NCBI GenBank assembly: GCA_965237565.1
Contig: OZ250145.1
Span: 955,529-1,019,528 of the forward strand
Length of the DNA stretch: 64,000 bases
Direction: 5' to 3'
DNA from: Bdellovibrionales bacterium
Lineage (GTDB): Bacteria; Bdellovibrionota; Bdellovibrionia; Bdellovibrionales; UBA1609
Shown here: one piece after another, positions 1 to 64,000 of the stretch
Position numbering within the stretch: position 1 is the stretch's first letter
Layout: each line of letters begins with the position of its first letter
Position numbers and translations under genes: made by a program
Notes under the pieces: generated by a model
The model's input: the letters and a program-made list of their open reading frames with translations, nothing else
Told to the model about the DNA's origin: nothing
Databases searched by the model: none

Positions 1-2030
1 GTTTTTCAGAGAGATATCGAAGGGGTGAGACCTCCCATACCATTCATGTTTGGTGGGCGAGAAGACCTCATGTAGCAATGCGATTATTGATCTATGCCAC
101 TGTTTGCAAAAACACTTCAAAAAAAAATGTAGAAGTGATGAATCAGCTTTCTGTGTTGAATGGGAATGAAAAACTTTTAGAAAAAGCGAGACAATTTGTA
201 AAAGAAGGGTACGCTCGCACTCCGAAGATTTTGGATATGTTTGGAGGTGGAGGTACCATTTCCTATGAAGCTTTGAACCTTGGTTTGGATAGTTATTCGA
301 TCGACTCTAACGAACTTTCCGTTTTTATACAAAAAGCCCATCTGCAATATCGAAATGACATGAAAGAAGAGGATTTCATTGCCATTTTAAAAAAATCGGG
401 AGAGAGAGTTTTGAATCATTTGAAAAAACTTACGGCACCTATTTTTCCCAGCAGAAATCAAAAAAATGGCAAACAAACAACAAATTATCTTTGGGCATAC
501 TCTTATCCTTGCAAGCATTGTGGTGGGCAATTTTCTTTGAGCAAAAGATTTTGGCTTTCAAAAAAGAAAGAGCGACAGGCTTTTATTGATATTGGGGAAA
601 CTTTGGCAGGTCCTATATTTCATATAAAAAAAGGAAAAACAGCAAAGAATCAAACAAATTGGTTAAAAAAATCCAATGTGCTTCAGTGTCCTCATTGCCA
701 AAACAAAGTAAGCAATATTTCAGTGAAAAAGGCTAAAGAAATCTTGGTTGTTGAAGTGGTGAAGGAAAAAATTGGAAAAAGCTTTCAAAAAGGAAGGCAG
801 TTGGATCCAGAGATAATGAAAAAAATAAAACGTTTGGAAGACCTGTCATTGAAAGCCTTACAATCTCATCTTCCCAAATCAGACTTGCCGAAATGGTCTG
901 GGATCGTCAATCCTGCTTTATATGGCATCGAAAAACATGCAGATATTTTTCATCCAAGACAGAGGGTGACCTGCCTAGCATTATTAAAAGTACTGAAAGA
1001 TGAATACGATTATATTAGCCAAGAGGAAGGAACATCGACTGCAAAATATATCATCTCTTTGTTATCCGGCTTGGTGGATCAGGTTGTTGATTGGAACTCT
1101 AGAATGTCCATCTGGATACCTCAAAATGAACAGGTGGGGAGGGCTTTTTGCGGACCCGGCATATCAATGTACTGGGATTTTTGTGAAACAGACCCCGTAG
1201 CTTTTGGGCCATCCAATTTGCACGCAAAATTGAAGCGAATCATCAAAGGTGCGAAAGCAATAAAAAAATTGCATAAAAAAGGATATGTAAAGCATGCATT
1301 TGCCCAAAACCTTCCTTTTAAAGATAAAATGTTTGATGCGATTGTTACGGACCCGCCTTATTATGACAATATATTTTACACAGTACTTGCAGATAATTTC
1401 TATGCTTGGAAAAGGATGCTATTAAAACACGTTGAGCCAGAGCTATTTAAAAACGAGAGTACCAATTTTGAAAATGAATTGGTCGCATCCACTCAAAGAA
1501 AAGGAAGCAAAGCTCATAAGGATTATTGTATCAATCTTGATACAGCTATCAAGGAAGCTTCAAGGGTCCTGAAAGATGACGGAACCATGTCCTTTGTTTA
1601 TTCACATCGTTCCATCTTGGGCTGGGAAGCAATGATCCAAGCATTTAGACATTCTTCACTGTTTTTTACGAGCGTTCAACCACTTTCTATTGAAAGAAGG
1701 CAAAGGCCCAGAGCCATTCGTTCAGAAGCTGTGAATACTTGCATGGCCTTCATTGCAAAAAAATCTCATCAGGCAAAACTTCCCATATCAGTGGATGCAC
1801 TCCTATCAAAATGCAATGACATAATAAAGGGAAATTTTATCCATTCACTGCAAAGATTGGGCTGGCTGGGAGAAGATATTGCAATAGGACTGATGGCTCA
1901 AGCAGTTGCTTTGGTCTCGAATGCTATACGCATAGAGAACACTGATGACAAAGAAGCCCTTCTAGAAGTCGAAAAACTCATTGCCAAAAAATTTCCAAAA
2001 TTTACACTCAGTAAAAGAAAATCACTCTAA
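1..2030 (+). CDS. DNA methyltransferase with internal Zn-ribbon (COG1743 / DUF1156 type), 5' end outside window
   Basis: Frame is open from nt 3. 'HTIHVWWARRP' (DUF1156-type signature) is encoded at nt 36-68, upstream of the first ATG at 78. 'LDMFGGGGT' is SAM motif I. 'CKHCGG' and 'CPHCQN' form a CxxC...CxxC Zn-ribbon. 'VTDPPYYDN' is catalytic motif IV (DPPY). Confidence 0.8.
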   Translation, partial: FSERYRRGETSHTIHVWWARRPHVAMRLLIYATVCKNTSKKNVEVMNQLSVLNGNEKLLEKARQFVKEGYARTPKILDMFGGGGTISYEALNLGLDSYSIDSNELSVFIQKAHLQYRNDMKEEDFIAILKKSGERVLNHLKKLTAPIFPSRNQKNGKQTTNYLWAYSYPCKHCGGQFSLSKRFWLSKKKERQAFIDIGETLAGPIFHIKKGKTAKNQTNWLKKSNVLQCPHCQNKVSNISVKKAKEILVVEVVKEKIGKSFQKGRQLDPEIMKKIKRLEDLSLKALQSHLPKSDLPKWSGIVNPALYGIEKHADIFHPRQRVTCLALLKVLKDEYDYISQEEGTSTAKYIISLLSGLVDQVVDWNSRMSIWIPQNEQVGRAFCGPGISMYWDFCETDPVAFGPSNLHAKLKRIIKGAKAIKKLHKKGYVKHAFAQNLPFKDKMFDAIVTDPPYYDNIFYTVLADNFYAWKRMLLKHVEPELFKNESTNFENELVASTQRKGSKAHKDYCINLDTAIKEASRVLKDDGTMSFVYSHRSILGWEAMIQAFRHSSLFFTSVQPLSIERRQRPRAIRSEAVNTCMAFIAKKSHQAKLPISVDALLSKCNDIIKGNFIHSLQRLGWLGEDIAIGLMAQAVALVSNAIRIENTDDKEALLEVEKLIAKKFPKFTLSKRKSL

Positions 2031-2113
2031 CAAATATTATTTGTTTCAAGGCTCATCAAGAGAGATCACATCTTCAAGTTCAATGTGCTGTCGATCTTGT
2101 ACGTTGGTGGAGG
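2014..2113. repeat. 100-bp direct repeat, copy 1 (last 17 nt of methyltransferase CDS plus 83 nt downstream, ending tggtggagg)
   Basis: Identical by eye to 3635-3734. Its terminal tggtggag equals the CCA-end 8 nt of tRNA-Ala at 6150-6157. It is followed immediately by a G10 tract. Confidence 0.85.
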
Positions 2114-2126
2114 GGGGGGGGATTAA

Positions 2127-2327
2127 TTTCTGCAAAAGAAGATTTATCTTCTTTTATGCTACTTTGCGAAATACTGTGTACGAGCTTTAAGAAAAGCAGG
2201 AAGTGGAAGTACTTTTATAACCCAAGGTGTAGAGGAGATTGTTAGTCATCCTATAGGGTCAGCTATTTTAGGAAACACAGCTATTAAATTTGTATTAATG
2301 CAAAAAGGTGATTTAGATATTTTGTAG
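2127..2327 (+). pseudogene. C-terminal fragment of a VirB4/TraG-type conjugative transfer ATPase
   Basis: A 66-codon open frame with no plausible start: '...FAKYCVRALRKAGSGSTFITQGVEEIVSHPIGSAILGNTAIKFVLMQKGDLDIL*'. It matches the conserved tail pattern (RK..G......TQ...D...S.....I..N...K..L.Q) of conjugative-transposon TraG/VirB4 ATPases. Confidence 0.4.
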
Positions 2328-2412
2328 AAGAATTTAAAACTAAATAATCAAGAAGGTTTAAATTAAACAATGTTCTTTAACAAACGATGTGTTATACAAA
2401 TATAGAGATTTT

Positions 2413-3306
2413 ATGAAAAAAATAATGAATTTAGAAAAAACTATTCAAACTAAAATTTATAATATTCGTGACATGCAGGTAATGCTGGATAGGGATTTGG
2501 CAGAATTATACGAAGTAACCACTAAAAGACTAAATGAACAAGTCAAAAGAAATATTGAAAGATTCCCTACAGATTTTATGTTTCAAATAACTGAAGAAGA
2601 ATTTAAGTCTTTAAGGTCGCAAATTGCGACCTTAAAGACTGGCCGAGGAACACATAGAAAATATTTAGCTTACGCATTTACCGAACAAGGGGTAGCAATG
2701 CTATCCTCAGTGTTGAGTAGCAAAACGGCAATAAAGGTCAATATTCAAATTATTAAAATATTTGTTAGCCTAAGAAAAGCACTTTCTTCAAATATCTTAA
2801 TACGTAATAAAGTTGATCTTTTGGAGAAAAAACAACTAAAAACAGATAAAAGAGTAGAGCATATTTTAAGGGCTATTGAAAATGAAGAAGTTCAAATAAA
2901 GTCACAAATAATTTTTAATGGAAAAATTTTTGATGCTCACGCCCTACTGAGCAAGCTGATCAAAGGAGCAAAGAAAGATATTGTATTAATTGATAACTAT
3001 GTGGACGAAAACGTTTTGATACTAATTTCTAAAAGAAGGAAAGCTTGCAAGGCTACTATCTATACAAAATCTATAAACAAGGCTTTAAAATTAGATTTAG
3101 AAAAACATAACAAACAATATCCAGAAATTAAAATCAAAGTTTCTAAAAAATTCCATGATAGGTTTTTAATTTTAGATAAAAAAGAAGTTTATCATATAGG
3201 GGCTTCCTTAAAAGATTTAGGTAAAAAAATATGTGTTATTTCTAAGTTTGAAATCTTAACTAGTGTTATATTAAAAGTACTAAAACAATTAAGTTCTACA
3301 TTATAA
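2413..3306 (+). CDS. ORF6N (KilA-N-like DNA-binding) domain protein
   Basis: 'IRDMQVMLDRDLAELYEVTTKRLNEQVKRNIERFPTDFMFQIT...GRGTHRKYLAYAFTEQGVAMLSSVL' is the typical ORF6N core. The ORF opens at GTG 2389; I prefer ATG 2413. Confidence 0.7.
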   Translation: MKKIMNLEKTIQTKIYNIRDMQVMLDRDLAELYEVTTKRLNEQVKRNIERFPTDFMFQITEEEFKSLRSQIATLKTGRGTHRKYLAYAFTEQGVAMLSSVLSSKTAIKVNIQIIKIFVSLRKALSSNILIRNKVDLLEKKQLKTDKRVEHILRAIENEEVQIKSQIIFNGKIFDAHALLSKLIKGAKKDIVLIDNYVDENVLILISKRRKACKATIYTKSINKALKLDLEKHNKQYPEIKIKVSKKFHDRFLILDKKEVYHIGASLKDLGKKICVISKFEILTSVILKVLKQLSSTL

Positions 3307-3634
3307 TATAAGCCCTAATTGGTTGCAAATTTCAGCCAGTTAAAAAGAGAAAACTTCTACTAAGAAAATAACTTTTTGGAGATTGCAAATTGTGATATCT
3401 AGACTAAAATTTAAAACAGGAAGCTAATATTCTGCCATTTAGCCTTAAGAAAGATTGCTGTGAAGGAACCTATAATCACGACCTTTTAGTCCATAAAGTA
3501 AAAAATATTATCTAACTAGCATGATGATAGGCCTCTCACTTTTAGCTCGCGACATGACATATTCATCTACAATAGGTACAAATTTCACGGACACTGAAAT
3601 TGCAGAAAAAAGACAAAAACACTCAAAAGAATAC

Positions 3635-3734
3635 AAAGAAAATCACTCTAACAAATATTATTTGTTTCAAGGCTCATCAAGAGAGATCACATCTTCAAGT
3701 TCAATGTGCTGTCGATCTTGTACGTTGGTGGAGG
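3635..3734. repeat. 100-bp direct repeat, copy 2
   Basis: Identical by eye to 2014-2113. The ORF-track entries 1981..2190 and 3521..3772 share a peptide only because both read through this repeat. Confidence 0.85.
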
Positions 3735-4004
3735 ATGGTAGATATCCCCGCCAAATTTCTTTTCCATTTTAGATCGGGTGGACACAAAAATTTATTTCTT
3801 TATTATCTTTGCTTGTGCAAATTTTTCTAAAAGAGTTGAACTTGGATGATTAGCAAGAGAAACCAGCTGATTAATAAGAGCCACAGGGACAAGAGCATTG
3901 TCATACGTATCATAACTTTAGTCTTGGAATAATGAGTCCTGTGGAATATAAAAAAAGTTAAAGATTTTTATTGAATAACTCTGAATATATAGCACAATTT
4001 ATAC

Positions 4005-4493
4005 ATGAATTTTTTAAAAGTCAAAGTCCTTATATTTTTTTTGGGTCATTTCTTATTGATTGGAGTTCTTCATGCTGAAGACAAGAAAAATTTAATTCCT
4101 TTGATCAAAAAAAATCTTCCGACAGAAATTAGAGAAGTATTTTTTGAGGCAAAAAATAAGCAAGATATTGAGTTGGCTTTGAAAAAACCAGATCTCGTAG
4201 AAGACCAAACCTATTTTTATATCATAGCAGGATTTAAATATGCACTATCAATAACATTTAATAAAAATGATATTGAAAAAATTAGATTCTATTTACCAAA
4301 AAGTGGAGATCCATATTCTGTTTTTTCAGATAGTTTGTCTAATATTCCAAAGATTATGGAAAACAAAGGAACGCATGCAGAAGGAAGAGATTTTTCCACA
4401 ACGGATGATCAATTAGGCATCAAGCTAGTTTTTAGAAATAATTCTGAGAAAAATCTCAAAACTATAACACGCACAATTCAACAGAAAAAATGA
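4005..4493 (+). CDS. Secreted hypothetical protein
   Basis: N-terminal signal peptide 'MNFLKVKVLIFFLGHFLLIGVLHA'. Its stop overlaps the next start (ATGA), so the two genes are translationally coupled. Confidence 0.55.
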   Translation: MNFLKVKVLIFFLGHFLLIGVLHAEDKKNLIPLIKKNLPTEIREVFFEAKNKQDIELALKKPDLVEDQTYFYIIAGFKYALSITFNKNDIEKIRFYLPKSGDPYSVFSDSLSNIPKIMENKGTHAEGRDFSTTDDQLGIKLVFRNNSEKNLKTITRTIQQKK

Positions 4494-5599
4494 CACAAAT
4501 ATCCGCCTTGCTTTTGCTTTTTGTTTTTTCTATGCCGCCATTTGCAAACTCAAGTAAACGTTGCGAGTCTGTGCCTGTAAAAGATTCAAATTCTTGGCTG
4601 GACGATAATATGATGGAAATTAAGGAAGTGTTAGACAAAAGCTCGGCTGATTCTACACAAAAAATGAGAAACGCTTCATGTCGAAGCATTCCTCTAACAG
4701 AGGATGAGATTAATTCTTATTTTAATTCATTCAAATCAACAAGTAATGGAAATGTAATTAGTGTAAGCGGTGTTACTTTCGAAAATGAATCAAAAAAACT
4801 TATACAAATGTTTAATGAGCTAGTTACGAAATATACTTATTGGGGGAAACCTATGGAAACAATAGATGTTCAAAAAAAATATTCAATTAATCCCAAATGT
4901 AAAAAGGTAATTTGTGCAATAAAGAAGATCTTTGGGAAAACACTTGGTCCTAAGCTACTATATATGAAAACGAGATATGGGTTTAATAGCTCTCATCTTT
5001 CATATGACGTTGCATCACCACTTAATGATAGGGAATTAGAGAGGATTTTGATTGGAATAAGAAATTTTCCTCCATCTACTTTCCCCCTTAAACACACTCG
5101 GAGTCCAAAAACTACTGGAAATAAACAACTTATTAGAATACGAGGCCCCTCTCGTAGAGGTATAATAGCTAATGCAACTATGAAATATTTTGATCCATGG
5201 GAGCAACAAAGTGATCCTTATATGGATATTGCTGTTGTTCATGAACTGGGGCATTACATATGGGCAGAAAAAAAACTATCCAGTCTAACTTGGAATGCGT
5301 TTAGTGGTTGGGTAAACAAAGGTAGCAAGTGGGAATATACTAAGAAACATACATTGACATCTGACTATGCAACAAATGGTCCTGAGGAAGACTTTGCCGA
5401 ATCTGTTGTAGAGTATAGATATGACCCAATAGCACTCAAAAAGGCAAGTCTTGAAAAATATAATTTTATTAAGAATAAAGTATTTAATGATATTGAATAT
5501 GAAGATAGGTGTCCTTATCTTGCGGAGAATGAGGCGAATGATGCGGACCAGGGTACAACCGAAGGAAAAAAATATATAATAAGGATAATTTTTCAATAA
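4490..5599 (+). CDS. Secreted zinc metallopeptidase-like protein (HEXXH, gluzincin-like)
   Basis: Signal peptide 'MTQISALLLLFVFSMPPFANS'. 'VVHELGHYIW' is an HEXXH motif. Downstream 'EEDFAESVVEY' could supply the third Zn ligand Glu. Confidence 0.6.
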   Translation: MTQISALLLLFVFSMPPFANSSKRCESVPVKDSNSWLDDNMMEIKEVLDKSSADSTQKMRNASCRSIPLTEDEINSYFNSFKSTSNGNVISVSGVTFENESKKLIQMFNELVTKYTYWGKPMETIDVQKKYSINPKCKKVICAIKKIFGKTLGPKLLYMKTRYGFNSSHLSYDVASPLNDRELERILIGIRNFPPSTFPLKHTRSPKTTGNKQLIRIRGPSRRGIIANATMKYFDPWEQQSDPYMDIAVVHELGHYIWAEKKLSSLTWNAFSGWVNKGSKWEYTKKHTLTSDYATNGPEEDFAESVVEYRYDPIALKKASLEKYNFIKNKVFNDIEYEDRCPYLAENEANDADQGTTEGKKYIIRIIFQ

Positions 5600-5664
5600 T
5601 CTCATGTTTTATCTACTTGTTTTATCGAGCCCCGAAGGCATCTTGACGAGAACTGTCATTAAAT

Positions 5665-6144
5665 CTTCCCTTTAAAGATAAAATGTTTGATGCGATTGTT
5701 ACGGACCCGCCTTATTATGACAATATATTTTACACAGTACTTGCAGATAATTTCTATGCTTGGAAAAGGATGCTATTAAAACACGTTGAGCCAGAGCTAT
5801 TTAAAAACGAGAGTACCAATTTTGAAAATGAATTGGTCGCATCCACTCAAAGAAAAGGAAGCAAAGCTCATAAGGATTATTGTATCAATCTTGATACAGC
5901 TATCAAGGAAGCTTCAAGGGTCCTGAAAGATGACGGAACCATGTCCTTTGTTTATTCACATCGTTCCATCTTGGGCTGGCTGGGAGAAGATATTGCAATA
6001 GGACTGATGGCTCAAGCAGTTGCTTTGGTCTCGAATGCTATACGCATAGAGAACACTGATGACAAAAAAGCCCTTCTAGAAGTCGAAAAACTCATTGCCA
6101 AAAAATTTCCAAAATTTACACTCAGTAAAAGAAAATCACTCTAA
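5665..6144 (+). pseudogene. Duplicated 3' fragment of the COG1743 methyltransferase gene with a 240-bp internal deletion
   Basis: Matches 1311-2030. The encoded 153 aa equal residues from 'MFDAIVTDPPYY' to the stop of the full gene, except for one E->K change and loss of 80 aa between two ttgggctgg microhomologies. The N-terminal two thirds of the gene are absent. Confidence 0.85.
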
Positions 6145-6149
6145 TAGGC

Positions 6150-6225
6150 TGGTGGAGCTGAGAGGGATCGAACCTCCGACCTCAACACTGCCAGCGTTGC
6201 GCTCTCCCAATTGAGCTACAGCCCC
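6150..6225 (-). tRNA. tRNA-Ala (anticodon GGC)
   Basis: Minus-strand read: GGGGCTGTAGCTCAATTGGGAGAGCGCAACGCTGGCAGTGTTGAGGTCGGAGGTTCGATCCCTCTCAGCTCCACCA, 76 nt. It folds as a cloverleaf with anticodon loop CTGGCAG, a G3:U70 alanine identity pair, a TTCGATC T-loop and an encoded CCA. Confidence 0.9.
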
Positions 6226-6331
6226 ATGCACAGTAATTTCTAGTCTATTCATCATAGGTCTTGCAAGCATTTAGTGAGTGTGAGGGTTACGCCATTTTCT
6301 AGTGATTTGAATGAGTAGTTTCTATGGCTTT

Positions 6332-6775
6332 TTATTCTTCTCTCGTGAGAATGTCTCCTCTCACAATTTCTATCAAAGCATTGAGAGCATCTATGGAAGT
6401 GAAGATGCCCAGTTCACCACCGGGATGGGCCACCAGAGCGCTCCCGTACTTATTTTTGGACATATGAAAAGCCACTTCAGAGATTTTTGTTTCCGGATCC
6501 ACTTGGTAAGGGTCCTTGTGCATAATGTCCCCTGCGCACAATTCATTCATATCGCCTAGGCGGTAGGCGAAATAAATATCTCTTTCACTAATGATTCCGA
6601 CAAGAGTTCCGTTTTCCTCAACAGGTACATGGCGGATGTCTTTTTTTTTCATCAGCAGTTCTAGTTTGTTTAGTTTCAGATCAGAGGATACAACCGTTGG
6701 ACAAGGAGTGGTGAATTCCTCCACTTTCAAATTTTTCACTTTTTCCCAAGTTGCATCATTAGCCATTTTGCTCAT
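6332..6775 (-). CDS. CBS-domain pair protein
   Basis: Two CBS-like units ('IRHVPVEENGTLVGIISERDI', 'GSALVAHPGGELGIFTSIDAL'). Overlaps the upstream gene by 4 nt. Confidence 0.7.
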   Translation of the reverse strand: MSKMANDATWEKVKNLKVEEFTTPCPTVVSSDLKLNKLELLMKKKDIRHVPVEENGTLVGIISERDIYFAYRLGDMNELCAGDIMHKDPYQVDPETKISEVAFHMSKNKYGSALVAHPGGELGIFTSIDALNALIEIVRGDILTREE

Positions 6776-8004
6776 TCACCCTCTTCGCTTTCATCACACT
6801 CACTGGAATTTTTGAGAATGGTGAATTCTCTACCATACCAGAAAAATCTTCCTTCGCCAGCCGGAAGTGTGCAATTCACCCTCTGCCTCAAATCATGCAC
6901 TTTCTTTACGCCAAATCCAAGAGGGGCTTTTAATTGCAGACTCACGAAGCCATCTTGAATGGAAACAATCTGTGCTCTTTTCCCCAAGGAAGAGTGACTG
7001 GGAAAGCAATTGATTCTTTTCAAAGGCAGGTTCGGATCAGTCAAAAAACCTATCTGATCAATTTTCTCCTCTATACAGACAGATTTATTTCTTGGATTTT
7101 GCTCAAAAACAGGAAGATGTCGAGAATTGAGTTTTACTTTAAACAAACTATTTATGGTGCCATATCGCTTGTTCATAGCAAATCTTGGTATCGTAAACAA
7201 ATTGGTTGAGCAACCGGCTGGTCCAGACTGAGTAGAAAAAGCAGCTGCAAAGGAAAAATCTTTTCCATCTATGTTTTCTTTCATATTTTTTAACTCATTT
7301 ACCAGCTTGGTACTCGTTTCGCCGTATGGATAAGAAAAATATTTAGGTATTTTCCCTGTGTTTTCATAAATTCTTCTCACAGATTGCAATATGTCATTGG
7401 CTCTTTCATCAGGAGTCAGGGATCTCACCAAGTATTTGTGAGTGTGAGAATGAGCTTCCAATTGCCCTAGGTCGGAGTCAGAGATCTCCTTCAATTCCTC
7501 CCAACTCATATAGGCTCTCGATCTTTCATCTATCCCCTCAGTGTTTACAAAAATTGTATAAGGATAATCGTATTTTTCAAAAACAGCTTTGCCATTTACA
7601 TAAAAAGATTTGAAGGCATCATCTATTGTGATAACAATCCACTTGTCACCGAGGGGAATATCGCCCTTGAGAGCAGATATCAATTGATTCATAGAAACAA
7701 CAGTGAATCCGTTTTTTTTAAAGAATTGGAAATGTGTTTCTAATAGTTTGGGGGAAACGCTAGTGCTGGGGTAGCGAGTTTCACCGAATCTGTGATACAT
7801 CAAAACAATAGCAGAACCATCCCTCGCTTCACACAATTGGAATTTTCTTTCGAGCTCATCTTCACTTTTGTAAGTGATCTCTCTATTTTTCAATGTTTCA
7901 GAATCTAAGAAGGAGGAAAGACTTTGGCAAGAGGGAAACAAGAAGCTAGCAAGGAGAAAAAGAAAAAATAGGGACCATTTCATAATTGCTTTAGAATTTA
8001 TCAC
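6772..8004 (-). CDS. Polysaccharide deacetylase (NodB-homology) family lipoprotein
   Basis: Signal/lipobox 'LLASFLFPSC'. 'TIDDAFKSF' (NodB motif 1-like) and 'AHSHTH' (His motif). Confidence 0.65.
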   Translation of the reverse strand: MINSKAIMKWSLFFLFLLASFLFPSCQSLSSFLDSETLKNREITYKSEDELERKFQLCEARDGSAIVLMYHRFGETRYPSTSVSPKLLETHFQFFKKNGFTVVSMNQLISALKGDIPLGDKWIVITIDDAFKSFYVNGKAVFEKYDYPYTIFVNTEGIDERSRAYMSWEELKEISDSDLGQLEAHSHTHKYLVRSLTPDERANDILQSVRRIYENTGKIPKYFSYPYGETSTKLVNELKNMKENIDGKDFSFAAAFSTQSGPAGCSTNLFTIPRFAMNKRYGTINSLFKVKLNSRHLPVFEQNPRNKSVCIEEKIDQIGFLTDPNLPLKRINCFPSHSSLGKRAQIVSIQDGFVSLQLKAPLGFGVKKVHDLRQRVNCTLPAGEGRFFWYGREFTILKNSSECDESEEGE

Positions 8005-8905
8005 AGTTTTCTATCCAATTGCAATTTTTTCTGATGATTGACTGAATTGCGGATGGATAATCTTTTTCATTCGCATAGGGAGCCAATTCATTAGACATTT
8101 GCAAAGCCAGTTCGCAATGATCTTCGTTTTCAGAGGATTCATATCTAGCCTCTCTTAGTTTTGAGTAAGCGGGTCGGGAATTGAGTATTTGCATATAAGT
8201 GTAAAATCCCAATTCAATATTTCCATTGAAGTTATAGACGCAAAGATTTGGCTTTCTTCGTGCCGGTACACAACGAGCATGATTCTTTACTTTTTCAGGA
8301 GAGGAAAAAAGAGTCTGTAGACCGAATAAATTGAAAGCTTCTTTTGCGAAATAAGAGGTGCCGAAGCCGGATTCGATACTCGCTTGAGCCAAAGCCAGAG
8401 AGGGTGGAATTTCTCTGATTTGTTTCTGAATGGCTAGAATGCAATCTTCACCGGAGATTGTTTTTTTTTCATGCCGACCCTTTGAATAAATATAACAATG
8501 TTGGATGCCATTTTCTTGCTTATCCACATATTGTCGAGCAAAATGTTCCGGTATTTCCAATTGTTCGTGCTCAATACAAAGATAGCTGTAGTAGAGACAA
8601 CTCGTGCCGTTTTCATTCGTTGGTAGAAGTTGGTATCTCATGAGGATTCTCGTCAATAGAGTCTGGTCATCCTTAGAAAGCTCTCCTTCCTCCTGAAGTT
8701 TGGCAATCAGTTCAAGGCTTACTAGACGATCATTCGTAATTTTTTTATTCAAAAAATCCACAGCCTCTAAATGATCGCAAGTGAATTGTTTGGGAAAAGT
8801 ACGCACTTCCGTTTGGCCTATGCTTTTCCAAGAAATGAAGCAAAAGAGCATAGACATACACATCAAAAAAAGTTGACAATTCATAATATTTCTCACTACA
8901 TTCAC
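7991..8905 (-). CDS. Glucosaminidase-domain protein (FlgJ/Bax-like muramidase family)
   Basis: 'LALAQASIESGFGTSYFAKEAFNLFGLQ' matches the mannosyl-glycoprotein endo-beta-N-acetylglucosaminidase core. Forms a minus-strand operon with the deacetylase and CBS genes. Confidence 0.65.
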   Translation of the reverse strand: MNVVRNIMNCQLFLMCMSMLFCFISWKSIGQTEVRTFPKQFTCDHLEAVDFLNKKITNDRLVSLELIAKLQEEGELSKDDQTLLTRILMRYQLLPTNENGTSCLYYSYLCIEHEQLEIPEHFARQYVDKQENGIQHCYIYSKGRHEKKTISGEDCILAIQKQIREIPPSLALAQASIESGFGTSYFAKEAFNLFGLQTLFSSPEKVKNHARCVPARRKPNLCVYNFNGNIELGFYTYMQILNSRPAYSKLREARYESSENEDHCELALQMSNELAPYANEKDYPSAIQSIIRKNCNWIENCDKF

Positions 8906-8944
8906 TCTCTTCTTTGCTCAGAAATTTTTAGAGGAGTCTTAATT

Positions 8945-9721
8945 TTGCAAGTCATCGGTTTATTCGTTTCTTTTCTCTATTGTACGATCATTTTCCTTGT
9001 TTCTTTGTGGCTTGTTCGTCAAGAGAAAAGGTGGAATCTCTACGCTGTTGCATCATTCAGTACGGGTTCCTTGACAGCACTCATTCTTCTTTCACTTCTG
9101 CCACACTCTCTGGGGGGGGGCTACCCACTTTATCTAGGCATTATATTCATGACAAGCGGTTTTTTATTTAATATGTTGTCTGAGTTTTGGATTCTTCCTA
9201 GGATGAAGATGTTTCATCATTTTTTTTCCAAAAAAAAGAAGGTCAATTCTCATTCCTGCCAACACATACACTATCACTTGCTCCCATCCTCTGTTGGTTC
9301 TCCAGTTATGGCTTGCTTTATTTTGTGTGCTTTTTTCGATGGGATACGTCTCATGTCTTCTTTTTCCATTACGATTCAAACGGCTGTTTTGGCTAGTTTG
9401 AGTTTGTTGTTTCATCTCTTGCCAGAAAGTGTGAGCGTGATTGGGCTCGGGCTTTCTTCTGGTTTTTCTCGAAAAAATTTAATAAAAATCATTGTAGCCT
9501 TTTATATTTCCTTTTTTGCCGGTGCTATGAGTTTCTTCTTTTTTTCTCATATTGATACTTTCAAACATGTAGTGATTCCCTTTGCGAGTGGACTTTTCCT
9601 CTACGTGTGTTTTGTTCATCTGATTCCGCTCTCAATCAAAATGAAACAAAAAAAATGCTTCGTCGCTGGGATTGTGTTTTGTTTTCTTCTTCTTCAGATA
9701 TCGGAAGCTCTTTTCCATTAA
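8945..9721 (+). CDS. ZIP-family divalent metal (zinc) transporter
   Basis: Polytopic membrane protein. 'HLLPESVSVIGLG' resembles the ZupT HxxPEG motif, and there is a His-rich loop 'HSCQHIHYH'. The track ORF starts at 8771 but that overlaps the divergent gene. In-frame TTG 8945 is preceded by GAGGAG (8931-8936). Confidence 0.6.
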   Translation: MQVIGLFVSFLYCTIIFLVSLWLVRQEKRWNLYAVASFSTGSLTALILLSLLPHSLGGGYPLYLGIIFMTSGFLFNMLSEFWILPRMKMFHHFFSKKKKVNSHSCQHIHYHLLPSSVGSPVMACFILCAFFDGIRLMSSFSITIQTAVLASLSLLFHLLPESVSVIGLGLSSGFSRKNLIKIIVAFYISFFAGAMSFFFFSHIDTFKHVVIPFASGLFLYVCFVHLIPLSIKMKQKKCFVAGIVFCFLLLQISEALFH

Positions 9722-9742
9722 TGGATCAAATTGCTTCTTTGT

Positions 9743-10567
9743 TTACTTATCCCACTTCGGACCCCACTTTGGATCCACAAGACGCATGGACCTAGAATAA
9801 AGAGAACCCAAAAGAAGAGGGTCTGGGTCCTTGAGATGAAAATCAAAAATATCAAAATTTGATTCAGCGTGTTCTCTGTTTCCAGCTTTTGGAATGGCTA
9901 CCACGTTTTCTTGCTCCAGCAACCAACGCAACACGACCTGTCCAGCCGTTTTGGAATATTTTTTGGCGATTTGGCAAACGGTTTTATCTTTAAATATTTT
10001 ATTTCTAGCCAAAGGAGAATACGCGGTCAAAAACATGTTGTTTTTTCTTAAGCAACTCAGTAGAGTTCCTTGCCCTAAGAATGGATGATACTCCACCTGA
10101 TTGCATACAATCTCTGGAACAATCTGCTTCGCTTTTTCTACCAAATCCACTGGAAAATTGCTCACGCCAATAAATTTTATTTTTTGCGCTTTAACGAGCT
10201 TTCTCATAGCCAACAAACTTTCTTCAAGCGATACGCGAATTTCAGGCCAATGAATCAATAACAAATCCACATAATCTGTTTTTAGTTTTCTAAGACTTTC
10301 TTCCGTACTTTGTTCAACCTTTTTTGCGGATAAGTTATCTCGCCAGACTTTTGTCACAAGAAAAATATCTTCACGCATCACACCAGAATCAGCGATACCT
10401 TGTCCAACTTGTTCTTCATTCTCGTAAATTTGTGCCGTATCAATGTGGCGATAACCAATTTCTAGAGCGAATTGCACTGCCTCTACGCATTGCTTTCCTT
10501 TTATGAGCCAAGTTCCAAAGCCTAGTTTCGGGACTTTGGTCTTATTATTTATTTTCCAGTACTCCAT
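9743..10567 (-). CDS. Aldo/keto reductase (DkgA-like)
   Basis: 'LGFGTW', 'GYRHIDTAQIYENEEQVG', 'LLLIHWP'. Size 274 aa. Confidence 0.85.
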   Translation of the reverse strand: MEYWKINNKTKVPKLGFGTWLIKGKQCVEAVQFALEIGYRHIDTAQIYENEEQVGQGIADSGVMREDIFLVTKVWRDNLSAKKVEQSTEESLRKLKTDYVDLLLIHWPEIRVSLEESLLAMRKLVKAQKIKFIGVSNFPVDLVEKAKQIVPEIVCNQVEYHPFLGQGTLLSCLRKNNMFLTAYSPLARNKIFKDKTVCQIAKKYSKTAGQVVLRWLLEQENVVAIPKAGNREHAESNFDIFDFHLKDPDPLLLGSLYSRSMRLVDPKWGPKWDK

Positions 10568-10645
10568 TTTTTTTATTCTCCTTTGATGAAAGCATTTAAA
10601 AAATGTTTATCATTTCATAAATTTTTCTATATAATACTCACAGAT

Positions 10646-11449
10646 ATGCGGGAGTTTGTTTCCTTGTCAACCGGAGTTTGCAACTTGAAAAATATATTTT
10701 CTATTTTTGGCGTGCTGGCTTTCTCTCTAATCTTGCTTTCTTGTGATTCTCAAGTCAATTTGCCCTCTATTCAGTTTGACGCTTGTTTCACAAATTATAA
10801 AACAAAAAATGATTTGATAGAAAAATTGGAGCTTTTCAATGCCGATCAAATACTAGAAGACGAATCACCCAACTATTCTGTCATGGCCGTTGTGGGATGC
10901 TTGTATTACCAATTGGGCCAATTTCCGAAGGCTGTGGAATTATTGCAGAAGTCCTTTCAAGAATCTACGGAAGAGAAAACAAAAAGAATAGCAGCCTCTG
11001 CTTTGTCTCTCATTTACCTGAAGCTCGCTGAGACTGATCGCACTGCAATGGAAAAGATCAATCCCTATATTGCATCTGCGGGAACAGATTCCATAGGCAG
11101 ATGGATGCTTGTTCTCAAAGGTGTTTATACTTATTTCTTTTACGACAATACGCAAGCTCTTCAGTCTTCTATCAAATGGATAAAGTACAAAAATGAGAAT
11201 GAAGGCGGTACGGATACAACGGTTCGCTTCCTTGAGCAGATGGAGGATGTGTATTTATCGGAGCAAGCTTGTCGATCTTCGCAAGCAGCAGGGGGCAGTG
11301 TTGTTGCCATGGTTGAGCCCGCTCAGGTTTATTCAGGCACAAAAGTTTGCAGTAGGAATGCGTTACAAGAAAGCAGGATAGGTCTTTTCAGTTGGAGCAA
11401 AGGCTATCTGGCATATCTTCTCAAGGAAGCTCCTTTTCATGGTGAATGA
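10646..11449 (+). CDS. Lipoprotein, TPR-like, function unknown
   Basis: From ATG 10646 the N-terminus reads '...IFGVLAFSLILLSC' (lipobox). The track ORF begins at 10583, only 15 nt from the divergent gene. Confidence 0.5.
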   Translation: MREFVSLSTGVCNLKNIFSIFGVLAFSLILLSCDSQVNLPSIQFDACFTNYKTKNDLIEKLELFNADQILEDESPNYSVMAVVGCLYYQLGQFPKAVELLQKSFQESTEEKTKRIAASALSLIYLKLAETDRTAMEKINPYIASAGTDSIGRWMLVLKGVYTYFFYDNTQALQSSIKWIKYKNENEGGTDTTVRFLEQMEDVYLSEQACRSSQAAGGSVVAMVEPAQVYSGTKVCSRNALQESRIGLFSWSKGYLAYLLKEAPFHGE

Positions 11450-11462
11450 AATTCACCCTTAG

Positions 11463-12851
11463 CTAGTCAAAAATTTTTCCTATATTGAGAATGTTGTTTG
11501 GGTCAAATATCTTTTTGATTGCTTTCATGTAATGAATTTCTGATTCGGAACAAGAATAGTGCAAGTAGGGTTTTTTCAGCAATCCCACTCCGTGTTCGGC
11601 TGAGATGGAACCTTTGTATTTTTTAATCACTGAAAATAAGACTTCATTTACGTGAGTACACTTTTCTAAAAAACTCTCTTTGCTTAGAGGCTCTGGTTTG
11701 AGTACATTGATATGTAGGTTTCCATCCCCCACATGACCAAACCACACGACTGAAAAATCAGGATACTCCTTTTCTAAAATTTGATTCATCTCGGCTAAAA
11801 AGCTGGATAGGTCTGAGATTCGAACAGATACATCATTTTTATAAGGAGTAAAAGGCGATAGAGATTCGCTGATATTTTCTCTGATAGACCAAAGCTCAGA
11901 AGCTTGCTGAGAATTTTCACTCATCACTCCGTCTAGTATGTCACCGTTTTCCAAACTGGACTCAAAGAGTTTCAAGGATTCTTCCTGACTATTTTCTTCA
12001 CATTCTAATAAAACGTAATAGGGAGATTTTGTTTGCAGTGGAACTTTTTTCCTAGCGATCTTTTCTACATACTCAAGAGCCAACTGAGTGAACATTTCAA
12101 AAGCGTTCAAACAAAGTTTTGATTTAAAAAGAGTGTAAACTTTTAAAAGAGCTGAGAGATTGGGTATGGCAAGCAAAAAAACGGAAGGAGACTTGGGGGC
12201 CTTCGTCAATCGTACACTGACTTCAGTGATGAGGCCAAGGGTCCCTTCAGAACCAATAAATAGGTTCATTAAATCATAGCCAGCTACATTCTTAATCAGA
12301 TTACGTCCCAATTGCAAAGTTTGGCCCCTGCCTGTGACAACTTTTACATTGGAGATCCATTTTCTCAAAGGTCCGTAGCGAATCACATGGACGCCTCCCG
12401 CATTGGTGGCCACATTTCCTCCGATTTGACTGGAACCTTCAGAGGCAAAAGAGAGAGGAAAAAAAAGCCCCCTTTTTTGTGCTTCTTCTTGGACTCTCTT
12501 CGTGATGACTCCAGATTCCAGAGTGAGACTTTGTTCCACTTCATTGAATTCCAATACACGATTCATACGTTCAAAAGACACAATCACTTCCTTGTCTTTT
12601 GCGACGGCAGCACCGCTAAGCCCCGTCCGACCTCCTGAAGCAACCAAAGGGCAATGAAAACGGTGAGCCCACTTCACGATATCTTCGACGTTTTGGTGGG
12701 ACTCGGGAAAAAGAACGAGACTAGGATCTGAAGAATAGAGTTTCAACCAGTCACTTCCGTAGGTTTCCAAGACTTCTTTTTCTGAGCTGATTTGCCCATT
12801 GGATAAAAAGTTTTTTAAGTGATCTATTTTTGTTTGGTCTATTTCAGGCAT
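11463..12851 (-). CDS. FAD-binding oxidoreductase (GlcD / D-lactate dehydrogenase family)
   Basis: 'VASGGRTGLSGAAV' is the FAD_binding_4 motif. 462 aa, with a C-terminal 'SAEHGVGLLK' FAD-oxidase motif. Confidence 0.8.
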   Translation of the reverse strand: MPEIDQTKIDHLKNFLSNGQISSEKEVLETYGSDWLKLYSSDPSLVLFPESHQNVEDIVKWAHRFHCPLVASGGRTGLSGAAVAKDKEVIVSFERMNRVLEFNEVEQSLTLESGVITKRVQEEAQKRGLFFPLSFASEGSSQIGGNVATNAGGVHVIRYGPLRKWISNVKVVTGRGQTLQLGRNLIKNVAGYDLMNLFIGSEGTLGLITEVSVRLTKAPKSPSVFLLAIPNLSALLKVYTLFKSKLCLNAFEMFTQLALEYVEKIARKKVPLQTKSPYYVLLECEENSQEESLKLFESSLENGDILDGVMSENSQQASELWSIRENISESLSPFTPYKNDVSVRISDLSSFLAEMNQILEKEYPDFSVVWFGHVGDGNLHINVLKPEPLSKESFLEKCTHVNEVLFSVIKKYKGSISAEHGVGLLKKPYLHYSCSESEIHYMKAIKKIFDPNNILNIGKIFD

Positions 12852-12962
12852 TTTCTATTGGTCCATCTCAGGGGTTTTCTTGTTTATCAGTAGCTGAGGC
12901 TACAAAGTCAAAATGATTTTTGGTGAATGGGAATAAAAATAAAAATCGTGCGGACAAGAAAA

Positions 12963-13790
12963 TTAGGCGATATTTGAGTGAAGAACACGAACTTGGGGGA
13001 GAGTGAATAAAAAAATGGCTCCCTTTCCATTTGGGCGATTCATGGCTTTTACATTCCCTCCATGAGACAGCAAAATTTGACGAGCGATGCTCAGTCCCAA
13101 GCCACTTCCCTTAAAATAAGAGCTATCTTTTTTTCGGCTTCGGTAAAGAGGCCTGAATATTTTATCCAAATCTGCTGAAGCAATTCCGGCGCCTTGGTCC
13201 TCGATTTTCACCTGCAAACCTTTCTGATTTTTTGTTTTGTCGAGTTCCCAAGAGAGTTCTATCCTATCTTGTTTTCTAGAATGTTCTATCGCGTTAACGA
13301 TAAAATTCATGAGAACCTGCTCTAGGTACATGGGGTCGGCAAGTGTTTGGAAATCCTGTCCGTCCCAGTGAATTTTGAGATGTGTTTCTGACTTTTGCAC
13401 TAAAGGCTCCAATTTTTTTTCCACATTTTGTACGATTTGGTTCCAACTTTGCCATTCAAAGGACATTTGTAAATTTTTTCCCATTTTTTTGATGTCTAAG
13501 GTATCAGAGATGAGTCGAGCCATCCAATCCAACTCCATGTCCATGACCTCGATAATAGGGTGGTGTTGAGAGGGAAGTTGTTTTTTTAGTAAATGTGTAT
13601 TGAGTTTTAAAGTAGTTAAAGGGGTTTTGAGTTCATGGCTGATAAGACTTAAAATGTCTAGATCAAGTTCTTTGTTATCTAGAGTAAGCTCCTTGTTGTT
13701 TTTTGCTGAAAAGCCCATAACTAGAAGTTTTGTCGGTCCAAGCATATCCATTCTTGAACAAAAAACTTTTTTTGGTATTTTCAATGGCAA
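12963..13790 (-). CDS. Soluble sensor histidine kinase (HisKA + HATPase_c), no adjacent response regulator
   Basis: H-box 'ISHELKTPLT', N-box 'NFIVNAIEHS', G-boxes 'IEDQGAGI' and 'GSGLGLSIARQI'. Confidence 0.8.
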   Translation of the reverse strand: MPLKIPKKVFCSRMDMLGPTKLLVMGFSAKNNKELTLDNKELDLDILSLISHELKTPLTTLKLNTHLLKKQLPSQHHPIIEVMDMELDWMARLISDTLDIKKMGKNLQMSFEWQSWNQIVQNVEKKLEPLVQKSETHLKIHWDGQDFQTLADPMYLEQVLMNFIVNAIEHSRKQDRIELSWELDKTKNQKGLQVKIEDQGAGIASADLDKIFRPLYRSRKKDSSYFKGSGLGLSIARQILLSHGGNVKAMNRPNGKGAIFLFTLPQVRVLHSNIA

Positions 13791-13949
13791 AACTCATGGC
13801 AGAGCTTGTAATGGCAAAAAGATCATGGATCTTTTTGCATAGACTTTGTAAAGCCATGATATAATTCGGCTTGTTTGGATGCACAACGAGGGGCTATATG
13901 GTGTGCACAGTGGATCATGTGTTGCGAACGAATGAACCCTATGTTGTAG

Positions 13950-15011
13950 GTGAAAATATCTGTGAATAAGTCTCAGAATTTTTTGTTTCATCATGTTTTG
14001 AATCTTTTGAGAAAATCAAAGCATGAAGATTCTCATTTGTTAGTGGCTGTTTCAGGGGGCATAGACTCCATGGCTTTGCTCTCGGTTTTGCTAGAACTTC
14101 GTGGGATCTTACAGCTGAAAATCTCAGTCAGTCATGTTCATCATGGATCCTTGCAGAAAAAACAAAGGGCTTTTCAAAACAAAGCTTTCATTCATACAAA
14201 AGACTTTTGTTCAAAACAAAATTTGGATTTTTATTCGAATATTGTGGCAGATTTGGATGTCTCTATGAAGCCAAATGTTCCTGCAAATCCAAACGTTCCC
14301 ACAAGCCCTGCCCCAATGGTTCAATCAAAGCCTATGCAAGCCTCAGAAGCCCAAATGAGAAAGTATCGTTACGAGATATTTGCTCAACACCTAAAACAGT
14401 CAAAGGCTCAACATCTCGTCCTCGCTCATACCGCAGATGATTTGGTAGAAACTCGTCTCATTCGTCTCATTCGTGGAACGGGAGAACAAGGTCTTTTGTC
14501 TATGCCTTTTCAAAGGGGTAAAGTCCTCAGGCCTATGATTCACATCATTCGCATGGATATTCAAAAGTACGTTCGGAACAACAAACTCGAATGGTGCGAA
14601 GATCCCAGCAACCGTTCATCCAATTACAGTTTGAGAAATTGGATTCGAAATGAATGGCTTCCTCAACTAGAACAAAAACGCCCCGGGGCCAAAAAAAGTC
14701 TTGCCCGTTCTCTCTATCTTCTCTCGCAACAAACAAAAACAAAGCAAAAGAATGTAAAAAAAAATTATCAAAGCATTCAAACACAGCAAGGTTTGAGACG
14801 AGACTTATTGCTCAAACTCCCTGAACAAGAAAGACAAAAAATTTTAGCTCATTATATGAATCAAAAAGGGTTTAAAAATTATCAATCTTCTCACATCCAA
14901 GAGATACTAAAACAACTTGACAGGCCTCAAAAACAATTCATCTTTTCTTTGCTAGGGGAAAAATGGAAAGTTAGCCCTTTTTGGTTTTCCATCAGAAAAA
15001 GTACCAAATGA
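13950..15011 (+). CDS. tilS: tRNA(Ile)-lysidine synthase (short form)
   Basis: PP-loop 'VAVSGGIDSMAL'. GTG start. Lies in the conserved position upstream of ftsH. Confidence 0.8.
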   Translation: MKISVNKSQNFLFHHVLNLLRKSKHEDSHLLVAVSGGIDSMALLSVLLELRGILQLKISVSHVHHGSLQKKQRAFQNKAFIHTKDFCSKQNLDFYSNIVADLDVSMKPNVPANPNVPTSPAPMVQSKPMQASEAQMRKYRYEIFAQHLKQSKAQHLVLAHTADDLVETRLIRLIRGTGEQGLLSMPFQRGKVLRPMIHIIRMDIQKYVRNNKLEWCEDPSNRSSNYSLRNWIRNEWLPQLEQKRPGAKKSLARSLYLLSQQTKTKQKNVKKNYQSIQTQQGLRRDLLLKLPEQERQKILAHYMNQKGFKNYQSSHIQEILKQLDRPQKQFIFSLLGEKWKVSPFWFSIRKSTK

Positions 15012-15136
15012 TCTTTATTCAAGGGGACCGTGTTTTTTTACCAGACTCACAAATCCGTTTGGACGATCAAGGTACTTTCTCATTGCATTTTATGCACCAC
15101 GAGTTTACACTGAGGGTGAATTAGGAGAAAGAGATT

Positions 15137-17101
15137 ATGAAACATTCTGGTCGAAAAGTTTTTTTGCTTTGGATACTTTTTTTAGTTCTTGGCATGCTTT
15201 TTTTCCAAGTCTATGAGTACAAACGCAAATCTTTTGTCAAAGATTTTAATTACCCCAAGTTTGTGGAAGCTCTTTCACAGGGTTACATTCAAAAGCAGGG
15301 TCTGGTTTTTGATACGACCAAAAAAGAAATCTTAGGTGATTTAACTCCATCTGGAGTGGAAAAATACAAAGGAAAAAAATTTCGTATTCAAGGCAATGTG
15401 GGAGACAAAGGTTTTGAGCTTTTAGACAAGTACGGAATTATTCCCTCCTATGTAAATAGCGATCATTCCTTTTGGACTTCCGTGTTTTTGAATTGGTTGC
15501 CTCTCATTATTTTTGCTGGGTTATTTATTTTCTTTATTCGTCAGCTCCAAATTGGAGGAGGAAAAGCTATGGCATTTGGAAAAAGTCGGGCTCGTTTGGT
15601 GGCAGATAAAAAGAAAGTGTTGTTTAAAGATGTGGCCGGCGTGGAAGAAGCCAGAGAGGAATTGATAGAGATTGTTGAGTTTTTAAAAAATCCAAAAAAA
15701 TTCACTCGTCTAGGTGGACGTATTCCAAAGGGAGTGTTGCTCATCGGAGCTCCTGGTACGGGTAAGACACTCTTGGCCAGAGCGGTTGCTGGGGAAGCCC
15801 ATGTTCCTTTTTTCACTATTTCTGGATCTGATTTTGTGGAAATGTTTGTGGGTGTAGGAGCTTCACGCGTGAGAGACTTATTTTTACAAGGAAAAAAACA
15901 CGCCCCTTGCGTCATCTTCATAGATGAAATCGATGCTGTCGGAAGGCATCGTGGCTCAGGCATGGGAGGAGGTCACGATGAAAGAGAACAAACGCTGAAT
16001 CAACTTTTGGTTGAGATGGATGGCTTTGAAAGCCAAGTTGGGATTATCTTGATCGCCGCTACCAATCGACCAGATGTTTTGGACCCCGCACTTCTCAGGC
16101 CTGGTCGTTTTGATCGCCGAGTGATTGTCAATTCTCCGGACCTAAATGGTCGTCACGAAATTTTAAAAGTCCATACAAGGAAAGTTCCTCTTTCAAAGTC
16201 CGTGGAACTAAAAAAAATTGCAAGAGGGACTCCGGGATTTTCCGGAGCAGACTTGGAAAATCTCGTCAACGAGTCCGCTTTGATGGCTGCTCGTGAAAAT
16301 AAAAATCAAATTGAAATGTCAGACATTGAAAAGTCAAGGGACAAGGTCATCATGGGTCGAGAAAGAAGATCTATGGTGATCAGTGAAGAGGATCGTAAGA
16401 TCACCGCCTACCATGAATCAGGTCACGCCCTCGTGGGGAGAAAATTACCCAATCTAGACCCTATCCATAAAGTGACAATCATCCCTCGTGGAATGGCCCT
16501 AGGTGTGACACAAACTCTTCCCAAGGAAGACACTCTGAACCTCACCAAGAGCAAGGCAGAAAATACTTTGGCCTTTTTGTTTGGAGGCAGAGCCGCCGAA
16601 GAAATCATTTTCAAAGACTATACGACAGGAGCGGGCAATGATATTGAAAAGGCTACTGAGCTGGCTCGTCGGATGGTTTGCGAGTGGGGAATGAGTGAAA
16701 AATTGGGCCCTCTAGCCTTGGAGAAAAAAGAAGTCCCTATTTATTTGGGCATACAATACACAAAAGGCAGAGAGTATTCAGAGGCGAAGGCTAAAGAAGT
16801 GGATGAAGAAGTTCGACTAATTATCCAAACAGCTTATAAGAAAGCCCTTCGCATTTTAAAAGAAAACAAAAAGGAGTTGAAAGTGATGGCCAAGGCTCTT
16901 TTGGAATTTGAAACCATTAGTGGTGAGGAAGTGAATCTGATTTTGGATGGAGCCAATTTGAGTCAATTGGAAAAAAGAAGATCCAACAGTGAATCTGCTT
17001 TAAAGAAGGAAAGAGAAGAAGTGGCCAAAACTTCCAAAACTTCAGATCAAAAATCGAGCCAAACCGATCCAGTGGGAGACCCGGATCCAATCATTGCCTA
17101 A
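15137..17101 (+). CDS. ftsH: ATP-dependent zinc metalloprotease FtsH
   Basis: Walker A '[13 protein letters not shown]', SRH region, Zn motif 'HESGHAL', N-terminal TM segments. Confidence 0.97.
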
Positions 17102-17107
17102 GAGACA

Positions 17108-18484
17108 ATGAAAAAAACGCAAAAACTTTTTGGAACAGATGGAATCAGAGGCAGGTCTAATCAGTTTCCTGTTCAAGCCGATGTCATTTTAAAAGTAGGG
17201 CAGGCGTTTGGTTATTTGTTGCAACAATCAAAAAAACCGAATCGAAAACATCCTATGGTTTTGATCGGCAAGGATACTCGTCTTTCTGGTTATATGCTGG
17301 AGCAAGCTTTAGCCAGTGGGCTCAACTCCATGGGAGTTTGGGTACAACTCACAGGGCCTTTGCCCACTCCGGGGATTGGTTTTTTGGCACGTAACATGAG
17401 AGCTTCTGCAGGAGTGGTGATCTCCGCTTCGCACAATCCCTATTCCGACAATGGAATCAAATTTTTTGATGAGCAGGGGTTTAAAATTTCCCACCAAATG
17501 GAAAAGAAAATTGAATCACTCGTATTTTCTGATGAATTAAACAAAAAAATTGTTTCATCGGACCGAGTGGGACGTAGCCGAAGAATTGATGATGCAGCTG
17601 GGAGATACATTGTCCATGTAAAAAATTCTTTTCCACTTGATCACACACTGGACGGACTTCGTATTGTTTTGGATTGTGGACACGGAGCCACTTACAAGAT
17701 CGCTCCCACCATTTTTCAAGAACTGGGTGCTGAGGTGATTGTTTTGGGCAACGAACCCAATGGCTACAACATCAACGACCGTGCTGGTACTTTGTACATG
17801 GAAACTCTTCGTGGAGTTGTGTTGAAACATGGAGCTCATGTGGGAATTAGCATTGATGGAGATGGGGACCGTGTTTTGATGACAGATGAATTGGGCAATC
17901 TGGTGGATGGAGATCACATTTTGGGTATTTGTGCCCTTAGTTTGCAAAAAAAAGGAGAGTTAACAGAAAACAAAGTGACGAGTACCTATATGTCCAACAT
18001 GGGTTTGGAAAAAATGTTGAACCAAAAGGGGATTGAGCTTTTTCGAACCGAAGTGGGGGATAGAAATGTAGTAGAATACATGAAGGAGCACGGGATTACA
18101 TTGGGAGGAGAACCTTCGGGTCACATCATTTTTCTTAATCAAAGTACGACGGGGGATGCCTGTGTAGCTGCCTTAAATGTTTTGGCCGTTATGAGATATG
18201 AAAACAAAAAACTTTCTGAGCTGAGATCAGTCTTACTCTCTGTTCCTCAACTAAAATCTTCGATCCATGTGACAAAAAAAGTGAATCTATCTGAGCTCAA
18301 AGGCTATTCTTCCTTAATGGGAAAGGTGCAAAAAAAACTTGCAGGCTTAGGGCGTGTCTATGTTCGTTTTTCTGGTACAGAGCCTGTGATCAGAATTTTG
18401 CTTGAATCGGAAGACACCAGCCTAATGAAATCTTGCTCAGATGAAATCACTCATTTTCTTCGTGAGAAATTGGTGAATGTCTAA
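17108..18484 (+). CDS. glmM: Phosphoglucosamine mutase
   Basis: 'SASHNPYSDNGIKFF' active-site serine loop, 'DGDGDR' Mg site. 458 aa. Confidence 0.95.
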   Translation: MKKTQKLFGTDGIRGRSNQFPVQADVILKVGQAFGYLLQQSKKPNRKHPMVLIGKDTRLSGYMLEQALASGLNSMGVWVQLTGPLPTPGIGFLARNMRASAGVVISASHNPYSDNGIKFFDEQGFKISHQMEKKIESLVFSDELNKKIVSSDRVGRSRRIDDAAGRYIVHVKNSFPLDHTLDGLRIVLDCGHGATYKIAPTIFQELGAEVIVLGNEPNGYNINDRAGTLYMETLRGVVLKHGAHVGISIDGDGDRVLMTDELGNLVDGDHILGICALSLQKKGELTENKVTSTYMSNMGLEKMLNQKGIELFRTEVGDRNVVEYMKEHGITLGGEPSGHIIFLNQSTTGDACVAALNVLAVMRYENKKLSELRSVLLSVPQLKSSIHVTKKVNLSELKGYSSLMGKVQKKLAGLGRVYVRFSGTEPVIRILLESEDTSLMKSCSDEITHFLREKLVNV

Positions 18485-20015
18485 GCCTCTTAGTTATTTA
18501 AAGGATCAAAAGCAAAAATTGAACCCATTAGCGACTGTTGAACAGGCGATGGCAATCGATCGATTGGCCCAAGAGCAATATGGTATTTCAGCAGAGATTT
18601 TGATGGAATCAGCGGGAGCTTTATCCGCGAGAGAAATTTTCTCTCATGAAAAAGCCAAAGAGTGGACCAAGTCTTCAGTCACGATTCTTTGCGGACCGGG
18701 AAACAATGGTGGGGACGGCTTGGTTCTTGCTCGACATTTGCTCTGTAGTGGCATAGATGTTCTGGTTTTTTGTCCCAAAGATTGCAAATCCTCCTTGCTA
18801 AAAACACAAAAAAAAAGACTCATCTCCCAGGGATTAACTCTTCACTCCGTTCAGGACATGGAGGAGATAAAAAAAGCCTGCTCTCGTTCCTCTTTGATCA
18901 TAGACGCTCTTTTTGGAATTGGGCTTTCAAAAAATATTGAGAACTTTTATTTTGATCTTATCTGTTTCCTAAACGAAAGAAAAAATCCTCTTATCTCCTT
19001 AGACATTCCCTCTGGCTTGAATGCGAACAGGGGTCTTGCGATGGGGATAAGCGTTCATGCTGATGCAACAATTAGTTTTGGTTTTGCAAAGCCTGGTTTT
19101 TACTTGATGGATGGTCCTTCGTTTGTAGGCGAGTTGTGTATTTTACTGATTGGTTTTCCTCGTAAACTTTTTTACGAGCAAGCAAACACTCATTTTTTGA
19201 TCGATGAGCCATGGGTAGTCTCTCAATTGCCAAAACGCTTGCCAACCGATCACAAAGCTTGTCAAGGGCATTTGCTTGTTTGTGCTGGTAGGGAGGGATT
19301 TTGGGGTGCTGGTCAACTCGCAGCCTTATCTGCTTATCGAATGGGTTCAGGTTATGTGACTTGGGCAGGAGGGGATGGCAGGGAGCATCCGCCTATTGAA
19401 GGGCTCAGTGATGTTTTGACAAAGTCGATTTCTGACAAAGATCTTTTTTCAAAAAAGCAGGCTGTGGTCATTGGCCCAGGCTTAGGAGTGGGAGAGGTAA
19501 CAAAAAAATTGTTGCTCGATTTGAAGCAAAAAAAAATTCCTGTTGTCGTAGACGCAGATGCTTTTACTCTTTGTGTGAATGAGAATTTGTTTCCTCTGCC
19601 TTCTCACTGGATTGTTACCCCCCATAGCGGAGAGCTGGCTTCTTTGTTTCATGTAAAGGGAGAAGACATTGACCAAGATCGCACTCATTATGCCCAAGAA
19701 GCCAGTCAAAAAACAGGTGCTTTGGTTTTGTTAAAAGGATTTCATTCCGTTTTGGCCTCAAAAGATTCTTGTTGGATTGTGCCGACTGGAAACTCCGCTT
19801 TGGCCAAAGCAGGCACGGGGGATGTGTTGGCAGGATTCATAGGTGCTTTGTTGGCTCGCGGGCTTTCTTCTTTTTCCGCTACAGCAGTGGCTAGTTTCGT
19901 ACACGGAAAGCTAGCCGATGAATGGGTTTTATCTGGAAAGGATCGAGATAGCTTGATGGCTCAGGATTTAAAAGAACTTTTACCACTTGTTTTAAAAAAA
20001 TTGAGAAAAGAATAA
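18477..20015 (+). CDS. nnr: Bifunctional NAD(P)H-hydrate epimerase/dehydratase (YjeF)
   Basis: YjeF_N 'GPGNNGGDGLV'. C-terminal carbohydrate-kinase motif 'GTGDVLAG'. Start overlaps the glmM stop. Confidence 0.9.
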   Translation: MSKPLSYLKDQKQKLNPLATVEQAMAIDRLAQEQYGISAEILMESAGALSAREIFSHEKAKEWTKSSVTILCGPGNNGGDGLVLARHLLCSGIDVLVFCPKDCKSSLLKTQKKRLISQGLTLHSVQDMEEIKKACSRSSLIIDALFGIGLSKNIENFYFDLICFLNERKNPLISLDIPSGLNANRGLAMGISVHADATISFGFAKPGFYLMDGPSFVGELCILLIGFPRKLFYEQANTHFLIDEPWVVSQLPKRLPTDHKACQGHLLVCAGREGFWGAGQLAALSAYRMGSGYVTWAGGDGREHPPIEGLSDVLTKSISDKDLFSKKQAVVIGPGLGVGEVTKKLLLDLKQKKIPVVVDADAFTLCVNENLFPLPSHWIVTPHSGELASLFHVKGEDIDQDRTHYAQEASQKTGALVLLKGFHSVLASKDSCWIVPTGNSALAKAGTGDVLAGFIGALLARGLSSFSATAVASFVHGKLADEWVLSGKDRDSLMAQDLKELLPLVLKKLRKE

Positions 20016-20055
20016 AATCAAAGAGCTAGTATTTAAAAATGTAAGCGAAAAAGAC

Positions 20056-20469
20056 ATGGCACTTGTTGTCCTTCAGGTGAAAGAGCTATTTCAAAAACCG
20101 CAAGCACTTTTGCTTTCTGGCAGTTTGGGTTCTGGTAAAACAAGCTTTGTTCGTTATCTTTTAGAGATTGACAAGAAACTTGCAAAAAAAATTTCTTCGC
20201 TTGTTCTCTCTCCAACATTCACCATACAAAACACATACCAAACTTTTGTTTTCGGACATGTACAGCATTTCGATCTTTATCGCATAAAAAATGACGAAGA
20301 TTTGGAATCAACAGGATTTTGGGATGTGTTTTCCCAGAAAAAAGATTTGTTGATCATTGAGTGGGCAGATCGTCTCAATATGAGAAACCTTCCCCCGGAT
20401 TGGAATTATTTACAGCTTTTTTTTTCCTTCGGTGAAAAAAAAGGAACCCGTCACATAAAGATAAAGTAG
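20056..20469 (+). CDS. tsaE: tRNA t6A37 biosynthesis ATPase TsaE
   Basis: P-loop 'GSLGSGKTSFVR', 'SPTFT', 'HFDLYR'. 137 aa. Confidence 0.85.
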   Translation: MALVVLQVKELFQKPQALLLSGSLGSGKTSFVRYLLEIDKKLAKKISSLVLSPTFTIQNTYQTFVFGHVQHFDLYRIKNDEDLESTGFWDVFSQKKDLLIIEWADRLNMRNLPPDWNYLQLFFSFGEKKGTRHIKIK

Positions 20470-20510
20470 CTATTGACTTATCTAGGGTCTTCTTCTTACA
20501 ATTTTTCAAG

Positions 20511-23399
20511 GTGGTTTATATGCTAGGATTGCTGATTATTTTCTGTAGGGAAGCTTTCGCTCGTTTCTTCTTGTTTCTATCTCTCAAAAACTTGTTCTCC
20601 CAATCAGGAGTGGGTCTAATTGGTGTAATGATCTCCGCCGCTGTGATGGTACCAGTGGCCTTGGTTTCAGTTCAGATTCATAAAAATATGTTGGTAGCAC
20701 AAAAGGACGTGGAGAGAAGATACTCTGTGGATCATTTGTTTCAAGATATTAGGTCTGAGCTAGGAGATACAGTGATTTGTACTCGGACCTTACGAACTTA
20801 TTTAGTAGATATGAAACTTCCAACAGAAGAAGAGGGGACTGCGGATTTGCCTTCCATAAAGACCAAGGATGGAACGGGTGATCTTCATGTGAAAGGAGGT
20901 ATTTACGAGGGCGGGAATGCAAAAATAAAGGAGATGGAAGTGTCACATCTTACGAGAGATACTTCAGGAGGCAACACAGGGACGGCAATTTTTACGGCAC
21001 ATTTTGAAAAGGGTAGCGCGGAGCAGGTAGGTTTGACAGACTTTAAACCTAGGGATTTGGAGTTAATGGTGGTTATGAACCTAGATGTAGCAGGAGAGCC
21101 GACAACTGTGAAAAGGTGCTGGGCTAAGTTTGCTGGACAAAATCTATCCTTATTAGAATCCTGCAAGGGTCGGATTGATTTTGTGAAGAACAATTGCCCT
21201 TATACCATGCCTCCTTGGTTATCATCAGCTAGTACATCGGATGAGATTGTTGAGCTTACCGGTGATAATGAGGTGATTTGGCACGAGGGTACTTGGAATG
21301 ATGGCACTTGGTGTACCTCTTCAACAAAATTGGAGCACTGTTTGTGGAAGGGAGGAACTTGGACCTCGGGGACTTGGAATAATGGTATCTGGCAAGCGGG
21401 TGAATGGTTTGGTTCTCCTGTTGATGGTGCTGATTGGAAAGCTGGTTTGTGTAAGGACAAAACACACCCCACTCCACCTCCTATCGTATGTTACGATCCA
21501 TGTGTTCCAACTGCTCCAGTCGCAACAGAAGGACATTGTGTGGTTTCAAAAGGACGTAGACACAGTGAGAAAGCTAGTGATGCTGTGACTACTTGTGAAG
21601 CTGGTTACCTAGGTAAATGTGAATCCGAATGCAATAATGGGAATTGGTTAAAAACTAGTAGATATAATGATGATGACTATTGCCATTTGCCAAGGAAATG
21701 TAGTGCAAAAACTATTAGTAGTCTTGATTGTTCACTCAAAGAGGTTGAACATGAGGGTACATCGGGAGATTGCAATGAGGGCTATGCAGGAAAATGCAAG
21801 CACAAATGCAATGATGAAACTTGGGAATATCTTCCTCTTACCAGCTATGATCCAGTTCGGATATCGTACGATGATCTTGTTAGAGGGACCTATGAAGAAT
21901 CTTACAATCACGCATGTCGTCCATTCAACACATGTTCTGGTAGCACCTTAGTAGCTGGCTCCAGAAGTTGCCATTCTGTGAATCCTTCTTCTGGTGTTAA
22001 GCATGGTGAGAAAGCCTCTGGGACATGTGGGCCTGGCTATGTGGGAGAATGTGGCTACACTTGTGTGGATGGTCGTTGGAATAGTCCTGGTTTTCATCAT
22101 ACCTGTCGCCTAGGCAAATCGTGTAGTGGAACTCGCAAGGGGGGAAGATGCAACTTAACTGTCGCTTCTCACGGAGTAACAACAAGAGGGCGTTGCGAAG
22201 ACTTCGGTAGTTGTAGATATAGGTGCCACGACGGTGAGTGGGAGCCTTCCACTGATACTTGTCGTGCAGGAAGGTCATGCAGCAATACTTCATTCAGAGA
22301 TTCTTCCTGTAAAGTGCTTGTTACTTCTCACGGTGACAAGTCAGGCACATGTGCATCAGACTACGTAGGAGAGTGCAAATTTAAATGTTTTGACTCTATC
22401 TGGAAGGATACATCCCCTGCTACCTCCAACACTTGTCGTTTGCCTAACAATTGTTTGGGAGATAAGATGATCGAGTATTGTTCGCTCGCAAGTGTTGGTA
22501 GTGGTAGAAGTTCAGGAACATGTCCATATGGTGGTGAGTGTAGCTACACCTGCAATGATGGTAGATGGACAAAATCTTTGAACACTTGCGGGGTACCGAG
22601 GACTTGTGATTCTGAGATAGTTGGTTTTTGCAATATGTATCACACCTTAGCCAAGCACGATAAAACATACCAGGGTCTTTGTACGGTCGGGTCCATCTAC
22701 GGCTATTGTGGGTATAAATGTAATGATGGCAACTGGGAAAAGGTTCGCTCTGAGTGTGGCTGTAACACTGAAACAAAGGATAACTGTAATGTGAGAATAA
22801 CTCAGCACGACACAGTCCAAGCAGGTACTTGCGCAGAGGGTTATACGGGTGAGTGTTCGTACGAGTGCAATGACGGTACTTGGCAGAGTGCTTCCACCGA
22901 TTTTTGTTCTGCCACATGTGTTGCAACAACCACAAGTGATAACTGTGAGTTGTCTGCTAGTGAGCATGGTCAGTCAGGAGGAGAATGTGCTGGTGGTTAC
23001 ACCGGTGGTTGTAGATATGAATGTGTTAATGGCACTTGGAAGAAGATGATTGTAGATAGCGAAGGAGGAGGTGGTTCATTATGTCAACCTGCTGTTTGGT
23101 GTGATGGGACTTGGGGATATAACCACTGTCAACTGCTGCCGAGGATTCATGGTAAGACATCAGGAAGATGTATACTTGGTGGTGGATGTAGCTACACGTG
23201 TGTCAATGGTACTTGGAGTAAGAATAGCAATACTTGCGTACATTGTAGTACTTATTGTCAGAGAAAAAAGAACACTTGCTGTGCGGAAAGAGTATATCGT
23301 ATGCATGGTAGTAGTACGACGAGATGTGCGCGGAACTCAGGAGCGTGTGACGGCACCTACAACAATTGTATGAACTCTTACAGGTGCTCTCCTCGGTAA
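20511..23399 (+). CDS. Cysteine-rich tandem-repeat protein with a hydrophobic pilin-like N-terminal anchor; function unknown
   Basis: 962-aa ORF. The N-terminal hydrophobic segment is 'GVGLIGVMISAAVMVPVAL'. GxW pentads are followed by about 10 tandem ~50-60-aa modules of the form C..(H)G...G.C..GY.G.C.Y.C.DG.W....C....C. Confidence 0.7.
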   Translation: MVYMLGLLIIFCREAFARFFLFLSLKNLFSQSGVGLIGVMISAAVMVPVALVSVQIHKNMLVAQKDVERRYSVDHLFQDIRSELGDTVICTRTLRTYLVDMKLPTEEEGTADLPSIKTKDGTGDLHVKGGIYEGGNAKIKEMEVSHLTRDTSGGNTGTAIFTAHFEKGSAEQVGLTDFKPRDLELMVVMNLDVAGEPTTVKRCWAKFAGQNLSLLESCKGRIDFVKNNCPYTMPPWLSSASTSDEIVELTGDNEVIWHEGTWNDGTWCTSSTKLEHCLWKGGTWTSGTWNNGIWQAGEWFGSPVDGADWKAGLCKDKTHPTPPPIVCYDPCVPTAPVATEGHCVVSKGRRHSEKASDAVTTCEAGYLGKCESECNNGNWLKTSRYNDDDYCHLPRKCSAKTISSLDCSLKEVEHEGTSGDCNEGYAGKCKHKCNDETWEYLPLTSYDPVRISYDDLVRGTYEESYNHACRPFNTCSGSTLVAGSRSCHSVNPSSGVKHGEKASGTCGPGYVGECGYTCVDGRWNSPGFHHTCRLGKSCSGTRKGGRCNLTVASHGVTTRGRCEDFGSCRYRCHDGEWEPSTDTCRAGRSCSNTSFRDSSCKVLVTSHGDKSGTCASDYVGECKFKCFDSIWKDTSPATSNTCRLPNNCLGDKMIEYCSLASVGSGRSSGTCPYGGECSYTCNDGRWTKSLNTCGVPRTCDSEIVGFCNMYHTLAKHDKTYQGLCTVGSIYGYCGYKCNDGNWEKVRSECGCNTETKDNCNVRITQHDTVQAGTCAEGYTGECSYECNDGTWQSASTDFCSATCVATTTSDNCELSASEHGQSGGECAGGYTGGCRYECVNGTWKKMIVDSEGGGGSLCQPAVWCDGTWGYNHCQLLPRIHGKTSGRCILGGGCSYTCVNGTWSKNSNTCVHCSTYCQRKKNTCCAERVYRMHGSSTTRCARNSGACDGTYNNCMNSYRCSPR

Positions 23400-23433
23400 G
23401 TATACAATTTGTTCCAGATAATAATAAAAAATC

Positions 23434-24267
23434 AGGGTCTGTTTTTACAGACAATGCAGTTATTCACTGGGGCATGAAGCAAAATAACCGTCTTTATCTT
23501 TACTGTAGTATTTAATGTATTTATATGATTGTAGAACTTCATGGCAGATCGAATTTCCTGTATTGGGAATATCAGAATCTGGATCGGGTATGCAATTATT
23601 TACCATTTGTTTAAAAAAACAATTTTGGTTCAGCAAACAAGTGCCGGTAGAGGGATCATAGATTGCATATAAAGATTCGCAAATTTTTTCATCTTCAAAC
23701 ATTACTTGGCAGGTCTCTACCACATGTGTCACGGGATTTAGGAGAAAAAGTATATCAAACTGATACAGAGGCAATTCAAAGGCTTTCGTGGGCTGAGCTT
23801 CAGGAATAATTTCTGAGAGGAGTTCGATTCTTCCAATAACCAATTTGTATTTTTGCTCCCTGAATAGATATGCTTGGACTGGTACAGAGTTTTTATGTTT
23901 CCAACTGAGGTTTTTAATTCGCCACCTACCATCAATAATGCTTCCAGTTTTAAGTATATTATCTTTTTGTAAATAGCTCCCGGTTTTGTACCCACTAATA
24001 TCAATACTTATTTCGGACTTTTTTGGAGGAACTTCTGTAGAATAGGGAAAAACTTTGCCAGAAAAATTCAATTTGCAAGATTGTTTTAGATAATAATTCA
24101 AACCAGAATAAAAATCATTAGCTTCAGCTTTAGCTAGCACATGCTCTTGAGATTGGAAATTTATTGGATACTAGTTTTCCAACTGCAAAGATCCAGATAG
24201 CAATCAAAATTGGGTCAAAAACTAAGTTCACTGATCTTGATTCAGATTTTAGCATCATCATTATTTT
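23434..24267 (-). pseudogene. Decayed paralogue of the 26702-27649 pilin-like Cys-rich gene
   Basis: Collinear with 26702-27640 but has three defects. A 95-bp deletion near the 3' end lies between 'attca' repeats and shifts the frame. A 1-nt insertion sits near the anchor-coding region. The start-codon region is lost at a junction. Confidence 0.8.
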
Positions 24268-24714
24268 CTTTATACCTATTTTAGTCGTAGGGATTGTCTC
24301 TGGATTGGAACTACCATTACTAATGAAAATCAGGAATAAAATGGAAGAAAAATTTTATGTCTTAGGATTTGATTTTGTGGGTATGTTTGTTGCATCTCTG
24401 TTATTTCCTATATCTTTTTTCACATTGGGGCTTTTTAAAACAGCAACCACTATCTCTATTATCAATCTTCTGGTTACCTATAGGCTTTCTCCCTCGAAAG
24501 AATTTGGTAAGGAAAAATTGATCGTTATATTTTTACTTCTTATCGCTATTTTTTTATGGCTATTCGACAAAAGGTATCTCCAGAAAAGCTATGGAGGGGA
24601 AAGACATCTTCCATCAATGGCACCAGATAGTAGCCCTCTAACGAAACAACAGGAAAGAGCATTAGAAGTGCCAAATAAAGAAAAAAAATAATCACCGAAG
24701 TGATTACTCTTTAT
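24260..24714 (+). pseudogene. Chimeric fragment: 3' half of the 29077-29760 membrane-protein gene fused to the 3' end of the metzincin gene
   Basis: 24260-~24565 matches 29401-~29710. ~24565-24714 matches 25882-26033. The track ORF 24164..24691 reads across both junctions. Confidence 0.8.
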
Positions 24715-24884
24715 TTTGGTTTTTGGCAAAGAATTGTAAAATTTTCTCTGCTACAACATAATTCTGATCGAACATGTGTTTTAAACTACCAGTGCACCAA
24801 GTATATGTACATTTTTAAACTGATAATCACTTTTATTGCTTTCCCCTTCTTTTTTTTCTCTTAACTTTGATATATGATATAAAA

Positions 24885-26039
24885 ATGAAAAAAATAGTAC
24901 AATATCTCCTTCATTTATCACTACTCCTTTTTGTGATGTGGTCATTAGATGTAAAAGTTCAAGCATTTGAGAGACTGAGAATCAAAGTTTTTTTAGGTGG
25001 TAGCTTGAAAGAAAAGGTCCTGCCTCTGGCCACCCCAAATCTTATCCTTGTAGGTAGTAGCCAAGGAACTGATGACACACCAACATTAGAAATTACAAAT
25101 TTAGAAAAGGATGCAAGGGTTAGCTTGTATAAAAACTCTCTTTGTTCTGGTTCTGGTGCCAATATTTTTGTAGATAGCAGTGGAAGATTTACAGTCCCCT
25201 CTGAGCTAGAGACAAGTTATGGAGGTAATTATTATTCTGCCAAACAAACAGTAAATGGAAAAAGCTCTGCTTGCTCTGAGGCCATTTATTATCTCCACTC
25301 TTCCCCGTCAATAAACGGATGGAAGCGCTGGTCCGAGGATATGCTACGTAAAGGTATCACTACTAAAATCAGTACATTTTTTGGCAAGGATCTAGAAGAC
25401 ACCCGAGATTCTCGTGGCATCAATGCTTTTGAACGAATGATGGAGGAGTGGAATAAAAACGGATTGAACGGATTGAACGGTTTTAAAGTTCCAAGCGTTA
25501 GAGTAGATAACATAGATGGACTAGTTTATGAGAATGGTGTAGTGTCAATTCATGTCAACCAACGAGATTTACCTATCTACACCCCTGATGTAATAGCCCG
25601 GGCCTTCCGTAGAATGATAGTTGAATATGAGGGTACTCCTTACGAACACGGACAGATAATCGCTGCTAGTGTTCTAGTGAACTGGAACGCACAATTAGAT
25701 TTTGTCGGCTTTACTTACGATCCTTTAGATATTCGTAACTTTGATTTACCTTCTACCATTCTTCATGAGTTAGGGCATTGCTTGGGTTTAGGGCATTCAC
25801 CTAGTGGTTCTATGTCAATAATGGAAGCATATTTTAGTAGTAATCCCGTCCTTCGAGCTCTGCGAGCTCTCACACCTTATGACAAAAGATATCTCCAGAA
25901 AAGCTATGGAGGAGAAAGACATCCCCCCCCATCAATGGCATCAGCTAACAGCCCTCTAGCGAAGCAGCAGAAAAGAGGATTACAAGCACCAAATAAAGAA
26001 AAAAAAATAATCACCGAAGTAATTACTCTTTATCGCTAG
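24885..26039 (+). CDS. Secreted metzincin-type zinc metalloprotease with an N-terminal Ig-like domain
   Basis: Signal 'MKKIVQYLLHLSLLLFVMWSLDVKVQA'. 'ILHELGHCLGLGHS' is HExxHxxGxxH, followed by 'SIMEAY' (Met-turn). 'TPTLEITNLEKDARVSLYKNSLCSG...SACSEAIYY' is a bacterial Ig-like pattern. Confidence 0.75.
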   Translation: MKKIVQYLLHLSLLLFVMWSLDVKVQAFERLRIKVFLGGSLKEKVLPLATPNLILVGSSQGTDDTPTLEITNLEKDARVSLYKNSLCSGSGANIFVDSSGRFTVPSELETSYGGNYYSAKQTVNGKSSACSEAIYYLHSSPSINGWKRWSEDMLRKGITTKISTFFGKDLEDTRDSRGINAFERMMEEWNKNGLNGLNGFKVPSVRVDNIDGLVYENGVVSIHVNQRDLPIYTPDVIARAFRRMIVEYEGTPYEHGQIIAASVLVNWNAQLDFVGFTYDPLDIRNFDLPSTILHELGHCLGLGHSPSGSMSIMEAYFSSNPVLRALRALTPYDKRYLQKSYGGERHPPPSMASANSPLAKQQKRGLQAPNKEKKIITEVITLYR

Positions 26040-26129
26040 TTCCCCACATAGCTTTTTTAGGTGGTAGCGTGAAAGAAAGGGTCCTGCCTCTGGCTACCCC
26101 AAATCTTAGCATTGTAGGTAGTAGCCATG

Positions 26130-26690
26130 GATGGGATTTATGCTTTTATGGATGCCCATCTGGGAGTGGATCCTGCTAAGGGAATCTTACTTAAAAGGTA
26201 TATTGGTGGGGAGTTGTATTGAAGCAGGTCATTGCCGAGTATATTGTGTTTCCAATATTCCCTTGGATTGGGCTAATATGGTTTTGCCTCAATGGGGAGG
26301 TTATTATCAGAAACCATTTGAAGTAGAGATTTATTGTCTTACCCTTACCCAAAATCCAATTATTTTTTATTCGTATATCACTTCTTTCTAGAGTAAATAT
26401 TTTTCTTTCTCAAATAAAAATTATGCACTGGCTTTGTTCTCTGCTGTAGGTAAAACGTTTTGGAATATGTTATATCACACATTTTATTTTTCTATTTTTG
26501 TACCAAAAGATTTTTTCTTTTTTCGATCTATATGAAACTGATCATTTTTTTAAATTTGCTGAATTATATCTATTCATTGGTGCAATGCAAGCATTCATTC
26601 TTACGGAGTTTTCGATACGGGCAGGAAACTATCTCAAAGAAAGGACCATCTTGCGCTATAAATGTTGATAGACTGTAGAGCTTATTTTTA
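26130..26690 (+). pseudogene. Decayed copy of the 3' half of the acyltransferase-like gene 27871-28968
   Basis: Matches 28300-28975, with an internal deletion (~40 codons) and frameshifts. Track ORFs 26131..26391 and 26460..26678 are its pieces. It is preceded (26052-26130) by a copy of metzincin nt 24988-25066. Confidence 0.8.
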
Positions 26691-26701
26691 TTAAAGTAGC
26701 A

Positions 26702-27649
26702 TTAGGGTCTGCTTTTACAGACAATGCAATTATTCATCTTTAGTCTTACTGAGTAGGTGTTTGTACAATTTTCTCCACAACTTTGCTTTTTTGATCCATA
26801 TAATGTAGTGGAAAAAAGCACAGTTGAATCACTGGGGCATGAAGCAAAATAACCATCTTTATCTTTACTGTTGTATTCAATGTATTTATGTGACTGCAAA
26901 ACCTCGTGGCAGATCGAATTTCCTGTATTGGGAATATCAGAATCTGGATCGGGTATGCAGTTATTAGCCCTGCTTTTAGAAAAACAATTTTGGTTCAATA
27001 AACAAGTACTGGTAGAGGGATCATAGATTGCATGTAAAGATTCGCAAATTTTTTCATCTTCAAACATTACTTGGCAGGTCTCTACCACATGTGTCACAGG
27101 ATTTAGGAGAAAAAGTATATCAAACTGATACAGAGGCAATTCAAAGGCTTCTGCGGGCTGAGCTTCAGGAATAATTTCTGATAAAAGTTCGATTCTTCCA
27201 ATAACCAATTTGTATTTTTGCTCCTTGAATAGATATGCTTGGACTGGTACAGAGTTTTTATGTTTCCAACTAAGCTTTTTAATTCGCCACCTACCATCAA
27301 TAATGCTTCCTGTCTTGAGTATATTATCTTTTTGCAAATAGCTTCCAGTTTTGTACCCATTAATATCAATACTTAGCTCAGAATCCTCAGGAGAGGCTTC
27401 TGTAGAATAGGGAAAAGGTTTGCCAGAAAAATTCAAATCGCAAGATTGTTTTAGATAATAGTCTAAGCCAGAATAAAAATCATTGGCTTCAGCTCTGGCC
27501 AGCACATGGTCTTGAGATTGAAAACTATTGGATACTAATGTTCCAACTGCCAAGATCCAGATAGCAATCAAAATTAGACCAAAAACTAGGCTCACTGAGC
27601 TTGATTCAGGCTTTAATATCATCATTATTTTTGTGTAAAAATTTTTCAT
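26702..27649 (-). CDS. Cys-rich exported protein with a pilin-like N-terminal hydrophobic anchor; function unknown
   Basis: 'MKNFYTKIMMILKPESSSVSLVFGLILIAIWILAVGTLV' is followed by a soluble domain with about 12 Cys. This is the intact paralogue of 23434-24267. The track ORF begins at GTG 27661. Confidence 0.6.
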   Translation of the reverse strand: MKNFYTKIMMILKPESSSVSLVFGLILIAIWILAVGTLVSNSFQSQDHVLARAEANDFYSGLDYYLKQSCDLNFSGKPFPYSTEASPEDSELSIDINGYKTGSYLQKDNILKTGSIIDGRWRIKKLSWKHKNSVPVQAYLFKEQKYKLVIGRIELLSEIIPEAQPAEAFELPLYQFDILFLLNPVTHVVETCQVMFEDEKICESLHAIYDPSTSTCLLNQNCFSKSRANNCIPDPDSDIPNTGNSICHEVLQSHKYIEYNSKDKDGYFASCPSDSTVLFSTTLYGSKKQSCGENCTNTYSVRLKMNNCIVCKSRP

Positions 27650-27870
27650 TCTGGTACCCACATTTAAAAGACCAAAAACTCCGCATGATCGACAAATGGG
27701 ATGCTAACAAATTGGATTGCAATGCACAATCAATATATCACAATATGCATCAAACATCTTTTTCAACAAATAAGTTTTCATTCTGGATTCGAAAAGATAA
27801 TATTGAAGAAAAATTTTCTATTCTAAGAGTTAATTGTAAACTCATGAAGTGAATAGCTGGTTTATTTCTC

Positions 27871-28968
27871 ATGGATATATGTAAAGAAAATTTTAGTAAA
27901 AATAAATTTCCAAGTCGTTTTTACTGTCTAGATGTTCTTCGATTTTTCTCCATTCTCAATATTATATATTATCACTTGTGTGAGATATTTTTTCACAACA
28001 ATTTTCTACTGCCCATAACCGGCAACATGATAAATATTCATAGAGCTTTTTTGGTGCTAAATATCTTCATACTTATTGCTTTCCCACCTTTTTTTTATGG
28101 CTTGAAACCAAGCTCTAAAGATCGGTGGAAGAAACTCATCGCCCTTATACTCCTAGGGCATATTGTTTTGTTCTTTTCTTATTCAGGAACCCTTGGAACT
28201 TTTTACACTAGCTGGGATATTTTTACGTTTTTGAGTGTAAGTACTTTTTCTCTTTATTTGATAAAGAGATTTAAAAAACTTATTGTTCTCTCTTTTTGCA
28301 TGGGATTCATACTTTTATGGATGCCCATCTGGAAATGGATACTACCAGGGCCTTCTTACTTAAAAGGTATATTGGTGGGGAGTTGTGTTGAAGCAGGTCA
28401 TTCTGAGTACATTGTGTTTCCAATATTCCCTTGGATTGGGCTAATATGGTTTTGCTATGGTTTGGGAACTTGGGTTGGAAAAAAAGCTTTGGCTATTCTA
28501 TCGACTTGGCAAGTCAAAGAAATTTTTATCTGGCTTTTCTTATTTATAATAGCTTTCCCCCAATGGGGAGGCTATTATCAGAAACCATTTGAGGTAGAGA
28601 TTTACTGTCTTGCCCTTACACGAGATCCAATTATTTTTTGGAGTCATTTTATTATTATCTTATTTTTTATTCGCATATCACTTCTCTCTAGAGTAAATAC
28701 TTTTTTTTCTCAAATGAAGATTGTGCACTGGCTTTGCTCTCTATCATGGGTAAGACGTTTTGGAATATGTTACATCACACATTTTGTTTTTCTATTTTTG
28801 TACCAAAGGCTTTTTTCTGTTTTGGGTCTATATGGAAACAATCATTTTTTTGAATTTGCTGAGTTATATTTACTTATTGGTGTAATGCAAGCTCTCATCC
28901 TTACGGAATTTTCGGTGCGAGTGGGCAGTTACCTTAAAGAAAGAATCATCTCGCAACATAGATGCTGA
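27871..28968 (+). CDS. Polytopic membrane protein, acyltransferase-3 / DUF1624-like
   Basis: About 10 hydrophobic segments. The N-terminal 'RFYCLDVLRFFSILNIIYYH' resembles the R..lD.lR......v..H opening of the AT3/heparan-N-acetyltransferase-like families. Confidence 0.5.
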   Translation: MDICKENFSKNKFPSRFYCLDVLRFFSILNIIYYHLCEIFFHNNFLLPITGNMINIHRAFLVLNIFILIAFPPFFYGLKPSSKDRWKKLIALILLGHIVLFFSYSGTLGTFYTSWDIFTFLSVSTFSLYLIKRFKKLIVLSFCMGFILLWMPIWKWILPGPSYLKGILVGSCVEAGHSEYIVFPIFPWIGLIWFCYGLGTWVGKKALAILSTWQVKEIFIWLFLFIIAFPQWGGYYQKPFEVEIYCLALTRDPIIFWSHFIIILFFIRISLLSRVNTFFSQMKIVHWLCSLSWVRRFGICYITHFVFLFLYQRLFSVLGLYGNNHFFEFAELYLLIGVMQALILTEFSVRVGSYLKERIISQHRC

Positions 28969-29076
28969 CGGACTTTAAGGCTTGTTCTTATTGACCAAAT
29001 AAAGTAGTGTCGTGGGTGAATAATATTAAAAAAATGCCTAGGATCATACTTTTTCTTTTGAAAGGAAAAAAAATCA

Positions 29077-29760
29077 ATGAAACAGATAGAAAATAAAAAA
29101 GAGTTCATGTTCATTACTTTTCTTCTAGCTTTTTGTAGCTTATTTTATGAACTCATTTTTTCTCAATTGATATCTATCTTTATTGGAAGTGTTATTTTCA
29201 GTTATAGTTTGGGAATTGGAGTTTTTATCCTAGGCTTGGGTTTGGGAGCTTTTTTGTGTGATAGGTTAACGGATAAGTCAAAGTATATTGAGCAACTTTT
29301 TTATATTGAGATAGCCTTAGCTATTTACGCACTTATTGGGCTGTATGTGGGGATTATTTTGGCACAAGTGACAACATTTTATCCTACAACACTTAGATAC
29401 ATTATTTTCTTTATACCCATTTTAGCTGTGGGAATTGTCTCTGGGCTGGAATTACCATTACTAATGAAAATAAGAAATAAGATTGAAGAAAAATTTTATG
29501 TCTTGGGATTTGATTTTGTAGGCATGTTTGTTGCATCTTTACTATTTCCTATATTTTTTTTCACATTGGGACTTTTTAAAGCAGCTACCACTATCGCTAT
29601 TATCAATCTTCTAGCTGCCTATAGGCTTGCTCCTTTTAAAAAATTTGGTAAAGAAAAATTGATCGTTATATTTTTGCTCCTTATTGCTACTCTTTTATGG
29701 TTGTTTGATTCTCATTTGATTCCTTTACGAGAATACCTATTTTTAGGAACGAGGGCGTGA
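29077..29760 (+). CDS. Membrane-only homologue of the N-terminal domain of the downstream fused membrane/spermidine-synthase-like proteins
   Basis: 'FCSLFYELIFSQLISIFIGSVIFSYSLGIGVFILGLGLGAF' parallels 'FCSMSYQLLMARALAETTGHHILSYSASFGFFLLGMGIGG' of the paralogues. Its stop overlaps the GTG start of the next gene (gcGTGA). Confidence 0.65.
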   Translation: MKQIENKKEFMFITFLLAFCSLFYELIFSQLISIFIGSVIFSYSLGIGVFILGLGLGAFLCDRLTDKSKYIEQLFYIEIALAIYALIGLYVGIILAQVTTFYPTTLRYIIFFIPILAVGIVSGLELPLLMKIRNKIEEKFYVLGFDFVGMFVASLLFPIFFFTLGLFKAATTIAIINLLAAYRLAPFKKFGKEKLIVIFLLLIATLLWLFDSHLIPLREYLFLGTRA

Positions 29761-31427
29761 TTTTTCTAAGAGTATTATTCTTAGCATTTTGTAGTATGAG
29801 CTACCAACTCTTAATGGCCAGAGCTTTAGCCGAAACAACAGGTCATCATATACTTAGTTATAGTGCCTCTTTTGGTTTCTTTTTGCTTGGGATGGGAATT
29901 GGTGGAATTTATTATACCAAATCCTTGATTCGAAAATCTCCACTCAAGGTCTTTTTTTATACGGAAATTTTATTAGCTCTTTTAGGTGGTTTGGCTGTTG
30001 TTTTTATCTTTTTTTCACATACTTTGCTAAATCTTTGGTTTTTTTCAGACATGAATAACTTCTTTTCAGAACGGATAAAGGATTTTCTCTTTATCTTTTT
30101 TTCACAAATTTTTCTTTTTCTTGTTGGCTTTCTTTCCGGCTTTGAGCTTCCCATTTGGTTGAAATTAGCAGAAGCAAGAAAAAATTCCCAAGGAATTTTA
30201 AACAAGACTGGAGCTTTATTGGCAGCTAGCTACATGGGAGGTTTTGCTGGAAGCTTGTTACTTACACTTTTGATTGCGCCGATTTTTGGACTCATCAGTT
30301 CTTGTATATTAATTGGTTTTATAAATGTAATTGTTTTGATTGAGACTTTTGTTTCTTATAAAAATCTTTCTTTAAAAAAAAGTTTTGCTATTTTGGCATC
30401 TATATTTGTTATTTATACAGGTGGGTTTTGGCAAAAAGAGATTTTGCAAATTAATTTAAAATCTTCTTATTTACAAGTGGGTTTGTCGGAATTTAGTTTT
30501 AATGCGGCAAAAGATTTTTTTTCTTTATCTCATCATTATGGAGAAGTTTTAAGAATCCGTACTCCTTATCAAAATGTTGATATTTTGCTTTCCAATTTTT
30601 TAAAAAATCCCGTTCATAATTCTTTTACATTCAGTGGATCTGGAATTGTTCTTTTTCTGAATAGATTTACACAGTTTGAAGAAAAATTTTGGTTAATCTA
30701 TCATGAAATGCTTGCGATTGGAGGGGTACTTTTGGCGGATAAAGAACCTAAAAATGTCTTAGTTTTAGGTGGAGGGGATGGGCTACTCATCTCACAGATG
30801 TTAAAGCTTTATAAGGGGATTAAAAAAATCACCCAAGTTGATATTGATTCCGCCTTAATTAAAGTAGGAAGGTATTATAGGCCCATAAATGTCGTGAACC
30901 AAGAAGCTTTGTCGAGTCATAAATTAACTACTATTATAGGTGATGCCTTTGAGTATGTGAGCAAATCCAAAAGCACCTATGATGCTATTTTTATAGATAT
31001 ACCTTTTCCATATACCTTTGATTTGTCTAGGCTCTATAGCTTTGAATTTTATAAAAATCTTAGCCATCTTTTAGAAGAAGATGGTTTTGTTGTAACAGAT
31101 TCTCCTACCAAAGAGTGTTTGAAAACATCTTTATTTGTTGAGAAAATACTTCAGCTGTCTGATTCTCCAATGAATATTCTTTATAACACCCTAACTTATG
31201 CTGGTTACAAAACAGTTATTCCTTATGGTACAACAGAACCATGCATGCTATTTTTTCAAAAAATAAAACGAGATAAGGTTAATTTTAGTAAAGAAGAGAT
31301 TGAGAAATATCCGCTATCTAAGATAGGAAAAAGAAATTTAGTTATAAATAAAGATGTAAAAAAAGATGTTAAAATTAAGAAAAAGTATATTAATTCTGTT
31401 TTTAAACCTACGCTATTCAGATATTAG
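29757..31427 (+). CDS. Fused polytopic membrane / spermidine-synthase-like protein, paralogue 1
   Basis: About 7-8 TM segments, then 'VLVLGGGDGLLISQML...ITQVDIDSALI...IIGDAFEYV...YDAIFIDIPFPYTFDLSRLYSFEFY' (SpeE-fold motifs). Confidence 0.75.
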   Translation: MIFLRVLFLAFCSMSYQLLMARALAETTGHHILSYSASFGFFLLGMGIGGIYYTKSLIRKSPLKVFFYTEILLALLGGLAVVFIFFSHTLLNLWFFSDMNNFFSERIKDFLFIFFSQIFLFLVGFLSGFELPIWLKLAEARKNSQGILNKTGALLAASYMGGFAGSLLLTLLIAPIFGLISSCILIGFINVIVLIETFVSYKNLSLKKSFAILASIFVIYTGGFWQKEILQINLKSSYLQVGLSEFSFNAAKDFFSLSHHYGEVLRIRTPYQNVDILLSNFLKNPVHNSFTFSGSGIVLFLNRFTQFEEKFWLIYHEMLAIGGVLLADKEPKNVLVLGGGDGLLISQMLKLYKGIKKITQVDIDSALIKVGRYYRPINVVNQEALSSHKLTTIIGDAFEYVSKSKSTYDAIFIDIPFPYTFDLSRLYSFEFYKNLSHLLEEDGFVVTDSPTKECLKTSLFVEKILQLSDSPMNILYNTLTYAGYKTVIPYGTTEPCMLFFQKIKRDKVNFSKEEIEKYPLSKIGKRNLVINKDVKKDVKIKKKYINSVFKPTLFRY

Positions 31428-31453
31428 ATTAAACTTATTTTTGGGAATTGCCG

Positions 31454-33178
31454 GTGATTTTTGTAAGAATTTTCATTTTGTCTTTTTGTAGTATGAGTTA
31501 TCAACTTCTGATGGCTAGATCTTTAGCTGAAATAACACAACATCATATATTTGGTTATAGTATTTCCTTTGGCTTCTTTTTGCTTGGGATGGGAATTGGT
31601 GGAATTTATTATGCCAAATCTTTGATTCAAAAATCTCCACTCAAGGTCTTTTTTTCTACTGAAATTTTCTTAGCTCTTTTAGGTGGTTTAGCTGTTTTTT
31701 TTATCTTTTTTTCACATACTTTGCTAAATCTATTGGTTTTTTCAGACATGAATAACTTCTTTTCTGGAAATGCAAAAGATTTTATCTTTATCTTTTTTTC
31801 ACAAAGTTTTCTTTTTCTTATTGGCTTTTTTTCCGGCTTTGAGCTTCCCATTTGGTTGAAATTAGCAGAAGCAAGAAAAAATTCCCAAGGAATTTTAAAC
31901 AAAACTGGAGCTTTATTGGCAGCTAGCTACATGGGAGGTTTTGCTGGAAGTTTGTTACTTACACTTTTGATTGCACCAATTTTTGGACTCATCAGCTCTT
32001 GTATATTGATTGGGTTTATAAATGTAATTATTTTGATTGAGACTTTTGTTTCTTATAAAAATCTTTCTTTAAAAAAAAGTTTTGCCATTTTGGTATCTAT
32101 ATTTTTCCTTTATATGGGAAATTATTGGCAAAAAGAGATTTTGCAAATGAATTTGAAATCTTATTATTTGCGGGTGGGTTTGTCGGAGTTTAGTTTTAAG
32201 GCAGCAAAAGATTTTTTTTCTTTGTTGGATGATTATAATGAAATTTTAAGAGTTCGGACTACTTATCAAAATGTAGACATTATACTTTTCAATTTTTTAA
32301 GAAATTCCTCTCAACGGAATTTTCCATTTAGAGATCGTACTCTCCATCTTTTTCTGAATAGGTTTCATCAATTTGAATTTTCCCTAGACAAATTCAATCG
32401 AGAAAGCTGGGTACGAGAAAACTGGGTACGAGAAAGCTGGGTAGATTATTATGATACTTCATTGGTTGGAGGAGCTATTTTAGCAGGTGGAGAACCTAAA
32501 AATATTTTGATTGTAGGGGCAGGAGGACATAGTTTAGGGCTCCCACGAGTTCTAAAATTTTATAAGGGAGTTAGAAAAATTACATTATTGGATATTGATC
32601 CCTTCATGATCAAAATAGGAAGATCCTATAAACCCATAAGTAGTTTGAACCCAAAAGACCTTCTGAAGCATAAACTGAATATTATCATAGATGATGCTTT
32701 TGACTACGTGAGCAAAACCATGGATACTTATGATGCTGTGTTTATACAATTCCCCTCTCCATACACTTTTGATTTATCTAGGCTTTATAGCTTTGAATTT
32801 TATAAAAATCTCAGTCATCTTCTAGAGGAAGATGGTTTTATTTTGATGGATGCTCGTTCGATTGAGTGTGGGAAGGCAGCTTTATTTAATGAAGAAGGAT
32901 TTCAGTTTTCTGGTTCTCCGGTTAATATTTTGTATAGCACACTAACTTATGCTGGTTACAACACAATTATCATTTACGGTAGGACAAGGTCGTGTCTTTT
33001 ATTTGCTCAAAAAATAAAGCGAGATGAAATTAGTTTTAAGAAAAAAGCAATGAAAAAATATCCCTTATCTAAGAGAAGAGAAAAAGAGTTGGTTATAAAT
33101 AAAGATATAAAAAAAAGTATTGAAATCAAGCGAAAGTATATCAACTCCGTTTTCAAGCCCACATTCTTCAGATACTAA
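31454..33178 (+). CDS. Fused membrane / spermidine-synthase-like protein, paralogue 2 (degenerate cofactor motif)
   Basis: Same architecture, but GGGDG is replaced by 'GAGGHSLG' and 'FIDIP' by 'FIQFP'. It carries a 'RESWVRENWVRESWV' insertion. I prefer GTG 31454 (MIFVRIF..., matching its siblings) over TTG 31448. Confidence 0.7.
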   Translation: MIFVRIFILSFCSMSYQLLMARSLAEITQHHIFGYSISFGFFLLGMGIGGIYYAKSLIQKSPLKVFFSTEIFLALLGGLAVFFIFFSHTLLNLLVFSDMNNFFSGNAKDFIFIFFSQSFLFLIGFFSGFELPIWLKLAEARKNSQGILNKTGALLAASYMGGFAGSLLLTLLIAPIFGLISSCILIGFINVIILIETFVSYKNLSLKKSFAILVSIFFLYMGNYWQKEILQMNLKSYYLRVGLSEFSFKAAKDFFSLLDDYNEILRVRTTYQNVDIILFNFLRNSSQRNFPFRDRTLHLFLNRFHQFEFSLDKFNRESWVRENWVRESWVDYYDTSLVGGAILAGGEPKNILIVGAGGHSLGLPRVLKFYKGVRKITLLDIDPFMIKIGRSYKPISSLNPKDLLKHKLNIIIDDAFDYVSKTMDTYDAVFIQFPSPYTFDLSRLYSFEFYKNLSHLLEEDGFILMDARSIECGKAALFNEEGFQFSGSPVNILYSTLTYAGYNTIIIYGRTRSCLLFAQKIKRDEISFKKKAMKKYPLSKRREKELVINKDIKKSIEIKRKYINSVFKPTFFRY

Positions 33179-33204
33179 GTGAAATTGATTGTTGAGAATT
33201 ACTA

Positions 33205-34875
33205 ATGATTTTTATAAGAATTTTCATTTTGTCTTTTTGTAGTATGAGTTATCAACTCCTGATGGCCAGATCTTTGGCCGAAACAACAAGCTATTATATA
33301 TTTAGCTATAGCGTATCCTTTGGCTTCTTTTTGCTTGGGATGGGAATTGGTGGAATTTATTATGCCAAATCTTTGATTCAAAAATCTCCACTCAAGGTCT
33401 TTTTTTATATTGAAATTTTCTTAGCTCTTTTAGGTGGTTTAGCTGTTTTTTTTATCTTTTTTTCACATACTTTTCTGAATTTATTGTTTTTTTCAGACAT
33501 GAATAACTTCTTTTCTGGAATTGCAAGAGATTTTCTCTTTATACTGGTTTCACAAATTTTTCTTTTTCTTGTTGGCTTTTTTTCTGGTTTTGAACTTCCT
33601 ATTTGGTTAAAATTGGCAGAAATAAAAAAAGATTCTAAAGCAATATTATACAAAACTGGAGCTTTACTGGGAGCTAGCTACATGGGAGGTTTTGCTGGAA
33701 GCTTGTTAATCACACTTTTGATTGTGCCAATTTTTGGTCTACTCAATGCCTGTGTACTGATTGGTTTGATAAACTTAATAGTTTTGATTGAGACTTTTGT
33801 TTCTTATAAAAGTCTTTCTTTAAAAAAAAGTTTTGCTATTTTGGCATCTATATTCTTGCTTTACGCAGGGAATTTTTGGCAAAAAGAGATTTTGCAAATG
33901 AATTTAAAATCTTCTTATTTAGAATTAGGTTTGTCGGAATTTAGCTTTAAAGCAGCGAAAGATTTTTTGTCCTTATCTCATGATTATGAGGAAATTTTAA
34001 GAGTCCGTACTCCTTACCAAAATATTGATATTATGCCCTCCAACTTTTTAAAAAATTCCAAGCGATTAGGATTTTCATTTAGTGAATATGGAATCGTTCT
34101 TTTTTTGAATAGATTTTGGCAGTTCCATCAAGCATTTTGGGTATCCAACCATGAAGCTCAGGTGGTTGGAGGAACTCTTTTGGCGGGTAAAGAACCTAAA
34201 AATATTTTAATTTTGGGTGGAGGGGATGGATTGATGATCTCACAGATGTTAAAGTTTTATAAGGGAATCAAAAAAATTACACAAATCGATATTGATTCTG
34301 TCTTAATTAAGGTAGGAAGATATTATAGGCCCATAAGTGCCGTGAGCAAGGAAGCTCTTTTGAGCAATAAATTAACTACTATTATAGGTGATGGGTTTGA
34401 ATATGTGAGCAAATCCAAAAGCACTTATGATGCTGTTTTTATAGATGTACCCATGCCATATACTTTTGATTTGTCTAGACTTTATAGTTTTGAATTTTAT
34501 AAAAATCTTGGTCATATTTTAGAAGAAGATGGATTTGTTGTGATGGATTCTCCTTTGAAAGGATGTCAGAAAATATTTTTATTCGGTGGAACAATGTTTG
34601 AACTAGCTGGTTCTCCAGCTAATATTTTGTATAGCACTTTAACTTATGCAGGTTACAAAACAATTATTGCTTATGGAATGAATTATACATGTATACTATT
34701 TTTTCAAAAAATAAAACGAGATAAAATTGAGTTTACTAAAACAGAAATTGAAAAATATTCTTTATCCAAAGGAGGGAAAAGAGAGTTGCTTATACATAAA
34801 GATGTAGAAAAGAATATTAAAATTAAACAAAAATACATCAATTCTGTTTTTAAGCCTACGCTATTCAGATACTAG
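33205..34875 (+). CDS. Fused membrane / spermidine-synthase-like protein, paralogue 3
   Basis: 'ILILGGGDGLMISQML', 'ITQIDIDSVLI', 'YDAVFIDVPMPYTFDLSRLYSFEFY'. Confidence 0.75.
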   Translation: MIFIRIFILSFCSMSYQLLMARSLAETTSYYIFSYSVSFGFFLLGMGIGGIYYAKSLIQKSPLKVFFYIEIFLALLGGLAVFFIFFSHTFLNLLFFSDMNNFFSGIARDFLFILVSQIFLFLVGFFSGFELPIWLKLAEIKKDSKAILYKTGALLGASYMGGFAGSLLITLLIVPIFGLLNACVLIGLINLIVLIETFVSYKSLSLKKSFAILASIFLLYAGNFWQKEILQMNLKSSYLELGLSEFSFKAAKDFLSLSHDYEEILRVRTPYQNIDIMPSNFLKNSKRLGFSFSEYGIVLFLNRFWQFHQAFWVSNHEAQVVGGTLLAGKEPKNILILGGGDGLMISQMLKFYKGIKKITQIDIDSVLIKVGRYYRPISAVSKEALLSNKLTTIIGDGFEYVSKSKSTYDAVFIDVPMPYTFDLSRLYSFEFYKNLGHILEEDGFVVMDSPLKGCQKIFLFGGTMFELAGSPANILYSTLTYAGYKTIIAYGMNYTCILFFQKIKRDKIEFTKTEIEKYSLSKGGKRELLIHKDVEKNIKIKQKYINSVFKPTLFRY

Positions 34876-34901
34876 CTCAAATTGATTCTTAGGGAGGACC
34901 A

Positions 34902-36569
34902 ATGATTTTTGTAAGAATTTTCATTCTGTCTTTTTGCAGTATGAGCTATCAATTTTTGATGGCTAGATCTTTAGCTGAGACAACAGGTCACTATATACTT
35001 AGTTACAGTGTCTCATTTGGTTTTTTTTTATTGGGGATGGGAATTGGTGGAATTTATTATGCCAAATCCCTGATTCGAGAGCCTCCACTCAAGGTCTTTT
35101 TTTATATTGAAATTTTGTTGGCTCTTCTAGGTGGTCTGGCTGTTTTTTTTATCTTTTTTTCACATACTTTGTTAAATCTTTGGTTTTTTTCGGATATAAA
35201 TAACTTATTTTCAGGGCAGGTAAAAGATTTTATTTTTATCTTTTTTTCACAAATTATTCTTTTTTTTGTTGGTTTCCTTTCTGGATTTGAACTTCCTATC
35301 TGGTTAAGATTGACAAAAATGAAAAAAAATATCAATGGGGCTTTGTATGAAACTGGAGCTTTATTGGCAGCTAGCTGCATGGGAGGTTTTGTTGGAAGCT
35401 TGTTAATTACCCTTTTAATTGTGCCAATTTTTGGTCTGATTCATTCTTGCATACTGATTGGTTTTATAAACCTAATTATTTTGATGGAATCTTTTGGTTT
35501 TTATAAAAATCTTTCCTTAAAAAAAAGTTTTGCTATTTTAGTATCTATATTTATACTTTACACAGGGAATTTTTGGCAAAAAGAGATTTTGCAAATTAAT
35601 TTAAAATCTTCTTATTTGCGAGTGGGTTTGTCGGAATTTAGTTTTAAAGCAGCGAGAGATTTTTTTTCTTTGTTGGATAATTACAATCAAGTATTAAGAG
35701 TTCGGACTTCTTATCAAAATGGCGATATTATGCTTTCAAATTTTTTAAGAAATTTTGCTCAATCGAGTTTTCCATTTCATAATCATGGAGTCACTCTTTT
35801 CCTGAATAGATTTTGGCAATTTGATCAAGTATTTTGGCTATCCTACCATGAAGCTGAAGCAGTTGGAGGGGCTCTTTTGGCAGGAAAAGAGCCCAAAAAT
35901 ATCTTAATTTTAGGTGGAGGAGAAGGGTTGTTAATTTCACAGATTCTAAAATTTTATAAAGGAATCAAAAAAATTACACAAGTGGAGATTGATCCTATTA
36001 TGATGAAAGTAGGAAGATACTATAAACCTGTCAGTACTGTGAGCCAAGGAGCTCTTTTAAATCACAAATTGAATACTATTCTAGGGGATGGTTTTGAATA
36101 TGTAAGCAAAGCCAAAAGCACCTATGATGCTATTTTTGTTGATGTTCCTTTTCCATATACTTTTGATTTGTCTAGACTCTATAGCCTTGAATTTTATAAA
36201 AATCTTAGCCATCTTTTAAAAGAAGATGCTTTTGTTGTCATAGATTCTCCTTTAAAGGAATGCGAGAGAGAAATTTTTGGGGAAGAGGCAACTCAATTAG
36301 CTGGTTCTCCAGCTAATATTTTATATAGTACCTTAACTTATGCTGGTTACAAAACAATTATTGCTTATGGAATGAATGATACATGTATATTATTTTTTCA
36401 AAAAATAAAGCGAGATGAAGTTAGTTTTAGAGAAGAAGAGCTAAAAAAATATCCCATATCTAAAGAAACAAGAAAGATGCTCACCATAAACAAAGAGATA
36501 GAAAAAAATATTAAAATTAAACGAAAATATATCAATTCTGTTTTTAAACCTACGCTATTCAGGTACTGA
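34902..36569 (+). CDS. Fused membrane / spermidine-synthase-like protein, paralogue 4
   Basis: 'ILILGGGEGLLISQIL', 'ITQVEIDPIMM', 'YDAIFVDVPFPYTFDLSRLYSLEFY'. Confidence 0.75.
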   Translation: MIFVRIFILSFCSMSYQFLMARSLAETTGHYILSYSVSFGFFLLGMGIGGIYYAKSLIREPPLKVFFYIEILLALLGGLAVFFIFFSHTLLNLWFFSDINNLFSGQVKDFIFIFFSQIILFFVGFLSGFELPIWLRLTKMKKNINGALYETGALLAASCMGGFVGSLLITLLIVPIFGLIHSCILIGFINLIILMESFGFYKNLSLKKSFAILVSIFILYTGNFWQKEILQINLKSSYLRVGLSEFSFKAARDFFSLLDNYNQVLRVRTSYQNGDIMLSNFLRNFAQSSFPFHNHGVTLFLNRFWQFDQVFWLSYHEAEAVGGALLAGKEPKNILILGGGEGLLISQILKFYKGIKKITQVEIDPIMMKVGRYYKPVSTVSQGALLNHKLNTILGDGFEYVSKAKSTYDAIFVDVPFPYTFDLSRLYSLEFYKNLSHLLKEDAFVVIDSPLKECEREIFGEEATQLAGSPANILYSTLTYAGYKTIIAYGMNDTCILFFQKIKRDEVSFREEELKKYPISKETRKMLTINKEIEKNIKIKRKYINSVFKPTLFRY

Positions 36570-36579
36570 AAATCTTTTT

Positions 36580-37638
36580 CTAGGCAGCAAGGGGTTTTTT
36601 CAATTTTTTGGCAATTGATGAGGTAAGATATTCCGTCCATTTGTTGATTTCATCTAAATGAGCGGAATCAACCACTGCATCTGCTATGCCCAAAAAAGCT
36701 CCCGTCATTTTTTTTTCTTCGTTCAATACGGGAATAAGGGTCGCATGACTGGGTAATTTTTCAAATCCCCAAGATTGAAAAAATTTTAGATGCTTTTCAT
36801 TTTTTATAACGTAGCCATGGTAGGATTGCTTGCTAGAGCAGATCAGCCTAAACATGGAGGCTTCCTTGGTCTCAATAGGTGTAGTGGGACCATCTAAGTT
36901 TTTACTCCACTTAATCGGGATAAATTTTTGGTTTTGAAAAGCAAATACAATGGCTCCTGAAAAATATTTTTTCGATAATTCAAAAACCTCAGTATAATTT
37001 GCTGTTTCTTTTTTCTCACCCTTCTTGTTGGTGAAAATAGCATGAAAAATAAACTGAGTAATCTTGCTTATTGCAGAAGGACTTTCTTCTTCGTTATACG
37101 CTTTTTTCGCTACACTTGAATCGGCAGGTGGTCGAACTTTACTGGGCTGTGCCTTCTCACTGGCTACTTCTTTGCTTTTATTGCTTGCTGGATCCAATAC
37201 GGTGGTGATTTTCTGCCAGAACATTTCCAAATATTTTGGCTCAGTCAAAATGGGAACGACGTGATCATTTTTTTTATTTACCGGAGGTTCTACGCAACCA
37301 GCAAATACAATGTTGTCCCATTTATAAATGGGAAGAAAAGATTCGCTCCAATTTTCTTGATCTTTCACTTCATTCCATAGTTCTTGGTTGATGATCATGT
37401 TGTCAAAAAAATTCCCGTCTAGACTGGGAATTCCATAGTGATTTCTTGCCCATTCAAAATATGGTTCAGAAGGCAGGTTTTTTTCTTTCAGAGCCCAAAA
37501 AGTAAGATCTTGATCTTTGCAAAGTTTTTGCCAATTGGAATAATCGATTTCTGCAACATTTAGGGCCTTTTGCCACTTTTTCATGTCTTTCATACTAAGA
37601 ACCATTGGAGTTTTTTGCTCTTTTTTTACACTTTCCAT
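36580..37638 (-). CDS. Hypothetical protein with a T2SS-E-N-terminal-like domain and a GAF-like C-terminal half
   Basis: 'YFEWARNHYGIPSLDGNFF...ELWNEV...FLPIYKWDNIVFAGCVEPP' fits the GspE/PilB N-domain pattern (...lP.....n.l.va..eP). The C-terminal domain assignment is weak. Confidence 0.45.
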   Translation of the reverse strand: MESVKKEQKTPMVLSMKDMKKWQKALNVAEIDYSNWQKLCKDQDLTFWALKEKNLPSEPYFEWARNHYGIPSLDGNFFDNMIINQELWNEVKDQENWSESFLPIYKWDNIVFAGCVEPPVNKKNDHVVPILTEPKYLEMFWQKITTVLDPASNKSKEVASEKAQPSKVRPPADSSVAKKAYNEEESPSAISKITQFIFHAIFTNKKGEKKETANYTEVFELSKKYFSGAIVFAFQNQKFIPIKWSKNLDGPTTPIETKEASMFRLICSSKQSYHGYVIKNEKHLKFFQSWGFEKLPSHATLIPVLNEEKKMTGAFLGIADAVVDSAHLDEINKWTEYLTSSIAKKLKKPLAA

Positions 37639-37753
37639 GCCATTGCTTCCTTTCCCCCTTCCCTTATCGGATCAAGCTTCCTCATTTTCAAACAGAAAGC
37701 ACACTAACAAAGCTCAGTTTTTTGTGGTAAAAAGCTATCTTTTGGACTGATTT

Positions 37754-38941
37754 ATGGAAGTTTTATCTGATACAAAGCGTGTCTACCTAGACTATAACGC
37801 CACCACTCCTCCAGCCAAATTTCTTCTGGACAAAATCAATGAGTGGTTTTCTGTTTGGGGAAACCCTAGTTCTGTTCACAGAACAGGCCAGTTGGCTCGC
37901 TCTGCCCTCTGGTCCTCAAAGGTGCAAGTGGCTCGTTTCATAGGCTGTCGTCCTCTTGAGTTGGTGGTTTCCAGTGGAGCCAGTGAGGCCAACAATATGG
38001 CTATCAAGGGCCTCCATGAGAAGTATTTTCCTGCACGCTCTGATAGAAATGAAATCATCATGTCTACTGTCGAACACCCAAGCGTGAAAGCCCCTATGGA
38101 TATTTTGAAGGCAAAGGGCATGAAACAAATTATCATTCCCGTTTCCAAAGAAGGAAAGCTGGATGAAAGAGCTTACAAAGAGGCTTTGAGTGAAAAAACT
38201 TTTTTGGTTTCGATCATGTACGCCAACAACGAAACGGGCCACGTGTTTCCGATCCATCGTCTGTCTCAAATGGCTCGCAAAGCGGGAGCTTTCTTTCACT
38301 GTGATGCGGTTCAGGCACTGGGGAAAAGGCCAGTGAATTTACAGGAACTGGACGTGGATACGGCAAGTTTTTCTGCTCACAAGACCTATGCCCTAAAAGG
38401 AACAGGGCTTCTTTATTGTCGAAAGGGAATTTTGCCAGAAAGCCTCATTCACGGAGGGCCTCAAGAAAGAACCAGAAGGGCGGGGACAGAAAATATTTTG
38501 GGTATGCTTTGTTTTGGAGCTGTTTGCGAGAAAGGAGATTTGATCCTAAAAGAATTTGCTCGCTTAAAAGAGCTCAGAGACCAAATGGAAAAAAATATTT
38601 TATCCCAACTAAGTTCTGCTCACGTCATCGGTTCTCAAGGGGAGAGACTGCCAAACACTTCAGCCATTTACATTCCGGGGGTGGATGGAGAAACTTTACT
38701 CATGAATATGGACCTAAAAGGCTACTCTTTCAGTGTGGGTTCTGCTTGTCATTCAGGAAGTCTCAATCCCAGTCGTGTTCTGATATCCATGGGGTTTAGT
38801 GAAAAAGAAGCTCGCTCCACTTTTCGAGTGAGTTTGGGACTTGCTACGAAAAAAGAAGAGCTGGATGATTTTGTCTCTGATCTGACTCTTTCTGTAAAAC
38901 GCATATCTAGTTTTTCTGAGCAAATGAGGATTCAAAAATAA
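37754..38941 (+). CDS. Cysteine desulfurase (NifS/IscS family)
   Basis: PLP-lysine motif 'FSAHKTYALKGTGLLY'. Catalytic loop 'GSACHSG'. Confidence 0.9.
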   Translation: MEVLSDTKRVYLDYNATTPPAKFLLDKINEWFSVWGNPSSVHRTGQLARSALWSSKVQVARFIGCRPLELVVSSGASEANNMAIKGLHEKYFPARSDRNEIIMSTVEHPSVKAPMDILKAKGMKQIIIPVSKEGKLDERAYKEALSEKTFLVSIMYANNETGHVFPIHRLSQMARKAGAFFHCDAVQALGKRPVNLQELDVDTASFSAHKTYALKGTGLLYCRKGILPESLIHGGPQERTRRAGTENILGMLCFGAVCEKGDLILKEFARLKELRDQMEKNILSQLSSAHVIGSQGERLPNTSAIYIPGVDGETLLMNMDLKGYSFSVGSACHSGSLNPSRVLISMGFSEKEARSTFRVSLGLATKKEELDDFVSDLTLSVKRISSFSEQMRIQK

Positions 38942-38980
38942 TCGTTTGGATTTTTCCCAACTGTTTGTTAAAAAAATAAA

Positions 38981-40087
38981 ATGAAAACGATGAAGAAAAA
39001 AAAACGTGTTTTGATGGCTATGAGCGGGGGCGTGGATAGCAGTGTGTCTGCCCTTCTTTTGCAAGACCAAGGCTATGATGTGGTGGGCATTACCATGCAA
39101 GTGTGGGATCATTCTGCTCCAGATTCAGACATGCAGCAAGAGGGCCATGGAACTTGTTGCTCCAGTGTGGATGTGGAAGACGCAAGGGTGGTCTGCCAAA
39201 AACTGGAGATTCCCTTTTATGTACTGAACTGCGAAGCTCGTTTTAAAACCCAGGTCATTGACAAATTTGTAAATTCTTATCTAGAGGGAAAAACCCCTAT
39301 CCCTTGTGTGGATTGTAACACCTATTTGAAATTTGACTATCTTTTGCAAAAGATGAAGGAACTACACTGTGATTTTCTTGCAACTGGGCACTATGCGAAA
39401 ATCAAGAAAACAACAAATGGTCGCCTAATTATTTGCAAAAGCACGGATGATTGGAAGGATCAAACCTATTTTTTGTTCACTATTTCCCCTGAAATCATTC
39501 CCTCCTTGCTCTTTCCCGTTGGCAACATGGAAAAGCAGGAGGTGAGAGAGATCGCGAAAGCCAAGGGGCTCGAAGTGTTTAAGAAAAAAGACTCAACGGG
39601 ACTTTGCTTCGTGGGTTCAAAGGGCTATGCGGATTTTATTGAAAAACAAAATGTAAAGCAAAGTAAAGGTCCGATCAGACGCTATCCCTCTGGGGAGCTC
39701 ATGGGTGAGCATGAGGGGCTTTATCACTTCACCTACGGCCAACGCAAGGGACTCAATGTCGCCTCTGACAAAGCCCTCTATGTAATGAAAATAGATGTCA
39801 AAACGGATACCTTGTGGCTGGGAGAAGAGTCCTCTCTTTACAGCGAGCGAGCTCGTTTGAAAGATTTGAATTGGTTGGACAAAGTGGCTGAGGGGGAAAG
39901 ATTGCAGGTGAAAATTCGTTTTCATCACAAGGGTTGCTGGGCTCGCGTATACAGGCAAGATGAATCTTGTTTGCTTGAGTTTGAAGAACCACAAAAAGCT
40001 GTGACCCCTGGGCAAGCGGGTGTTTTGTACCGATCCGACCAACTGGTTGGCGGGGGTAGAATTGATGAATTAGAGATAAGAAACTAA
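38981..40087 (+). CDS. mnmA: tRNA 2-thiouridine(34) synthase
   Basis: PP-loop 'AMSGGVDSSVSA', 'CCS..D', 'TGHYA'. 368 aa. Confidence 0.93.
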   Translation: MKTMKKKKRVLMAMSGGVDSSVSALLLQDQGYDVVGITMQVWDHSAPDSDMQQEGHGTCCSSVDVEDARVVCQKLEIPFYVLNCEARFKTQVIDKFVNSYLEGKTPIPCVDCNTYLKFDYLLQKMKELHCDFLATGHYAKIKKTTNGRLIICKSTDDWKDQTYFLFTISPEIIPSLLFPVGNMEKQEVREIAKAKGLEVFKKKDSTGLCFVGSKGYADFIEKQNVKQSKGPIRRYPSGELMGEHEGLYHFTYGQRKGLNVASDKALYVMKIDVKTDTLWLGEESSLYSERARLKDLNWLDKVAEGERLQVKIRFHHKGCWARVYRQDESCLLEFEEPQKAVTPGQAGVLYRSDQLVGGGRIDELEIRN

Positions 40088-40092
40088 GAAAG

Positions 40093-41427
40093 ATGCAATA
40101 TTCCATCAAAACATTTGGTTGCAAAGTAAACACCTATGACAGCGGTTTGATACAAAAACGTTTGAAAGAAAAAAATTGGACCGAAAATTCTTTTTCGGAA
40201 GATCACGAAGTACATATTGTCAATACTTGTGCAGTGACGGAAGAAGCCGTGAGGGAGGCTCGTCGATGGATTTCCCGTCACAAAAAAAAATATCCGAAAG
40301 TACAAATTGTGGTAACAGGTTGTGCGGCTGAAATCGAACCCGAAACCTTTGCCTCCATGAAGAATGTGGATGCTGTAGTGGCCAATTCCAAAAAAAGTGA
40401 ACTGGCAGAGATTTTAGACAAAAAAAGCTATCGCTCTCAGCGAGTGTTTCAGTCTTCAATATTTAAACAAACATCACTCGAAAAAGAGGGAACTTTGGAA
40501 AGCCATCACACTCGATTTTTTTTAAAAATCCAAGATGGTTGCAATAGCTTTTGTACTTTTTGTGTCATTCCCTTCGCTAGAGGGAAAAGCCGAAGCATTC
40601 CACCCGATGATTTGGTTTCATCTGTCGAGAGGTCTTATGATGGGGGAGTGAGAGAAGTGGTTTTAACCGGGATTCACATAGGGGATTATCGCATAGCCGA
40701 TATGGAAGCCAAAAAATCTTTGCCGAAACTTTTAAGAATTTTACTAAAAAAAACCAGAATGCCTCGCATTCGCTTATCCAGTCTAGAGCCTTTGGAACTC
40801 ACGGGAGAGCTTTTGGATTTATTCAGTTGTGATCGAATTTGTCCTCATTTTCATATCAGCATCCAGAGTGCTGAAACAAAAGTGCTAAAAGATATGAAAA
40901 GAAAATACGAAGCAGGAGACGTGGCAAACACTTTGTTGCGAATTGAAAAAAAAATTCCCTCAGCCTATGTGGGCATGGACGTGATAGCGGGATTTCCCTC
41001 AGAAACACAAGAACAATTTGAGCAAGGCTACTCTCTACTAAAAGATTGTCCTTGGACGAAAATGCATGTTTTTCCCTATAGTCCTAGAAAATTCACTTAT
41101 GCATCTAGGCTCAAATCTTGGCCTCTTTTTGTGATCAAGAAAAGAGCCGCTTTGCTACGGCATCTCAGCGAAGATCGCCAAAAAGAGAAATTGCGAAAAC
41201 AAATCGGGACGATCAAAAAGGTTTTGCCGTTGCGTAACTCTCATTCACTTTCTCGAATGGATTGGCACACTGGACTCAGTAGAGACTATTGGTCCGTTCG
41301 GTGGAAAGATCAAAAGACTTTTTCGGACATTCAGTCAGAAGAAAAAAAATGTTCAGAAGAACTAAGCATGAAAATTTTATTTGTGAACGAAGAAAAACAT
41401 TACTTGGAAGGGGAATGTACAAGGTGA
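40093..41427 (+). CDS. mtaB: Radical-SAM methylthiotransferase (MtaB/MiaB-like)
   Basis: UPF0004 domain 'KTFGCKVNTYDS'. Radical SAM 'CNSFCTFCVIP' (CxxxCxxC). Confidence 0.8.
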   Translation: MQYSIKTFGCKVNTYDSGLIQKRLKEKNWTENSFSEDHEVHIVNTCAVTEEAVREARRWISRHKKKYPKVQIVVTGCAAEIEPETFASMKNVDAVVANSKKSELAEILDKKSYRSQRVFQSSIFKQTSLEKEGTLESHHTRFFLKIQDGCNSFCTFCVIPFARGKSRSIPPDDLVSSVERSYDGGVREVVLTGIHIGDYRIADMEAKKSLPKLLRILLKKTRMPRIRLSSLEPLELTGELLDLFSCDRICPHFHISIQSAETKVLKDMKRKYEAGDVANTLLRIEKKIPSAYVGMDVIAGFPSETQEQFEQGYSLLKDCPWTKMHVFPYSPRKFTYASRLKSWPLFVIKKRAALLRHLSEDRQKEKLRKQIGTIKKVLPLRNSHSLSRMDWHTGLSRDYWSVRWKDQKTFSDIQSEEKKCSEELSMKILFVNEEKHYLEGECTR

Positions 41428-41595
41428 TGAAAGAAGAACAAAGCTGTTAGGATTTTTTTGTAAAAAAATGAAGCTTGCATTTCATTCATCTTATCGTTTC
41501 GGCTATGTAGGACGCATTGTGATCGTGTGGGAGTCATTGCAATTGTTTAGAAATCACTGCAGTGTTACCAGAGGCAATATTCGGTTAGAGAACAA

Positions 41596-42345
41596 ATGGT
41601 GAAATTAAAAAATTTTCTTATACCCTTGATTCATCGTCTGAGTTATCGGCAAAAGTTTGCACTTGAAAGAAGAATTGGTTACTTTTTTACGAATCAAAAT
41701 TTAAAAGAGCAATCATTGACACACAAAAGTTTGGCTAATGAGAGCGGACATGAAAGACACAATGAACGCTTGGAGTTTTTAGGGGATGCGGTTTTTGATC
41801 TTTGTATCAGTGATTTGTTGATGCAAGAATATCCAGATGCCGACGAGGGAGATTTGTCAAAAATGAGAGCTTCTTTGGTGAATACAGATGCTTTAGCTGA
41901 CTTGGCTTTGTTTCTGAAACTGGATCAAGAGATGAAAATGGGAATGTCTGAGTCTCGTGACAGAGGGCAACTCAAACCTCGTTTGCTCGCCTGTGTTTTG
42001 GAGGCATTGGTCGGGGCGGTGTACTTGGATGGAGGTTATAAAAAAGTAAAAATTTTCGTTATGAATTTGGTAGAGAAAAAAATCAAAGAAGGTCCGGTCA
42101 ATAAAGATTATAAGAGCATTCTGCAAGAATTTGTGCAAAAAAAATTCCAGAGGATTCCCACTTACAATATATTGGATATCAAGGGAGTTCCACACGCAAA
42201 GGTATTTGTTATGGAAGCGATTGTAGATCAGAAAGTTGTTGGCCAAGGGACGGGGAAAAGCAAAAAACAAGCCACCCAGATGGCAGCTTTTTCTGCTTTG
42301 AAGAAATTAAAAGCTCCTCCTTTTCATCGCATTCTGGAGTCATAG
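41596..42345 (+). CDS. rnc: Ribonuclease III
   Basis: Signature 'NERLEFLGDAV'. C-terminal dsRBD 'GTGKSKKQATQMAA'. Confidence 0.93.
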   Translation: MVKLKNFLIPLIHRLSYRQKFALERRIGYFFTNQNLKEQSLTHKSLANESGHERHNERLEFLGDAVFDLCISDLLMQEYPDADEGDLSKMRASLVNTDALADLALFLKLDQEMKMGMSESRDRGQLKPRLLACVLEALVGAVYLDGGYKKVKIFVMNLVEKKIKEGPVNKDYKSILQEFVQKKFQRIPTYNILDIKGVPHAKVFVMEAIVDQKVVGQGTGKSKKQATQMAAFSALKKLKAPPFHRILES

Positions 42346-42347
42346 AA

Positions 42348-43667
42348 TTGAATCGCGTGTTAATTCTTGGACGCCCCAACGTGGGCAAGTCTTCTTTATT
42401 CAATCGTTTGATTCGCCAGAAAAAAGCCTTGGTCGTGAACCAGCCAGGGGTCACTCGCGATATTTTAAAAGCAAAAGCGTCTTGGTGGGGAGTGGATTTT
42501 GAAGTTTGGGACTCTGGGGGGCTTTGGTCGAAACATTCGAAGTGGGGGAAGTCGCTGGATCAGCAAGTTTGTTCAGCCATTCAACAAGCGGACTTGGTTG
42601 TTTTTGTGATGGATGTTCGCTCAGGTCTTTTGGATGAAGATAAGCAAAGCTTTCGTTTGGTAAAAAAGTCTGGAAAGAAATTTTTAACAGTTGTTAACAA
42701 AGTAGATGAACCAAAAAAATCTGAACTATTGTTGAGCGGGTTTCATTCTTTGGGAGTGAATCTTCTCCATTCTTCCTTCGAAGCGGATCGTGGAGTGACG
42801 GAAATTGTAGAGTGGATAGTGGCTCAAAAGGATTTGGCTTCTTATCATCCATCCCGGGAAAAATCTCACAGTTCCTCAGTTCGCTTGCTAGTGGCTGGCA
42901 AAATCAATGTGGGAAAGAGTTCGCTTTGCAACGCCCTTTTGAAAAAAAATCGCATGCTAACCTCATCTTTTGCTGGGACCACTATGGATGTAGTCGATGA
43001 TCAGTTTCAATATAGAGGGAAGTCTTATGCTTTGCTAGATACAGCAGGGGTACGAAAATTAGATCCCAAAAAAAGCATTGAGAATCTGGCAAACTTTAAG
43101 TCGCAGCAAAAGTTTTCGAAAGTAGACATCATCCTCCTTTTGGTGGAATCCACTTCGCACCCAAGTCGCGGAGAAGCTCGCATGCTCCAACACTGTGCGG
43201 AAGAGCACAAGCCCGTCATTATGGTTGTAAACAAATGGGACCTAGCTTTGAAAGATAAAAAGATGAGCAAAGTGGAATATAGAAAATTGGTCAAAAATCA
43301 ATTTCACTTTTATCCTGACTTGCCAGTTGTTTTTACCAGCGCTTTGCATTCTTCTGGTCTCTCAGTTTTATTGAAAAAGGTAGATGAAATCTATGAAAAG
43401 CTTTGTAAGCGTATTTCCACTTCGGAATTGAACAAATTTTTTACTTCTGTTATTCGCAAAGCTCCGGCCCCAGTTTACGGAGGGCAAGATGTGAAGTTTT
43501 ACTATCTCACGCAAACGCAACACACTCCGCCTGCTTTTGTTGCTTTTGCAAATTATCCGCAAGGGATTAAAAAGTCTTATCGACGTTTTCTGATTCACCA
43601 AATTCAAAATCGTTGGAATCTAAAAGGGATTCCCATTCGGATCTTTGTTCTGTCAAAAAACAGATAG
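42348..43667 (+). CDS. der: Ribosome-associated GTPase Der/EngA
   Basis: Two G domains ('GRPNVGKSSLFN', 'GKINVGKSSLCN', 'NKVD'/'NKWD') and a KH-like tail. Confidence 0.93.
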   Translation: MNRVLILGRPNVGKSSLFNRLIRQKKALVVNQPGVTRDILKAKASWWGVDFEVWDSGGLWSKHSKWGKSLDQQVCSAIQQADLVVFVMDVRSGLLDEDKQSFRLVKKSGKKFLTVVNKVDEPKKSELLLSGFHSLGVNLLHSSFEADRGVTEIVEWIVAQKDLASYHPSREKSHSSSVRLLVAGKINVGKSSLCNALLKKNRMLTSSFAGTTMDVVDDQFQYRGKSYALLDTAGVRKLDPKKSIENLANFKSQQKFSKVDIILLLVESTSHPSRGEARMLQHCAEEHKPVIMVVNKWDLALKDKKMSKVEYRKLVKNQFHFYPDLPVVFTSALHSSGLSVLLKKVDEIYEKLCKRISTSELNKFFTSVIRKAPAPVYGGQDVKFYYLTQTQHTPPAFVAFANYPQGIKKSYRRFLIHQIQNRWNLKGIPIRIFVLSKNR

Positions 43668-43685
43668 TTTCGCTAGGGAACAAAT

Positions 43686-43720
43686 AAAAAAAAGGCCAGA
43701 AAGTGTTTCCGGCCTTTTTT
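43686..43720. terminator. Bidirectional rho-independent terminator between convergent der and an OMP gene
   Basis: A-tract, stem GGCCaGAAA / TTTCcGGCC (one A.C mismatch), GTG loop, T-tract. Confidence 0.7.
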
Positions 43721-43776
43721 CTACCAATCACTATGGGTGCGAGTATATGCTTCTCTCTCACTCCCTCTTTTCACAA

Positions 43777-44406
43777 CTAGTGAAAATAATGTACATAAGC
43801 TAGCGAGAGATCAACGGAATAATCTATACTTGCAGCAAAGTTTCGTAGTTCCGTTAGCACATCAAAATTCAGGCTGGCAACTAATCCAGTTCGGCTAGCT
43901 AGAAAGTATTTAACACTCACATAGGGTGAAAACAACAGATTGTGCTGGTTGCCCTTCATGAGCGAGTAGTTAATCTTTAGCCCTAGGGCTGGTACAAACT
44001 CATTTTTTCTTACGTTTTTTATGAAGTTAAATTCAGCCCAACCTCCGACATCAAGATTCAAACTCACTTTGCCACCCTCAGAACTGAGACTCAAATTGGG
44101 TCCCACTTCAAATTGGCCAGCGTTATACCCATAAAGAAGATCCACATCGAAACGCAAATTGCGATCGCTGATTCTGCTCCAAGGGATAAACTGTGCACCC
44201 ACTTGCATACGATGAGTTCTTTTGCGATAGCGGTATCTTTTCTTCTTCATTCCATCCATTGAGGACATGCCATTCATAGCCACGGTCTTGGGCAGCATGC
44301 TTTTGCCTTCTTCTATTGCAGACTCAGCCTGTGCAATCGCCGGAAGAAAAAAAGACATTGCCAGCGTGATCACAGAGGCGGAGAGAAATTTTCTACTTGT
44401 TTCCAT
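43777..44406 (-). CDS. Small outer-membrane beta-barrel protein
   Basis: Signal 'LAMSFFLPAIAQA'. Alternating amphipathic strands and an aromatic C-terminus '...YVHYFH'. Confidence 0.6.
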   Translation of the reverse strand: METSRKFLSASVITLAMSFFLPAIAQAESAIEEGKSMLPKTVAMNGMSSMDGMKKKRYRYRKRTHRMQVGAQFIPWSRISDRNLRFDVDLLYGYNAGQFEVGPNLSLSSEGGKVSLNLDVGGWAEFNFIKNVRKNEFVPALGLKINYSLMKGNQHNLLFSPYVSVKYFLASRTGLVASLNFDVLTELRNFAASIDYSVDLSLAYVHYFH

Positions 44407-44635
44407 TTTGAGTCCTCCTTGTTATTGAAACTCTTAATTTTTACTATAAAACTTTTTCTATTTCAGTACTCGACCTTCACAAGCTTCTAACATAGGAAAC
44501 GGAGTTTTTCAATGCATATAGCTGGTATGCATCTAAATTTGCGTCCAAATGCGTGAGAAGGATCAAAAAGTCCAAGTCTTTGGTTCATTTGTGTTGGCGC
44601 ATATTTTCAAGCAAGGAGACCTCTTCTTCAACTGT

Positions 44636-45454
44636 CTAAAAATTGACTCCCATCAATGCAGTAACAGTCATCCAATCTCCATAGGGTTTAAAATTTGTTC
44701 TGTTTTGTCCAGAGCTTGTGACCAATACAATTCCTTGAGACTCTTCTTCAAGTGTCACATATTTAAACACATACTGGAGACCAAAGTGGATTTTCCGCAA
44801 AAACATCAGTTCAAAACCTAGGCCCATATTGATGCCAAACCCGCTGTCTTCGTAATGGCCCCCTTGATTTGTAAGCGTGGCAACAACCGTGAGGGTGGAG
44901 TGGGAAACACCCAATAAAAAGTAGGGCTGAAGCCAGTTCAGTTGCTTGTGGAAGAGATTTCGATTTACAAAATATTTAAAATCCACTCCCATGGAAAGAA
45001 AAGAGGCACTTCCTATGAAGGGATTTGTCCCTTCGAGATTGACAGCAATGTTGTGGTTACTGCCTGTGATGGCAAATTGAAGGGCAAAAGTCAGGTCGAA
45101 AAAATAATTGAGATAGCCTCCGTAAGAGGGTCCTATCTCGAAGAGGTTGGCCATGTTGAGAGTGAAGATTTTTACTCCGCCATTTACTCCAAGCGTTAAA
45201 AACCGTCCCTCTTGAAAAAATGTGATATTTTCTTGTTCCTCAGCTGTGTTTTCAAATTCTGAATAGTCCGCAAAAGGATCATAAGCACTGATTTCATCCT
45301 GTTTGTCCTCGTTTTTCCCTCCATTGCTAGCAATGAGAATGGATTTTTTTGCAGATCCAAGAAAGAAGCCACTATGTGTCATTTTTTCCTTGGCAAAAGC
45401 TTGCTGAGAAGCCAAAGGCAAGGAGAAAAGGAAAATAAAAAGGAAATGTTTCAT
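44636..45454 (-). CDS. Outer-membrane beta-barrel protein
   Basis: Signal 'MKHFLFIFLFSLPLASQQAFA'. Strand-like repeats and a terminal '...LMGVNF'. Confidence 0.6.
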   Translation of the reverse strand: MKHFLFIFLFSLPLASQQAFAKEKMTHSGFFLGSAKKSILIASNGGKNEDKQDEISAYDPFADYSEFENTAEEQENITFFQEGRFLTLGVNGGVKIFTLNMANLFEIGPSYGGYLNYFFDLTFALQFAITGSNHNIAVNLEGTNPFIGSASFLSMGVDFKYFVNRNLFHKQLNWLQPYFLLGVSHSTLTVVATLTNQGGHYEDSGFGINMGLGFELMFLRKIHFGLQYVFKYVTLEEESQGIVLVTSSGQNRTNFKPYGDWMTVTALMGVNF

Positions 45455-45628
45455 AACGAAATAACTCTCCTTGTTTTGTTTCGGTTTTATGGGTTAAGAA
45501 AATAAAAAAATCTCATCTTGCATACAAGACGCTTGGGCCATGAAAATAGCTTGTACGATTGGAGCAGATTTTTTTTAAAATTGGACATTAGGCGAGGAAA
45601 ATTATTAGACATTAGGTTAGGAGAATCC

Positions 45629-46642
45629 TTGGATTATCATAAAGCTGGCGTAAATATTTCTGAAGCGAACAAGTTAGTGGATTGGTTAAAGAGGAAGCAA
45701 AAACATAGCAAAAATAAAAAGGTTCTTTCCGGTATCGGATCCTATAGTGCTTTGTTTCGTGCTTCCTTCCCAAAGATGAAAAAACCCTGCTTGGCTACGA
45801 GCGTAGATGGGGTGGGAACGAAAGTAAAACTGGCGACGTATTTTCAGAGCTACAAGGAAGTAGCCCAAGACTTGGTCGCTATGTGTGTGAATGATCTTAT
45901 TTGTTGCGGAGCAGAGCCACTTTTTTTTATGGATTATTATGCTTGTTCCAAAATCAATCCAAAATCAGTTCGAGAATTTTTACATGGCGTCCAATTGGCC
46001 TGTGAAAAAAGTGCTTGTGTCTTGCTAGGAGGAGAAACCGCTGAGATGCCAGGCTGTTACAAAGTTGGAGACTTTGACTGTGCGGGCTTTGTCATTGGGG
46101 CAGTGGACTTTTCAAATATTTTGGGAGCTCACAAAGTGAGGGTGGGGGACCGCATTCTGGGCGTATCCAGTTCAGGCTTTCATAGCAACGGTTTTTCTTT
46201 GTTGAGAAAAATTTTTCAAAAAGATTTGAAGCTTTGGAAGAAAGAGTTGCTAAGGCCCACGGCTCTTTATGTGGAGTTGGCGAAAAAAATTTTTCCAATC
46301 AAGGGTCTAAGGGCCATGGCCCATATCACAGGGGGAGGCTTGGACAATTTGTTGAGAGTTTTACCGATAGGGACAAAAGCGGAGCTCAAGCCTTGGCCCG
46401 TTCCATCCATTTTCTTGGAGGCCAAGAAGAGAGCAAAAATCACTTGGCCATCACTGCTCAAAACATGTAACTGCGGAGTGGGATTGGTTTTGATTCTTTC
46501 TCCTTCCGCTCATAAGAAAGTGCAAAAACATATTACTCAGCTTGGTTTTTCGGCTTTCGATTTGGGTTTCATTCAGGAACAAAAAATGAAAAACAAAGCG
46601 CCTTCTTGGTCTCTTCCTTTTTCGAAGTTGAAAACTTCATGA
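45629..46642 (+). CDS. purM: Phosphoribosylformylglycinamidine cyclo-ligase (AIR synthetase)
   Basis: 'SVDGVGTKVKLA', 'GGETAEMPG', 'SSGFHSNGFSL'. I prefer TTG 45629 with AGGAG 5 nt upstream, giving 'MDYHKAGV...'. The track ORF opens at 45518. Confidence 0.9.
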   Translation: MDYHKAGVNISEANKLVDWLKRKQKHSKNKKVLSGIGSYSALFRASFPKMKKPCLATSVDGVGTKVKLATYFQSYKEVAQDLVAMCVNDLICCGAEPLFFMDYYACSKINPKSVREFLHGVQLACEKSACVLLGGETAEMPGCYKVGDFDCAGFVIGAVDFSNILGAHKVRVGDRILGVSSSGFHSNGFSLLRKIFQKDLKLWKKELLRPTALYVELAKKIFPIKGLRAMAHITGGGLDNLLRVLPIGTKAELKPWPVPSIFLEAKKRAKITWPSLLKTCNCGVGLVLILSPSAHKKVQKHITQLGFSAFDLGFIQEQKMKNKAPSWSLPFSKLKTS

Positions 46643-47802
46643 AGGATGTGTTCATTGTATCGGCTTGGGGTCGTGGAGCTTTTTTGGCGCATAGGCTTGC
46701 TAGACATTTTTCTGTTTCTTTTTTGGATCTTTCCCCTCTTTTTTCGAACTCTTTACCAGAGATCGAAGGACCTTTTGGCGTGTTTTTGCCAGAAAACTTG
46801 GATGACAACAAAAGACAATACCTCTGCGGTGATTTGATCCACATGGTTCCACAAGGTTTTTGTGTCCTAAATCCCAAAGGGATTTTTGAATTTCAAGGAG
46901 CTATGAGTTCATTTTTTATGAAAAAACCGGAAGCAAAATTTGCCCACTCTTTTTTTTCGAACTGGAAAAAGGAGAAGCATAATAAAGAAGACGAGGAGCT
47001 TGCTTGGCTCATTCGTTTGGCAGAACAAATGGGAAGCAGTGTGCTTTCCCCTGAGAGAAAAAAAAATTCTTCCTATTTTTACAGCCCCATTTTTTCTCCC
47101 TATGCTTTGAAAGAGAGTTCTTTTCGCTACTTTGAAAATTTACAGAAAAATTTATCTTATCAAGGCATAGAGTGTTTCACTATTGATTCTTCAATGAAAT
47201 TGGATGTTCAAAAAAAAAGTGTTTGTATAAAGACAAATCAAATGCAAAAAGAAGCCAAGCATCTGGTATGGGCCCTCAGCGGTCCAGAGACCAATCGATA
47301 TTTTCCCTCGTTGATGAACACCTTGTTTCCCAATTGGGAAAAGCCCAAATGGATTTGGCAGAGATTTTCTCTTTCTTGGGATGATCTTTCTTATGAAGGA
47401 GTGATTCCCTCTATCTTCCTCTTGCAAACGGAGATTTCTTCGCCTTGCTTGCTGGGGAATACAATGATTGTTAAGAAAAACCCCAACTCACATGAGGGAG
47501 ATCTTTGGAAAATTTGCCCTTACTCGAAAAGATTCGATAAAAAGATCATGATTTCTGAATTGCAGTCCGCTTTGTGCCATCTTCGCCAGTTTTTTCCTTT
47601 CTTCTCTATTGAAGCTTCGCTTCCGGATGAGAATTTTTGTCACGACTACTTTGTCTTGTATGAAAAAAGTGGTATGAGAAAATCAATATCGAAACCTGTC
47701 TTTCATTTGAATCCAGAAGCGAGCGGAAAATTAGATGATTATTCTCTATTGCAATACGCAGAATTGTTATTTCAGGAACTCTTGAAGGAAAAGAATGCTT
47801 AA
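46639..47802 (+). CDS. Hypothetical protein embedded in the pur operon (degenerate Rossmann-like N-terminus)
   Basis: ATG 46639 overlaps the purM stop (ATGA), and the 3' end overlaps the purB start by 8 nt. 'VFIVSAWGRGAFLAHRLA' is a GxGxxG-like motif. Confidence 0.6.
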   Translation: MKDVFIVSAWGRGAFLAHRLARHFSVSFLDLSPLFSNSLPEIEGPFGVFLPENLDDNKRQYLCGDLIHMVPQGFCVLNPKGIFEFQGAMSSFFMKKPEAKFAHSFFSNWKKEKHNKEDEELAWLIRLAEQMGSSVLSPERKKNSSYFYSPIFSPYALKESSFRYFENLQKNLSYQGIECFTIDSSMKLDVQKKSVCIKTNQMQKEAKHLVWALSGPETNRYFPSLMNTLFPNWEKPKWIWQRFSLSWDDLSYEGVIPSIFLLQTEISSPCLLGNTMIVKKNPNSHEGDLWKICPYSKRFDKKIMISELQSALCHLRQFFPFFSIEASLPDENFCHDYFVLYEKSGMRKSISKPVFHLNPEASGKLDDYSLLQYAELLFQELLKEKNA

Positions 47803-49117
47803 AAGATACACAAGAGAAGAGATGGGTCGCATTTGGACTCTAGAGAATCGCTTTAGAAAAATGTTGGAGATTGAAAAAGCCGTAGCCTCCGTACAAACTG
47901 ATTTGGATTTGATTCCCAAGGAGGCGGGAGAGGCCATTCAGAAAAAAGCTGATTTTCGATTGGAAAATATTTTAGAAAAAGAAAAGAAAACTCGTCACGA
48001 TGTAACGGCTTTCATTCAGGAAGTGGCTCAACATGTGGGCTCCCAGTACGGCAGTTATGTGCACTGGGGACTCACTTCTTCTGATGTCTTGGATTCCGCT
48101 TTGGCCTTGATGATTCGGGATGCCTCTTTTGTTTTGGAGAAATCTTTTCACAGTTTAAAGCAGGCTTTGCTTTCGCAAATAGAAAAACATCTGGATACTC
48201 TTTGCTCTGGACGCACACACGCAGTGGTGGCAGAGCCTATCACTTTCGGTTTCAAGCTCTCTGGTTTTTTATTGGAGTTGGAGCGTAATCAAGTTCGTGT
48301 CTTTCGAGCTATTCGTCAGACTCAAGTTGGCAAGATCAGCGGAGCGGTGGGAGCTTATGGCACTCTTCCTCCTGAATTGGAAAAAAAGCTTTGTGAAAAA
48401 TTGCATCTTTCTCCCGAGCCCTTGGCAACGCAGGTGATCCCTAGAGATCGTTATGCAGAGCTTGTTTTTTCGCTCGCTATGACAGCTAGTGGTTTGGAGA
48501 GACTGGCAGTTGAGATTCGTCATTTGCAAAGATCCGAAGTGTCTGAAGTCGCGGAGGGTTTTCGATCTGGACAAATGGGTTCCAGTGCTATGCCTCACAA
48601 AAAAAATCCTGTTTCTTCTGAAAATATTACTGGTCTTTCTCGTCTGATTCGCTCCTATGTGATGCCCAGTTTGGAAAATATTGTTTTGTGGCATGAAAGA
48701 GATATTTCACACTCCTCTGTGGAACGCGTGATCTTTCCTTCTGTTTTTATCCTTTGTGACTATGCTTTGAATCGTATGAGTGAGTTGATACAAAATCTAG
48801 AAGTAAACAAAGAGCAGATGTTGAAAAATATGGAAGTAAAGGGAGGAGTGATATTTTCTTCTTTTTTACTCTCTGCCTTGATTCGGAAGGGAATGTCTCG
48901 TTCTTCGGCCTATGACTTGGTTCAGTCTTTAAGTTTATCTTTACAAGCTTCTGAGTCTTTTCAAGATGTTTTGTTGAAGGATCAATCCATAATGAAATAC
49001 TTGAGTTCCAAAGAGATAAAAGAAATTTTTTCCTTTGAAAAAAGAAAAAAAGAACTTCATTTGAGAGTGAAAAAGATTTTGGATTCTTTTCGGCAAGCAA
49101 ATAGGCAAAAAGCATGA
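47795..49117 (+). CDS. purB: Adenylosuccinate lyase
   Basis: Fumarate-lyase signature 'GSSAMPHKKNP'. 440 aa. Confidence 0.95.
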   Translation: MLKRYTREEMGRIWTLENRFRKMLEIEKAVASVQTDLDLIPKEAGEAIQKKADFRLENILEKEKKTRHDVTAFIQEVAQHVGSQYGSYVHWGLTSSDVLDSALALMIRDASFVLEKSFHSLKQALLSQIEKHLDTLCSGRTHAVVAEPITFGFKLSGFLLELERNQVRVFRAIRQTQVGKISGAVGAYGTLPPELEKKLCEKLHLSPEPLATQVIPRDRYAELVFSLAMTASGLERLAVEIRHLQRSEVSEVAEGFRSGQMGSSAMPHKKNPVSSENITGLSRLIRSYVMPSLENIVLWHERDISHSSVERVIFPSVFILCDYALNRMSELIQNLEVNKEQMLKNMEVKGGVIFSSFLLSALIRKGMSRSSAYDLVQSLSLSLQASESFQDVLLKDQSIMKYLSSKEIKEIFSFEKRKKELHLRVKKILDSFRQANRQKA

Positions 49118-49848
49118 AATGGCATAGAGGAGATTTCCTTCATGAAGGGAAGGGAAAGTCGATTTATTCCATTGAAAATTCTTCTCACTTGCTTTGGATG
49201 GATTTTAAAGATCAATTGACGGCATACAACGGAGAAAAAAAATCTTCCTTTGAAAAAAAAGGCATGTTCAATCGAGATTGCAGTTCCATTATTTTTCGCT
49301 ATTTAGAAAAGGAAGGATTTTCCACTCATTGGATAGAAAATGTGAATGATTGCTCGATGATTTGTCGTCGGCTGGATATGGTTCCCTTAGAGGTAGTCGT
49401 AAGAAATCGCATTGCCGGATCCATTGCTCGCAAGTTTTCGATGAAGGAAGGAACTTCTTTAGAAAATCCTTTAGTGGAACTTTATTATAAGAACGACAAT
49501 CTCAAAGACCCTTTCATAAATTCAGAGCAGGCCTTGGCGCTCAAATTGCTTTGCAAACAGGAGGAAATCAATTTGTTGAAGAGGGTGGCTTTACGAATCA
49601 ACGAGCGCTTGGTTTTATTTTTTGATTTCGTTGGAGTGGAACTCATTGACTTCAAGTTAGAATTTGGAAGAAATAAGGATGATTTTATTTTGGGTGACGA
49701 AATTTCCTGTGACACCTGTCGCTTGTGGGAAAAATCGACCGGAGAGAAATTAGATAAGGATCGTTTTCGCTTGGATTTGGGAGGGACGGAAGAAGCCTAC
49801 GAGAAGGTGCATCGTCTTTTGACTGAAAAATGGGAGAAAAGATTGTGA
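49114..49848 (+). CDS. purC: SAICAR synthetase
   Basis: 'GKGKSIY', 'LEVVVRN', 'LIDFKLEFG', 'DEISCDTCRLW'. Confidence 0.92.
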   Translation: MKWHRGDFLHEGKGKSIYSIENSSHLLWMDFKDQLTAYNGEKKSSFEKKGMFNRDCSSIIFRYLEKEGFSTHWIENVNDCSMICRRLDMVPLEVVVRNRIAGSIARKFSMKEGTSLENPLVELYYKNDNLKDPFINSEQALALKLLCKQEEINLLKRVALRINERLVLFFDFVGVELIDFKLEFGRNKDDFILGDEISCDTCRLWEKSTGEKLDKDRFRLDLGGTEEAYEKVHRLLTEKWEKRL

Positions 49849-50093
49849 CATTTGTAGTAGATGTGAGTGTTTTGCCAAGGAAGGAGGTCTTAGATGTTCA
49901 GGGGAGAGCCATTGCCGAGACTTTAAAAAGCTTGGGTCATTCCATCGAAGATTGTATTTGTGGAAAATTGATTCGAATAAAGGTCCAAGGAGAAAATCAG
50001 GAAGAGGCTTTACAAAAGGCAAAAGAGATGGTCAAGACAGTTTTGTGTAATCCTCTTGTGGAGACATACCACTTGGAAATTTCGTCTCTGTAA
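49830..50093 (+). CDS. purS: FGAM synthase subunit PurS
   Basis: 87 aa. 'VLPRKEVLDVQGRAIAETLKSLGH' is the typical PurS pattern. Positioned between purC and purQ. Confidence 0.85.
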   Translation: MGEKIVTFVVDVSVLPRKEVLDVQGRAIAETLKSLGHSIEDCICGKLIRIKVQGENQEEALQKAKEMVKTVLCNPLVETYHLEISSL

Positions 50094-50108
50094 AGTGGGG
50101 AACCCATT

Positions 50109-50750
50109 ATGAAGCCAGTTGCAGTTTTGTGTTTTCCGGGAACCCAATGCGATCAAGATGTAAAAGCTGTTTTTGATTTATTAAACAAGCCTGTGAAATG
50201 GATCTGGCACAAAGATCAATTTTCTTATAGAGATTATTCTTCTTTTATTTTAGCTGGGGGATTTTCCTATGGAGACTATCTGCGGGCTGGAGCTTTGGCA
50301 GCTCATTCGCAGGCCACTCGGGAAATCCATTCGGCAGCTTTAGCTGGCTGGCCTGTATTGGGTATTTGTAATGGTTTTCAAATTCTATGTGAAATGGGAT
50401 TGCTAACAGGGACTTTGAGACTGAATCAAAATTGTCGTTTTATTTCCAAGTGGATAGACTTAGAGCTTTGCAATCCTTGTGAGATGTGGGGTGGAGACAA
50501 AAAGAAAAATATTTGCATTCCGATGGCTCACAAAGAGGGTTCTTTTTACGTTTCAAAAGAACAGTTGAGGGGCTTGGAAAATGAATCACAAATCTGGTGG
50601 CGATACAAAAAAAATCCCAACGGTTCAGTAGAAGACATAGCTGGTGTGATGAATAAAAAAAGAAATGTTGCTGGACTCATGCCTCATCCGGAAAGAGCGG
50701 TGGCGAATTGGATGGGGAGCGAGCAGGGGCTTTCTTTTTTTCAAAATTGA
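50109..50750 (+). CDS. purQ: FGAM synthase glutaminase subunit PurQ
   Basis: Nucleophile elbow 'GICNGFQIL' and 'MPHPER'. Confidence 0.93.
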   Translation: MKPVAVLCFPGTQCDQDVKAVFDLLNKPVKWIWHKDQFSYRDYSSFILAGGFSYGDYLRAGALAAHSQATREIHSAALAGWPVLGICNGFQILCEMGLLTGTLRLNQNCRFISKWIDLELCNPCEMWGGDKKKNICIPMAHKEGSFYVSKEQLRGLENESQIWWRYKKNPNGSVEDIAGVMNKKRNVAGLMPHPERAVANWMGSEQGLSFFQN

Positions 50751-50765
50751 AAAAAGGGGTCTGAA

Positions 50766-52976
50766 ATGCAAAAGGAGCTTTTGGCTCATTACCGCTTGAG
50801 TGTAGAGGAGTACCAGTCCATTGAAAAAAAACTTAGGCATTCTCCCTCTCGCTTGGAGTTGGCTTTGTTTTCCGCCCTCTGGAGCGAGCATTGTTCTTAC
50901 AAAAGTACTTCCATTCATCTAAAGAAACTCTATTTTGATTCACCCAAAGTGCTGAGTTCCTTCGGTGAAAATGCAGGAGTTGTAGATATCGGACAAGAGG
51001 AAAAAGTGGCTTTCAAAGTAGAAAGCCACAATCATCCTTCTCAGATTTCCCCTTATCACGGAGCGGGAACGGGGGTGGGTGGAATTTTGAGAGATATATT
51101 TGTTATGAATGCTCGTCCAGTGGCCTTGGCCAATTATCTTTGCTTTGGCAGTCCAGACTCTGCATCCACTCCCAGCTTGGTGGATGGAGTGGTTCGCGGA
51201 ATTGGGGATTACGGCAACTGCATGGGCATTCCAACGATTACTGGGCAAACCGAGTTTCATCCTTCTTATAATGAAAATGTTATCGTAAACGCTTTCGCTC
51301 TTGGCTATTTTGGTCCTAAGGATTCCGTGATGACTTCAAAACCTTGGGGGAGTGGCAACTTGTTAGTTTATGCCGGGTCTCAGACGGGGAGAGACGGCAT
51401 CCATGGCGCTTCCATGGCGAGTGAATCTTTTACGGAGAAAAGCCATAAAAACAAAGAGACCTGTGTGCAAATAGGAGATCCCTTCTATGGGAAATTACTA
51501 ATGGAATCTTGTTTGGAGGTGATGAAAAAAAAATTGATTGTGTCAGCTCAGGATATGGGAGCTGCCGGTTTGATTAGTTCCAGTTTTGAGATGCTGAGCA
51601 AGGGAAAAATGGGGATGGATCTTCATTTGGACCGAGTTCCTTTAAGAGATTCTAGCATGAGTCCGGAAGACATTTTATTATCTGAAACACAGGAGAGAGT
51701 TTTGTTTGTGGTTCAGCCGGATAAGTGGGATCAAGTGCAATCTATTTTTACGAAATGGGGCTTGCCGTCTTTTGTGCTTGGGAAATTAAAAGAAGAAAGA
51801 AGTGCCAAATTGTTTTGGCGAGGGAAGCAAATTTTGCAAATTGATCCCAGTTTTTTAACGGATGAGGCTCCTTGCTACAAGCGTCCTTTTTCTTCGTGGA
51901 AGGCCTTGCATCGTACAAAGAATAAGGAAAATACAAAACCTGCTTTCAACAAGCAAGAAGCTTCGACAGTCTTGTTATCCATTCTCAGTGATTCACGAGC
52001 CTGCACTCGCCAATTCATTTATGGGCAATATGATCAAACCGTGGGAGCCAAAACAATTAGGGATGCCTCTTTTCCTATTGCTGTGATTCGTTTGCCCAGT
52101 TCGGGCAGATTTTTGGCTCTCTGTTTTGGGGGAAGACCTCATATCATGAGAATGGATAGCTTGGAGGGAGGCAAAGATTCCATTTATGAACCAGCCCTTC
52201 AGTTAGCGAGTCGAGGTTTTGAGCCTTTGGCTTTCACAGATGGTCTGAATTTTGGTTCTCCTGAAAACAAAACTGTGATGACCGAATTGGTAGCTTGCAT
52301 AGAGGGCATGGCTCAGGCGAGTCGATCTTTAAAAACGCCGATTGTGAGTGGTAATGTGAGCTTGTATAATGAAACAAAGGGAAGAGTGATTTCCTCTACC
52401 CCAGTGACCACTTTGATTGGAGTGAAGGATTCTTTGGACATGCCCAAAGCTTCTTTAACCGGCGAAGCTGGCCACTCGGTGTATGTATTGAGTGCTCATC
52501 AAGTTTTCCATAAAGGTCTCATGGCAGAGAAAATGAAAGAAAAAGCCCCCTTCGTTTTTTATGGGTCCTTAGAACCAAAGATTTGCAAAAACTTTATGGA
52601 AACTTTATGGAAAGTGAGCCAAATGGCTCCTCCTGAGTCTTTGCGGGTTGTCGGGAAATTTGGTTTGCTTTACACTCTTGCCCGGAAACTTTTGTATGCG
52701 AATCTTGGAATGAAGCTCAATATCCCTTATGATTTTTTTCAGGAAAGGTTGTATGAATTGGTTTTAGTTTTGACAAAAGAGCAATCAGATATTTGGAAGG
52801 AAAGCGTAGCTGGCACAGATTTTCAGTTGGAAAAAATTGGTGAAACAATATCCGAGCCAAGGCTCTTGGTGAATCATCAAATTGATTTACCAAATGATCA
52901 ATTAAGAAAAGCCTATGAATCGGGATGGAATCGGTCTTTTCAACATTCATCTGCTCATAAATTGGTGGGATTATAG
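50766..52976 (+). CDS. purL: FGAM synthase subunit PurL (small type)
   Basis: 'SEHCSYKS', 'ESHNHPS', 'GTGVGGILRD'. 736 aa. Confidence 0.95.
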   Translation: MQKELLAHYRLSVEEYQSIEKKLRHSPSRLELALFSALWSEHCSYKSTSIHLKKLYFDSPKVLSSFGENAGVVDIGQEEKVAFKVESHNHPSQISPYHGAGTGVGGILRDIFVMNARPVALANYLCFGSPDSASTPSLVDGVVRGIGDYGNCMGIPTITGQTEFHPSYNENVIVNAFALGYFGPKDSVMTSKPWGSGNLLVYAGSQTGRDGIHGASMASESFTEKSHKNKETCVQIGDPFYGKLLMESCLEVMKKKLIVSAQDMGAAGLISSSFEMLSKGKMGMDLHLDRVPLRDSSMSPEDILLSETQERVLFVVQPDKWDQVQSIFTKWGLPSFVLGKLKEERSAKLFWRGKQILQIDPSFLTDEAPCYKRPFSSWKALHRTKNKENTKPAFNKQEASTVLLSILSDSRACTRQFIYGQYDQTVGAKTIRDASFPIAVIRLPSSGRFLALCFGGRPHIMRMDSLEGGKDSIYEPALQLASRGFEPLAFTDGLNFGSPENKTVMTELVACIEGMAQASRSLKTPIVSGNVSLYNETKGRVISSTPVTTLIGVKDSLDMPKASLTGEAGHSVYVLSAHQVFHKGLMAEKMKEKAPFVFYGSLEPKICKNFMETLWKVSQMAPPESLRVVGKFGLLYTLARKLLYANLGMKLNIPYDFFQERLYELVLVLTKEQSDIWKESVAGTDFQLEKIGETISEPRLLVNHQIDLPNDQLRKAYESGWNRSFQHSSAHKLVGL

Positions 52977-54370
52977 TGTCTGGATGGAATGATAAATGCG
53001 CTGTGTTTGGCATCTGGGATGATCCTGAAGCTTCTTGGATGACTTATTTGGGTCTTTATGCCCAACAACATCGTGGTCAGGAGGGGGCGGGTATTGTCTC
53101 TCTTCACGAGGGCAATCATATCATTCACCGTGGTTCCGGTTTGGTGGGGGAAGTTTTTAATGAAAATATTTTAAAAAAACTAAAAGGACGTTCTGCGATT
53201 GGACATGCAAGGTATTCGACTCGGGGTCATGAAGTAAAGGGCAATGTTCAGCCGTTAACATCTCGTCTATCTAATGGCTTGATAGCTGTTTCACACAATG
53301 GAAATATTGTTAATTTTTCTGAACTCAGAAAAGAGTTGATGGATCGAGGGAGTATTTTCTATGGCACGAGCGACACAGAGTGCTTGATTCATTTGTTAGC
53401 CTATGAAAATAAGTCTTCCATTGTCTCTGCTTTAAAGAAATGTTTGCCTCGTTTGAAAGGGGCTTACAGTCTTACCCTATTAACGCAGGATTCTTTACTA
53501 GCGATCAGGGATCCGATGGGATTTCGGCCTCTTGTACTGGGTCGAAGACCCGTGAAAGGACAGCAAAAAAAATCTTGGGTGGTGGCCTCAGAGACTTGCG
53601 CTTTGGATCTAATAGGCGCGGAATTGGTTCGTGAAATTGAGCCGGGTGAAATATGGTCGGTCAATTCTGAAGAAGAGAAGTCGGAATTTTTGCCAATGAA
53701 AAACAAGCAACATCATCGTTGTGTTTTTGAGGCTGTGTATTTTGCTCGTCCGGACAGCCAAGTCTTTGGCAGAAATATTTATCAGACAAGAAAGGAACTG
53801 GGACGCATTTTGGCTCAAGAAAGTTCTGTGCCAGCTGACCTCGTTTTGCCCGTGCCTGATAGTGGTGTGCCCAGTGCAATTGGTTATAGTGAAGCCAGCG
53901 GAATTTCTTATGAGATGGGAATTATACGCAATCATTACATAGGGAGAACCTTTATCCATCCTTCGCAGAGCATTCGAAATTTTCGGGTGAAGATAAAACT
54001 TAGCCCGCAAAAATCATTGATTGCTAAAAAAAGTATTGTCGTTGTGGATGATTCTTTAGTTCGAGGGACCACTTCCTTAGCCCTTGTGGCTATGTTGAGG
54101 CAAGGCGGGGTCAAAGAAATTCATTTTCGCATAGCTTCTCCTCCCATCACTGGGCCTTGTTTTTACGGCGTAGACACTCCAGAAAAAAGTGAATTGATTG
54201 CGTCAAAAATGAATACAAAGGAAATTCAAAAATATCTTCAAGTAGATTCTTTGGCTTTTTTATCTCATGAGGGTTTGATGAAGGCCGTGAAAGGTCCAAA
54301 AAACACAGATGGATTTTGCTCGGCTTGTTTCACTGGGAATTATCCAACAGCTTTGCCCAAGAGTGTGTAG
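52976..54370 (+). CDS. purF: Amidophosphoribosyltransferase (Fe-S type, with short propeptide)
   Basis: '...DKCAVFGIW' (Ntn Cys after a 7-aa leader), PRPP loop 'VVDDSLVRGTT', cluster Cys in 'CFYGVDTP' and 'CSACFTGNYP'. Confidence 0.95.
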   Translation: MSGWNDKCAVFGIWDDPEASWMTYLGLYAQQHRGQEGAGIVSLHEGNHIIHRGSGLVGEVFNENILKKLKGRSAIGHARYSTRGHEVKGNVQPLTSRLSNGLIAVSHNGNIVNFSELRKELMDRGSIFYGTSDTECLIHLLAYENKSSIVSALKKCLPRLKGAYSLTLLTQDSLLAIRDPMGFRPLVLGRRPVKGQQKKSWVVASETCALDLIGAELVREIEPGEIWSVNSEEEKSEFLPMKNKQHHRCVFEAVYFARPDSQVFGRNIYQTRKELGRILAQESSVPADLVLPVPDSGVPSAIGYSEASGISYEMGIIRNHYIGRTFIHPSQSIRNFRVKIKLSPQKSLIAKKSIVVVDDSLVRGTTSLALVAMLRQGGVKEIHFRIASPPITGPCFYGVDTPEKSELIASKMNTKEIQKYLQVDSLAFLSHEGLMKAVKGPKNTDGFCSACFTGNYPTALPKSV

Positions 54371-54539
54371 CAATTTTCATCATTTTTCTATAAATGATCC
54401 AAGATCCAGCCCATCATGGTCACTGTAATTGGTTCAACCAGTGTCATTGATTTGGTTCCAAATAATGCGATCCAGTGGAAGATAGATAAATCGAACGAAT
54501 GTATAGTTTTTTTTTAAAATGATTGTATAGTTTTCACGT

Positions 54540-55475
54540 ATGTATGGTCGTTTAGACCCCTTATCTCATTCCTCCTTGATTGATCTGATAGCTCCTGGGG
54601 CCCCTGTCTCTTCCAATCAAGTTCGAGAGGCTGTGAAACAAGTGGAGTCTTTGGGATTTCGGGCCCGGTGGATGGGGTGCTTGGGTGGATCATTTTTATT
54701 TTCTGCGAGCGATCGAGAGAGAATACAGCACATAAAAAAAGTTTTGGCCCTCAGAGATTCCCAAGCCATTTGGTGCATTCGAGGAGGCTACGGAAGCCAA
54801 AGACTCATGAGCGTTTTAGGACGTATGAAAAAACCCCAACGAGCAAAAATTTTCATTGGCTATAGCGACGTAAGCATACTGCAGATGTTTCTAAACCTAA
54901 GCTGGGGATGGCCTGCTCTTCATTTTCCTGTTCTGACTCAATTAAAAGATTGTTCTCCCTCGGCTGTAAGGAGATTTCAATCTATTCTCAGGGGAGAAAA
55001 AACAAAACAGGTTTTTAAAAAACTAAAAGTTTTCAATCCAAAAAAAACTTTGAAGAGAATTCGTTCCTATGTAGTTGGCGGGAATATGACTCTTGTTCAA
55101 AGTTCTATTGGTACTCCTTGGGCCTATTCTTTCAAAAACAAAATTTTATTTTTGGAGGATACAGGTGAATCCCCTTACCGAGTGGATCGCACTTTGTGGC
55201 AGATGTACCATGCCGGCGTTTTTAAGGGAGTGAGAGCCTTGATTTTGGGAGATTTTATAGGATTGAAAAAAGGAGAAAAAAGCCAAATGAGAAAAGTGTT
55301 TCAATCTTTTTCCTCCTTGGTTTCTTTTCCTATTTTGGAGGGAATCCCTTGCGGTCACGGGCGAAAAAAAGAAGCACTTCCGTTTATGACAAATTGTGAA
55401 CTAACAATAAAGAGGGGGGCTCAGGCGGAACTTTGTATACAAAGTCCGTTCAAAAAACTACCAAAGGGAGTGTAA
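54540..55475 (+). CDS. ldcA: LD-carboxypeptidase (peptidase S66)
   Basis: 'IWCIRGGYGSQRLM', 'GYSDVS', C-terminal 'GHG'. Confidence 0.85.
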   Translation: MYGRLDPLSHSSLIDLIAPGAPVSSNQVREAVKQVESLGFRARWMGCLGGSFLFSASDRERIQHIKKVLALRDSQAIWCIRGGYGSQRLMSVLGRMKKPQRAKIFIGYSDVSILQMFLNLSWGWPALHFPVLTQLKDCSPSAVRRFQSILRGEKTKQVFKKLKVFNPKKTLKRIRSYVVGGNMTLVQSSIGTPWAYSFKNKILFLEDTGESPYRVDRTLWQMYHAGVFKGVRALILGDFIGLKKGEKSQMRKVFQSFSSLVSFPILEGIPCGHGRKKEALPFMTNCELTIKRGAQAELCIQSPFKKLPKGV

Positions 55476-56939
55476 TTGAAACTCAGAGTTCGTCGAGGAG
55501 CTTCGGCTGAATTTTCTTTCATAGACCTTACAGCTTCTGCAAAAATTCATATCATGGGAATCTGCGGGACGGCTATGTCTGCTCTGGCAGGGCTGTTGCA
55601 ACAAAAGGGTTACCAGATTTCTGGGAGTGATCGTCACTTTTATCCTCCCATTTCGAATGAACTCAAACGATTGAAAATCGCTTATTTGGAGGGTTACAAA
55701 GCCGAGCACATTCATCCCGATTTGGATCTGATCGTGGTAGGAAATGTGATTACAAAAACCCTTCCTGAAACACAGGCTCTTTTGGATTCTGGCTTGCCTT
55801 ATGTGAGTCTGCCGGAAATTCTCAATCCTCTCATTATTGGGAACAAAAAATCAGTGATGGTTTCGGGAACTCATGGAAAGACGACTGTTGCCTCTTTGAT
55901 AGCTTGGGTCTTGGATCAGTGTGGCTTGGATCCCAGTTTTCTCATTGGAGGGGTAACTGAAAATTTTCAGACCAATTTTCGAATGAGAAATTCTGATTGG
56001 TTTGTTATAGAAGGAGATGAATATGATACAGCTTTTTTCGAAAAGACACCCAAGTTTGTTCATTACAGGGCGACCCACACCATTTTGACAAATATAGAGT
56101 TCGACCATGCCGACATCTATAAAGATATTGAGGAAGTGAAAAAAGCTTTCATTCTCCTGATGGAAAGTTTGCCACCCTCCTCTCACTTGGTAGCCTGTCT
56201 CAGTTCGCCTTATGTAGAGGAGGTGATTGCACACACCCGCTCTTCTTGTGTGAGCTACGGCTCTTCAAGGGGGGATTATCAAATATTGAGACGGAAATCC
56301 TTGCAGACACAGATGACAGGGGGGCAAATTGTTTGGCTCAGAGGGCCTCGCCTAGGAGCTATCAGAATACAGACTCCTCTTTCCGGTGAACACAATGCTT
56401 TGAATATTTTGTCCGTCTGGACTCTTGGTCGCATCTTAGACTTGGATCCAAAGCGAGTGATTTCTGCACTAAAAACTTTTCAAGGCGTGCGACAGAGATT
56501 CCAATTGTTGGGAAATTTTAACGACCTCATCTTGATTGAGGATTTTGCCCATCACCCCACAGCCGTTTGGTTCACTCTACAATCGGCTCGTGAAATCTAT
56601 CCAGAGCATCGTCTTCTAGCTATCTTTGAACCTCGTTCTAACATATCTAGAAGGAATGTTTTTCAAACGGAATATCGACGTGTCCTAAGCGTAGCGGACA
56701 TGGTTTTTTGTATAAAACCTCATGATGTGTCAGGGATTCCTGAAGCCGAGAGATTTTCTTCAGAAAAGTTGATCCAAGAACTGAATCAGTCTGGGACAGT
56801 CTCTTTTTATGCTGAGGATGTGAAGAGTATGGCACAGCTTGTTCAACAAAAGGCATCAAAAGGCGATGTAGTGCTTGTGATGAGCAATGGAGATTTCGGC
56901 GGTCTTTGCTCTTTGTTAAAAGAAGGCTGGGCTAAGTAG
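55476..56939 (+). CDS. mpl: UDP-N-acetylmuramate:L-alanyl-gamma-D-glutamyl-meso-DAP ligase
   Basis: 'IHIMGICGTAMSALAGLL', Mur-ligase P-loop 'VSGTHGKTT'. TTG start lies 5 nt after GGAG and abuts the ldcA stop. Confidence 0.85.
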   Translation: MKLRVRRGASAEFSFIDLTASAKIHIMGICGTAMSALAGLLQQKGYQISGSDRHFYPPISNELKRLKIAYLEGYKAEHIHPDLDLIVVGNVITKTLPETQALLDSGLPYVSLPEILNPLIIGNKKSVMVSGTHGKTTVASLIAWVLDQCGLDPSFLIGGVTENFQTNFRMRNSDWFVIEGDEYDTAFFEKTPKFVHYRATHTILTNIEFDHADIYKDIEEVKKAFILLMESLPPSSHLVACLSSPYVEEVIAHTRSSCVSYGSSRGDYQILRRKSLQTQMTGGQIVWLRGPRLGAIRIQTPLSGEHNALNILSVWTLGRILDLDPKRVISALKTFQGVRQRFQLLGNFNDLILIEDFAHHPTAVWFTLQSAREIYPEHRLLAIFEPRSNISRRNVFQTEYRRVLSVADMVFCIKPHDVSGIPEAERFSSEKLIQELNQSGTVSFYAEDVKSMAQLVQQKASKGDVVLVMSNGDFGGLCSLLKEGWAK

Positions 56940-57206
56940 GTAACTATTTGTTTTTATGACATAATTCCAATAGGAATGAATGTTTGTCCCCAGAGAGCCT
57001 GCTTTCTCATCGCCATTCAATATTTTTTCAGAATCCGCTAAGAAAAAGAGAATGTTAAGTGTTTGTTAATAAGCAAAAATAGGCCTATGATTTTTCTCAT
57101 CATTGCTGTTAGGTAAAGGGTATTAGGAAGTCACAAAATAGATCAATTGGGATAATAAGGCAGAGTTTTTGTTTTTTCAACTTTTCACAGTTAAAGGGAA
57201 TTTCGC

Positions 57207-58361
57207 TTGAAAAAGCATTTGATTTTTTTGTGTGTTGCAATCTTTTGCCCATCTTTGTATGCACAATTGCAGGATAGTCATTTTCATAAAATCAACAGTT
57301 CTGAAATTCCCTCTCATTTTAAGCTAGATGGTTCTTGGAAGACACAAATTGAGGGCTCTGTTCTGACAAATAAGGAGAGCCGTGAGCGCTTGATGAATGT
57401 GAGGCTCTACGGAAAATTTGACCTCGATTTCGGTTCTCGTTTGACCGCCCTATTTGAGCCCTATCTATTGATCCAGCAGGGAGAAATCCAAAGTCGCTTT
57501 TCCAGAAAAGAATCTACCATTATACAGATGCGACAAGGGTACTTTCAGTGGAATCCTATGGATAGCTTGACCTTGCAGTTGGGTTCTATCAATCAAGATT
57601 ATTTAGCTTCTCCTTTGTTGGTTTCGAATCATTCTTCTCTCTCTTTATTGGGAGGATATTTGCACATAAGAGATCGCTATGAAGTCCAAGTGATTTTTCA
57701 AAGCAGTGTTCCTTCTATTGATAATACGTTTCGAAGATACAATGAAATGGCCGATACTCCCTATTTTAATTCTTTGTTCACTTACTTTGAGTGGCTTCCT
57801 TTCGATGACAACCAAGCTTCTTTTAGGGGGCACTTGACGGGCTTTCATTTCAGTACCTTGCCGGCTTTCATCGCTCATCGTAGCAAACTCTATGGCAATA
57901 CGATTCTTGGAAAAAAATCGAGTGCTAGTTTTGCCTACCGGTATTATGGTTTGGATTTTGATCTGAGTTCACAGTTTCGTTTGACGCCAGATATTTATTT
58001 GTCTCTTGGCTATACAGGCTTGATCAATTTGGGGGCTCCTTTTGCTCAATCTTGGGGAGAGAGAATTTACACCATCTTAGATATGAATTTTTGGAAAGGG
58101 ACAAAGATTTATTCTCGCTTGGAATATTTTCATAATAACTCGGATGCTTCTCCAGCTTATTTCAATAGCGAAATTTATGGCCACAATGATCGAAAAGGCT
58201 TCTTGGTGGAGCTAAAGGCTTTTTTCCCAAAAGGCAATTTTGAGGCAGGTTTTCGTTATGTTTTATCCGATCCCATTCGTACAACAATGCTGAGTTTCTC
58301 TTTAGGGGATAGGCAAAATGCTTTCATGCTATTTGTTAGCTCCCGCTACCATTCGATTTGA
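57207..58361 (+). CDS. Putative outer-membrane beta-barrel protein
   Basis: Signal 'MKKHLIFLCVAIFCPSLYAQ'. Long run of alternating strand-like segments. No recognised family. Confidence 0.5.
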   Translation: MKKHLIFLCVAIFCPSLYAQLQDSHFHKINSSEIPSHFKLDGSWKTQIEGSVLTNKESRERLMNVRLYGKFDLDFGSRLTALFEPYLLIQQGEIQSRFSRKESTIIQMRQGYFQWNPMDSLTLQLGSINQDYLASPLLVSNHSSLSLLGGYLHIRDRYEVQVIFQSSVPSIDNTFRRYNEMADTPYFNSLFTYFEWLPFDDNQASFRGHLTGFHFSTLPAFIAHRSKLYGNTILGKKSSASFAYRYYGLDFDLSSQFRLTPDIYLSLGYTGLINLGAPFAQSWGERIYTILDMNFWKGTKIYSRLEYFHNNSDASPAYFNSEIYGHNDRKGFLVELKAFFPKGNFEAGFRYVLSDPIRTTMLSFSLGDRQNAFMLFVSSRYHSI

Positions 58362-58661
58362 TCTCGCAAAGAGTGAATGATTTTACATTGAAAACTTCTG
58401 TCACAGTTGCATTCGCTCCATTTATCCTTTGATTCGGCAAATGAGTTAGAGTGAAAAGTGCCTTTGTTTTTTGCCTTATATCCTTAAACCATGCACTTTC
58501 ACCTTCTTTGATAAGATTTTGTTAATGATTAATTGTTTTTTTTGTAAATTCTTTTTATACAAATCATAACTTGATTATCAGCTTGTCCTTGTATTATAGC
58601 CATGGTTGGACGGTGCTGAAGAGATTTGTTACTTTTTACACCAAATTTATAGGTTTTATTT

Positions 58662-61600
58662 GTGAAGGATTTGGGGACTAATCTTGTCGTTTTGTTCATA
58701 AAATATCGCTTATTTTATTCGCTGGCTATTATTCTTCTTTTTTCTTCTCCGTCTTGCTCTTTATTCACAAGCCAAATAGACGCTTCCCTATTGACTGGAG
58801 AGAATCATTCCAGTTTTATTTTGGATGAAATCCTTGGCCAAGTGGTAGAAACACAAGTCAACGGTCTTCCGCAAGAAATCAAAATTTCCTATAAAGCTTG
58901 CTTCAGAGATTTTGTTCATCAAGACAATTCTTTGCCCAACACTGGGTTCAGAGTGCATCTTTTTGAATCTGTGAAACATCTGAAGAAAGGCTCAGATCAA
59001 AAATGTTCTGAGAGTAGGGTGTTCTTATTTTCAGATAAGCTAGAGACATCCTGCCTGCAGATGAGAACGGACGCCAGTGGATGTTTGAACTGGACAGAAA
59101 TCTATCCCTACAAATGGATCAGTGAGTCCGTGTGGTTTCGCTATGGAAGAGCTTTTGAAGGCACAGGAGTAAACAAGGGGCTCAGTTTGGTCTCCATGGC
59201 GGTGAATCCCTGGCTCTCTGCGGATCCGTCTGGCTCCGCGACGCAATTGCAGTTTATGGATCTTCGTTACAATTCTTTAGAGAAAATCCAACTCATTCAA
59301 ACAAAAAAGAAAGATATTTCTGCCTGTTCACTTTGTCGCAAGGGAGAAAAAAGTGATAGCTGTTTTCTCTGCGAGCAAAAGCAAAACAGTCTTTCCTATG
59401 TCATTGAGAATTTTGAGAAGATAGTCAAACGACCCCAACTATGGTTGAACAATATCAGTCTCAACATCAATCAAGAGTATTTTCATTTCAAAAATCCAAC
59501 GAGTAAGCAAAAAGAAATTCTGCGTAAACTGCGAGTTTGTCATGGTGAAATCAAAACAGATTGTGATTCAACGGGGCGATTCTTTAAAGTTCAATTGAAG
59601 ATGCCTCTAAAAATACGCGTACGAAATTATAGGGGAGAAGTGGAACTATTGCCTCTCATTCAGGGAGAATACTCCATTCAGCCTTACTTTTTATTAAAAG
59701 ATGATAAAGAGCGATATTGGTCTCTTCACAGAGACACGGGATTTCTTTTGCTTTCCCTAGATGGTGGATCGAGTGAGAATCAGCTGACTGCGGAATTTTA
59801 TTTACATATTCCTTATGAAAATCTGGGTTTGCCGGCCCTACTTGGTTTGAAGATACGAACTGCGGGAAAGCTCAAACCCTTTTTGTTGCCATTTGATGGA
59901 TTGTTTTCTTTCCCCAATACTTTGAAAAGCATCCATGGACGTAATTCCTTGTCTCTCAATCGAGAAGTGGCTTCATTTTATGAGAAAAACCCAGCGAACC
60001 TCTCTTTTATTGATAAGAGTTTGAACATCCAAAGGCGAACGAAGGATGAGGAGAAGGAGAAGGGGAGTGAGGAAGATTCTCAGATTCGTTTCACAAGAGC
60101 CAAATGGGTGATTGAATTAAAGAGAATGCGCTTTGTGGAGGTAGGTTTTGCTGAAAACAAATGCCCCTCTCCAGTGGAACGCCATGTTCGTTACGTGGGC
60201 GAGGTGTGCATCAAAGACCCTCTGACTGGAGATTATGTATCCAACACAAAGATTAAAATCAGCCGACAGATCATCGAATTCAGCAAGGATGGACGACCTA
60301 CTGGAGGGGCGATCACTGAAGTTTCTTTGAGTCCGCCGGAAACAAACCGCGAAGGCTGTCTCCAATGGTTTGATGAGATTCCCCACAAGTGGTATGACCG
60401 ACAAAGGTATTACATCAGAAGGATGATCTTTTCGCAAGATGATTGGGGCTTTCAAGGAGAAAAAATTTTAGCCATCAATCCTTGGCACTGGGGATTTATT
60501 TTTTACCAAGATGTTACTGAATTGATCAGTGATTTGAATCAGGAGGGAAAACGAGTTCCCATTTATTCCCAAGTTTTGGATCAACATGTCTCCAGTTACA
60601 TTCGAGTTAATCCCTCTAGAGAGGAAAAACCTCAAATCTTCTTGCATGATTTTAGAAGTCTATTTATTGAACCCATCTATGCCATTGATAGATGGCTGGG
60701 AATCAATATTTTTCACAATATCATGCTTCTTTTTAAAGTGAGAATTGATCGCCCAGATGGCATGGCCATCGGTTTGGGAGGACAGAGGCCATCTGCGATG
60801 GATATTCGGAGAGGTTACTATCTCGTTCGTTTTATCCTCTTAAAATCTCATGTAGAAGAACAAGGAGGACAAGGCAATCAGGTCCAGAATTTGGAATCTT
60901 TCCTGAAGACCTATCAAAATAGTTTGAATCAGTCATGGAATACAAATGAAGGTTGGAAAATGGGGCGAAGCAACGGGTCTGATTCTGGACAAATGATGAA
61001 TACGAATTTGGAATACATCACGCATTTTGACACCTATGTGCAGGTCAGAGATAGCATGGTCAATAATTACATTAACTTTCGATTTGATTTGGATGATTTT
61101 ATCTTTATTGGTTCAAACAACCGAATCATTGTTCAACTTTTTCCCACGGATCCAAAATACTATCGTTACGAAGAGGGAAGTTGCAAAGTGGATCCAGAGA
61201 AATCTCAATTTGTTCCCTACAAGGACCATGATTTAATTTCCAAGCCGTTTATAGGTGCTTTTATTCCTGGGGATCCAAGGAACTGGAATATTTTTAAAGT
61301 TTTGGATGGCAATCTGAATTTGGATGATTTGATAAATAATGACCGACTATATAAAACGAGTTTTATCAAGTTGAACACGGAGTTGGATTTAAAAAAACTG
61401 ATCCAAGAGGGTGAAAAAAACAGTTGGAGCCATCGTTTATTCAAAGAGTTGCAGTCCAAGATGATCTCCAAAAGTTTGCGGTGGAGCCAAAAATCCCAGC
61501 ATGCCAGCAAAAATTTCTCTTATGTTTTTACGACACTGGATGAAGCGATCGGTTCTTTTCTCTACCCGAAAAAAAAGGACATTCCCAACGGGAGCAATGC

Positions 61601-63950
61601 CATCTCTAGCGGGAGCAATGCCATCTCTAGCGGGAGCAATGCCCTGCCTAGCGAGAACGCGCATCTACTTGATGGAAGCAGAAATCACCTTGCAGATTCT
61701 CTAATGAAAGCTTTTTCTCTCATCAACGAGATTTTAATAGGCACCCAGCAAGGAAATGAGCAAAAAACTTTTTATCGAATCAAGAACATTTTGCTTAAGA
61801 TACTAGATAGCCTAGAGAGCTCAGCTTCGAAAACAGAATTGAGTAATCAAGTAAGAAAACAGTATGTTGCTCTGTTGAATCTCATGGAAGGCGTAGCTTC
61901 TATAGAACAAATAAAAGAAACAAATAAAGAGCACAGACTCTTGAACACTTTGGATACGGAGAATGAAAAGAAATATATAGAAGAGATAAAAAATCAACAC
62001 TTTAAGTCCAATATTGAGATTCCTGAAAGCTATTCCATCTCTACCTTTAATATGAATCAATATGCAAAAGATGAGGGGTTAAAAGTGATCGCAATGGATG
62101 ATGTTTCCATGAAGAATTTTTTGGCAGATTTAAATCAATCCATTCAGCAATTGAATCTCTTTCGTTCAGAACATAAATCGAAAAAAAAAGCCCAAGCCAC
62201 CTCTCTATCCTCCACACAAAGAGAAGTGTCTGCCCAAGGGCTGCCTTCTTCGACTCGTTCTACGCTAGAAAAGAAATTCCAAAAAATGCCCAATCAGTAC
62301 GAAATAAAAAACTCACAAGATCTGGAAGAGGCAATCAGCACAATCAATCAATATGAACAAGTATTTTTTAATAATTTTGCACGAGGAGAAGGGGAATCCC
62401 TATCTGATTTTTTCCAAAAAATAGAAAAAATGCATCTTCCAAAGATGTCACAATCTTGGTTAGAAAAGATTTTGGTCGATGGGATTCACGAAAGAACGGT
62501 TGACACGATTGAGGTGGCCACTTTCTTACACTCCATGTGCAGTTTTTGGTTTGATAAATTTTATGATCAGTATTTGGAGAAAAGACAGTTAGATATCATC
62601 TATGCCAAGCACAAAGATCATTTTGATTACTACAAAGCGACCGGAGAGTATTCCACAGATGAAATAAAAAAATACCAGTCTGTTTGGAAAGCCATGGGGG
62701 ATCACCATTTGTCGGCTATGGATCCCGAGTTGTTAAAGACAGAAAGCCCTTTTTGTGTTTCAGGCTCCAATGAAGGTTGGGGCTCATTTTTGGATGAGTT
62801 GGGGCAGTGGTTTTTTGAGGAAGAAAAAACTTCTCACACTTGTTTTGAAGGAGAATCTCAGAAATTTCATCCCTACCTGAAGTGCATCTCCAATCCCGTG
62901 AGGTTTTTTCATATAGAAAACAAGATCATCGTTGGTGAGATTGGTTCTGATTACAATGATTTGAGTTACGAGTATGGCCAGACGAGTACTTTTTATATGC
63001 AAAAAAGTTTTGATTTTTCTTATGGTCTGAATTGGGCTATGTCGCGTTCTTTTTCATCATCATTGGGAAGTGGTTTTGCTACATTGGACAGTCTGGAGCG
63101 ACTAGGAGGAAGTGGCAAGGCCATAAAAAAATTTTTAAATACTCTACGATCTGTCTCTCCTTTTTTCAGTTTCAGTGGAGTGCGTTTGAATGCCGATTGG
63201 GCAACTAGTAGGAGTGAATCCGAAGCTAGCCGTCGCCAACAAACATTGAGATTTTCTAGAGCTTTGGATTTGGTTTTAAATCATTCTGTTATGTCTATTC
63301 GATTGAAAGAATTTCGTCACTGCTTGATGATACGTCCTCAGAATTTGGCCTTCGAAGGATATGAGCAAAAAATATGGAAGCAATCACTGGAAGATGATTT
63401 CATTCATCAGGTTCCATACATCAAATCCGGCATCCTTATTTGTTCAGCAGATAAAGATTCTGATAGGATGGGAAATCCTTTTACAATTAAAGAAGACTAT
63501 TTTTATCTCTATCAGCCCAACCGTGGAGATCGTGGACAATTTCAAAATCCTCTAAATTTTCGGAACAGGCCGTATGTGATTACTATCAGAGGAGTAGCTG
63601 ATTTGGAAAAATTTGAATTTCTCGTTCAATCTTTTGTCGAACCAAATAAAACAGATGGGATAGAAGATTACAATCCACAAAAACCCATGACAAATCCCTA
63701 CAACCAACAATCCAACGTACCCACTGCAGTTCGCAGAGCTTTCACTAGCACAAAAATTTGGGATATGACAGGTTTTTATCCGGGTGTATACAATGTGAAA
63801 TACAATGAGAATCATTACTATTTTCACACCTCTGATTTAGAGGCGAGGGGTTACATTGAGGGAATGGGAAATTGGCTTTACGATGCCAATCCATTTAGCA
63901 ACATTCGTTTGGATGAAAATCCAAAGGTCATTGACAGATCACCTCAATAA
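58662..63950 (+). CDS. Giant (1762 aa) exported/lipoprotein-like protein of unknown function
   Basis: Uninterrupted 5.3-kb ORF. The N-terminal hydrophobic segment ends 'LLFSSPSC'. I recognised no catalytic or family motif. Contains an internal 21-bp x3 repeat. Confidence 0.7.
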   Translation: MKDLGTNLVVLFIKYRLFYSLAIILLFSSPSCSLFTSQIDASLLTGENHSSFILDEILGQVVETQVNGLPQEIKISYKACFRDFVHQDNSLPNTGFRVHLFESVKHLKKGSDQKCSESRVFLFSDKLETSCLQMRTDASGCLNWTEIYPYKWISESVWFRYGRAFEGTGVNKGLSLVSMAVNPWLSADPSGSATQLQFMDLRYNSLEKIQLIQTKKKDISACSLCRKGEKSDSCFLCEQKQNSLSYVIENFEKIVKRPQLWLNNISLNINQEYFHFKNPTSKQKEILRKLRVCHGEIKTDCDSTGRFFKVQLKMPLKIRVRNYRGEVELLPLIQGEYSIQPYFLLKDDKERYWSLHRDTGFLLLSLDGGSSENQLTAEFYLHIPYENLGLPALLGLKIRTAGKLKPFLLPFDGLFSFPNTLKSIHGRNSLSLNREVASFYEKNPANLSFIDKSLNIQRRTKDEEKEKGSEEDSQIRFTRAKWVIELKRMRFVEVGFAENKCPSPVERHVRYVGEVCIKDPLTGDYVSNTKIKISRQIIEFSKDGRPTGGAITEVSLSPPETNREGCLQWFDEIPHKWYDRQRYYIRRMIFSQDDWGFQGEKILAINPWHWGFIFYQDVTELISDLNQEGKRVPIYSQVLDQHVSSYIRVNPSREEKPQIFLHDFRSLFIEPIYAIDRWLGINIFHNIMLLFKVRIDRPDGMAIGLGGQRPSAMDIRRGYYLVRFILLKSHVEEQGGQGNQVQNLESFLKTYQNSLNQSWNTNEGWKMGRSNGSDSGQMMNTNLEYITHFDTYVQVRDSMVNNYINFRFDLDDFIFIGSNNRIIVQLFPTDPKYYRYEEGSCKVDPEKSQFVPYKDHDLISKPFIGAFIPGDPRNWNIFKVLDGNLNLDDLINNDRLYKTSFIKLNTELDLKKLIQEGEKNSWSHRLFKELQSKMISKSLRWSQKSQHASKNFSYVFTTLDEAIGSFLYPKKKDIPNGSNAISSGSNAISSGSNALPSENAHLLDGSRNHLADSLMKAFSLINEILIGTQQGNEQKTFYRIKNILLKILDSLESSASKTELSNQVRKQYVALLNLMEGVASIEQIKETNKEHRLLNTLDTENEKKYIEEIKNQHFKSNIEIPESYSISTFNMNQYAKDEGLKVIAMDDVSMKNFLADLNQSIQQLNLFRSEHKSKKKAQATSLSSTQREVSAQGLPSSTRSTLEKKFQKMPNQYEIKNSQDLEEAISTINQYEQVFFNNFARGEGESLSDFFQKIEKMHLPKMSQSWLEKILVDGIHERTVDTIEVATFLHSMCSFWFDKFYDQYLEKRQLDIIYAKHKDHFDYYKATGEYSTDEIKKYQSVWKAMGDHHLSAMDPELLKTESPFCVSGSNEGWGSFLDELGQWFFEEEKTSHTCFEGESQKFHPYLKCISNPVRFFHIENKIIVGEIGSDYNDLSYEYGQTSTFYMQKSFDFSYGLNWAMSRSFSSSLGSGFATLDSLERLGGSGKAIKKFLNTLRSVSPFFSFSGVRLNADWATSRSESEASRRQQTLRFSRALDLVLNHSVMSIRLKEFRHCLMIRPQNLAFEGYEQKIWKQSLEDDFIHQVPYIKSGILICSADKDSDRMGNPFTIKEDYFYLYQPNRGDRGQFQNPLNFRNRPYVITIRGVADLEKFEFLVQSFVEPNKTDGIEDYNPQKPMTNPYNQQSNVPTAVRRAFTSTKIWDMTGFYPGVYNVKYNENHYYFHTSDLEARGYIEGMGNWLYDANPFSNIRLDENPKVIDRSPQ

Positions 63951-64000
63951 GAGATTTTTTTCTAATTTTTCTTTTTGGCTTCCCAAGTACTTCCGAAAGG

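Follow-up and report, generated by a model that had tools for sequence, protein, structure and literature searches.

A patchwork islet beside tRNA-Ala, bracketed by copies of a methylase-gene tail, agrees better with insertion and long target duplication than with serial integration by an integrase

The 64,000-nt window analysed here (955.5–1019.5 kb) comes from a small Bdellovibrio-like genome of 1.33 Mb, assembled as one contig with 38% GC. Near the start of the window, a patchwork of foreign gene fragments, ~4 kb in length, adjoins tRNA-Ala and has copies of the tail of the neighbouring methylase gene on both sides. The features of the locus, in window positions, are these:

1–2030, + strand: intact orphan Type II DNA methyltransferase (methylase) gene (DUF1156 + N6_N4_Mtase), start codon 111 nt before the window, product 711–713 aa
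1307–2030, + strand: repeat A, the outer direct repeat's proximal copy: the 3'-terminal 724 nt of the methylase gene, with the TAA as the last codon
1617–1865, + strand: two TTGGGCTGG 9-mers (1617–1625 and 1857–1865), the limits of the 240 bp missing from the distal copy
2014–2113, + strand: first copy of the 100-bp repeat, made up of the final 17 nt of the methylase gene and the following 83 nt (segment X); its end is TGGTGGAG+G
2112–2121, + strand: G10 tract, point of divergence of the two 100-bp copies; one of just nine G/C runs of at least 8 nt in the genome
2114–3634, + strand: insert B, 1521 bp, 29% GC, conjugative-element fragment
2163–2354, + strand: tail of a TraG/VirB4-type conjugation ATPase gene, ~65 codons, no start, internal stop (NCBIfam TraC-F-type positions 672–711, E 9e-4)
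2389–3306, + strand: intact ORF6N-domain gene, 305 aa, PLD-like C-terminal part (Pfam ORF6N, E 6e-36)
3635–3734, + strand: 100-bp repeat, copy 2, with a sharp left edge
3735–5660, + strand: insert C (1926 bp, 33% GC), a patchwork in which genes close to either end are truncated
3857–3958, + strand: remnant of an rve-type transposase gene, last ~34 codons (translation ...HNFSLGIMSPVEYKKS*) with stop codons inside; motif assigned by eye
4005–4493, + strand: first gene of a conserved pair; 162-aa product whose N-terminus resembles a signal peptide
4490–5599, + strand: gene for a 369-aa exported HExxH protein, C-terminal part missing by homologue alignment
5661–6144, + strand: repeat A', distal copy of the outer repeat, an orphan methylase tail with a 240-bp deletion and an E>K change
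6145–6149, no strand: 5-nt spacer TAGGC from the orphan-tail stop to the tRNA 3' end; in the proximal copy, 75 nt of X sequence stand in its place
6150–6225, – strand: tRNA-Ala(GGC), CCA encoded, 3' end toward the islet (ARAGORN; Rfam tRNA, 61 bits)

The methylase matches Pfam PF06634 and PF01555 and, over its full length, PADLOC MTase_II PDLC03233 (E 1e-179). Upstream of it lie a ferritin/Dps-like gene and RmuC, which are not defence genes. Its protein is a singleton in the protein clusters, the next relative being 65% identical, and the gene is accessory, being missing from 14 congeners. We rejected a phase-variable methylase with silent cassettes, in the manner of a shufflon: the methylase-tail copies are direct, not inverted, no recombinase lies nearby, and the silent copy (A') lacks 80 conserved residues.

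Self-comparison of the locus paired 1307–1606 with 5661–5960 and 1857–2030 with 5971–6144, each at 99% identity, and 2014–2113 with 3635–3734 at 100%. The outer repeat stops exactly at the methylase stop codon, and the inner repeat covers the gene end by 17 nt. When A' was aligned with A, the distal copy had a single clean 240-bp gap between two copies of TTGGGCTGG, one G>A substitution that replaces E with K, and one or two mismatched bases right at the 5' edge. The outer repeat carries 1–3 differences in 484 bp plus a deletion, and the inner repeat 0 in 100 bp. These results, with the ARAGORN and Rfam calls, bear out the preliminary description, which had placed three methylase-tail repeats at these positions, a perfect 100-bp third piece among them, had seen one E-to-K change and a 240-bp deletion at a microhomology in the distal copy, and had put tRNA-Ala(GGC) at 6150–6225 on the minus strand. 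Whole-genome blastn found no further copy of any repeat or insert piece in the 1.33-Mb genome. Upstream of the second 100-bp copy there was no residual methylase similarity, alignment scores being no higher than those of shuffles, and RNA structure in the first copy was not significant (z –0.24).

Both inserts are AT-richer than the genome (29% and 33% against 38% GC), as had been said of the DNA between the repeats, and blastn found no sequence common to them. In insert B, the TraG/VirB4 tail is 67% identical in amino acids to a TraG P-loop gene of G022, a genome of the congener family, and conjugation genes of this type have no paralogues elsewhere in the genome studied here. The ORF6N gene matches the PADLOC defence candidate PDC-S05 PDLC04869 over its full length (residues 12–300 of 306, E 2e-113), which marks its product as a candidate for defence by a single gene. 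The neighbouring TraG tail and ORF6N gene align collinearly with C2:1844068–1845699 of G022 (54–67% amino-acid identity), a degraded integrative conjugative element of P-loop_TraG type in a locus rich in recombinases and IS elements. Compared to degraded elements of that kind, only ~65 ATPase codons are left here, and the other transfer genes, the relaxase and the recombinase are all missing. An integrative conjugative element would need the whole type IV secretion set together with relaxase and recombinase genes; the TraG/VirB4 tail alone is present, and we rejected that assignment.

Insert C holds the rve tail and a two-gene unit. The 162-aa protein is 43% identical to the product of a 158-aa gene on a metagenome contig (L069), where that gene overlaps the start of a homologous second gene. 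The exported 369-aa HExxH protein lacks the C-terminal third, ~200–280 aa, of its ~530–630-aa homologues, and its alignment stops at residue ~341 of 369, corresponding to residue 348 of 629 in a homologue. Hypothetical lipoproteins of Bdellovibrio/Bacteriovoracaceae make up these homologues, and some of them match Peptidase_M90/Mx/ATLF in Pfam. Each insert starts or finishes in truncated genes (the TraG tail, the rve tail and the exported-protein gene), as would be expected of fragments captured at random. As it stands, the islet is a dead and non-autonomous patchwork, not a working mobile element. None of its parts is self-mobile today, and through its direct repeats it could only undergo RecA-type deletion, losing either B or the entire islet.

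Inserts B and C have their first nucleotide at an identical position after the 8-mer TGGTGGAG. The 8-mer in the TGGTGGAG+G end of the 100-bp copies (2105–2112 and 3726–3733) is identical to the tRNA end at 6150–6157, a match that the preliminary description had also found. The three junctions align as methylase end, spacer of 75 or 5 nt, and TGGTGGAG, and then diverge; the identity to the tRNA does not extend beyond 8 nt at either junction. The 8-mer occurs 32 times on the relevant strand in 1.33 Mb, and the chance of its lying exactly at a repeat end is ~1e-4 per position, or ~1e-3 allowing for the reader's choices. Chance is thus an unlikely source of the identity, which could be an old att remnant or mark an insertion point inside the tRNA end.

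The DNA past the 3' end of tRNA-Ala(GGC) was different in each congener examined (G004, G009, G012 and G013). In G013, a perfect 19-nt repeat, consisting of TAA and 16 nt of the tRNA-Ala 3' end, flanks a 4.95-kb AT-rich toxin-antitoxin islet; in other congeners this position is taken by a restriction-modification pair or by the remnant of a transposase. An empty site, with the methylase stop followed by tRNA-Ala, was found in no genome, the congeners being without the methylase and the protein clusters singletons, and exact-match scans of metagenome and viral collections for the locus gave 0 matches.

Genome-wide, we found just two tyrosine-recombinase (PF00589) matches, at 19.6 kb and 613.7 kb, both more than 340 kb away from the islet. 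No serine recombinase (PF00239) and no intact rve transposase (PF00665) occurs in the genome, and neither the islet nor the window contains an integrase or integrase fragment (PF00589, PF00239), in line with the earlier remark that no integrase survives in the window. The genome has no dispersed repeats; nearly all its repeats are local and direct. At least four other AT-rich inserts of 2.8–5.4 kb are surrounded by gene-end direct repeats of 72–175 bp (repeat and insert of 110 bp and 3.1 kb, 175 bp and 5.4 kb, 72 bp and 2.9 kb, and 101 bp and 2.8 kb), several of them at sites without any tRNA. The 72-bp repeat surrounds a Zorya-II-like cassette (MotA-like/HNH/OmpA-like) that lies between the gene for an E2 acyltransferase and exbD. 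Its empty site is seen in six congeners, in which these two genes are directly convergent and 15–240 nt apart.

Because the genome offers no usable recombinase and has other gene-end repeats around AT-rich inserts, one with empty sites, we favour a reading of the islet as two nested, recombinase-independent insertions with long target duplication (LTD), of 724 bp and then 100 bp, followed by decay; we give it about an even chance. The repeats, the fragmentary cargo, the lack of recombinases and the recurrence of the architecture elsewhere in the genome, in one case with empty sites, are observed directly, and from them we infer both the order of events and an LTD mechanism at the tRNA-Ala locus. 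Initially, the accessory orphan Type II methylase gene would have stood tail-to-tail with tRNA-Ala(GGC). A first insertion of ~2.0 kb (X plus C), carrying the transposase tail, the two-gene exported unit with its truncated second gene and unassigned spacers, would have entered directly behind the methylase stop codon with duplication of the last 724 bp of the gene, leaving the gene intact to the left and its orphan tail A' next to the tRNA to the right. A conjugative-element fragment of 1.5 kb (B, with the TraG/VirB4 tail and the PDC-S05/ORF6N gene) would then have entered 83 nt past the stop, duplicating 100 bp that cover the first junction. Since this duplication spans the junction made in the first step, the second insertion would be the younger. 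Lastly, the orphan tail would have dropped 240 bp by slippage between the two TTGGGCTGG 9-mers and gained 1–3 substitutions. The smaller number of differences in the inner than in the outer repeat agrees weakly with this order. Segment X, at 40% GC, is near the genomic value and so could be native spacer lying outside the first insert. The simple nested model leaves the 8-nt tRNA identity as an unexplained coincidence (~1e-3). Also against it are the common starting point of B and C after the 8-mer, the lack of an empty site for this locus among the genomes and collections compared, and an outer repeat of 724 bp, longer than those published for LTD.

LTD has been described for defence genes, those of restriction-modification systems among them (Nobusato et al., 2000, as relayed by Furuta et al., 2010, NAR 38:2428, PMC2853133), with repeats of 46–423 bp in the latter account, for example a 46-bp repeat covering 15 bp of the 3' end of a gene. 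As in those cases, the repeats here are unique target sequence that covers the 3' end of a gene and has no other copies (100 bp at 100% identity, 724/484 bp at 99%), all above 30 bp and far above the target duplications of transposons and integrases. The inserts are short (1.5 and ~2.0 kb, below 20 kb), AT-rich and without a functional integrase or transposase, having only the rve and TraG tails; the neighbouring gene is intact, an orphan tail remains, and the cargo includes a defence candidate, the PDC-S05 match. Unlike the published cases, the 724-bp outer repeat exceeds 423 bp, two events are nested, the cargo is mainly gene fragments with no complete system, the inner repeat shares 8 nt at its edge with the end of the neighbouring tRNA, and an empty site is seen for another cassette of this genome, not for the tRNA-Ala locus. 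With these differences, the locus looks like an LTD-like case of an already known form of gene gain without a recombinase.

The strongest alternative, which we consider possible but rather unlikely, is integrase-mediated accretion at the tRNA-Ala 3' end, with TGGTGGAG as the remnant of an att core (the CCA end and 5 nt of the acceptor stem). Tandem integration of a single element or several, a conjugative one with TraG among them, would have been followed by deletions that took the integrase and most of each element. The methylase-tail copies would go back to re-integration after aberrant excision, or to recombination of two versions of the methylase-spacer-tRNA junction (75-nt X and 5-nt TAGGC). 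Elements with tyrosine integrases target the 3' part of tRNA genes, and the integrase usually lies next to the tRNA. In keeping with such an origin, the 8-mer lies exactly at the repeat end (chance ~1e-3), the three junctions align through methylase end, spacer and TGGTGGAG, the tRNA 3' end points toward the islet, and insert B derives from a conjugative element. The islet resembles tRNA-linked genomic islands in adjoining a tRNA 3' end, in its foreign composition and in its mobile-element debris; the same tRNA also serves as an insertion site in relatives, as seen in the differing flanks, in the 19-nt tRNA-end repeat around the G013 islet, and in the restriction-modification pair or transposase remnant of other congeners. 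However, the far-end repeat of the tRNA segment is only the 8-nt TGGTGGAG, compared to 19 nt in G013, and it stops at both junctions; the bracketing repeats are methylase, not tRNA; no integrase or fragment lies in the islet or within 340 kb; and a 484-bp methylase tail occupies the place beside the tRNA where an integrase normally sits. Tandem integration, moreover, does not predict the 92 nt of chromosomal flank (methylase end and X) to the right of B, no tRNA-like remnant was found upstream of the methylase, and an equal repeat architecture occurs at non-tRNA sites of the genome. The non-tRNA repeats, the 8-nt limit of the identity, the lack of a recombinase and the empty sites in six congeners thus favour LTD over serial integration by an integrase. 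Where the preliminary description proposed serial integration or recombination at a tRNA-proximal site followed by decay, foreign accretion at a tRNA-proximal hot spot is upheld by the fragmentary cargo, the accessory nature of the methylase, the variable flank in congeners and the 19-nt repeat around the G013 islet; its att-site reading of the repeats is not, as they consist of methylase tail and downstream DNA, with 8 nt of tRNA identity that do not extend and no recombinase able to act on them.

Endogenous segmental duplication is a distinctly less probable origin. The methylase 3' region and downstream DNA would have been duplicated in tandem twice by unequal or illegitimate recombination and then eroded, the foreign pieces being present earlier or arriving separately, and the repeats would be leftovers of duplication rather than by-products of insertion. 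That nearly all repeats of the genome are local and direct suits this origin, and the 240-bp microhomology deletion is an example of such erosion at work here; however, more events are needed to explain X versus TAGGC after the stop and the sharp-edged 17-nt methylase remnant, and no duplicated filling is left, because B and C have no sequence in common. A triplication produced in assembly, by a mis-join or an uncollapsed strain variant, is very improbable: the genome does seem to come from an uncultured organism whose relatives are MAGs, but it forms one 1.33-Mb contig, the copies differ specifically (240-bp deletion, substitution, different flanks on all sides), each junction is unique sequence, and the longest identical stretch, ~300 bp, is short for confusing a long-read assembler.

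Long target duplication and the tRNA can also be combined in one reading, which is speculative and has only a small chance of being right. Here the duplicated unit would at first have begun within the methylase gene, crossed the spacer and stopped at a defined position 8–9 nt into the tRNA-Ala acceptor end, and both B and C would have entered exactly there. If so, a site-specific break at the tRNA 3' end would have been repaired by a long-target-duplication process. Such a case would connect tRNA targeting with LTD, which are usually treated as separate ways of forming islands, and would offer a defined break site at which to study the as yet unexplained mechanism of LTD. This 1.33-Mb genome, which has five or more LTD-type cassettes and neither a transposase nor a spare recombinase, would in that case be a natural setting where genes are gained chiefly by LTD.

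The DNA between the methylase gene and tRNA-Ala(GGC), the islet, has the order A-X-B-aX-C-A′-TAGGC-tRNA, in which X is the sequence that follows the methylase stop codon within a 100-bp repeat and the other parts are as follows.

Features of the islet (window coordinates)
1307–2030, A, the last 724 nt of the methylase gene
2014–2113, first copy of the 100-bp repeat (last 17 nt of the methylase gene plus X)
2112–2121, run of ten G residues
2114–3634, insert B, with a TraG tail and an ORF6N gene
2389–3306, intact ORF6N gene, 305 aa
3635–3734, aX, second copy of the 100-bp repeat
3735–5660, insert C, with an rve tail and an exported gene pair
4005–5599, exported gene pair, 162 aa and 369 aa, overlapping by ATGA
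5661–6144, A′, orphan distal methylase tail with 240 bp missing
6150–6225, minus strand, tRNA-Ala(GGC)

A repeat search of the window paired 1307–1606 with 5661–5960 and 1857–2030 with 5971–6144 (99% identity each), and 2014–2113 with 3635–3734 (100% identity). In a three-way alignment, the distal methylase tail had a clean 240-bp gap, at both edges of which the intact copy carries TTGGGCTGG, a single G>A change that converts E to K in the protein, and one or two mismatches to the proximal tail at its extreme left edge. Five nucleotides (TAGGC) separate its stop codon from the CCA end of the tRNA. Both 100-bp copies end in TGGTGGAG followed by G, 8 nt that are the same as the tRNA 3′ end. In the alignment each of the three junctions consists of the methylase end, a spacer of 75 nt or 5 nt, and TGGTGGAG. 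This 8-mer occurs 32 times on the same strand of the whole genome, and chance is an unlikely reason for finding it precisely where a repeat ends (roughly 1e-3, with post-hoc freedom allowed for). Every element listed in the preliminary description (the repeat copies, the 240-bp deletion, the E>K change, the tRNA and the 8-nt identity) is present. Whole-genome blastn found no further copy of any islet piece, and no longer degenerate copy of the tRNA 3′ end beyond chance expectation was detected within 60 kb. X gave a folding z-score of −0.24 and no Rfam match as a structured RNA or terminator. Two candidate pieces were rejected: a diverged methylase copy to the left of the second 100-bp repeat, where an A-rich similarity is visible by eye but local and anchored alignments were no better than shuffles, and, on the upstream side of the methylase, a remnant of the tRNA end (TAGTGGAG, at about −148), whose tRNA alignment score fell below the shuffle median.

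The genome is a single contig of 1.33 Mb with 38% GC, and its relatives are small-genome MAGs labelled Bdellovibrionales. Tyrosine recombinase genes lie at two places, 19.6 and 613.7 kb; no serine recombinase, rve transposase or dispersed repeat was found genome-wide. The methylase (DUF1156 and N6_N4_Mtase domains, with a full-length PADLOC MTase_II match) starts 111 nt before the window, downstream of a ferritin/Dps-like gene and RmuC. It is an accessory gene, absent from 14 of 14 congeners. A scan of genome contigs placed its nearest relatives (≤65% identity) as solitary genes in unrelated housekeeping contexts without a tRNA. The methylase itself stands alone between the Dps-like gene and the islet, as these relatives do in their contexts, and therefore does not mark the margin of a defence locus of several genes. 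Exact look-ups of the flanking proteins matched this genome only, and exact DNA scans gave no match for the methylase 3′ end and tRNA flank in metagenome contigs or for X in viral contigs.

As the preliminary description had held, a conjugative-ATPase fragment, an ORF6N gene and two secreted-protein genes lie in AT-richer DNA: B is 29% and C 33% GC, both below the genome value, and neither insert has paralogues in the genome. The G10 run stands exactly where the first 100-bp repeat meets the truncated TraG tail; the genome has nine G/C runs of ≥8, and another two of the nine, at 591599 and 1102876, fall within or close to other cassettes bracketed by repeats. After this run come the C-terminal ~65 codons of a TraG/VirB4 conjugation ATPase, interrupted by a stop codon, then the ORF6N gene, a full-length match to the PADLOC defence candidate PDC-S05 (E 2e-113), and a featureless stretch of 328 nt up to the second 100-bp copy. 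The C-terminal part of the ORF6N protein carries HDRF...GASLKDLG, which looks PLD-like by eye; ORF6N homologues in related genomes are shorter (130–194 aa). The ATPase tail and ORF6N gene have collinear counterparts in a related genome (G022): a TraG P-loop gene and an ORF6N gene, whose neighbours there are serine recombinases, an ISL3 transposase and a type I S fragment.

Insert C opens, after the second 100-bp copy, with the final ~34 codons of an rve-type transposase gene, broken by stop codons, followed by genes for a small exported protein and an HExxH protein. The pair is a conserved, start/stop-overlapping unit in Bdellovibrio-like bacteria; in a metagenome contig (L069:1843–4205) its counterparts, 43% and 45% identical, overlap in the same way. 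Homologues of the second gene are ~530–630 aa long and the alignment ends at residue ~341 of 369, indicating that the local gene lacks the C-terminal third (200–280 aa). We rejected the notion that the two are one split gene, since in the metagenome contig a separate homologue of the 162-aa gene precedes a full-length second gene. For annotation, the lesson is that three pieces should be treated as debris: the TraG piece, the rve piece and the frame of 153 codons next to the tRNA.

The reading that we favour, at roughly even odds, is that the islet is a nested insertion with long target duplication (LTD) inside a tRNA-flank graveyard. The history with the fewest events that yields the observed order would start from a methylase stop codon followed by TAGGC and tRNA-Ala. 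X plus C (~2.0 kb) would have entered immediately behind the stop codon, duplicating the final 724 bp of the methylase; B (1.5 kb) would then have entered, with duplication of 100 bp across the new A/X junction; and the orphan tail would later have lost 240 bp by slippage and gained a few substitutions. Such a history accounts for an outer repeat that ends at the stop codon, an intact expressed methylase and a cargo of random-looking fragments, and it requires no recombinase. Candidate duplication mechanisms are fill-in at a long staggered break and a single crossover of a circle with target homology. However, the simple nested model has no explanation for the 8 nt shared with the tRNA end, or for the start of both B and C right after the 8-mer. 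We therefore keep a variant that takes in these two features and the alignment of the three junctions at TGGTGGAG: the duplicated unit may have reached 8–9 nt into the tRNA, much as a 19-nt repeat includes the tRNA end in the congener G013. Both inserts would then have entered at that nucleotide, and one of the spacers would have changed later.

Integrase-mediated accretion, in which the 8-mer is what a lost integrase element left behind of a classical att site, would account for the 8-mer, but it does not predict that methylase-plus-X sequence follows B on the right, or that a methylase tail occupies the usual position of an integrase, and we regard it as unlikely. The earlier proposal, that DNA was acquired serially and then decayed at a hot spot near the tRNA, stands in outline, but its att-site mechanism is unsupported as stated. 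Endogenous duplication followed by erosion seems distinctly improbable. That the arrangement is an artefact we consider very improbable indeed.

The deacetylase-CBS-tRNA-Ala(GGC) block is kept in at least four congeners, and the sequence past the tRNA 3′ end differs in each.

Sequence past the tRNA-Ala 3′ end in congeners
G009: truB-rpsO-pnp
G004 (L025:831–3701): N6-adenine methylase and MamI-type restriction endonuclease, directly past the tRNA-Ala(GGC) 3′ end
G012: transposase-like remnant
G013 (L027:7560–12527, equal to C1:910559–915526): islet of 4.95 kb, 31% GC, with AbiEi/AbiEii, HI1420-type antidote and HTH genes and a trypsin-like peptidase

These differences indicate that the tRNA-Ala site is a hot spot in the genus. 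In G004 this site carries another kind of defence cargo. The G013 islet is flanked by a perfect 19-nt repeat, TAATGGTGGAGCTGAGGGG, made of 3 nt of flank and 16 nt of tRNA end; the tRNA end really is duplicated in this one congener. A gene for a 300-aa tyrosine recombinase lies 1.3 kb outside the distal repeat of G013. Only the deacetylase-CBS-tRNA-Ala block is conserved; gene order on the Dps side is scrambled in all genomes compared, so an empty site cannot be reconstructed across species.

Self-comparison of the genome for unique direct repeats a few kb apart identified four other cassettes.

Other long-repeat cassettes in the genome (G000)
C1:428012–431284: 110-bp repeat, spacing 3.1 kb; three small exported proteins
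C1:590208–595907: 175-bp repeat, spacing 5.4 kb; multi-gene block
C1:673057–676110: perfect 72-bp repeat, spacing 2.9 kb; 31% GC, ~282 kb upstream of the window
C1:1098982–1101945: 101-bp repeat, spacing 2.8 kb; 882-aa exported protein after an FMN-reductase gene

All four repeats lie at gene ends and bracket inserts that are AT-richer than their own flanks; no shared motif was seen at their junctions. The 673-kb repeat takes in the final 35 nt of an E2 acyltransferase gene. Its insert encodes MotA-like, HNH-like and OmpA-like proteins (Zorya-II-like), with exbD beyond. This cassette is validated by empty sites in six congeners, in which the E2 gene and exbD are directly convergent, 15–240 nt apart. 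Described LTD insertions have repeats of 46–423 bp, often overlapping a gene 3′ end, and no mobility genes (PMC2853133). The 673-kb cassette follows the same pattern, with its repeat over a gene 3′ end and empty sites in congeners. The present islet would add a nested example, with an unusually long 724-bp repeat, to a small LTD catalogue. Its main value is as one of several LTD-type cassettes in a recombinase-poor, reduced genome; with several cassettes and no transposases or spare recombinases, this Bdellovibrio-like lineage is useful for studying how defence and secreted-protein genes enter streamlined genomes. Elsewhere in the genome, at C1:753055–763221, three copies of a ~170-bp repeat (48% GC, 96% identity) separate two AT-rich blocks, 6.1 and 3.5 kb long, in which the genes are large and unannotated; accretion may have occurred here too.

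Follow-up and report, generated by a model that had tools for sequence, protein, structure and literature searches.

The locus analysed here raises two linked questions, namely to which fold and family the cysteine-rich modules repeated in the C-terminal part of a long predicted protein belong, and how such a protein would be displayed and used by the bacterium that encodes it. The gene lies in a 64-kb stretch of Bdellovibrionales DNA (hereafter the window; G+C about 40%). A sequence-only reading had described the product as a surface protein with about ten tandem six-cysteine modules that recall eukaryotic Sushi/CCP modules, form an old array and belong to no described bacterial repeat family that it could recognise.

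Open reading frame and N-terminal region

A single long open reading frame on the plus strand ends at 23399 and encodes a protein of 962 amino acids if read from GTG 20511, or of 959 if read from ATG 20520; the protein contains 77 Cys. The ATG is also the start of the public gene call (P0001), and a Shine-Dalgarno-like sequence in front of it supports this start. The top promoter-like site of the region lies further upstream and agrees with the sigma-70 pattern at 10 of 12 positions, as a consensus match only, in a region whose count of such sites does not exceed the level of shuffled sequence. The features of this part of the locus are as follows:

20473..20502, plus strand: sigma-70-like promoter match, TTGACT-N18-TACAAT
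20508..20514, plus strand: Shine-Dalgarno-like AAGGTGG, 5 nt upstream of ATG 20520 (read from the sequence)
20520..23399, plus strand: whole open reading frame, 959 aa plus stop (962 aa via GTG 20511)
20520..20609, plus strand: leader of 30 residues, partly hydrophobic, ending in SQSG (read from the sequence)
20610..20675, plus strand: hydrophobic helix of 22 residues, VGLIGVMISAAVMVPVALVSVQ, either a signal anchor or a pilin-like alpha1-N helix, with Gly and not Glu at position 5
20676..21278, plus strand: N-terminal globular region, 94% nucleotide identity to the sister strain over codons 1-230 of the frame
21279..21437, plus strand: Trp repeat with a period of five residues, W-x-x-G-x, WHEGTWNDGTWC...WKGGTWTSGTWNNGIWQAGEW, without a Pfam match
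21453..21500, plus strand: Pro-rich linker KDKTHPTPPPIVCYDP
23437..23452, no strand assigned: GC-rich hairpin between two convergent genes, with a terminator-like score on the minus strand (pattern match only)

The 30-residue leader given by the best-supported start is unusually long; an internal TTG at 20592 would yield a leader of six residues, MFSQSG. A lipoprotein reading was dropped on inspection of the sequence, as Cys12 is not preceded by a lipobox. The AlphaFold (AF2) model of residues 25-330, built from a two-sequence alignment, was unusable (pLDDT 34) and was left out of the fold search, and a metagenome scan for the N-terminal domain retrieved no relatives. Tandem Repeats Finder (TRF) reported a period-15 DNA repeat at 21278-21311, in the region of the Trp repeat.

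Ten divergent six-cysteine units

Downstream of the linker, ten consecutive units of 48-78 residues, each with exactly six Cys, occupy residues 331-911 (962-aa numbering; nt 21501-23243). Their scores come from an independent HMM trained on 480 units, none of them from the window protein or from its single close homologue:

21501..21698, plus strand: unit 1, aa 331-396, 26.6 bits
21699..21932, plus strand: unit 2, aa 397-474, 44.4 bits, with a 25-residue insertion between the Trp and the last Cys
21933..22121, plus strand: unit 3, aa 475-537, 25.4 bits
22122..22277, plus strand: unit 4, aa 538-589, 39.5 bits
22278..22451, plus strand: unit 5, aa 590-647, 39.9 bits
22452..22604, plus strand: unit 6, aa 648-698, 36.3 bits
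22605..22760, plus strand: unit 7, aa 699-750, 29.2 bits
22761..22916, plus strand: unit 8, aa 751-802, 47.4 bits, part of the AF2 model
22917..23099, plus strand: unit 9, aa 803-863, 44.7 bits, part of the AF2 model
23100..23243, plus strand: unit 10, aa 864-911, 41.2 bits, the sole unit whose orthologue can be recognised in the sister strain (65% aa identity)
23244..23396, plus strand: degenerate Cys-rich C-terminal tail, aa 912-962, 8 Cys including a CC pair

The ten units thus score 25-47 bits, against a best value of 5.6 bits in 200 composition-preserving shuffles, so that they represent more than chance, and the count of about ten modules given by the sequence-only reading is borne out. 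Of its limits for the array (21480-23399), the start lies 21 nt before unit 1, and the end is the stop codon. The consensus computed here, C-x3-T-x4-C-x-L-x4-HG-x2-SG-x-C-x2-GY-x-G-x-C-x-Y-x-C-NDGTW-x5-NTC, agrees with the one proposed earlier. When the 18 units of the window protein and of its homologue are aligned, the Trp column does not vary. Arrays of other proteins with this module also end in similar Cys-rich tails.

The earlier description of the array as old and divergent at the DNA level was likewise confirmed. TRF found no tandem repeat over the array, self-blastn returned a single 41-bp match (80%), and protein identity between units is only 23-46%. A recent amplification of the units at the DNA level was rejected on the TRF and self-blastn results.

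Sushi/CCP fold of the module

Sushi/CCP modules are textbook protein-recognition units of animal and poxvirus proteins; each is a beta-sandwich of about 60 residues with four Cys, a Trp between Cys III and IV, and disulfides I-III and II-IV. The AF2 model of units 8-9, built from a 75-sequence alignment, is all-beta and well scored (mean pLDDT 92, pTM 0.72). In a Foldseek comparison of this model with the PDB, nearly all of the best 50 matches are CCP/Sushi proteins, among them factor H CCP19-20, FHR-2, CD46, CD55, beta2-GPI, factor XIII-B and MPXV B6, with probabilities up to 1.00, TM values of about 0.5 and modest E-values (~2e-3); the HormR domain of latrophilin (4dlq) also superposes, at 1.7 A over 44 columns. 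In a library of viral structures, the eleven best matches (probability >=0.93) are CCP/Sushi proteins of the poxvirus complement control and B5R types. The sequence profile searched against the PDB retrieved vaccinia VCP first, with a modest E-value of 0.0022, followed by HpARI (alarmin release inhibitor) and factor H. In the hmmsearch alignment to VCP (1vvc), the first, third, fifth and sixth Cys of the unit (a, c, e and f) fall on Sushi Cys I-IV and the Trp is aligned, whereas Cys b stands opposite a Gly and Cys d opposite a Ser, which makes b and d the extra pair.

The resemblance to Sushi/CCP modules noticed earlier is therefore real both at the level of the predicted fold and at that of remote sequence similarity, and the C-terminal 580 residues are strongly predicted to consist of ten tandem disulfide-rich Sushi/CCP-fold modules. 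With classical Sushi/CCP modules (PF00084; factor H CCP19-20, VCP) they share a length of about 50-60 residues, the predicted beta-sandwich, the register of four Cys and the Trp, and the head-to-tail, beads-on-a-string order. They differ from them in the added Cys pair b and d, in the HG...SG and NDGTW/NTC motifs, in a shorter hypervariable loop, and in being bacterial, without a link to complement and negative for PF00084.

An EGF-like identity of the units, or that of some other generic repeat rich in Cys with a superficial likeness to Sushi, is highly improbable. An EGF-like domain has six Cys paired 1-3, 2-4 and 5-6, and the C-x2-GY-x-G-x-C stretch between c and d does recall the EGF C5-C6 loop, and one subfamily has lost c and d together. 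However, the register of the four Cys and the Trp agrees with Sushi, the profile-to-PDB sequence matches are CCP proteins, and the Pfam EGF models matched neither the protein nor any of the 18 units; on the fold evidence the EGF reading was rejected, since the PDB matches listed by Foldseek include no EGF structure and are nearly all CCP/Sushi or HormR. A weak phmmer match to a scorpion alpha-toxin (E 0.007) was discarded as a coincidence of Cys spacing, being absent when the profile was used.

Family, relatives and disulfide pairing

No Pfam or NCBIfam model matches the window protein or any of the 18 separate units. PF00084 gave no match to them at E-values up to 10; only P0047 and P0133, both relatives with four Cys, reached its gathering score. 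The six-Cys form was likewise missed by Pfam and NCBIfam over the module stretches of diverse proteins carrying it (carriers). The absence of a described family, as stated in the sequence-only reading, thus holds with respect to curated models, but not with respect to the superfamily: rather than a new fold, the six-Cys module represents a diverged offshoot of the Sushi/HRM superfamily, which was already known. A search of the literature for Sushi modules of bacteria, either in Bdellovibrio or in pilins, retrieved nothing relevant.

An exhaustive profile search mapped the six-Cys module to 385 clusters (50% identity), the best 151 of which hold 363 full six-Cys units in 134 proteins. A separate genome scan with an 8-unit alignment located it in Bdellovibrionales, Leptospirales, Pseudomonadales and Paceibacterota. 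The closest architectures to that of the window protein occur in OZ242172.1 and OZ241911.1; the former, a 1.56-Mb Bdellovibrionales MAG, is the source of protein P0010 and contains at least ten module genes. Other carriers combine the module with ordinary signal peptides or with GLUG, InlB B-repeat, Hint or cadherin-like architectures. P0010 and P0015 end in a Peptidase_S74 chaperone domain, and Hint/PT-HINT ends occur in P0024, P0033 and open reading frames of L005 and L009.

Four-Cys relatives provide the link to known families and bear on the disulfides. Proteins P0047 and P0133, which lack b and d, match the profile at 1.7e-23 and 3e-11, respectively, and pass both Pfam Sushi and HRM, HRM more strongly. 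P0045, P0047, P0133 and closely related paralogous units of P0023 have all lost b and d jointly; in the Pfam-Sushi-positive relatives this leaves a-e and c-f as the pairs expected by homology, which would then be disulfides of the six-Cys module as well. In a second four-Cys subfamily (P0037, P0140 and others) it is c and d that are both missing, an observation at odds with a simple b-d pairing.

HRM domains have three disulfides formed by six Cys (C1-C3, C2-C5, C4-C6), with two Cys after the Trp. The module resembles HRM/HormR (PF02793) in its predicted SCR-like fold, as the latrophilin superposition indicates, but its third disulfide would lie elsewhere, only one Cys follows the Trp, and PF02793 has no match to the window protein; the fold similarity to 4dlq is only partial.

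Anchoring and a possible pilin link

A canonical class III signal (IPR012902) consists of a short basic leader up to a Gly, followed by about 20 hydrophobic residues with a Glu at position 5. In the window protein the Gly precedes a hydrophobic stretch of 22 residues, but position 5 is taken by Gly and the leader counts 30 residues; the resulting sequence, G↓VGLIG (the arrow marks the putative cleavage position), is degenerate, with Val for Phe1 and Gly for Glu5, and neither Pfam N_methyl (PF07963) nor TIGR02532 matches the protein. At least 10 of the 151 best carriers possess G↓F(S/T)L(I/V)E signals, and P0010, P0012 and P0024 match Pfam N_methyl or TIGR02532. When six canonical pilin-type carriers were compared with the window protein by hhalign, SQSG↓VGLIG was placed on NIRG↓FSLIE (probability only 58%, E 1e-4, 67 columns), with an exact register, both for the G↓x cleavage position and for the first Cys past the helix. 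Protein P0005 matches the N-terminus of the window protein in phmmer and BLASTP searches at E-values of about 1e-3 to 8e-3 (BLASTP 0.008, over the stretch aligned by hhalign). The N-terminus resembles a degenerate type IV pilin signal, although this assignment is weak, and the single N-terminal hydrophobic helix, taken with the 77 Cys, suggests a location at the cell surface.

Modular pilins are an established class, with 264 architectures catalogued, including pilins with multiple repeats and others with an S74 chaperone domain (PMC8179133). The window protein shares with modular type IV pilins such as S. sanguinis PilB/PilC and ETEC CofB (PMC8179133) the order of hydrophobic helix, small domain and C-terminal modules, and the S74 domain of some of these pilins recurs in its relative P0010. 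It differs from them in its degenerate signal (no Glu5, long leader), in a pilin fold that is only presumed, and in carrying, as the grafted part, a Sushi-like array of ten modules.

The same stalk could instead sit on an ordinary uncleaved signal anchor in type II topology, with no link to type IV filaments, an arrangement that we regard as possible though on balance doubtful. We judge equally tentative its corollary that the protein is bound to the inner membrane and spans or probes the periplasm, or reaches the surface by another route. Both would accommodate the missing Glu5, the silence of the pilin models, the lack of pilus or type II secretion genes within the 64-kb window, and the many carriers with ordinary signal peptides or other architectures, which show that the module is not tied to pilins. 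The exact hhalign register argues against them, as does the fact that the closest architectural relatives, those of the Bdellovibrionales MAGs, are true N_methyl proteins.

It is improbable that the first 55 residues form a long cleaved signal peptide of a Sec-secreted fibre, soluble or associated with the outer membrane, and just as improbable that such a fibre serves in the manner of Bdellovibrio's phage-fibre-like adhesins or as a delivery stalk of the polymorphic toxin type. The S74 and Hint/PT-HINT ends of the relatives named above would suit this arrangement, as would the way in which Bdellovibrio recognises prey, through fibre adhesins on its surface whose tips vary and of which some are S74-processed (PMC10769870). 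The window protein itself, however, carries no S74, Hint or toxin domain, only a 51-residue Cys-rich tail, and no trimerisation element is evident. The mosaic adhesive trimer (MAT) adhesins of Bdellovibrio (PMC10769870) are comparable in their elongated shape and diversified recognition parts, to which the putative surface display of the window protein and the S74 domain of some of its relatives may be added; they differ in being trimeric coiled-coil or beta-helical phage-like fibres without Sushi-like modules, and no homology was found between MAT proteins and the window protein.

Divergence of the array between two strains

The locus was compared with that of a sister strain represented by a single low-coverage (2x) metagenome contig with frameshifts (L001), and the hypervariability described below is read from this one contig. 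Neighbouring housekeeping genes are nearly identical in nucleotide sequence (Nnr 99.5%, TsaE 99.0%). Within the open reading frame, nucleotide identity falls from 94.3% over residues 1-230 to 83.3% over residues 231-323; units 1-9 are unalignable, unit 10 alone has an orthologue, and unit 10 plus the tail show 77%. The corresponding feature is:

21480..23109, plus strand: segment without DNA alignment to L001, except for a 69-nt match (78%) and a 44-nt match (82%), between flanks of 94-99%

In this comparison with one sister strain the array appears as the fastest-changing part of the locus. Synonymous and non-synonymous divergence climb together toward it, which favours allele or cassette replacement by recombination over point mutation alone. 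A receptor-binding protein, or one that is antigenically exposed, would be expected to show such turnover.

The sister strain nonetheless has an intact array of different sequence and the same module grammar, and this argues against a decaying or spurious reading frame that is not expressed. Truncated and mosaic gene copies in the surrounding 23-30 kb would agree with such decay, but the frame stays open over 2.9 kb with all 60 module Cys in register and is preceded by the promoter-like site and the Shine-Dalgarno sequence; we give non-expression hardly any credence.

Proposed role and significance

Taken together, we consider it probable that the gene encodes an exported, hypervariable recognition stalk, likely pilin-borne, that acts as a cell-surface recognition or adhesion protein, the function being deduced from its architecture. 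The modules would form an elongated beads-on-a-string stalk, which, from general knowledge of CCP modules, would measure a few tens of nanometres. It would be anchored N-terminally by the single hydrophobic helix, most likely a degenerate class III pilin-like signal followed by alpha1, so that the protein would be a modular pilin or pseudopilin placed on a filament or at the face of the inner membrane. The ligands touched by the stalk and its conserved Cys-rich C-terminal tip would belong to surfaces or to other cells, either prey or host. Recognition of other cells lies at the heart of how predatory and episymbiotic bacteria with reduced genomes live. The array, which has turned over almost completely between two strains that are otherwise near-identical, makes this gene a likely determinant of specificity.

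A broader and rather unlikely extension is that the module would constitute an ancient, chiefly bacterial lineage of Sushi/HormR domains, used as recombination-swapped cassettes for strain-specific prey or host specificity. Its users would be small-genome Bdellovibrionales and other host-dependent bacteria such as Paceibacterota, and the arrays of the pilin-type carriers would be exchanged among a dozen paralogous genes, as in phage tail-fibre or antigenic-variation systems. If true, this would bear on the origin of the Sushi and HormR domains of animals.

For the family, the finding points to a large bacterial branch of Sushi domains whose modules have a putative third disulfide. As neither Pfam nor NCBIfam detects this branch, large surface proteins stand by the hundreds in public databases as bare 'hypothetical proteins'. 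With a family model these could be annotated at once, and the model would flag candidate adhesins in predatory and episymbiotic bacteria with reduced genomes.

Organization of the array gene

The array lies in one long plus-strand reading frame, 20511..23399, which encodes 962 aa from a GTG codon; residue numbering throughout follows this frame. The public gene call (P0001) comprises 959 aa with ATG 20520 as start, preceded by AAGGTGG five bases 5' of this codon. The genes upstream are housekeeping (TilS-like, FtsH, GlmM, Nnr and TsaE). The features of the locus are as follows:

20473-20502: sigma-70-like match TTGACT-N18-TACAAT, the best such match in the region, upstream of ATG 20520
21279-21437: Trp-based W-x-x-G-x repeat (WHEGTWNDGTWC...WKGGTWTSGTWNNGIWQAGEW) with a period of five residues (aa 257-309), shortly ahead of the array
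21501-23243, + strand: ten-unit array (aa 331-911)
23244-23396, + strand: Cys-rich tail, 3' of unit 10

The protein contains 77 cysteines. Its array consists of ten back-to-back units of 48-78 residues with exactly six Cys apiece (Cys a to f), followed by a 51-residue tail with eight further Cys. The consensus derived from these ten units and the eight in its only close homologue, P0002, C-x3-T-x4-C-x-L-x4-HG-x2-SG-x-C-x2-GY-x-G-x-C-x-Y-x-C-NDGTW-x5-NTC, is essentially that of the sequence-only reading, which had described about ten tandem six-Cys modules. An HMM trained on 480 units taken from elsewhere, the array protein and its homologue being excluded, recovered all ten units at 25-47 bits, whereas none of 200 residue shuffles of the array region scored above 5.6 bits; the repeat is therefore beyond a chance pattern. 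The array also proved to be old at the DNA level, as had been proposed: TRF found no tandem repeats in it, self-blastn returned a single match (41 bp at 80%), and pairwise protein identity among units is 23-46%.

The Trp repeat (aa 257-309) has no Pfam match; TRF detected a period-15 DNA repeat in this segment at 21278-21311, and the sister-strain protein carries a 12-residue insertion there. Similar Cys-rich tails, about 40-50 residues long with a CC pair, occur at the C-termini of protein P0006 and of ORFs in contigs L002, L004, L007 and L011. This recurrent tail of several Bdellovibrionales proteins may be a separate terminal domain, a tip or sorting signal.

A six-cysteine branch of the Sushi/HormR superfamily

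Neither the whole array protein (Pfam-A and NCBIfam) nor the 18 separate units (Pfam) gave any match at E up to 10, and in ten diverse module-bearing proteins searched against Pfam-A/NCBIfam other domains were recognised while the module stretches stayed blank. When 1.84 billion cluster representatives were searched exhaustively with the profile, 385 proteins scored E <= 1e-3, of which 136 reached <= 1e-10 and 25 reached <= 1e-30. The best 151 of the 385 proteins contain about 500 units, and the median for full-length ones is 50 residues; among the 497 of these units re-aligned end to end, 363 retain all six Cys, spread over 134 proteins.

The AlphaFold2 model of units 8-9, obtained from an alignment of 75 tandem unit pairs, is of high confidence (mean pLDDT 92, pTM 0.72) and all-beta. 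In the PDB, Foldseek matched it almost exclusively to CCP/Sushi proteins, namely factor H CCP19-20, FHR-1, FHR-2, CD46, CD55, beta2-glycoprotein I, factor XIII-B, Crry, C1r and monkeypox B6 (probability up to 1.00, TM about 0.5 over two modules, E about 2e-3), and also to the latrophilin HormR domain (1.7 A over 44 columns); in a viral structure library it matched poxvirus complement control and B5R-type proteins. For a profile of two units, the best match among all PDB sequences was vaccinia complement control protein (E 0.0022), followed by HpARI and factor H. In register, Cys a, c, e and f and the Trp align on Sushi Cys I, II, III and IV and the Sushi Trp, with Cys b opposite the 'NG' Gly of Sushi and Cys d opposite a Ser. 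Two matches of the profile search, P0047 (1.7e-23) and P0133 (3e-11), have units devoid of Cys b and d and lie above the Pfam HRM and Sushi thresholds, thus bridging the six-Cys family to curated families. P0047, which may be eukaryotic, lies on a gene-poor contig and adjoins a protein kinase.

Since the fold matches, the PDB sequence ranking, the Cys/Trp register and these two proteins agree, the module is placed, by model and sequence comparison, within the Sushi/HormR superfamily, as a divergent branch with six Cys that shares its fold and core; existing models do not detect it. The Sushi/CCP likeness noted earlier is thus borne out by the model, the profile and the four-Cys relatives. The suggestion of an unrecognised repeat family stands as regards curated Pfam-A/NCBIfam models but not as regards the fold: the module is an undescribed, widespread bacterial variant of this superfamily and not a new fold.

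By homology, disulfides should pair a-e and c-f. An extra b-d pair is supported by the joint loss of both cysteines in P0045, P0047, P0133 and three units of P0023, the latter adjacent to a normal six-Cys unit of the same protein. In a separate four-Cys subfamily (P0014, P0037, P0118, P0130, P0140 and others) both c and d are missing; b would then have to pair with f, or the topology would differ, so the predicted map is tentative. The related four-Cys module type C...W.V....C...G...D.....G.A.F.C.DG.W.......C (P0014, P0037, P0072, P0087, P0118, P0130, P0140, P0143), likewise without c and d, often alternates with six-Cys units within one protein, and Pfam has no model for it either.

Distribution and domain context

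A genome scan found the module in two small, complete chromosomes labelled 'MAG: Bdellovibrionales bacterium', OZ242172.1 (1.56 Mb, seven module loci) and OZ241911.1 (1.41 Mb), and in Leptospirales, Pseudomonadales and Candidatus Paceibacterota MAGs. The module proteins of OZ242172.1, at least ten, have varied ends: canonical prepilin signals (MKNIRG|FSLIE...) or ordinary signal peptides at the N-terminus, and Hint domains or an S74 chaperone domain, as in P0010, at the C-terminus. Other carriers join the module to InlB B-repeats, GLUG, TSP3, fibronectin type III and PT-HINT; its partner domains are extracellular contexts throughout.

The N-terminal end of the array protein

The sequence ...LKNLFSQSG precedes a 22-residue hydrophobic stretch, VGLIGVMISAAVMVPVALVSVQ, and an amphipathic segment ending in Cys. 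In hhalign comparison with six carriers whose pilin signals are canonical, SQSG|VGLIG fell exactly on NIRG|FSLIE (67 columns, E 1e-4, probability 58%), and phmmer/BLASTP weakly linked the N-terminal region to the module protein P0005, itself linked to N_methyl proteins. These links point to a modular pilin, a described class (PMC8179133). Points against it are Gly in place of Glu5, a 30-residue leader from the best start, the silence of Pfam and NCBIfam pilin models on the protein, a poor AF2 prediction of aa 25-330 (pLDDT 34) and a 64-kb window in which no pilus genes were found. The modular pilin is therefore the leading but unproven reading, and a helix acting as a plain signal anchor is its main rival.

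Divergence from a sister strain

The close homologue P0002 lies among the same neighbours on contig L001 (sample ERZ25766962), at 2x coverage, and the variation described here rests on that one low-coverage contig.

Nucleotide identity between the window and L001
Nnr: 99.5%
TsaE: 99.0%
Intergenic: 98%
ORF codons 1-230: 94.3%
ORF codons 231-320: 83.3%
21480 to about 23109: no alignment
Unit 10, tail and 3' flank: 77%
Downstream segments: 98-99%

Beyond a frameshift, the L001 gene runs on, reaching about eleven units, and closes with the tail seen in the window. The last unit alone has an L001 orthologue (65%); all other unit pairs, at 27-53%, are at the between-paralogue background. Because synonymous differences climb along the locus (pS 0.01, 0.02, 0.11, 0.27) together with non-synonymous ones (pN 0.00, 0.01, 0.04, 0.14), the pattern suggests that a divergent allele or cassette was imported, rather than selection on point mutations alone. 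Part of the locus recurs on L001: at 5826-6491 the 3' end of TsaE, the intergenic promoter region and codons 1-166 of the gene are present again at 95% nt identity, in a copy that extends past the contig end. This second copy is a tandem paralogue or else an artefact of assembly at 2x coverage. By comparison with this contig the array is hypervariable, and the second copy, with the truncated and mosaic duplicates filling the 6 kb after the array gene in the window, indicates a recombination-prone region.

The 23-30 kb stretch adjoining the array gene is rich in rearranged duplicates. Segments 23431-24200 and 26701-27564 form a segmental duplication (90% identical), and the minus-strand ORF 23460-24140 (226 aa) duplicates ORF 26702-27661 (319 aa) without its 5' part. 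The latter may encode another non-canonical pilin-like protein, because a hydrophobic helix of its own, SSS|VSLVFGLILIAIW, lies at the N-terminus and the C-terminus is rich in Cys. The mosaic ORF 24164-24691 copies the membrane protein at 29077-29760 in its middle and, in its last ~40 residues (YLQKSYGGERH...PNKEKK), the C-terminus of the matrixin-like ORF 24867-26039. Elsewhere in the window, 29757-36569 encodes four paralogues in tandem, each about 555 aa long with a multi-pass membrane region and a spermidine-synthase-like domain, at distinctly low G+C (0.31 versus about 0.41 around); 58662-63950 is an ORF of 1762 aa with no Pfam match at E <= 1e-3; and 78-6144, of low G+C (0.30-0.34) with a DNA methylase-like and an ORF6N-domain protein, is possibly a mobile or phage-derived island.

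Proposed role

The ten tandem modules, Sushi-fold and disulfide-locked, are demonstrated or strongly predicted from model and alignment. The protein would be exported and its modules oxidatively folded in the periplasm, forming a rod-like stalk with a conserved Cys-rich tip, while the N-terminal helix would anchor the protein or present the array on a filament. Strain-specific arrays could then recognise ligands on other cells. The six-Cys variant would here be a hypervariable array on a pilin-like carrier, the pilin part being the leading but unproven element. Bdellovibrio is known to recognise prey through surface fibre adhesins that have diversified (PMC10769870), and the array protein would meet the same need with a different structure.

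Follow-up and report, generated by a model that had tools for sequence, protein, structure and literature searches.

The block at positions 20511-36569, between the TsaE gene and an IscS-like gene of the window (the whole 64,000-nucleotide stretch analysed here), is the local version of a cassette common to several Bdellovibrionota genomes, which here has been rearranged and amplified and has partly decayed. The core of this cassette consists of type IV pilin-like proteins rich in Cys and of three membrane proteins, namely a multi-TM protein encoded on its own, a SpeE-fold protein with 7 TM segments and an acyltransferase of the HGSNAT type. Our likeliest guess is that its role is the chemical modification of Cys-rich surface proteins or of the envelope. 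The more explicit version, in which envelope enzymes are paired with pilin-like proteins and these proteins, or an envelope acceptor, would receive aminopropyl-type and acyl modifications for surface display, has in our view about an even chance of being right. The features of the block and its flanks are the following.

Left flank: housekeeping genes for TilS, FtsH, GlmM, Nnr and TsaE.
20511-23399, + strand: giant modular pilin-like protein, 962 aa (ORF, module parsing, tblastn).
23431-24267, - strand: pseudogene copy of CysPil, 90% nucleotide identity (blastn self-comparison, three-frame translation).
24259-24714, + strand: chimeric remnant made of the 3' part of TM227 (24259-24567, 87%) and the 3' end of the metzincin gene (24566-24714, 86%).
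24867-26039, + strand: secreted matrixin-like (M10-type) metzincin, 390 aa, seemingly intact (Pfam, MMP-14 alignment).
26047-26692, + strand: remnants, namely a metzincin 5' fragment (26047-26131, 91%) and acyltransferase fragments (26128-26287, 90%, and 26283-26692, 78%).
26702-27661, - strand: CysPil, a Cys-rich pilin-like protein of 319 aa (orthologue alignment, HMM search).
27871-28968, + strand: acylT, a multi-TM acyltransferase-like protein of the HGSNAT_cat/DUF1624 type, 365 aa (Pfam PF07786).
29077-29760, + strand: TM227, a stand-alone multi-TM protein of 227 aa (NCBIfam PRK03612 positions 20-220, alignment).
29757-31427, 31448-33178, 33205-34875 and 34902-36569, + strand: tandem array SpeE1-SpeE4.
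36580-37638, - strand: two-domain cytoplasmic protein of 352 aa, in the right flank and outside the block.
37754-38941: Aminotran_5 (IscS/NifS-like) gene, right flank.
Right flank, further housekeeping genes: MnmA, a MiaB-like gene, RNase III and Der.

The first-pass annotation had described an accessory block set between housekeeping clusters, and the genes identified on both sides bear this out. Most of the families that it listed are present, but on the left several supposed products turn out to be fragments of pseudogenes.

The core is found again in six or more other genomes of Bdellovibrionota, in at least five distinct contexts, the neighbouring genes differing from locus to locus; thus, the co-localisation of the core families is not fortuitous. 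At loci L001, L003, L005 and L008, a second pilin-like gene and a CysPil orthologue (both on the - strand) diverge from X, a TM protein of ~220 aa, a 7TM-SpeE-like protein of ~550 aa and acylT, in this order; here the SpeE-like proteins are 48-52% and the acylT orthologues 45-48% identical to those of the window. X, a small periplasmic protein carried by the cassettes of other genomes, was not found in the window, although it is conserved in related cassettes. Variant cassettes are more distant. L006/L007 (SpeE-like identity 42%) have the order TM227-SpeE-...-DUF418-SpeE together with pilin-like proteins, one of them of 840 aa with 'RGISLVELLIV', while L002 (31%) carries a pilin-like homologue of the N-terminal domain of the giant protein, followed by X', TM and SpeE-like genes. 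HMM searches across loci found TM227 to be an obligatory partner in every related locus, and the TM227/SpeE pair to be conserved across phyla.

It had been proposed that the whole block forms a single functional module, to be checked by co-occurrence and synteny. The core does recur and is conserved in synteny, whereas related cassettes contain no counterpart to the metzincin, the Cys modules or the GspE-N-like gene. These three, together with the fragment mosaic in the left 3.3 kb and a gene order unlike that of the relatives (acylT lies upstream of the SpeE-like genes in the window and downstream in other genomes, and X is missing), would suit a hotspot where unrelated envelope genes have accumulated without a common function. 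However, for the core this reading is largely refuted by synteny, given the recurrence of the five-family core in differing contexts, the conservation of the TM227/SpeE pair even across phyla and the purifying selection on the intact genes, and we consider it highly improbable.

The array of a TM protein and four SpeE-like proteins stands as first annotated: the 227-aa TM protein is followed by four proteins of 555-576 aa, each with a ~7-TM domain and an aminopropyltransferase-fold (Spermine_synth) domain and 71-76% identical to one another. TM227, which by alignment is a paralogue of the TM domain at the N-terminus of the SpeE-like proteins, overlaps SpeE1 by 4 nt, and SpeE1-SpeE4 are spaced by 20-26 nt, so that the five genes fit a single operon. 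The two copies scanned against Pfam Spermine_synth, SpeE1 and SpeE2, scored 94.9 and 64.6 bits, and PDB profile searches matched Thermus thermophilus SpeE (1UIR/3ANX, E about 1e-24). Relative to the latter, GGGdG, ID, GD and the first Asp are retained and 'DLTDP' becomes 'DFPFP'. SpeE1, SpeE3 and SpeE4 keep both GGG(D/E)G and the first Asp of 'D-x-P-x-P', and to judge from these sequences the cofactor motifs match those typical of enzymes that use decarboxylated SAM (dcSAM); since the D or E is kept, dcSAM use is predicted for the three. In all four paralogues, F, M or S takes the place of the second Asp of the canonical DxxDP. With this Asp they have lost the acid used to bind the distal amine of putrescine or another diamine, which makes ordinary spermidine synthesis unlikely. 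SpeE2 departs further, with GAGGHS, QFPSP, a 17-20-aa insertion and both key acidic residues gone, and is predicted to be catalytically dead. Across all paralogue pairs, those with SpeE2 included, dN/dS is 0.22-0.34 at dS 0.25-0.85, which indicates long-term purifying selection after duplication. The four paralogues are lineage-specific duplicates kept by this selection.

The closest described relatives are the PRK03612-type membrane 'polyamine aminopropyltransferases' (NCBIfam NF002956), which share with the window proteins a multi-TM N-terminal part joined to a SpeE domain, a similar length, Spermine_synth, GGGDG, the ribose-binding acid and the first catalytic Asp. However, the best NCBIfam match of the SpeE-like proteins reaches 217.8 bits, far under the 472-bit equivalog cut-off. 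In contrast to the canonical 'DLPDP' of the PRK03612 type, the window family reads 'DFP[F/Y/M/S]P' (DFP[FYTVMS]P across the subfamily), without the Asp that binds the distal amine, and it is invariably accompanied by a paralogous, separately encoded TM protein and sits inside a pilin/acyltransferase cassette. No mention of the PRK03612 model name was found in the literature searched. A similar architecture is known from the fungal enzyme NHMT (AN4663), the N-terminal histidine methyltransferase of secreted LPMOs, in which a 7-TM N-terminal domain of ~215 aa precedes a SpeE-like catalytic domain, for a total of ~558 aa (PMC10349129). NHMT had been annotated as a spermidine synthase, yet it is not one. 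In NHMT, Ile replaces the acid of GxG(D/E)G, the enzyme uses SAM, and its 7TM domain is restricted to Pezizomycotina (PMC10349129). Both NHMT and the window enzymes are membrane enzymes with 7TM and SpeE-like domains, and NHMT is a precedent that supports a 7TM/SpeE-like enzyme modifying secreted proteins. Unlike NHMT, with its Ile and SAM, SpeE1, SpeE3 and SpeE4 keep D or E.

In the function that we propose, TM227 and a SpeE-like protein form a complex that would take an aminopropyl-type group from dcSAM and pass it to something other than a free diamine. The likeliest acceptor would be either the neighbouring pilin-like proteins, modified at their N-terminus or on a side chain, or some other amine of the membrane or envelope. 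A second modification would be made across the membrane by the acyltransferase, and the modified Cys-rich proteins would be shown as adhesins on a type-IV-filament-like structure. From conserved adjacency we infer the tie between the enzymes and the pilin-like proteins. For the core, the suggestion of the first-pass annotation, namely display, modification and processing of disulfide-rich surface proteins by polyamine- or SAM-dependent membrane enzymes, appears plausible. By the positive-inside rule, seven TM segments would leave the SpeE catalytic domain on the periplasmic side, where no dcSAM is expected; TM7 of the SpeE-like proteins is only weakly hydrophobic. In distant relatives the enzyme pair is tied to SAM decarboxylase: the AdoMet_dc gene lies directly upstream in L009 and the P0019 locus, and in L013 a TM227-like domain is fused to AdoMet_dc. 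The 64-kb window contains no SAM decarboxylase, prepilin peptidase or type IV filament machinery.

The same enzymes could instead make, export or anchor an unusual polyamine, or aminopropylate the amine of a lipid head group, much as MprF couples a synthase to a flippase; the pilin genes would then be regulatory or historical neighbours and not substrates. The SpeE-fold catalytic domain with its dcSAM-type motifs points this way, as do the co-encoded membrane acyltransferase and the integral membrane nature of an enzyme whose partner is a homologous TM domain, which recalls the 'fused MFS/spermidine synthase' of NCBIfam, albeit through weak matches. Moreover, the SAM decarboxylases are adjacent or fused in distant relatives without pilin genes: in L009 and L013, the two distant loci whose DNA was available, the enzyme pair lacks adjacent pilin-like genes and its neighbours encode other large secreted proteins. 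Nevertheless, every Bdellovibrionota operon compared, at 31-52% sequence identity and in otherwise differing contexts, diverges from Cys-rich pilin-like genes or lies beside them, the distal diamine-binding Asp is lost, and four diverged paralogues better fit several protein or acceptor specificities than one metabolite. We regard such a metabolite or lipid function as rather unlikely.

Modification of the pilin-like proteins, which we prefer, would have parallels in enzymes encoded beside pilins. In Pseudomonas aeruginosa, tfpO/pilO and tfpW adjoin pilA, and Neisseria PglI is a pilin glycan O-acetyltransferase. These pilin-linked enzymes act on the pilin or its glycan and belong to the O-oligosaccharyltransferase and GT-C families; we know of no aminopropyltransferase-fold enzyme in such loci. 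The window resembles them in having membrane enzymes beside pilin genes, possibly with an acyltransferase in the set, but its enzymes come from other families and it has no glycosyltransferase. The acyltransferase-like membrane protein had been correctly recognised: acylT, like the HGSNAT/DUF1624 transmembrane acetyltransferases, is multi-TM and exceeds the PF07786 cut-off, although marginally (23.8 bits against 22), and its assignment is based on this profile match. The L008 orthologue of acylT also matches PF07786, and a sequence search gave no structurally solved relative.

Among the putative substrates, CysPil is transcribed away from the enzyme operon, an arrangement shared with related cassettes, and its 12 Cys are kept across orthologues. 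The orthologues bear canonical prepilin motifs, G|F/V-x-x-x-E5 (for example, G|F-S-L-V-E), followed by hydrophobic helices; their N_methyl matches are weak, and the best PDB profile matches of CysPil are pilin N-termini, geopilin (E = 0.14) and MshA. In the window the motif is degenerate, with S at -1 and F at +5. Thus, of the Cys-rich proteins with pilin-like anchors noted earlier, CysPil holds, with its N-terminal hydrophobic anchor and the canonical motifs of its orthologues, but the second copy is a pseudogene.

The six-Cys-module giant protein was likewise rightly described, as the 962-aa ORF with its 77 Cys and the module alignment attest. A class-III-like leader and hydrophobic helix ('SQSG|VGLIGVMISAAVM', aa ~30-57) precede an N-terminal domain, a W-rich stretch, a Pro-rich linker and 10 good plus 1 degenerate six-Cys modules of ~52-60 aa each (nt 21537-23387). 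The start codon is uncertain, since translation from a TTG in the same frame at 20571 or 20592 would leave a leader of 13 or 6 aa, respectively. Pfam and NCBIfam searches with the protein returned no match; its N-terminal domain is homologous to a 439-aa pilin-like protein of L002 (tblastn, 20598-21134, E = 2e-15). The AF2 model of one module (pLDDT 82) has as best PDB folds the class-B GPCR ectodomain, HormR and CCP (TMq 0.60-0.66, all E > 0.1), and an HMM search found these Sushi-like Cys modules confined to the window, without counterpart in related cassettes. Modular type IV pilins with grafted adhesive modules are documented, for example PilB and PilC of Streptococcus sanguinis (PMC8179133). 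The 962-aa protein fits this design, a pilin-like N-terminal segment with grafted, probably adhesive, modules, and may be a modular pilin bearing 10-11 tandem three-disulfide modules of predicted Sushi/HormR-like fold in place of the vWA or lectin modules of modular pilins. Unlike in those pilins, Glu5 is replaced by Gly in the 962-aa protein, and its prepilin motif is degenerate (G at -1 kept, G at +5). Because Glu5 is missing, a position at the filament tip would fit.

The left part had been called a recombination patchwork, and blastn self-comparison with three-frame translation resolves it into a mosaic of gene fragments occupying ~3.3 kb of the block. In the CysPil pseudogene, a frameshift near 24140 severs the N-terminal anchor and ~85 nt are deleted near the 3' end, while S at -1 and F at +5 are shared with the intact gene; the chimeric TM227/metzincin remnant reads as an ORF at 24164-24691. 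In addition, GC3 falls to 0.24 in the SpeE array and to 0.31 in acylT, whereas the flanking housekeeping genes have 0.37-0.48, and on this account the window cassette looks horizontally acquired; in lower-GC relatives, cassette GC is near that of the flanking sequence at the same locus. It is tempting to see here an acquired island that is being lost and is largely non-functional, given the pseudogene fragments, the atypical composition, the absence of X, a SpeE2 without both key acidic residues and two CysPil copies with S and F instead of G and E. However, the ORFs of the four SpeE-like proteins, TM227, acylT, CysPil, the metzincin and the 962-aa protein are all uninterrupted, and the low dN/dS extends to SpeE2, so we hold wholesale decay to be improbable.

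The secreted metzincin was also soundly identified, having a signal peptide and HELGHCLGLGH (HExxHxxGxxH), and its alignment to the MMP-14 catalytic domain covers this motif, the Met-turn and the 'Q.YGGE' tail. Pfam Peptidase_M10 matches at 27.4 bits (cut-off 24) over the C-terminal half of the model only. No homologue is present in L001-L008, and we regard this matrixin-like protease as a local passenger or, at most, an accessory specific to the lineage.

The convergent 352-aa gene had been counted as part of the exported or membrane-embedded block, and this does not stand: the protein is cytoplasmic, with neither TM segment nor signal peptide, and its gene is divergently paired with the Aminotran_5 gene, as are its orthologues in L011 and L012, which have no cassette nearby. 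It is a member of the right flank, and therefore the block ends at 36569. The protein has 758 relatives at E <= 1e-3, and 36 members of the family matched no Pfam family. Of the proposed GspE/PilB-N-terminal-like domain, a weakly supported T2SSE_N-like N-terminal domain persists, in that the PilB N-terminal domain 7LKO is the top PDB profile match (E = 0.08), but there is no Pfam match. A disordered linker joins this domain to a GAF-like C-terminal domain; in the AF2 model (pLDDT 84.6), GAF domains rank top for the C-terminal half by Foldseek.

Between the TsaE gene and an IscS-like gene, the window carries a block of accessory genes that the first-pass annotation had proposed to be one envelope or surface module. 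Our analysis found the observation of these genes to be largely right. Its family calls agree with ours for the 390-aa protein (Peptidase_M10), the 365-aa protein (HGSNAT_cat, marginally) and the tandem proteins (Spermine_synth).

Genes of the block and of its right border (window coordinates, strand, product)
20511-23399, plus strand, 962-aa ORF: giant modular pilin-like protein
23460-24140, minus strand, 226-aa ORF: remnant (copy of CysPil)
24164-24691, plus strand, 175-aa ORF: remnant
24867-26039, plus strand, 390-aa ORF: metzincin, Peptidase_M10
26702-27661, minus strand, 319-aa ORF: CysPil, Cys-rich pilin-like protein
27871-28968, plus strand, 365-aa ORF: acylT, HGSNAT_cat membrane protein
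29077-29760, plus strand, 227-aa ORF: TM227, matching the TM part of PRK03612
29757-36569, plus strand, four ORFs of 555-576 aa: SpeE1 to SpeE4, Spermine_synth
36580-37638, minus strand, 352-aa ORF: convergent to the SpeE array, right flank

Housekeeping genes lie on both sides, with TilS, FtsH, GlmM, Nnr and TsaE on the left and Aminotran_5 (IscS/NifS-like), MnmA, a MiaB-like radical-SAM gene, RNase III, Der and purine genes on the right. TM227 overlaps SpeE1 by 4 nt and the four SpeE genes are spaced by only 20-26 nt, which fits a single operon; promoter and terminator scans gave no excess over shuffled sequence.

Each SpeE-like protein begins with about seven hydrophobic segments (residues 1-225), followed by a domain of the aminopropyltransferase fold. 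Pfam Spermine_synth (PF01564) matched SpeE1 with 94.9 bits and SpeE2 with 64.6 bits (cut-off 22.9), and the profile of the SpeE-like proteins retrieved the SpeE structures of T. thermophilus (1UIR/3ANX) at E about 1e-24. Compared with SpeE structures, the family keeps the 'Q...YHE' segment, GGG(D/E)G, the ribose-binding 'xID', 'GD' and the first Asp of the acceptor motif. By the criterion of PMC10349129, an acidic residue in GxG(D/E)G selects dcSAM (decarboxylated SAM) over SAM; this residue is retained as GGGDG in SpeE1 and SpeE3 and as GGGEG in SpeE4, so that dcSAM rather than SAM is predicted as their cosubstrate. The same three paralogues keep the first Asp of the acceptor motif D-x-x-D-P, while the second is replaced by F, M and F, respectively, giving 'D-[IVF]-P-[FM]-P' where 1UIR has 'DLTDP' and the canonical membrane forms have 'DLPDP'. 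Loss of the second Asp marks a whole subfamily of relatives, DFP[FYTVMS]P (P0001-P0023 and a few others). The fold is of the dcSAM type, with an altered acceptor site.

Two known enzymes with this fold were considered. The idea that the SpeE-like genes encode ordinary spermidine synthases was rejected for the lost distal Asp, for the four membrane-bound copies and for the scores against the NCBIfam PRK03612 equivalog (NF002956), which reached 217.8 and 186.2 bits, below its cut-off of 472; TM227 matches only the N-terminal TM part of that model (positions 20-220). The other candidate is the fungal NHMT, the only characterised enzyme that likewise joins 7TM to a SpeE-like domain, which acts on the N-termini of secreted proteins (PMC10349129). 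A SAM user of the NHMT type has a non-acidic residue in GxGxG, whereas SpeE1, SpeE3 and SpeE4 keep the acid, which sets them apart from 7TM N-terminal methyltransferases of this type. Only SpeE2 shares the loss of the acid with NHMT, but it also lacks the catalytic Asp. Loops 2-3, 4-5 and 6-7 of the SpeE-like proteins are rich in K/R, and the catalytic domain would consequently lie outside the cytoplasm if all seven segments, including the weakly hydrophobic TM7, span the membrane. An extracytoplasmic catalytic domain would be expected for NHMT too, as the N-termini of its substrates arise in the ER lumen.

SpeE2 differs from its neighbours. With GAGGHS and QFPSP it has lost both key acidic residues, and it carries an insertion of 17-20 aa with a repeat-like internal 'ESWVRENWVRESW'; these motifs predict an inactive protein. 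Against the other copies, SpeE2 nevertheless has a dN/dS of about 0.26-0.34 and may have been kept as a pseudo-enzyme or regulatory subunit. Across all paralogue pairs, dN/dS is 0.22-0.34 at dS 0.25-0.85, and all four copies are therefore maintained. The TM-coding 5' parts of SpeE1 to SpeE3 (29757-33900) have a dS well below that of the catalytic parts (0.25 vs 0.80 for SpeE1 vs SpeE2), which suggests gene conversion among the tandem copies.

Cooperation of the TM partner with the SpeE-like protein, and their use of dcSAM, is indicated by loci outside the window, which has no SAM decarboxylase in its 64 kb. In distant members of the subfamily, the TM/SpeE-like pair persists without pilin genes and with a SAM decarboxylase. 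AdoMet_dc lies immediately upstream at the P0019 locus, while a Dehalococcoidales MAG (L009) has the order TM227-like, AdoMet_dc, TM-SpeE-like, and another TM-SpeE-like gene is encoded there on the minus strand. At L013:8769-9956 (GCA_054015375.1, JBPMFB010000004.1) a single protein joins AdoMet_dc (residues 63-140, E = 1.4e-16) and a TM227-like domain (residues 158-383, HMM E = 3e-37), with a 7TM-SpeE-like gene directly downstream. In the manner of a Rosetta stone, this fusion ties dcSAM supply to the membrane enzyme pair, and it is the strongest evidence for cooperation within the pair and for its use of dcSAM. Upstream of it, the same locus encodes a secreted 1177-aa protein with 34 Cys and a multi-TM protein. 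The latter, of 366 aa, was considered as an acylT homologue and rejected (hhalign probability 0.3%, with just a 21-residue N-terminal motif aligned).

A genome scan with the paralogue alignment identified three Bdellovibrionota loci, and a protein search returned 46 relatives, including the four from the window, from which seven neighbourhoods were obtained, six with DNA (L005-L009, L013) and that of P0019 as a gene table only. Scanning metagenomes with the SpeE alignment added one distant, uninformative locus (L004). Four loci (L001, L003, L005 and L008), whose SpeE-like proteins are 48-52% identical to ours and whose acylT orthologues are 45-48% identical (BLAST and HMM), share one order: a second Cys-rich pilin-like gene and the CysPil orthologue, both on the minus strand, divergent from X, a TM protein of ~220 aa, the SpeE-like gene and acylT. 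X is a small periplasmic protein of 258-278 aa with one TM; its family has no match in Pfam, NCBIfam or PDB beyond low-complexity noise, and it is absent from the window by tblastn. L006 and L007 (SpeE-like 42%) have an RND pump, TM227, a SpeE-like gene, two small ORFs, a DUF418 membrane protein and a second SpeE-like gene, accompanied by a protein resembling the C-terminus of CysPil and by large pilin-like proteins. At L007:12472-14904 (minus strand), an 810-aa protein has a weak SpeE- or methyltransferase-like segment (residues 308-411, PRK00811 E = 2e-5), and judging from this weak match it would be a third SpeE-like protein of that cluster. Even L002 (SpeE-like 31%) combines a homologue of the N-terminal domain of the giant protein with X', clearly homologous to X, a TM protein and a SpeE-like gene.

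The cassette is thus conserved, its TM partner is obligatory and, within Bdellovibrionota, it is linked to Cys-rich pilin-like proteins. Its surroundings vary, with EF-G and a GHMP kinase in L003, an RND pump and ATP synthase in L006/L007, and TsaE and IscS in the window. L005 and L008 both have Topo VI downstream and differ upstream (ComEC and FtsW vs RadA and SSB, respectively). In the Bdellovibrionales MAGs of L005, L008 and L001, the cassette is followed after a few kb by genes for the A and B subunits (TP6A_N, Topo-VIb_trans) of Topo VI, an enzyme uncommon in bacteria (L005:14656-17719, L008:13683-16518 and L001:6196-7368). None of the compared cassette loci has a homologue of the metzincin, the Sushi-like module, TsaE, IscS or the 352-aa protein. 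The proposal of a single module consequently holds for the core, whose synteny recurs, and does not extend to the metzincin or to the 'GspE-N-like' gene, which have no counterparts in these loci. A literature search on membrane spermidine synthase, PRK03612 and Bdellovibrio Cys-rich pilins retrieved no description of this cassette.

CysPil orthologues occur in four Bdellovibrionales loci (L003, L005, L001 and L008) with 12 invariant Cys, and open with canonical class III signals such as 'KSG|FSLVELLVSAGLLGF' and 'QYG|FSIMEVLVVSGLLGF', with G at -1, hydrophobic residues from +1 to +4 and E at +5, followed by a hydrophobic helix of about 20 aa. In both window copies of CysPil the motif is degenerate (S at -1, F at +5). 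CysPil and the giant protein each have the hydrophobic helix. Pfam N_methyl (PF07963) scored 17.4 bits in the orthologues, under its cut-off of 21.2, and did not match the pilin-like proteins of the window. With the family profile, the best PDB matches were pilin N-termini (geopilin, E = 0.14, and MshA, weakly). Searching for homologues with the CysPil alignment gave only 3 proteins, probably as the word index was swamped by low-complexity tails. No gene for a prepilin peptidase or for type IV filament machinery lies within the 64-kb window.

The giant protein begins with 'SQSG|VGLIGVMISAAVM', a leader of the same type as in the L001 and L008 orthologues, with G at -1 and G replacing Glu5 at +5. 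Its first ~200 residues are homologous to a pilin-like protein of 439 aa that L002 has in place of CysPil; against PDB, this N-terminal domain gave only noise. GspK and other pseudopilins that have no Glu5 are located at the tip of the filament, a position that would fit a large, adhesin-bearing subunit. From the annotated GTG start, the leader has 33 partly hydrophobic residues (window 20511-20610), which is not usual for class III signals. If translation began instead at the in-frame TTG codons 20571 or 20592, the leader would be 13 or 6 residues long, respectively. A promoter-like site, TTGACT-18-TACAAT, precedes the gene at 20473-20502.

After the N-terminal domain, the giant protein continues with a W-rich stretch, a Pro-rich linker and 10 good modules plus 1 degenerate one, a design that overall matches that of modular pilins (PMC8179133). 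The modules have 50-64 aa and six Cys each, with the consensus C-x5-C-x8-C-x6-HG-x2-SG-x-C-x2-GY-x-G-x-C-x-Y-x-C-x-DG-x-W-x8-C. One module was modelled with AF2, using the others as its alignment (pLDDT 82), and its best fold matches in PDB were class-B GPCR ectodomains, HormR and complement CCP modules (TMq 0.60-0.66), all at E > 0.1 because the domain is small. The wider set, comprising GIPR and CRFR ectodomains, HormR and factor H modules, is only suggestive (TMq 0.45-0.66, E >= 0.17). Membership in Sushi/CCP (PF00084) was rejected, with no Pfam match and six Cys per module vs the four expected. On the predicted structure, the module may be described only as a Sushi/HormR-like three-disulfide module.

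In the metzincin, HELGHCLGLGH and 'SIMEAYF' align to the zinc site and Met-turn of MMP-14, as does a C-terminal 'YGG', and Peptidase_M10 (PF00413) reaches 27.4 bits (cut-off 24) over model positions 103-159 only. The acylT match to HGSNAT_cat (PF07786) is marginal (23.8 bits vs 22, model positions 1-197 of 222); its L008 orthologue carries the same domain. In acylT, the hydropathy scan marked 11 hydrophobic windows, which overlap in part and probably represent 7-9 TM helices, and the comparison of acylT with PDB sequences gave no match.

The 352-aa gene is part of the right flank. The gene (36580-37638, minus strand) and the IscS/NifS-like gene (37754-38941, plus strand) form a divergent pair conserved in three genomes; in L011 and L012 the orthologue is also divergently paired with Aminotran_5, with no cassette nearby. 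Its product has no TM segment or signal peptide, and no match in NCBIfam, among PDB sequences or in Pfam at E <= 1, T2SSE_N (PF05157) included; 36 members of its family likewise had no Pfam match at E <= 0.01. The standard homologue search returned only the protein itself, and an exhaustive search 758 relatives. Its AF2 model (36 homologues, pLDDT 84.6) has two domains, and among the top 50 Foldseek matches listed for the full model almost all are GAF domains matching the C-terminal one. The profile of the N-terminal domain found the PilB N-terminal domain as its best PDB match (7LKO, 7LKM; E = 0.08 over 105 positions, spanning the entire domain), so the GspE/PilB-N-like domain called earlier is plausible but weak, given this E value and the lack of a Pfam match. 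The family is large and uncharacterised; its N-terminal domain may be T2SSE_N-like, and a disordered linker connects it to the GAF-like C-terminal domain.

The left part of the block is a mosaic of gene fragments, which we mapped by self-comparison and three-frame translation.

Copied fragments in the left part of the block (window coordinates, strand, source)
23431-24267, minus strand: CysPil copy, 90% identical, with a frameshift that cuts off the N-terminal anchor and with ~85 nt deleted close to the 3' end
24259-24567, plus strand: copy of the 3' part of TM227 (self-comparison)
24566-24714, plus strand: copy of the 3' end of the metzincin gene (self-comparison)
26047-26131, plus strand: copy of a 5' piece of the metzincin gene (self-comparison)
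26128-26692, plus strand: copies of two pieces of the acylT gene (self-comparison)

This map places the 226-aa and 175-aa ORFs within copied fragments, and both are therefore remnants. An assembly artefact or collapse as the source of the mosaic is ruled out, since the copies are just 78-91% identical. An older tandem duplication that comprised CysPil, acylT, TM227 and metzincin, with later deletions, would fit the junctions. At 0.24 for the SpeE array and 0.31 for both acylT and the metzincin, GC3 is below that of the neighbouring housekeeping genes (0.37-0.48); in the lower-GC relatives, cassette and flanks of the same locus have about the same GC. Taken together, these values suggest acquisition from a lower-GC relative. 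The ends of the block show no hallmarks of a mobile element: tRNA, integrase, Rfam elements and flanking direct repeats are all absent. The cassette of the window is an amplified, rearranged copy without X, partly eroded.

With regard to function, the enzyme complex would alkylate an acceptor other than a free diamine. The main rival reading takes a membrane lipid or a polyamine as this acceptor, in which case the cassette would point to an unrecognised modification of envelope charge in predatory or epibiotic Bdellovibrionota. We favour the neighbouring pilin-like proteins as the putative acceptor, because their adjacency to the enzymes persists down to 31% identity, because membrane enzymes encoded beside pilin genes (TfpO, TfpW, PglI) usually modify pilins, and because NHMT, alone among 7TM and SpeE-like enzymes in being characterised, modifies the N-termini of secreted proteins. 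We could speculate further, in a scheme that we consider improbable, that the 7TM-SpeE-like proteins and TM227 aminopropylate pilin-like proteins via dcSAM, either at the mature N-terminal amine (replacing or adding to N-methylation by PilD) or at Lys side chains, that the HGSNAT-like protein then acylates the new amine, and that the four paralogues serve different pilins. If this scheme were true, pilins would have a type of post-translational modification not known before, and the system would be a bacterial counterpart of fungal NHMT.

We rate the cassette as a pilin locus with putative dedicated membrane modification enzymes, arranged around a non-canonical membrane aminopropyltransferase. 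Every component is from a known superfamily; the conserved combination of Cys-rich pilin-like proteins, a split 7TM/aminopropyltransferase-fold enzyme whose acceptor site is altered and a transmembrane acyltransferase matches no described system that we found or know. Should the enzymes act on the pilin-like proteins, aminopropylation would be a new pilin-modification chemistry, and a first function would be provided for the bacterial branch of the membrane 'spermidine synthases', which are routinely mis-annotated. The cassette is a small, testable set of genes, for which the SAM-decarboxylase fusion gives a biochemical handle, dcSAM.

Elsewhere in the window, a 1762-aa ORF (58662-63950, plus strand) with a lipoprotein- or signal-like N-terminus, 21 Cys and no Pfam match at E <= 0.001 is probably another large, uncharacterised surface protein; the gene before it (57207-58361) encodes a signal-peptide protein of 384 aa, likewise without a Pfam match. 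At the other end, remnants of mobile or restriction-modification type occupy 78-6225, including a protein of 650 aa with an N6_N4_Mtase domain, another with an ORF6N domain (2389-3306) and a DNA-methylase fragment of 153 aa (5683-6144), with a GC of ~0.30 at 2-5 kb and an adjoining tRNA-Ala(GGC) at 6150-6225. Beside them, and unrelated to the block, lie adjoining Polysacc_deac_1 and glucosaminidase-domain genes (6772-8905, minus strand), a pair that we take to be of the peptidoglycan-modifying type used by predatory Bdellovibrio on prey walls.
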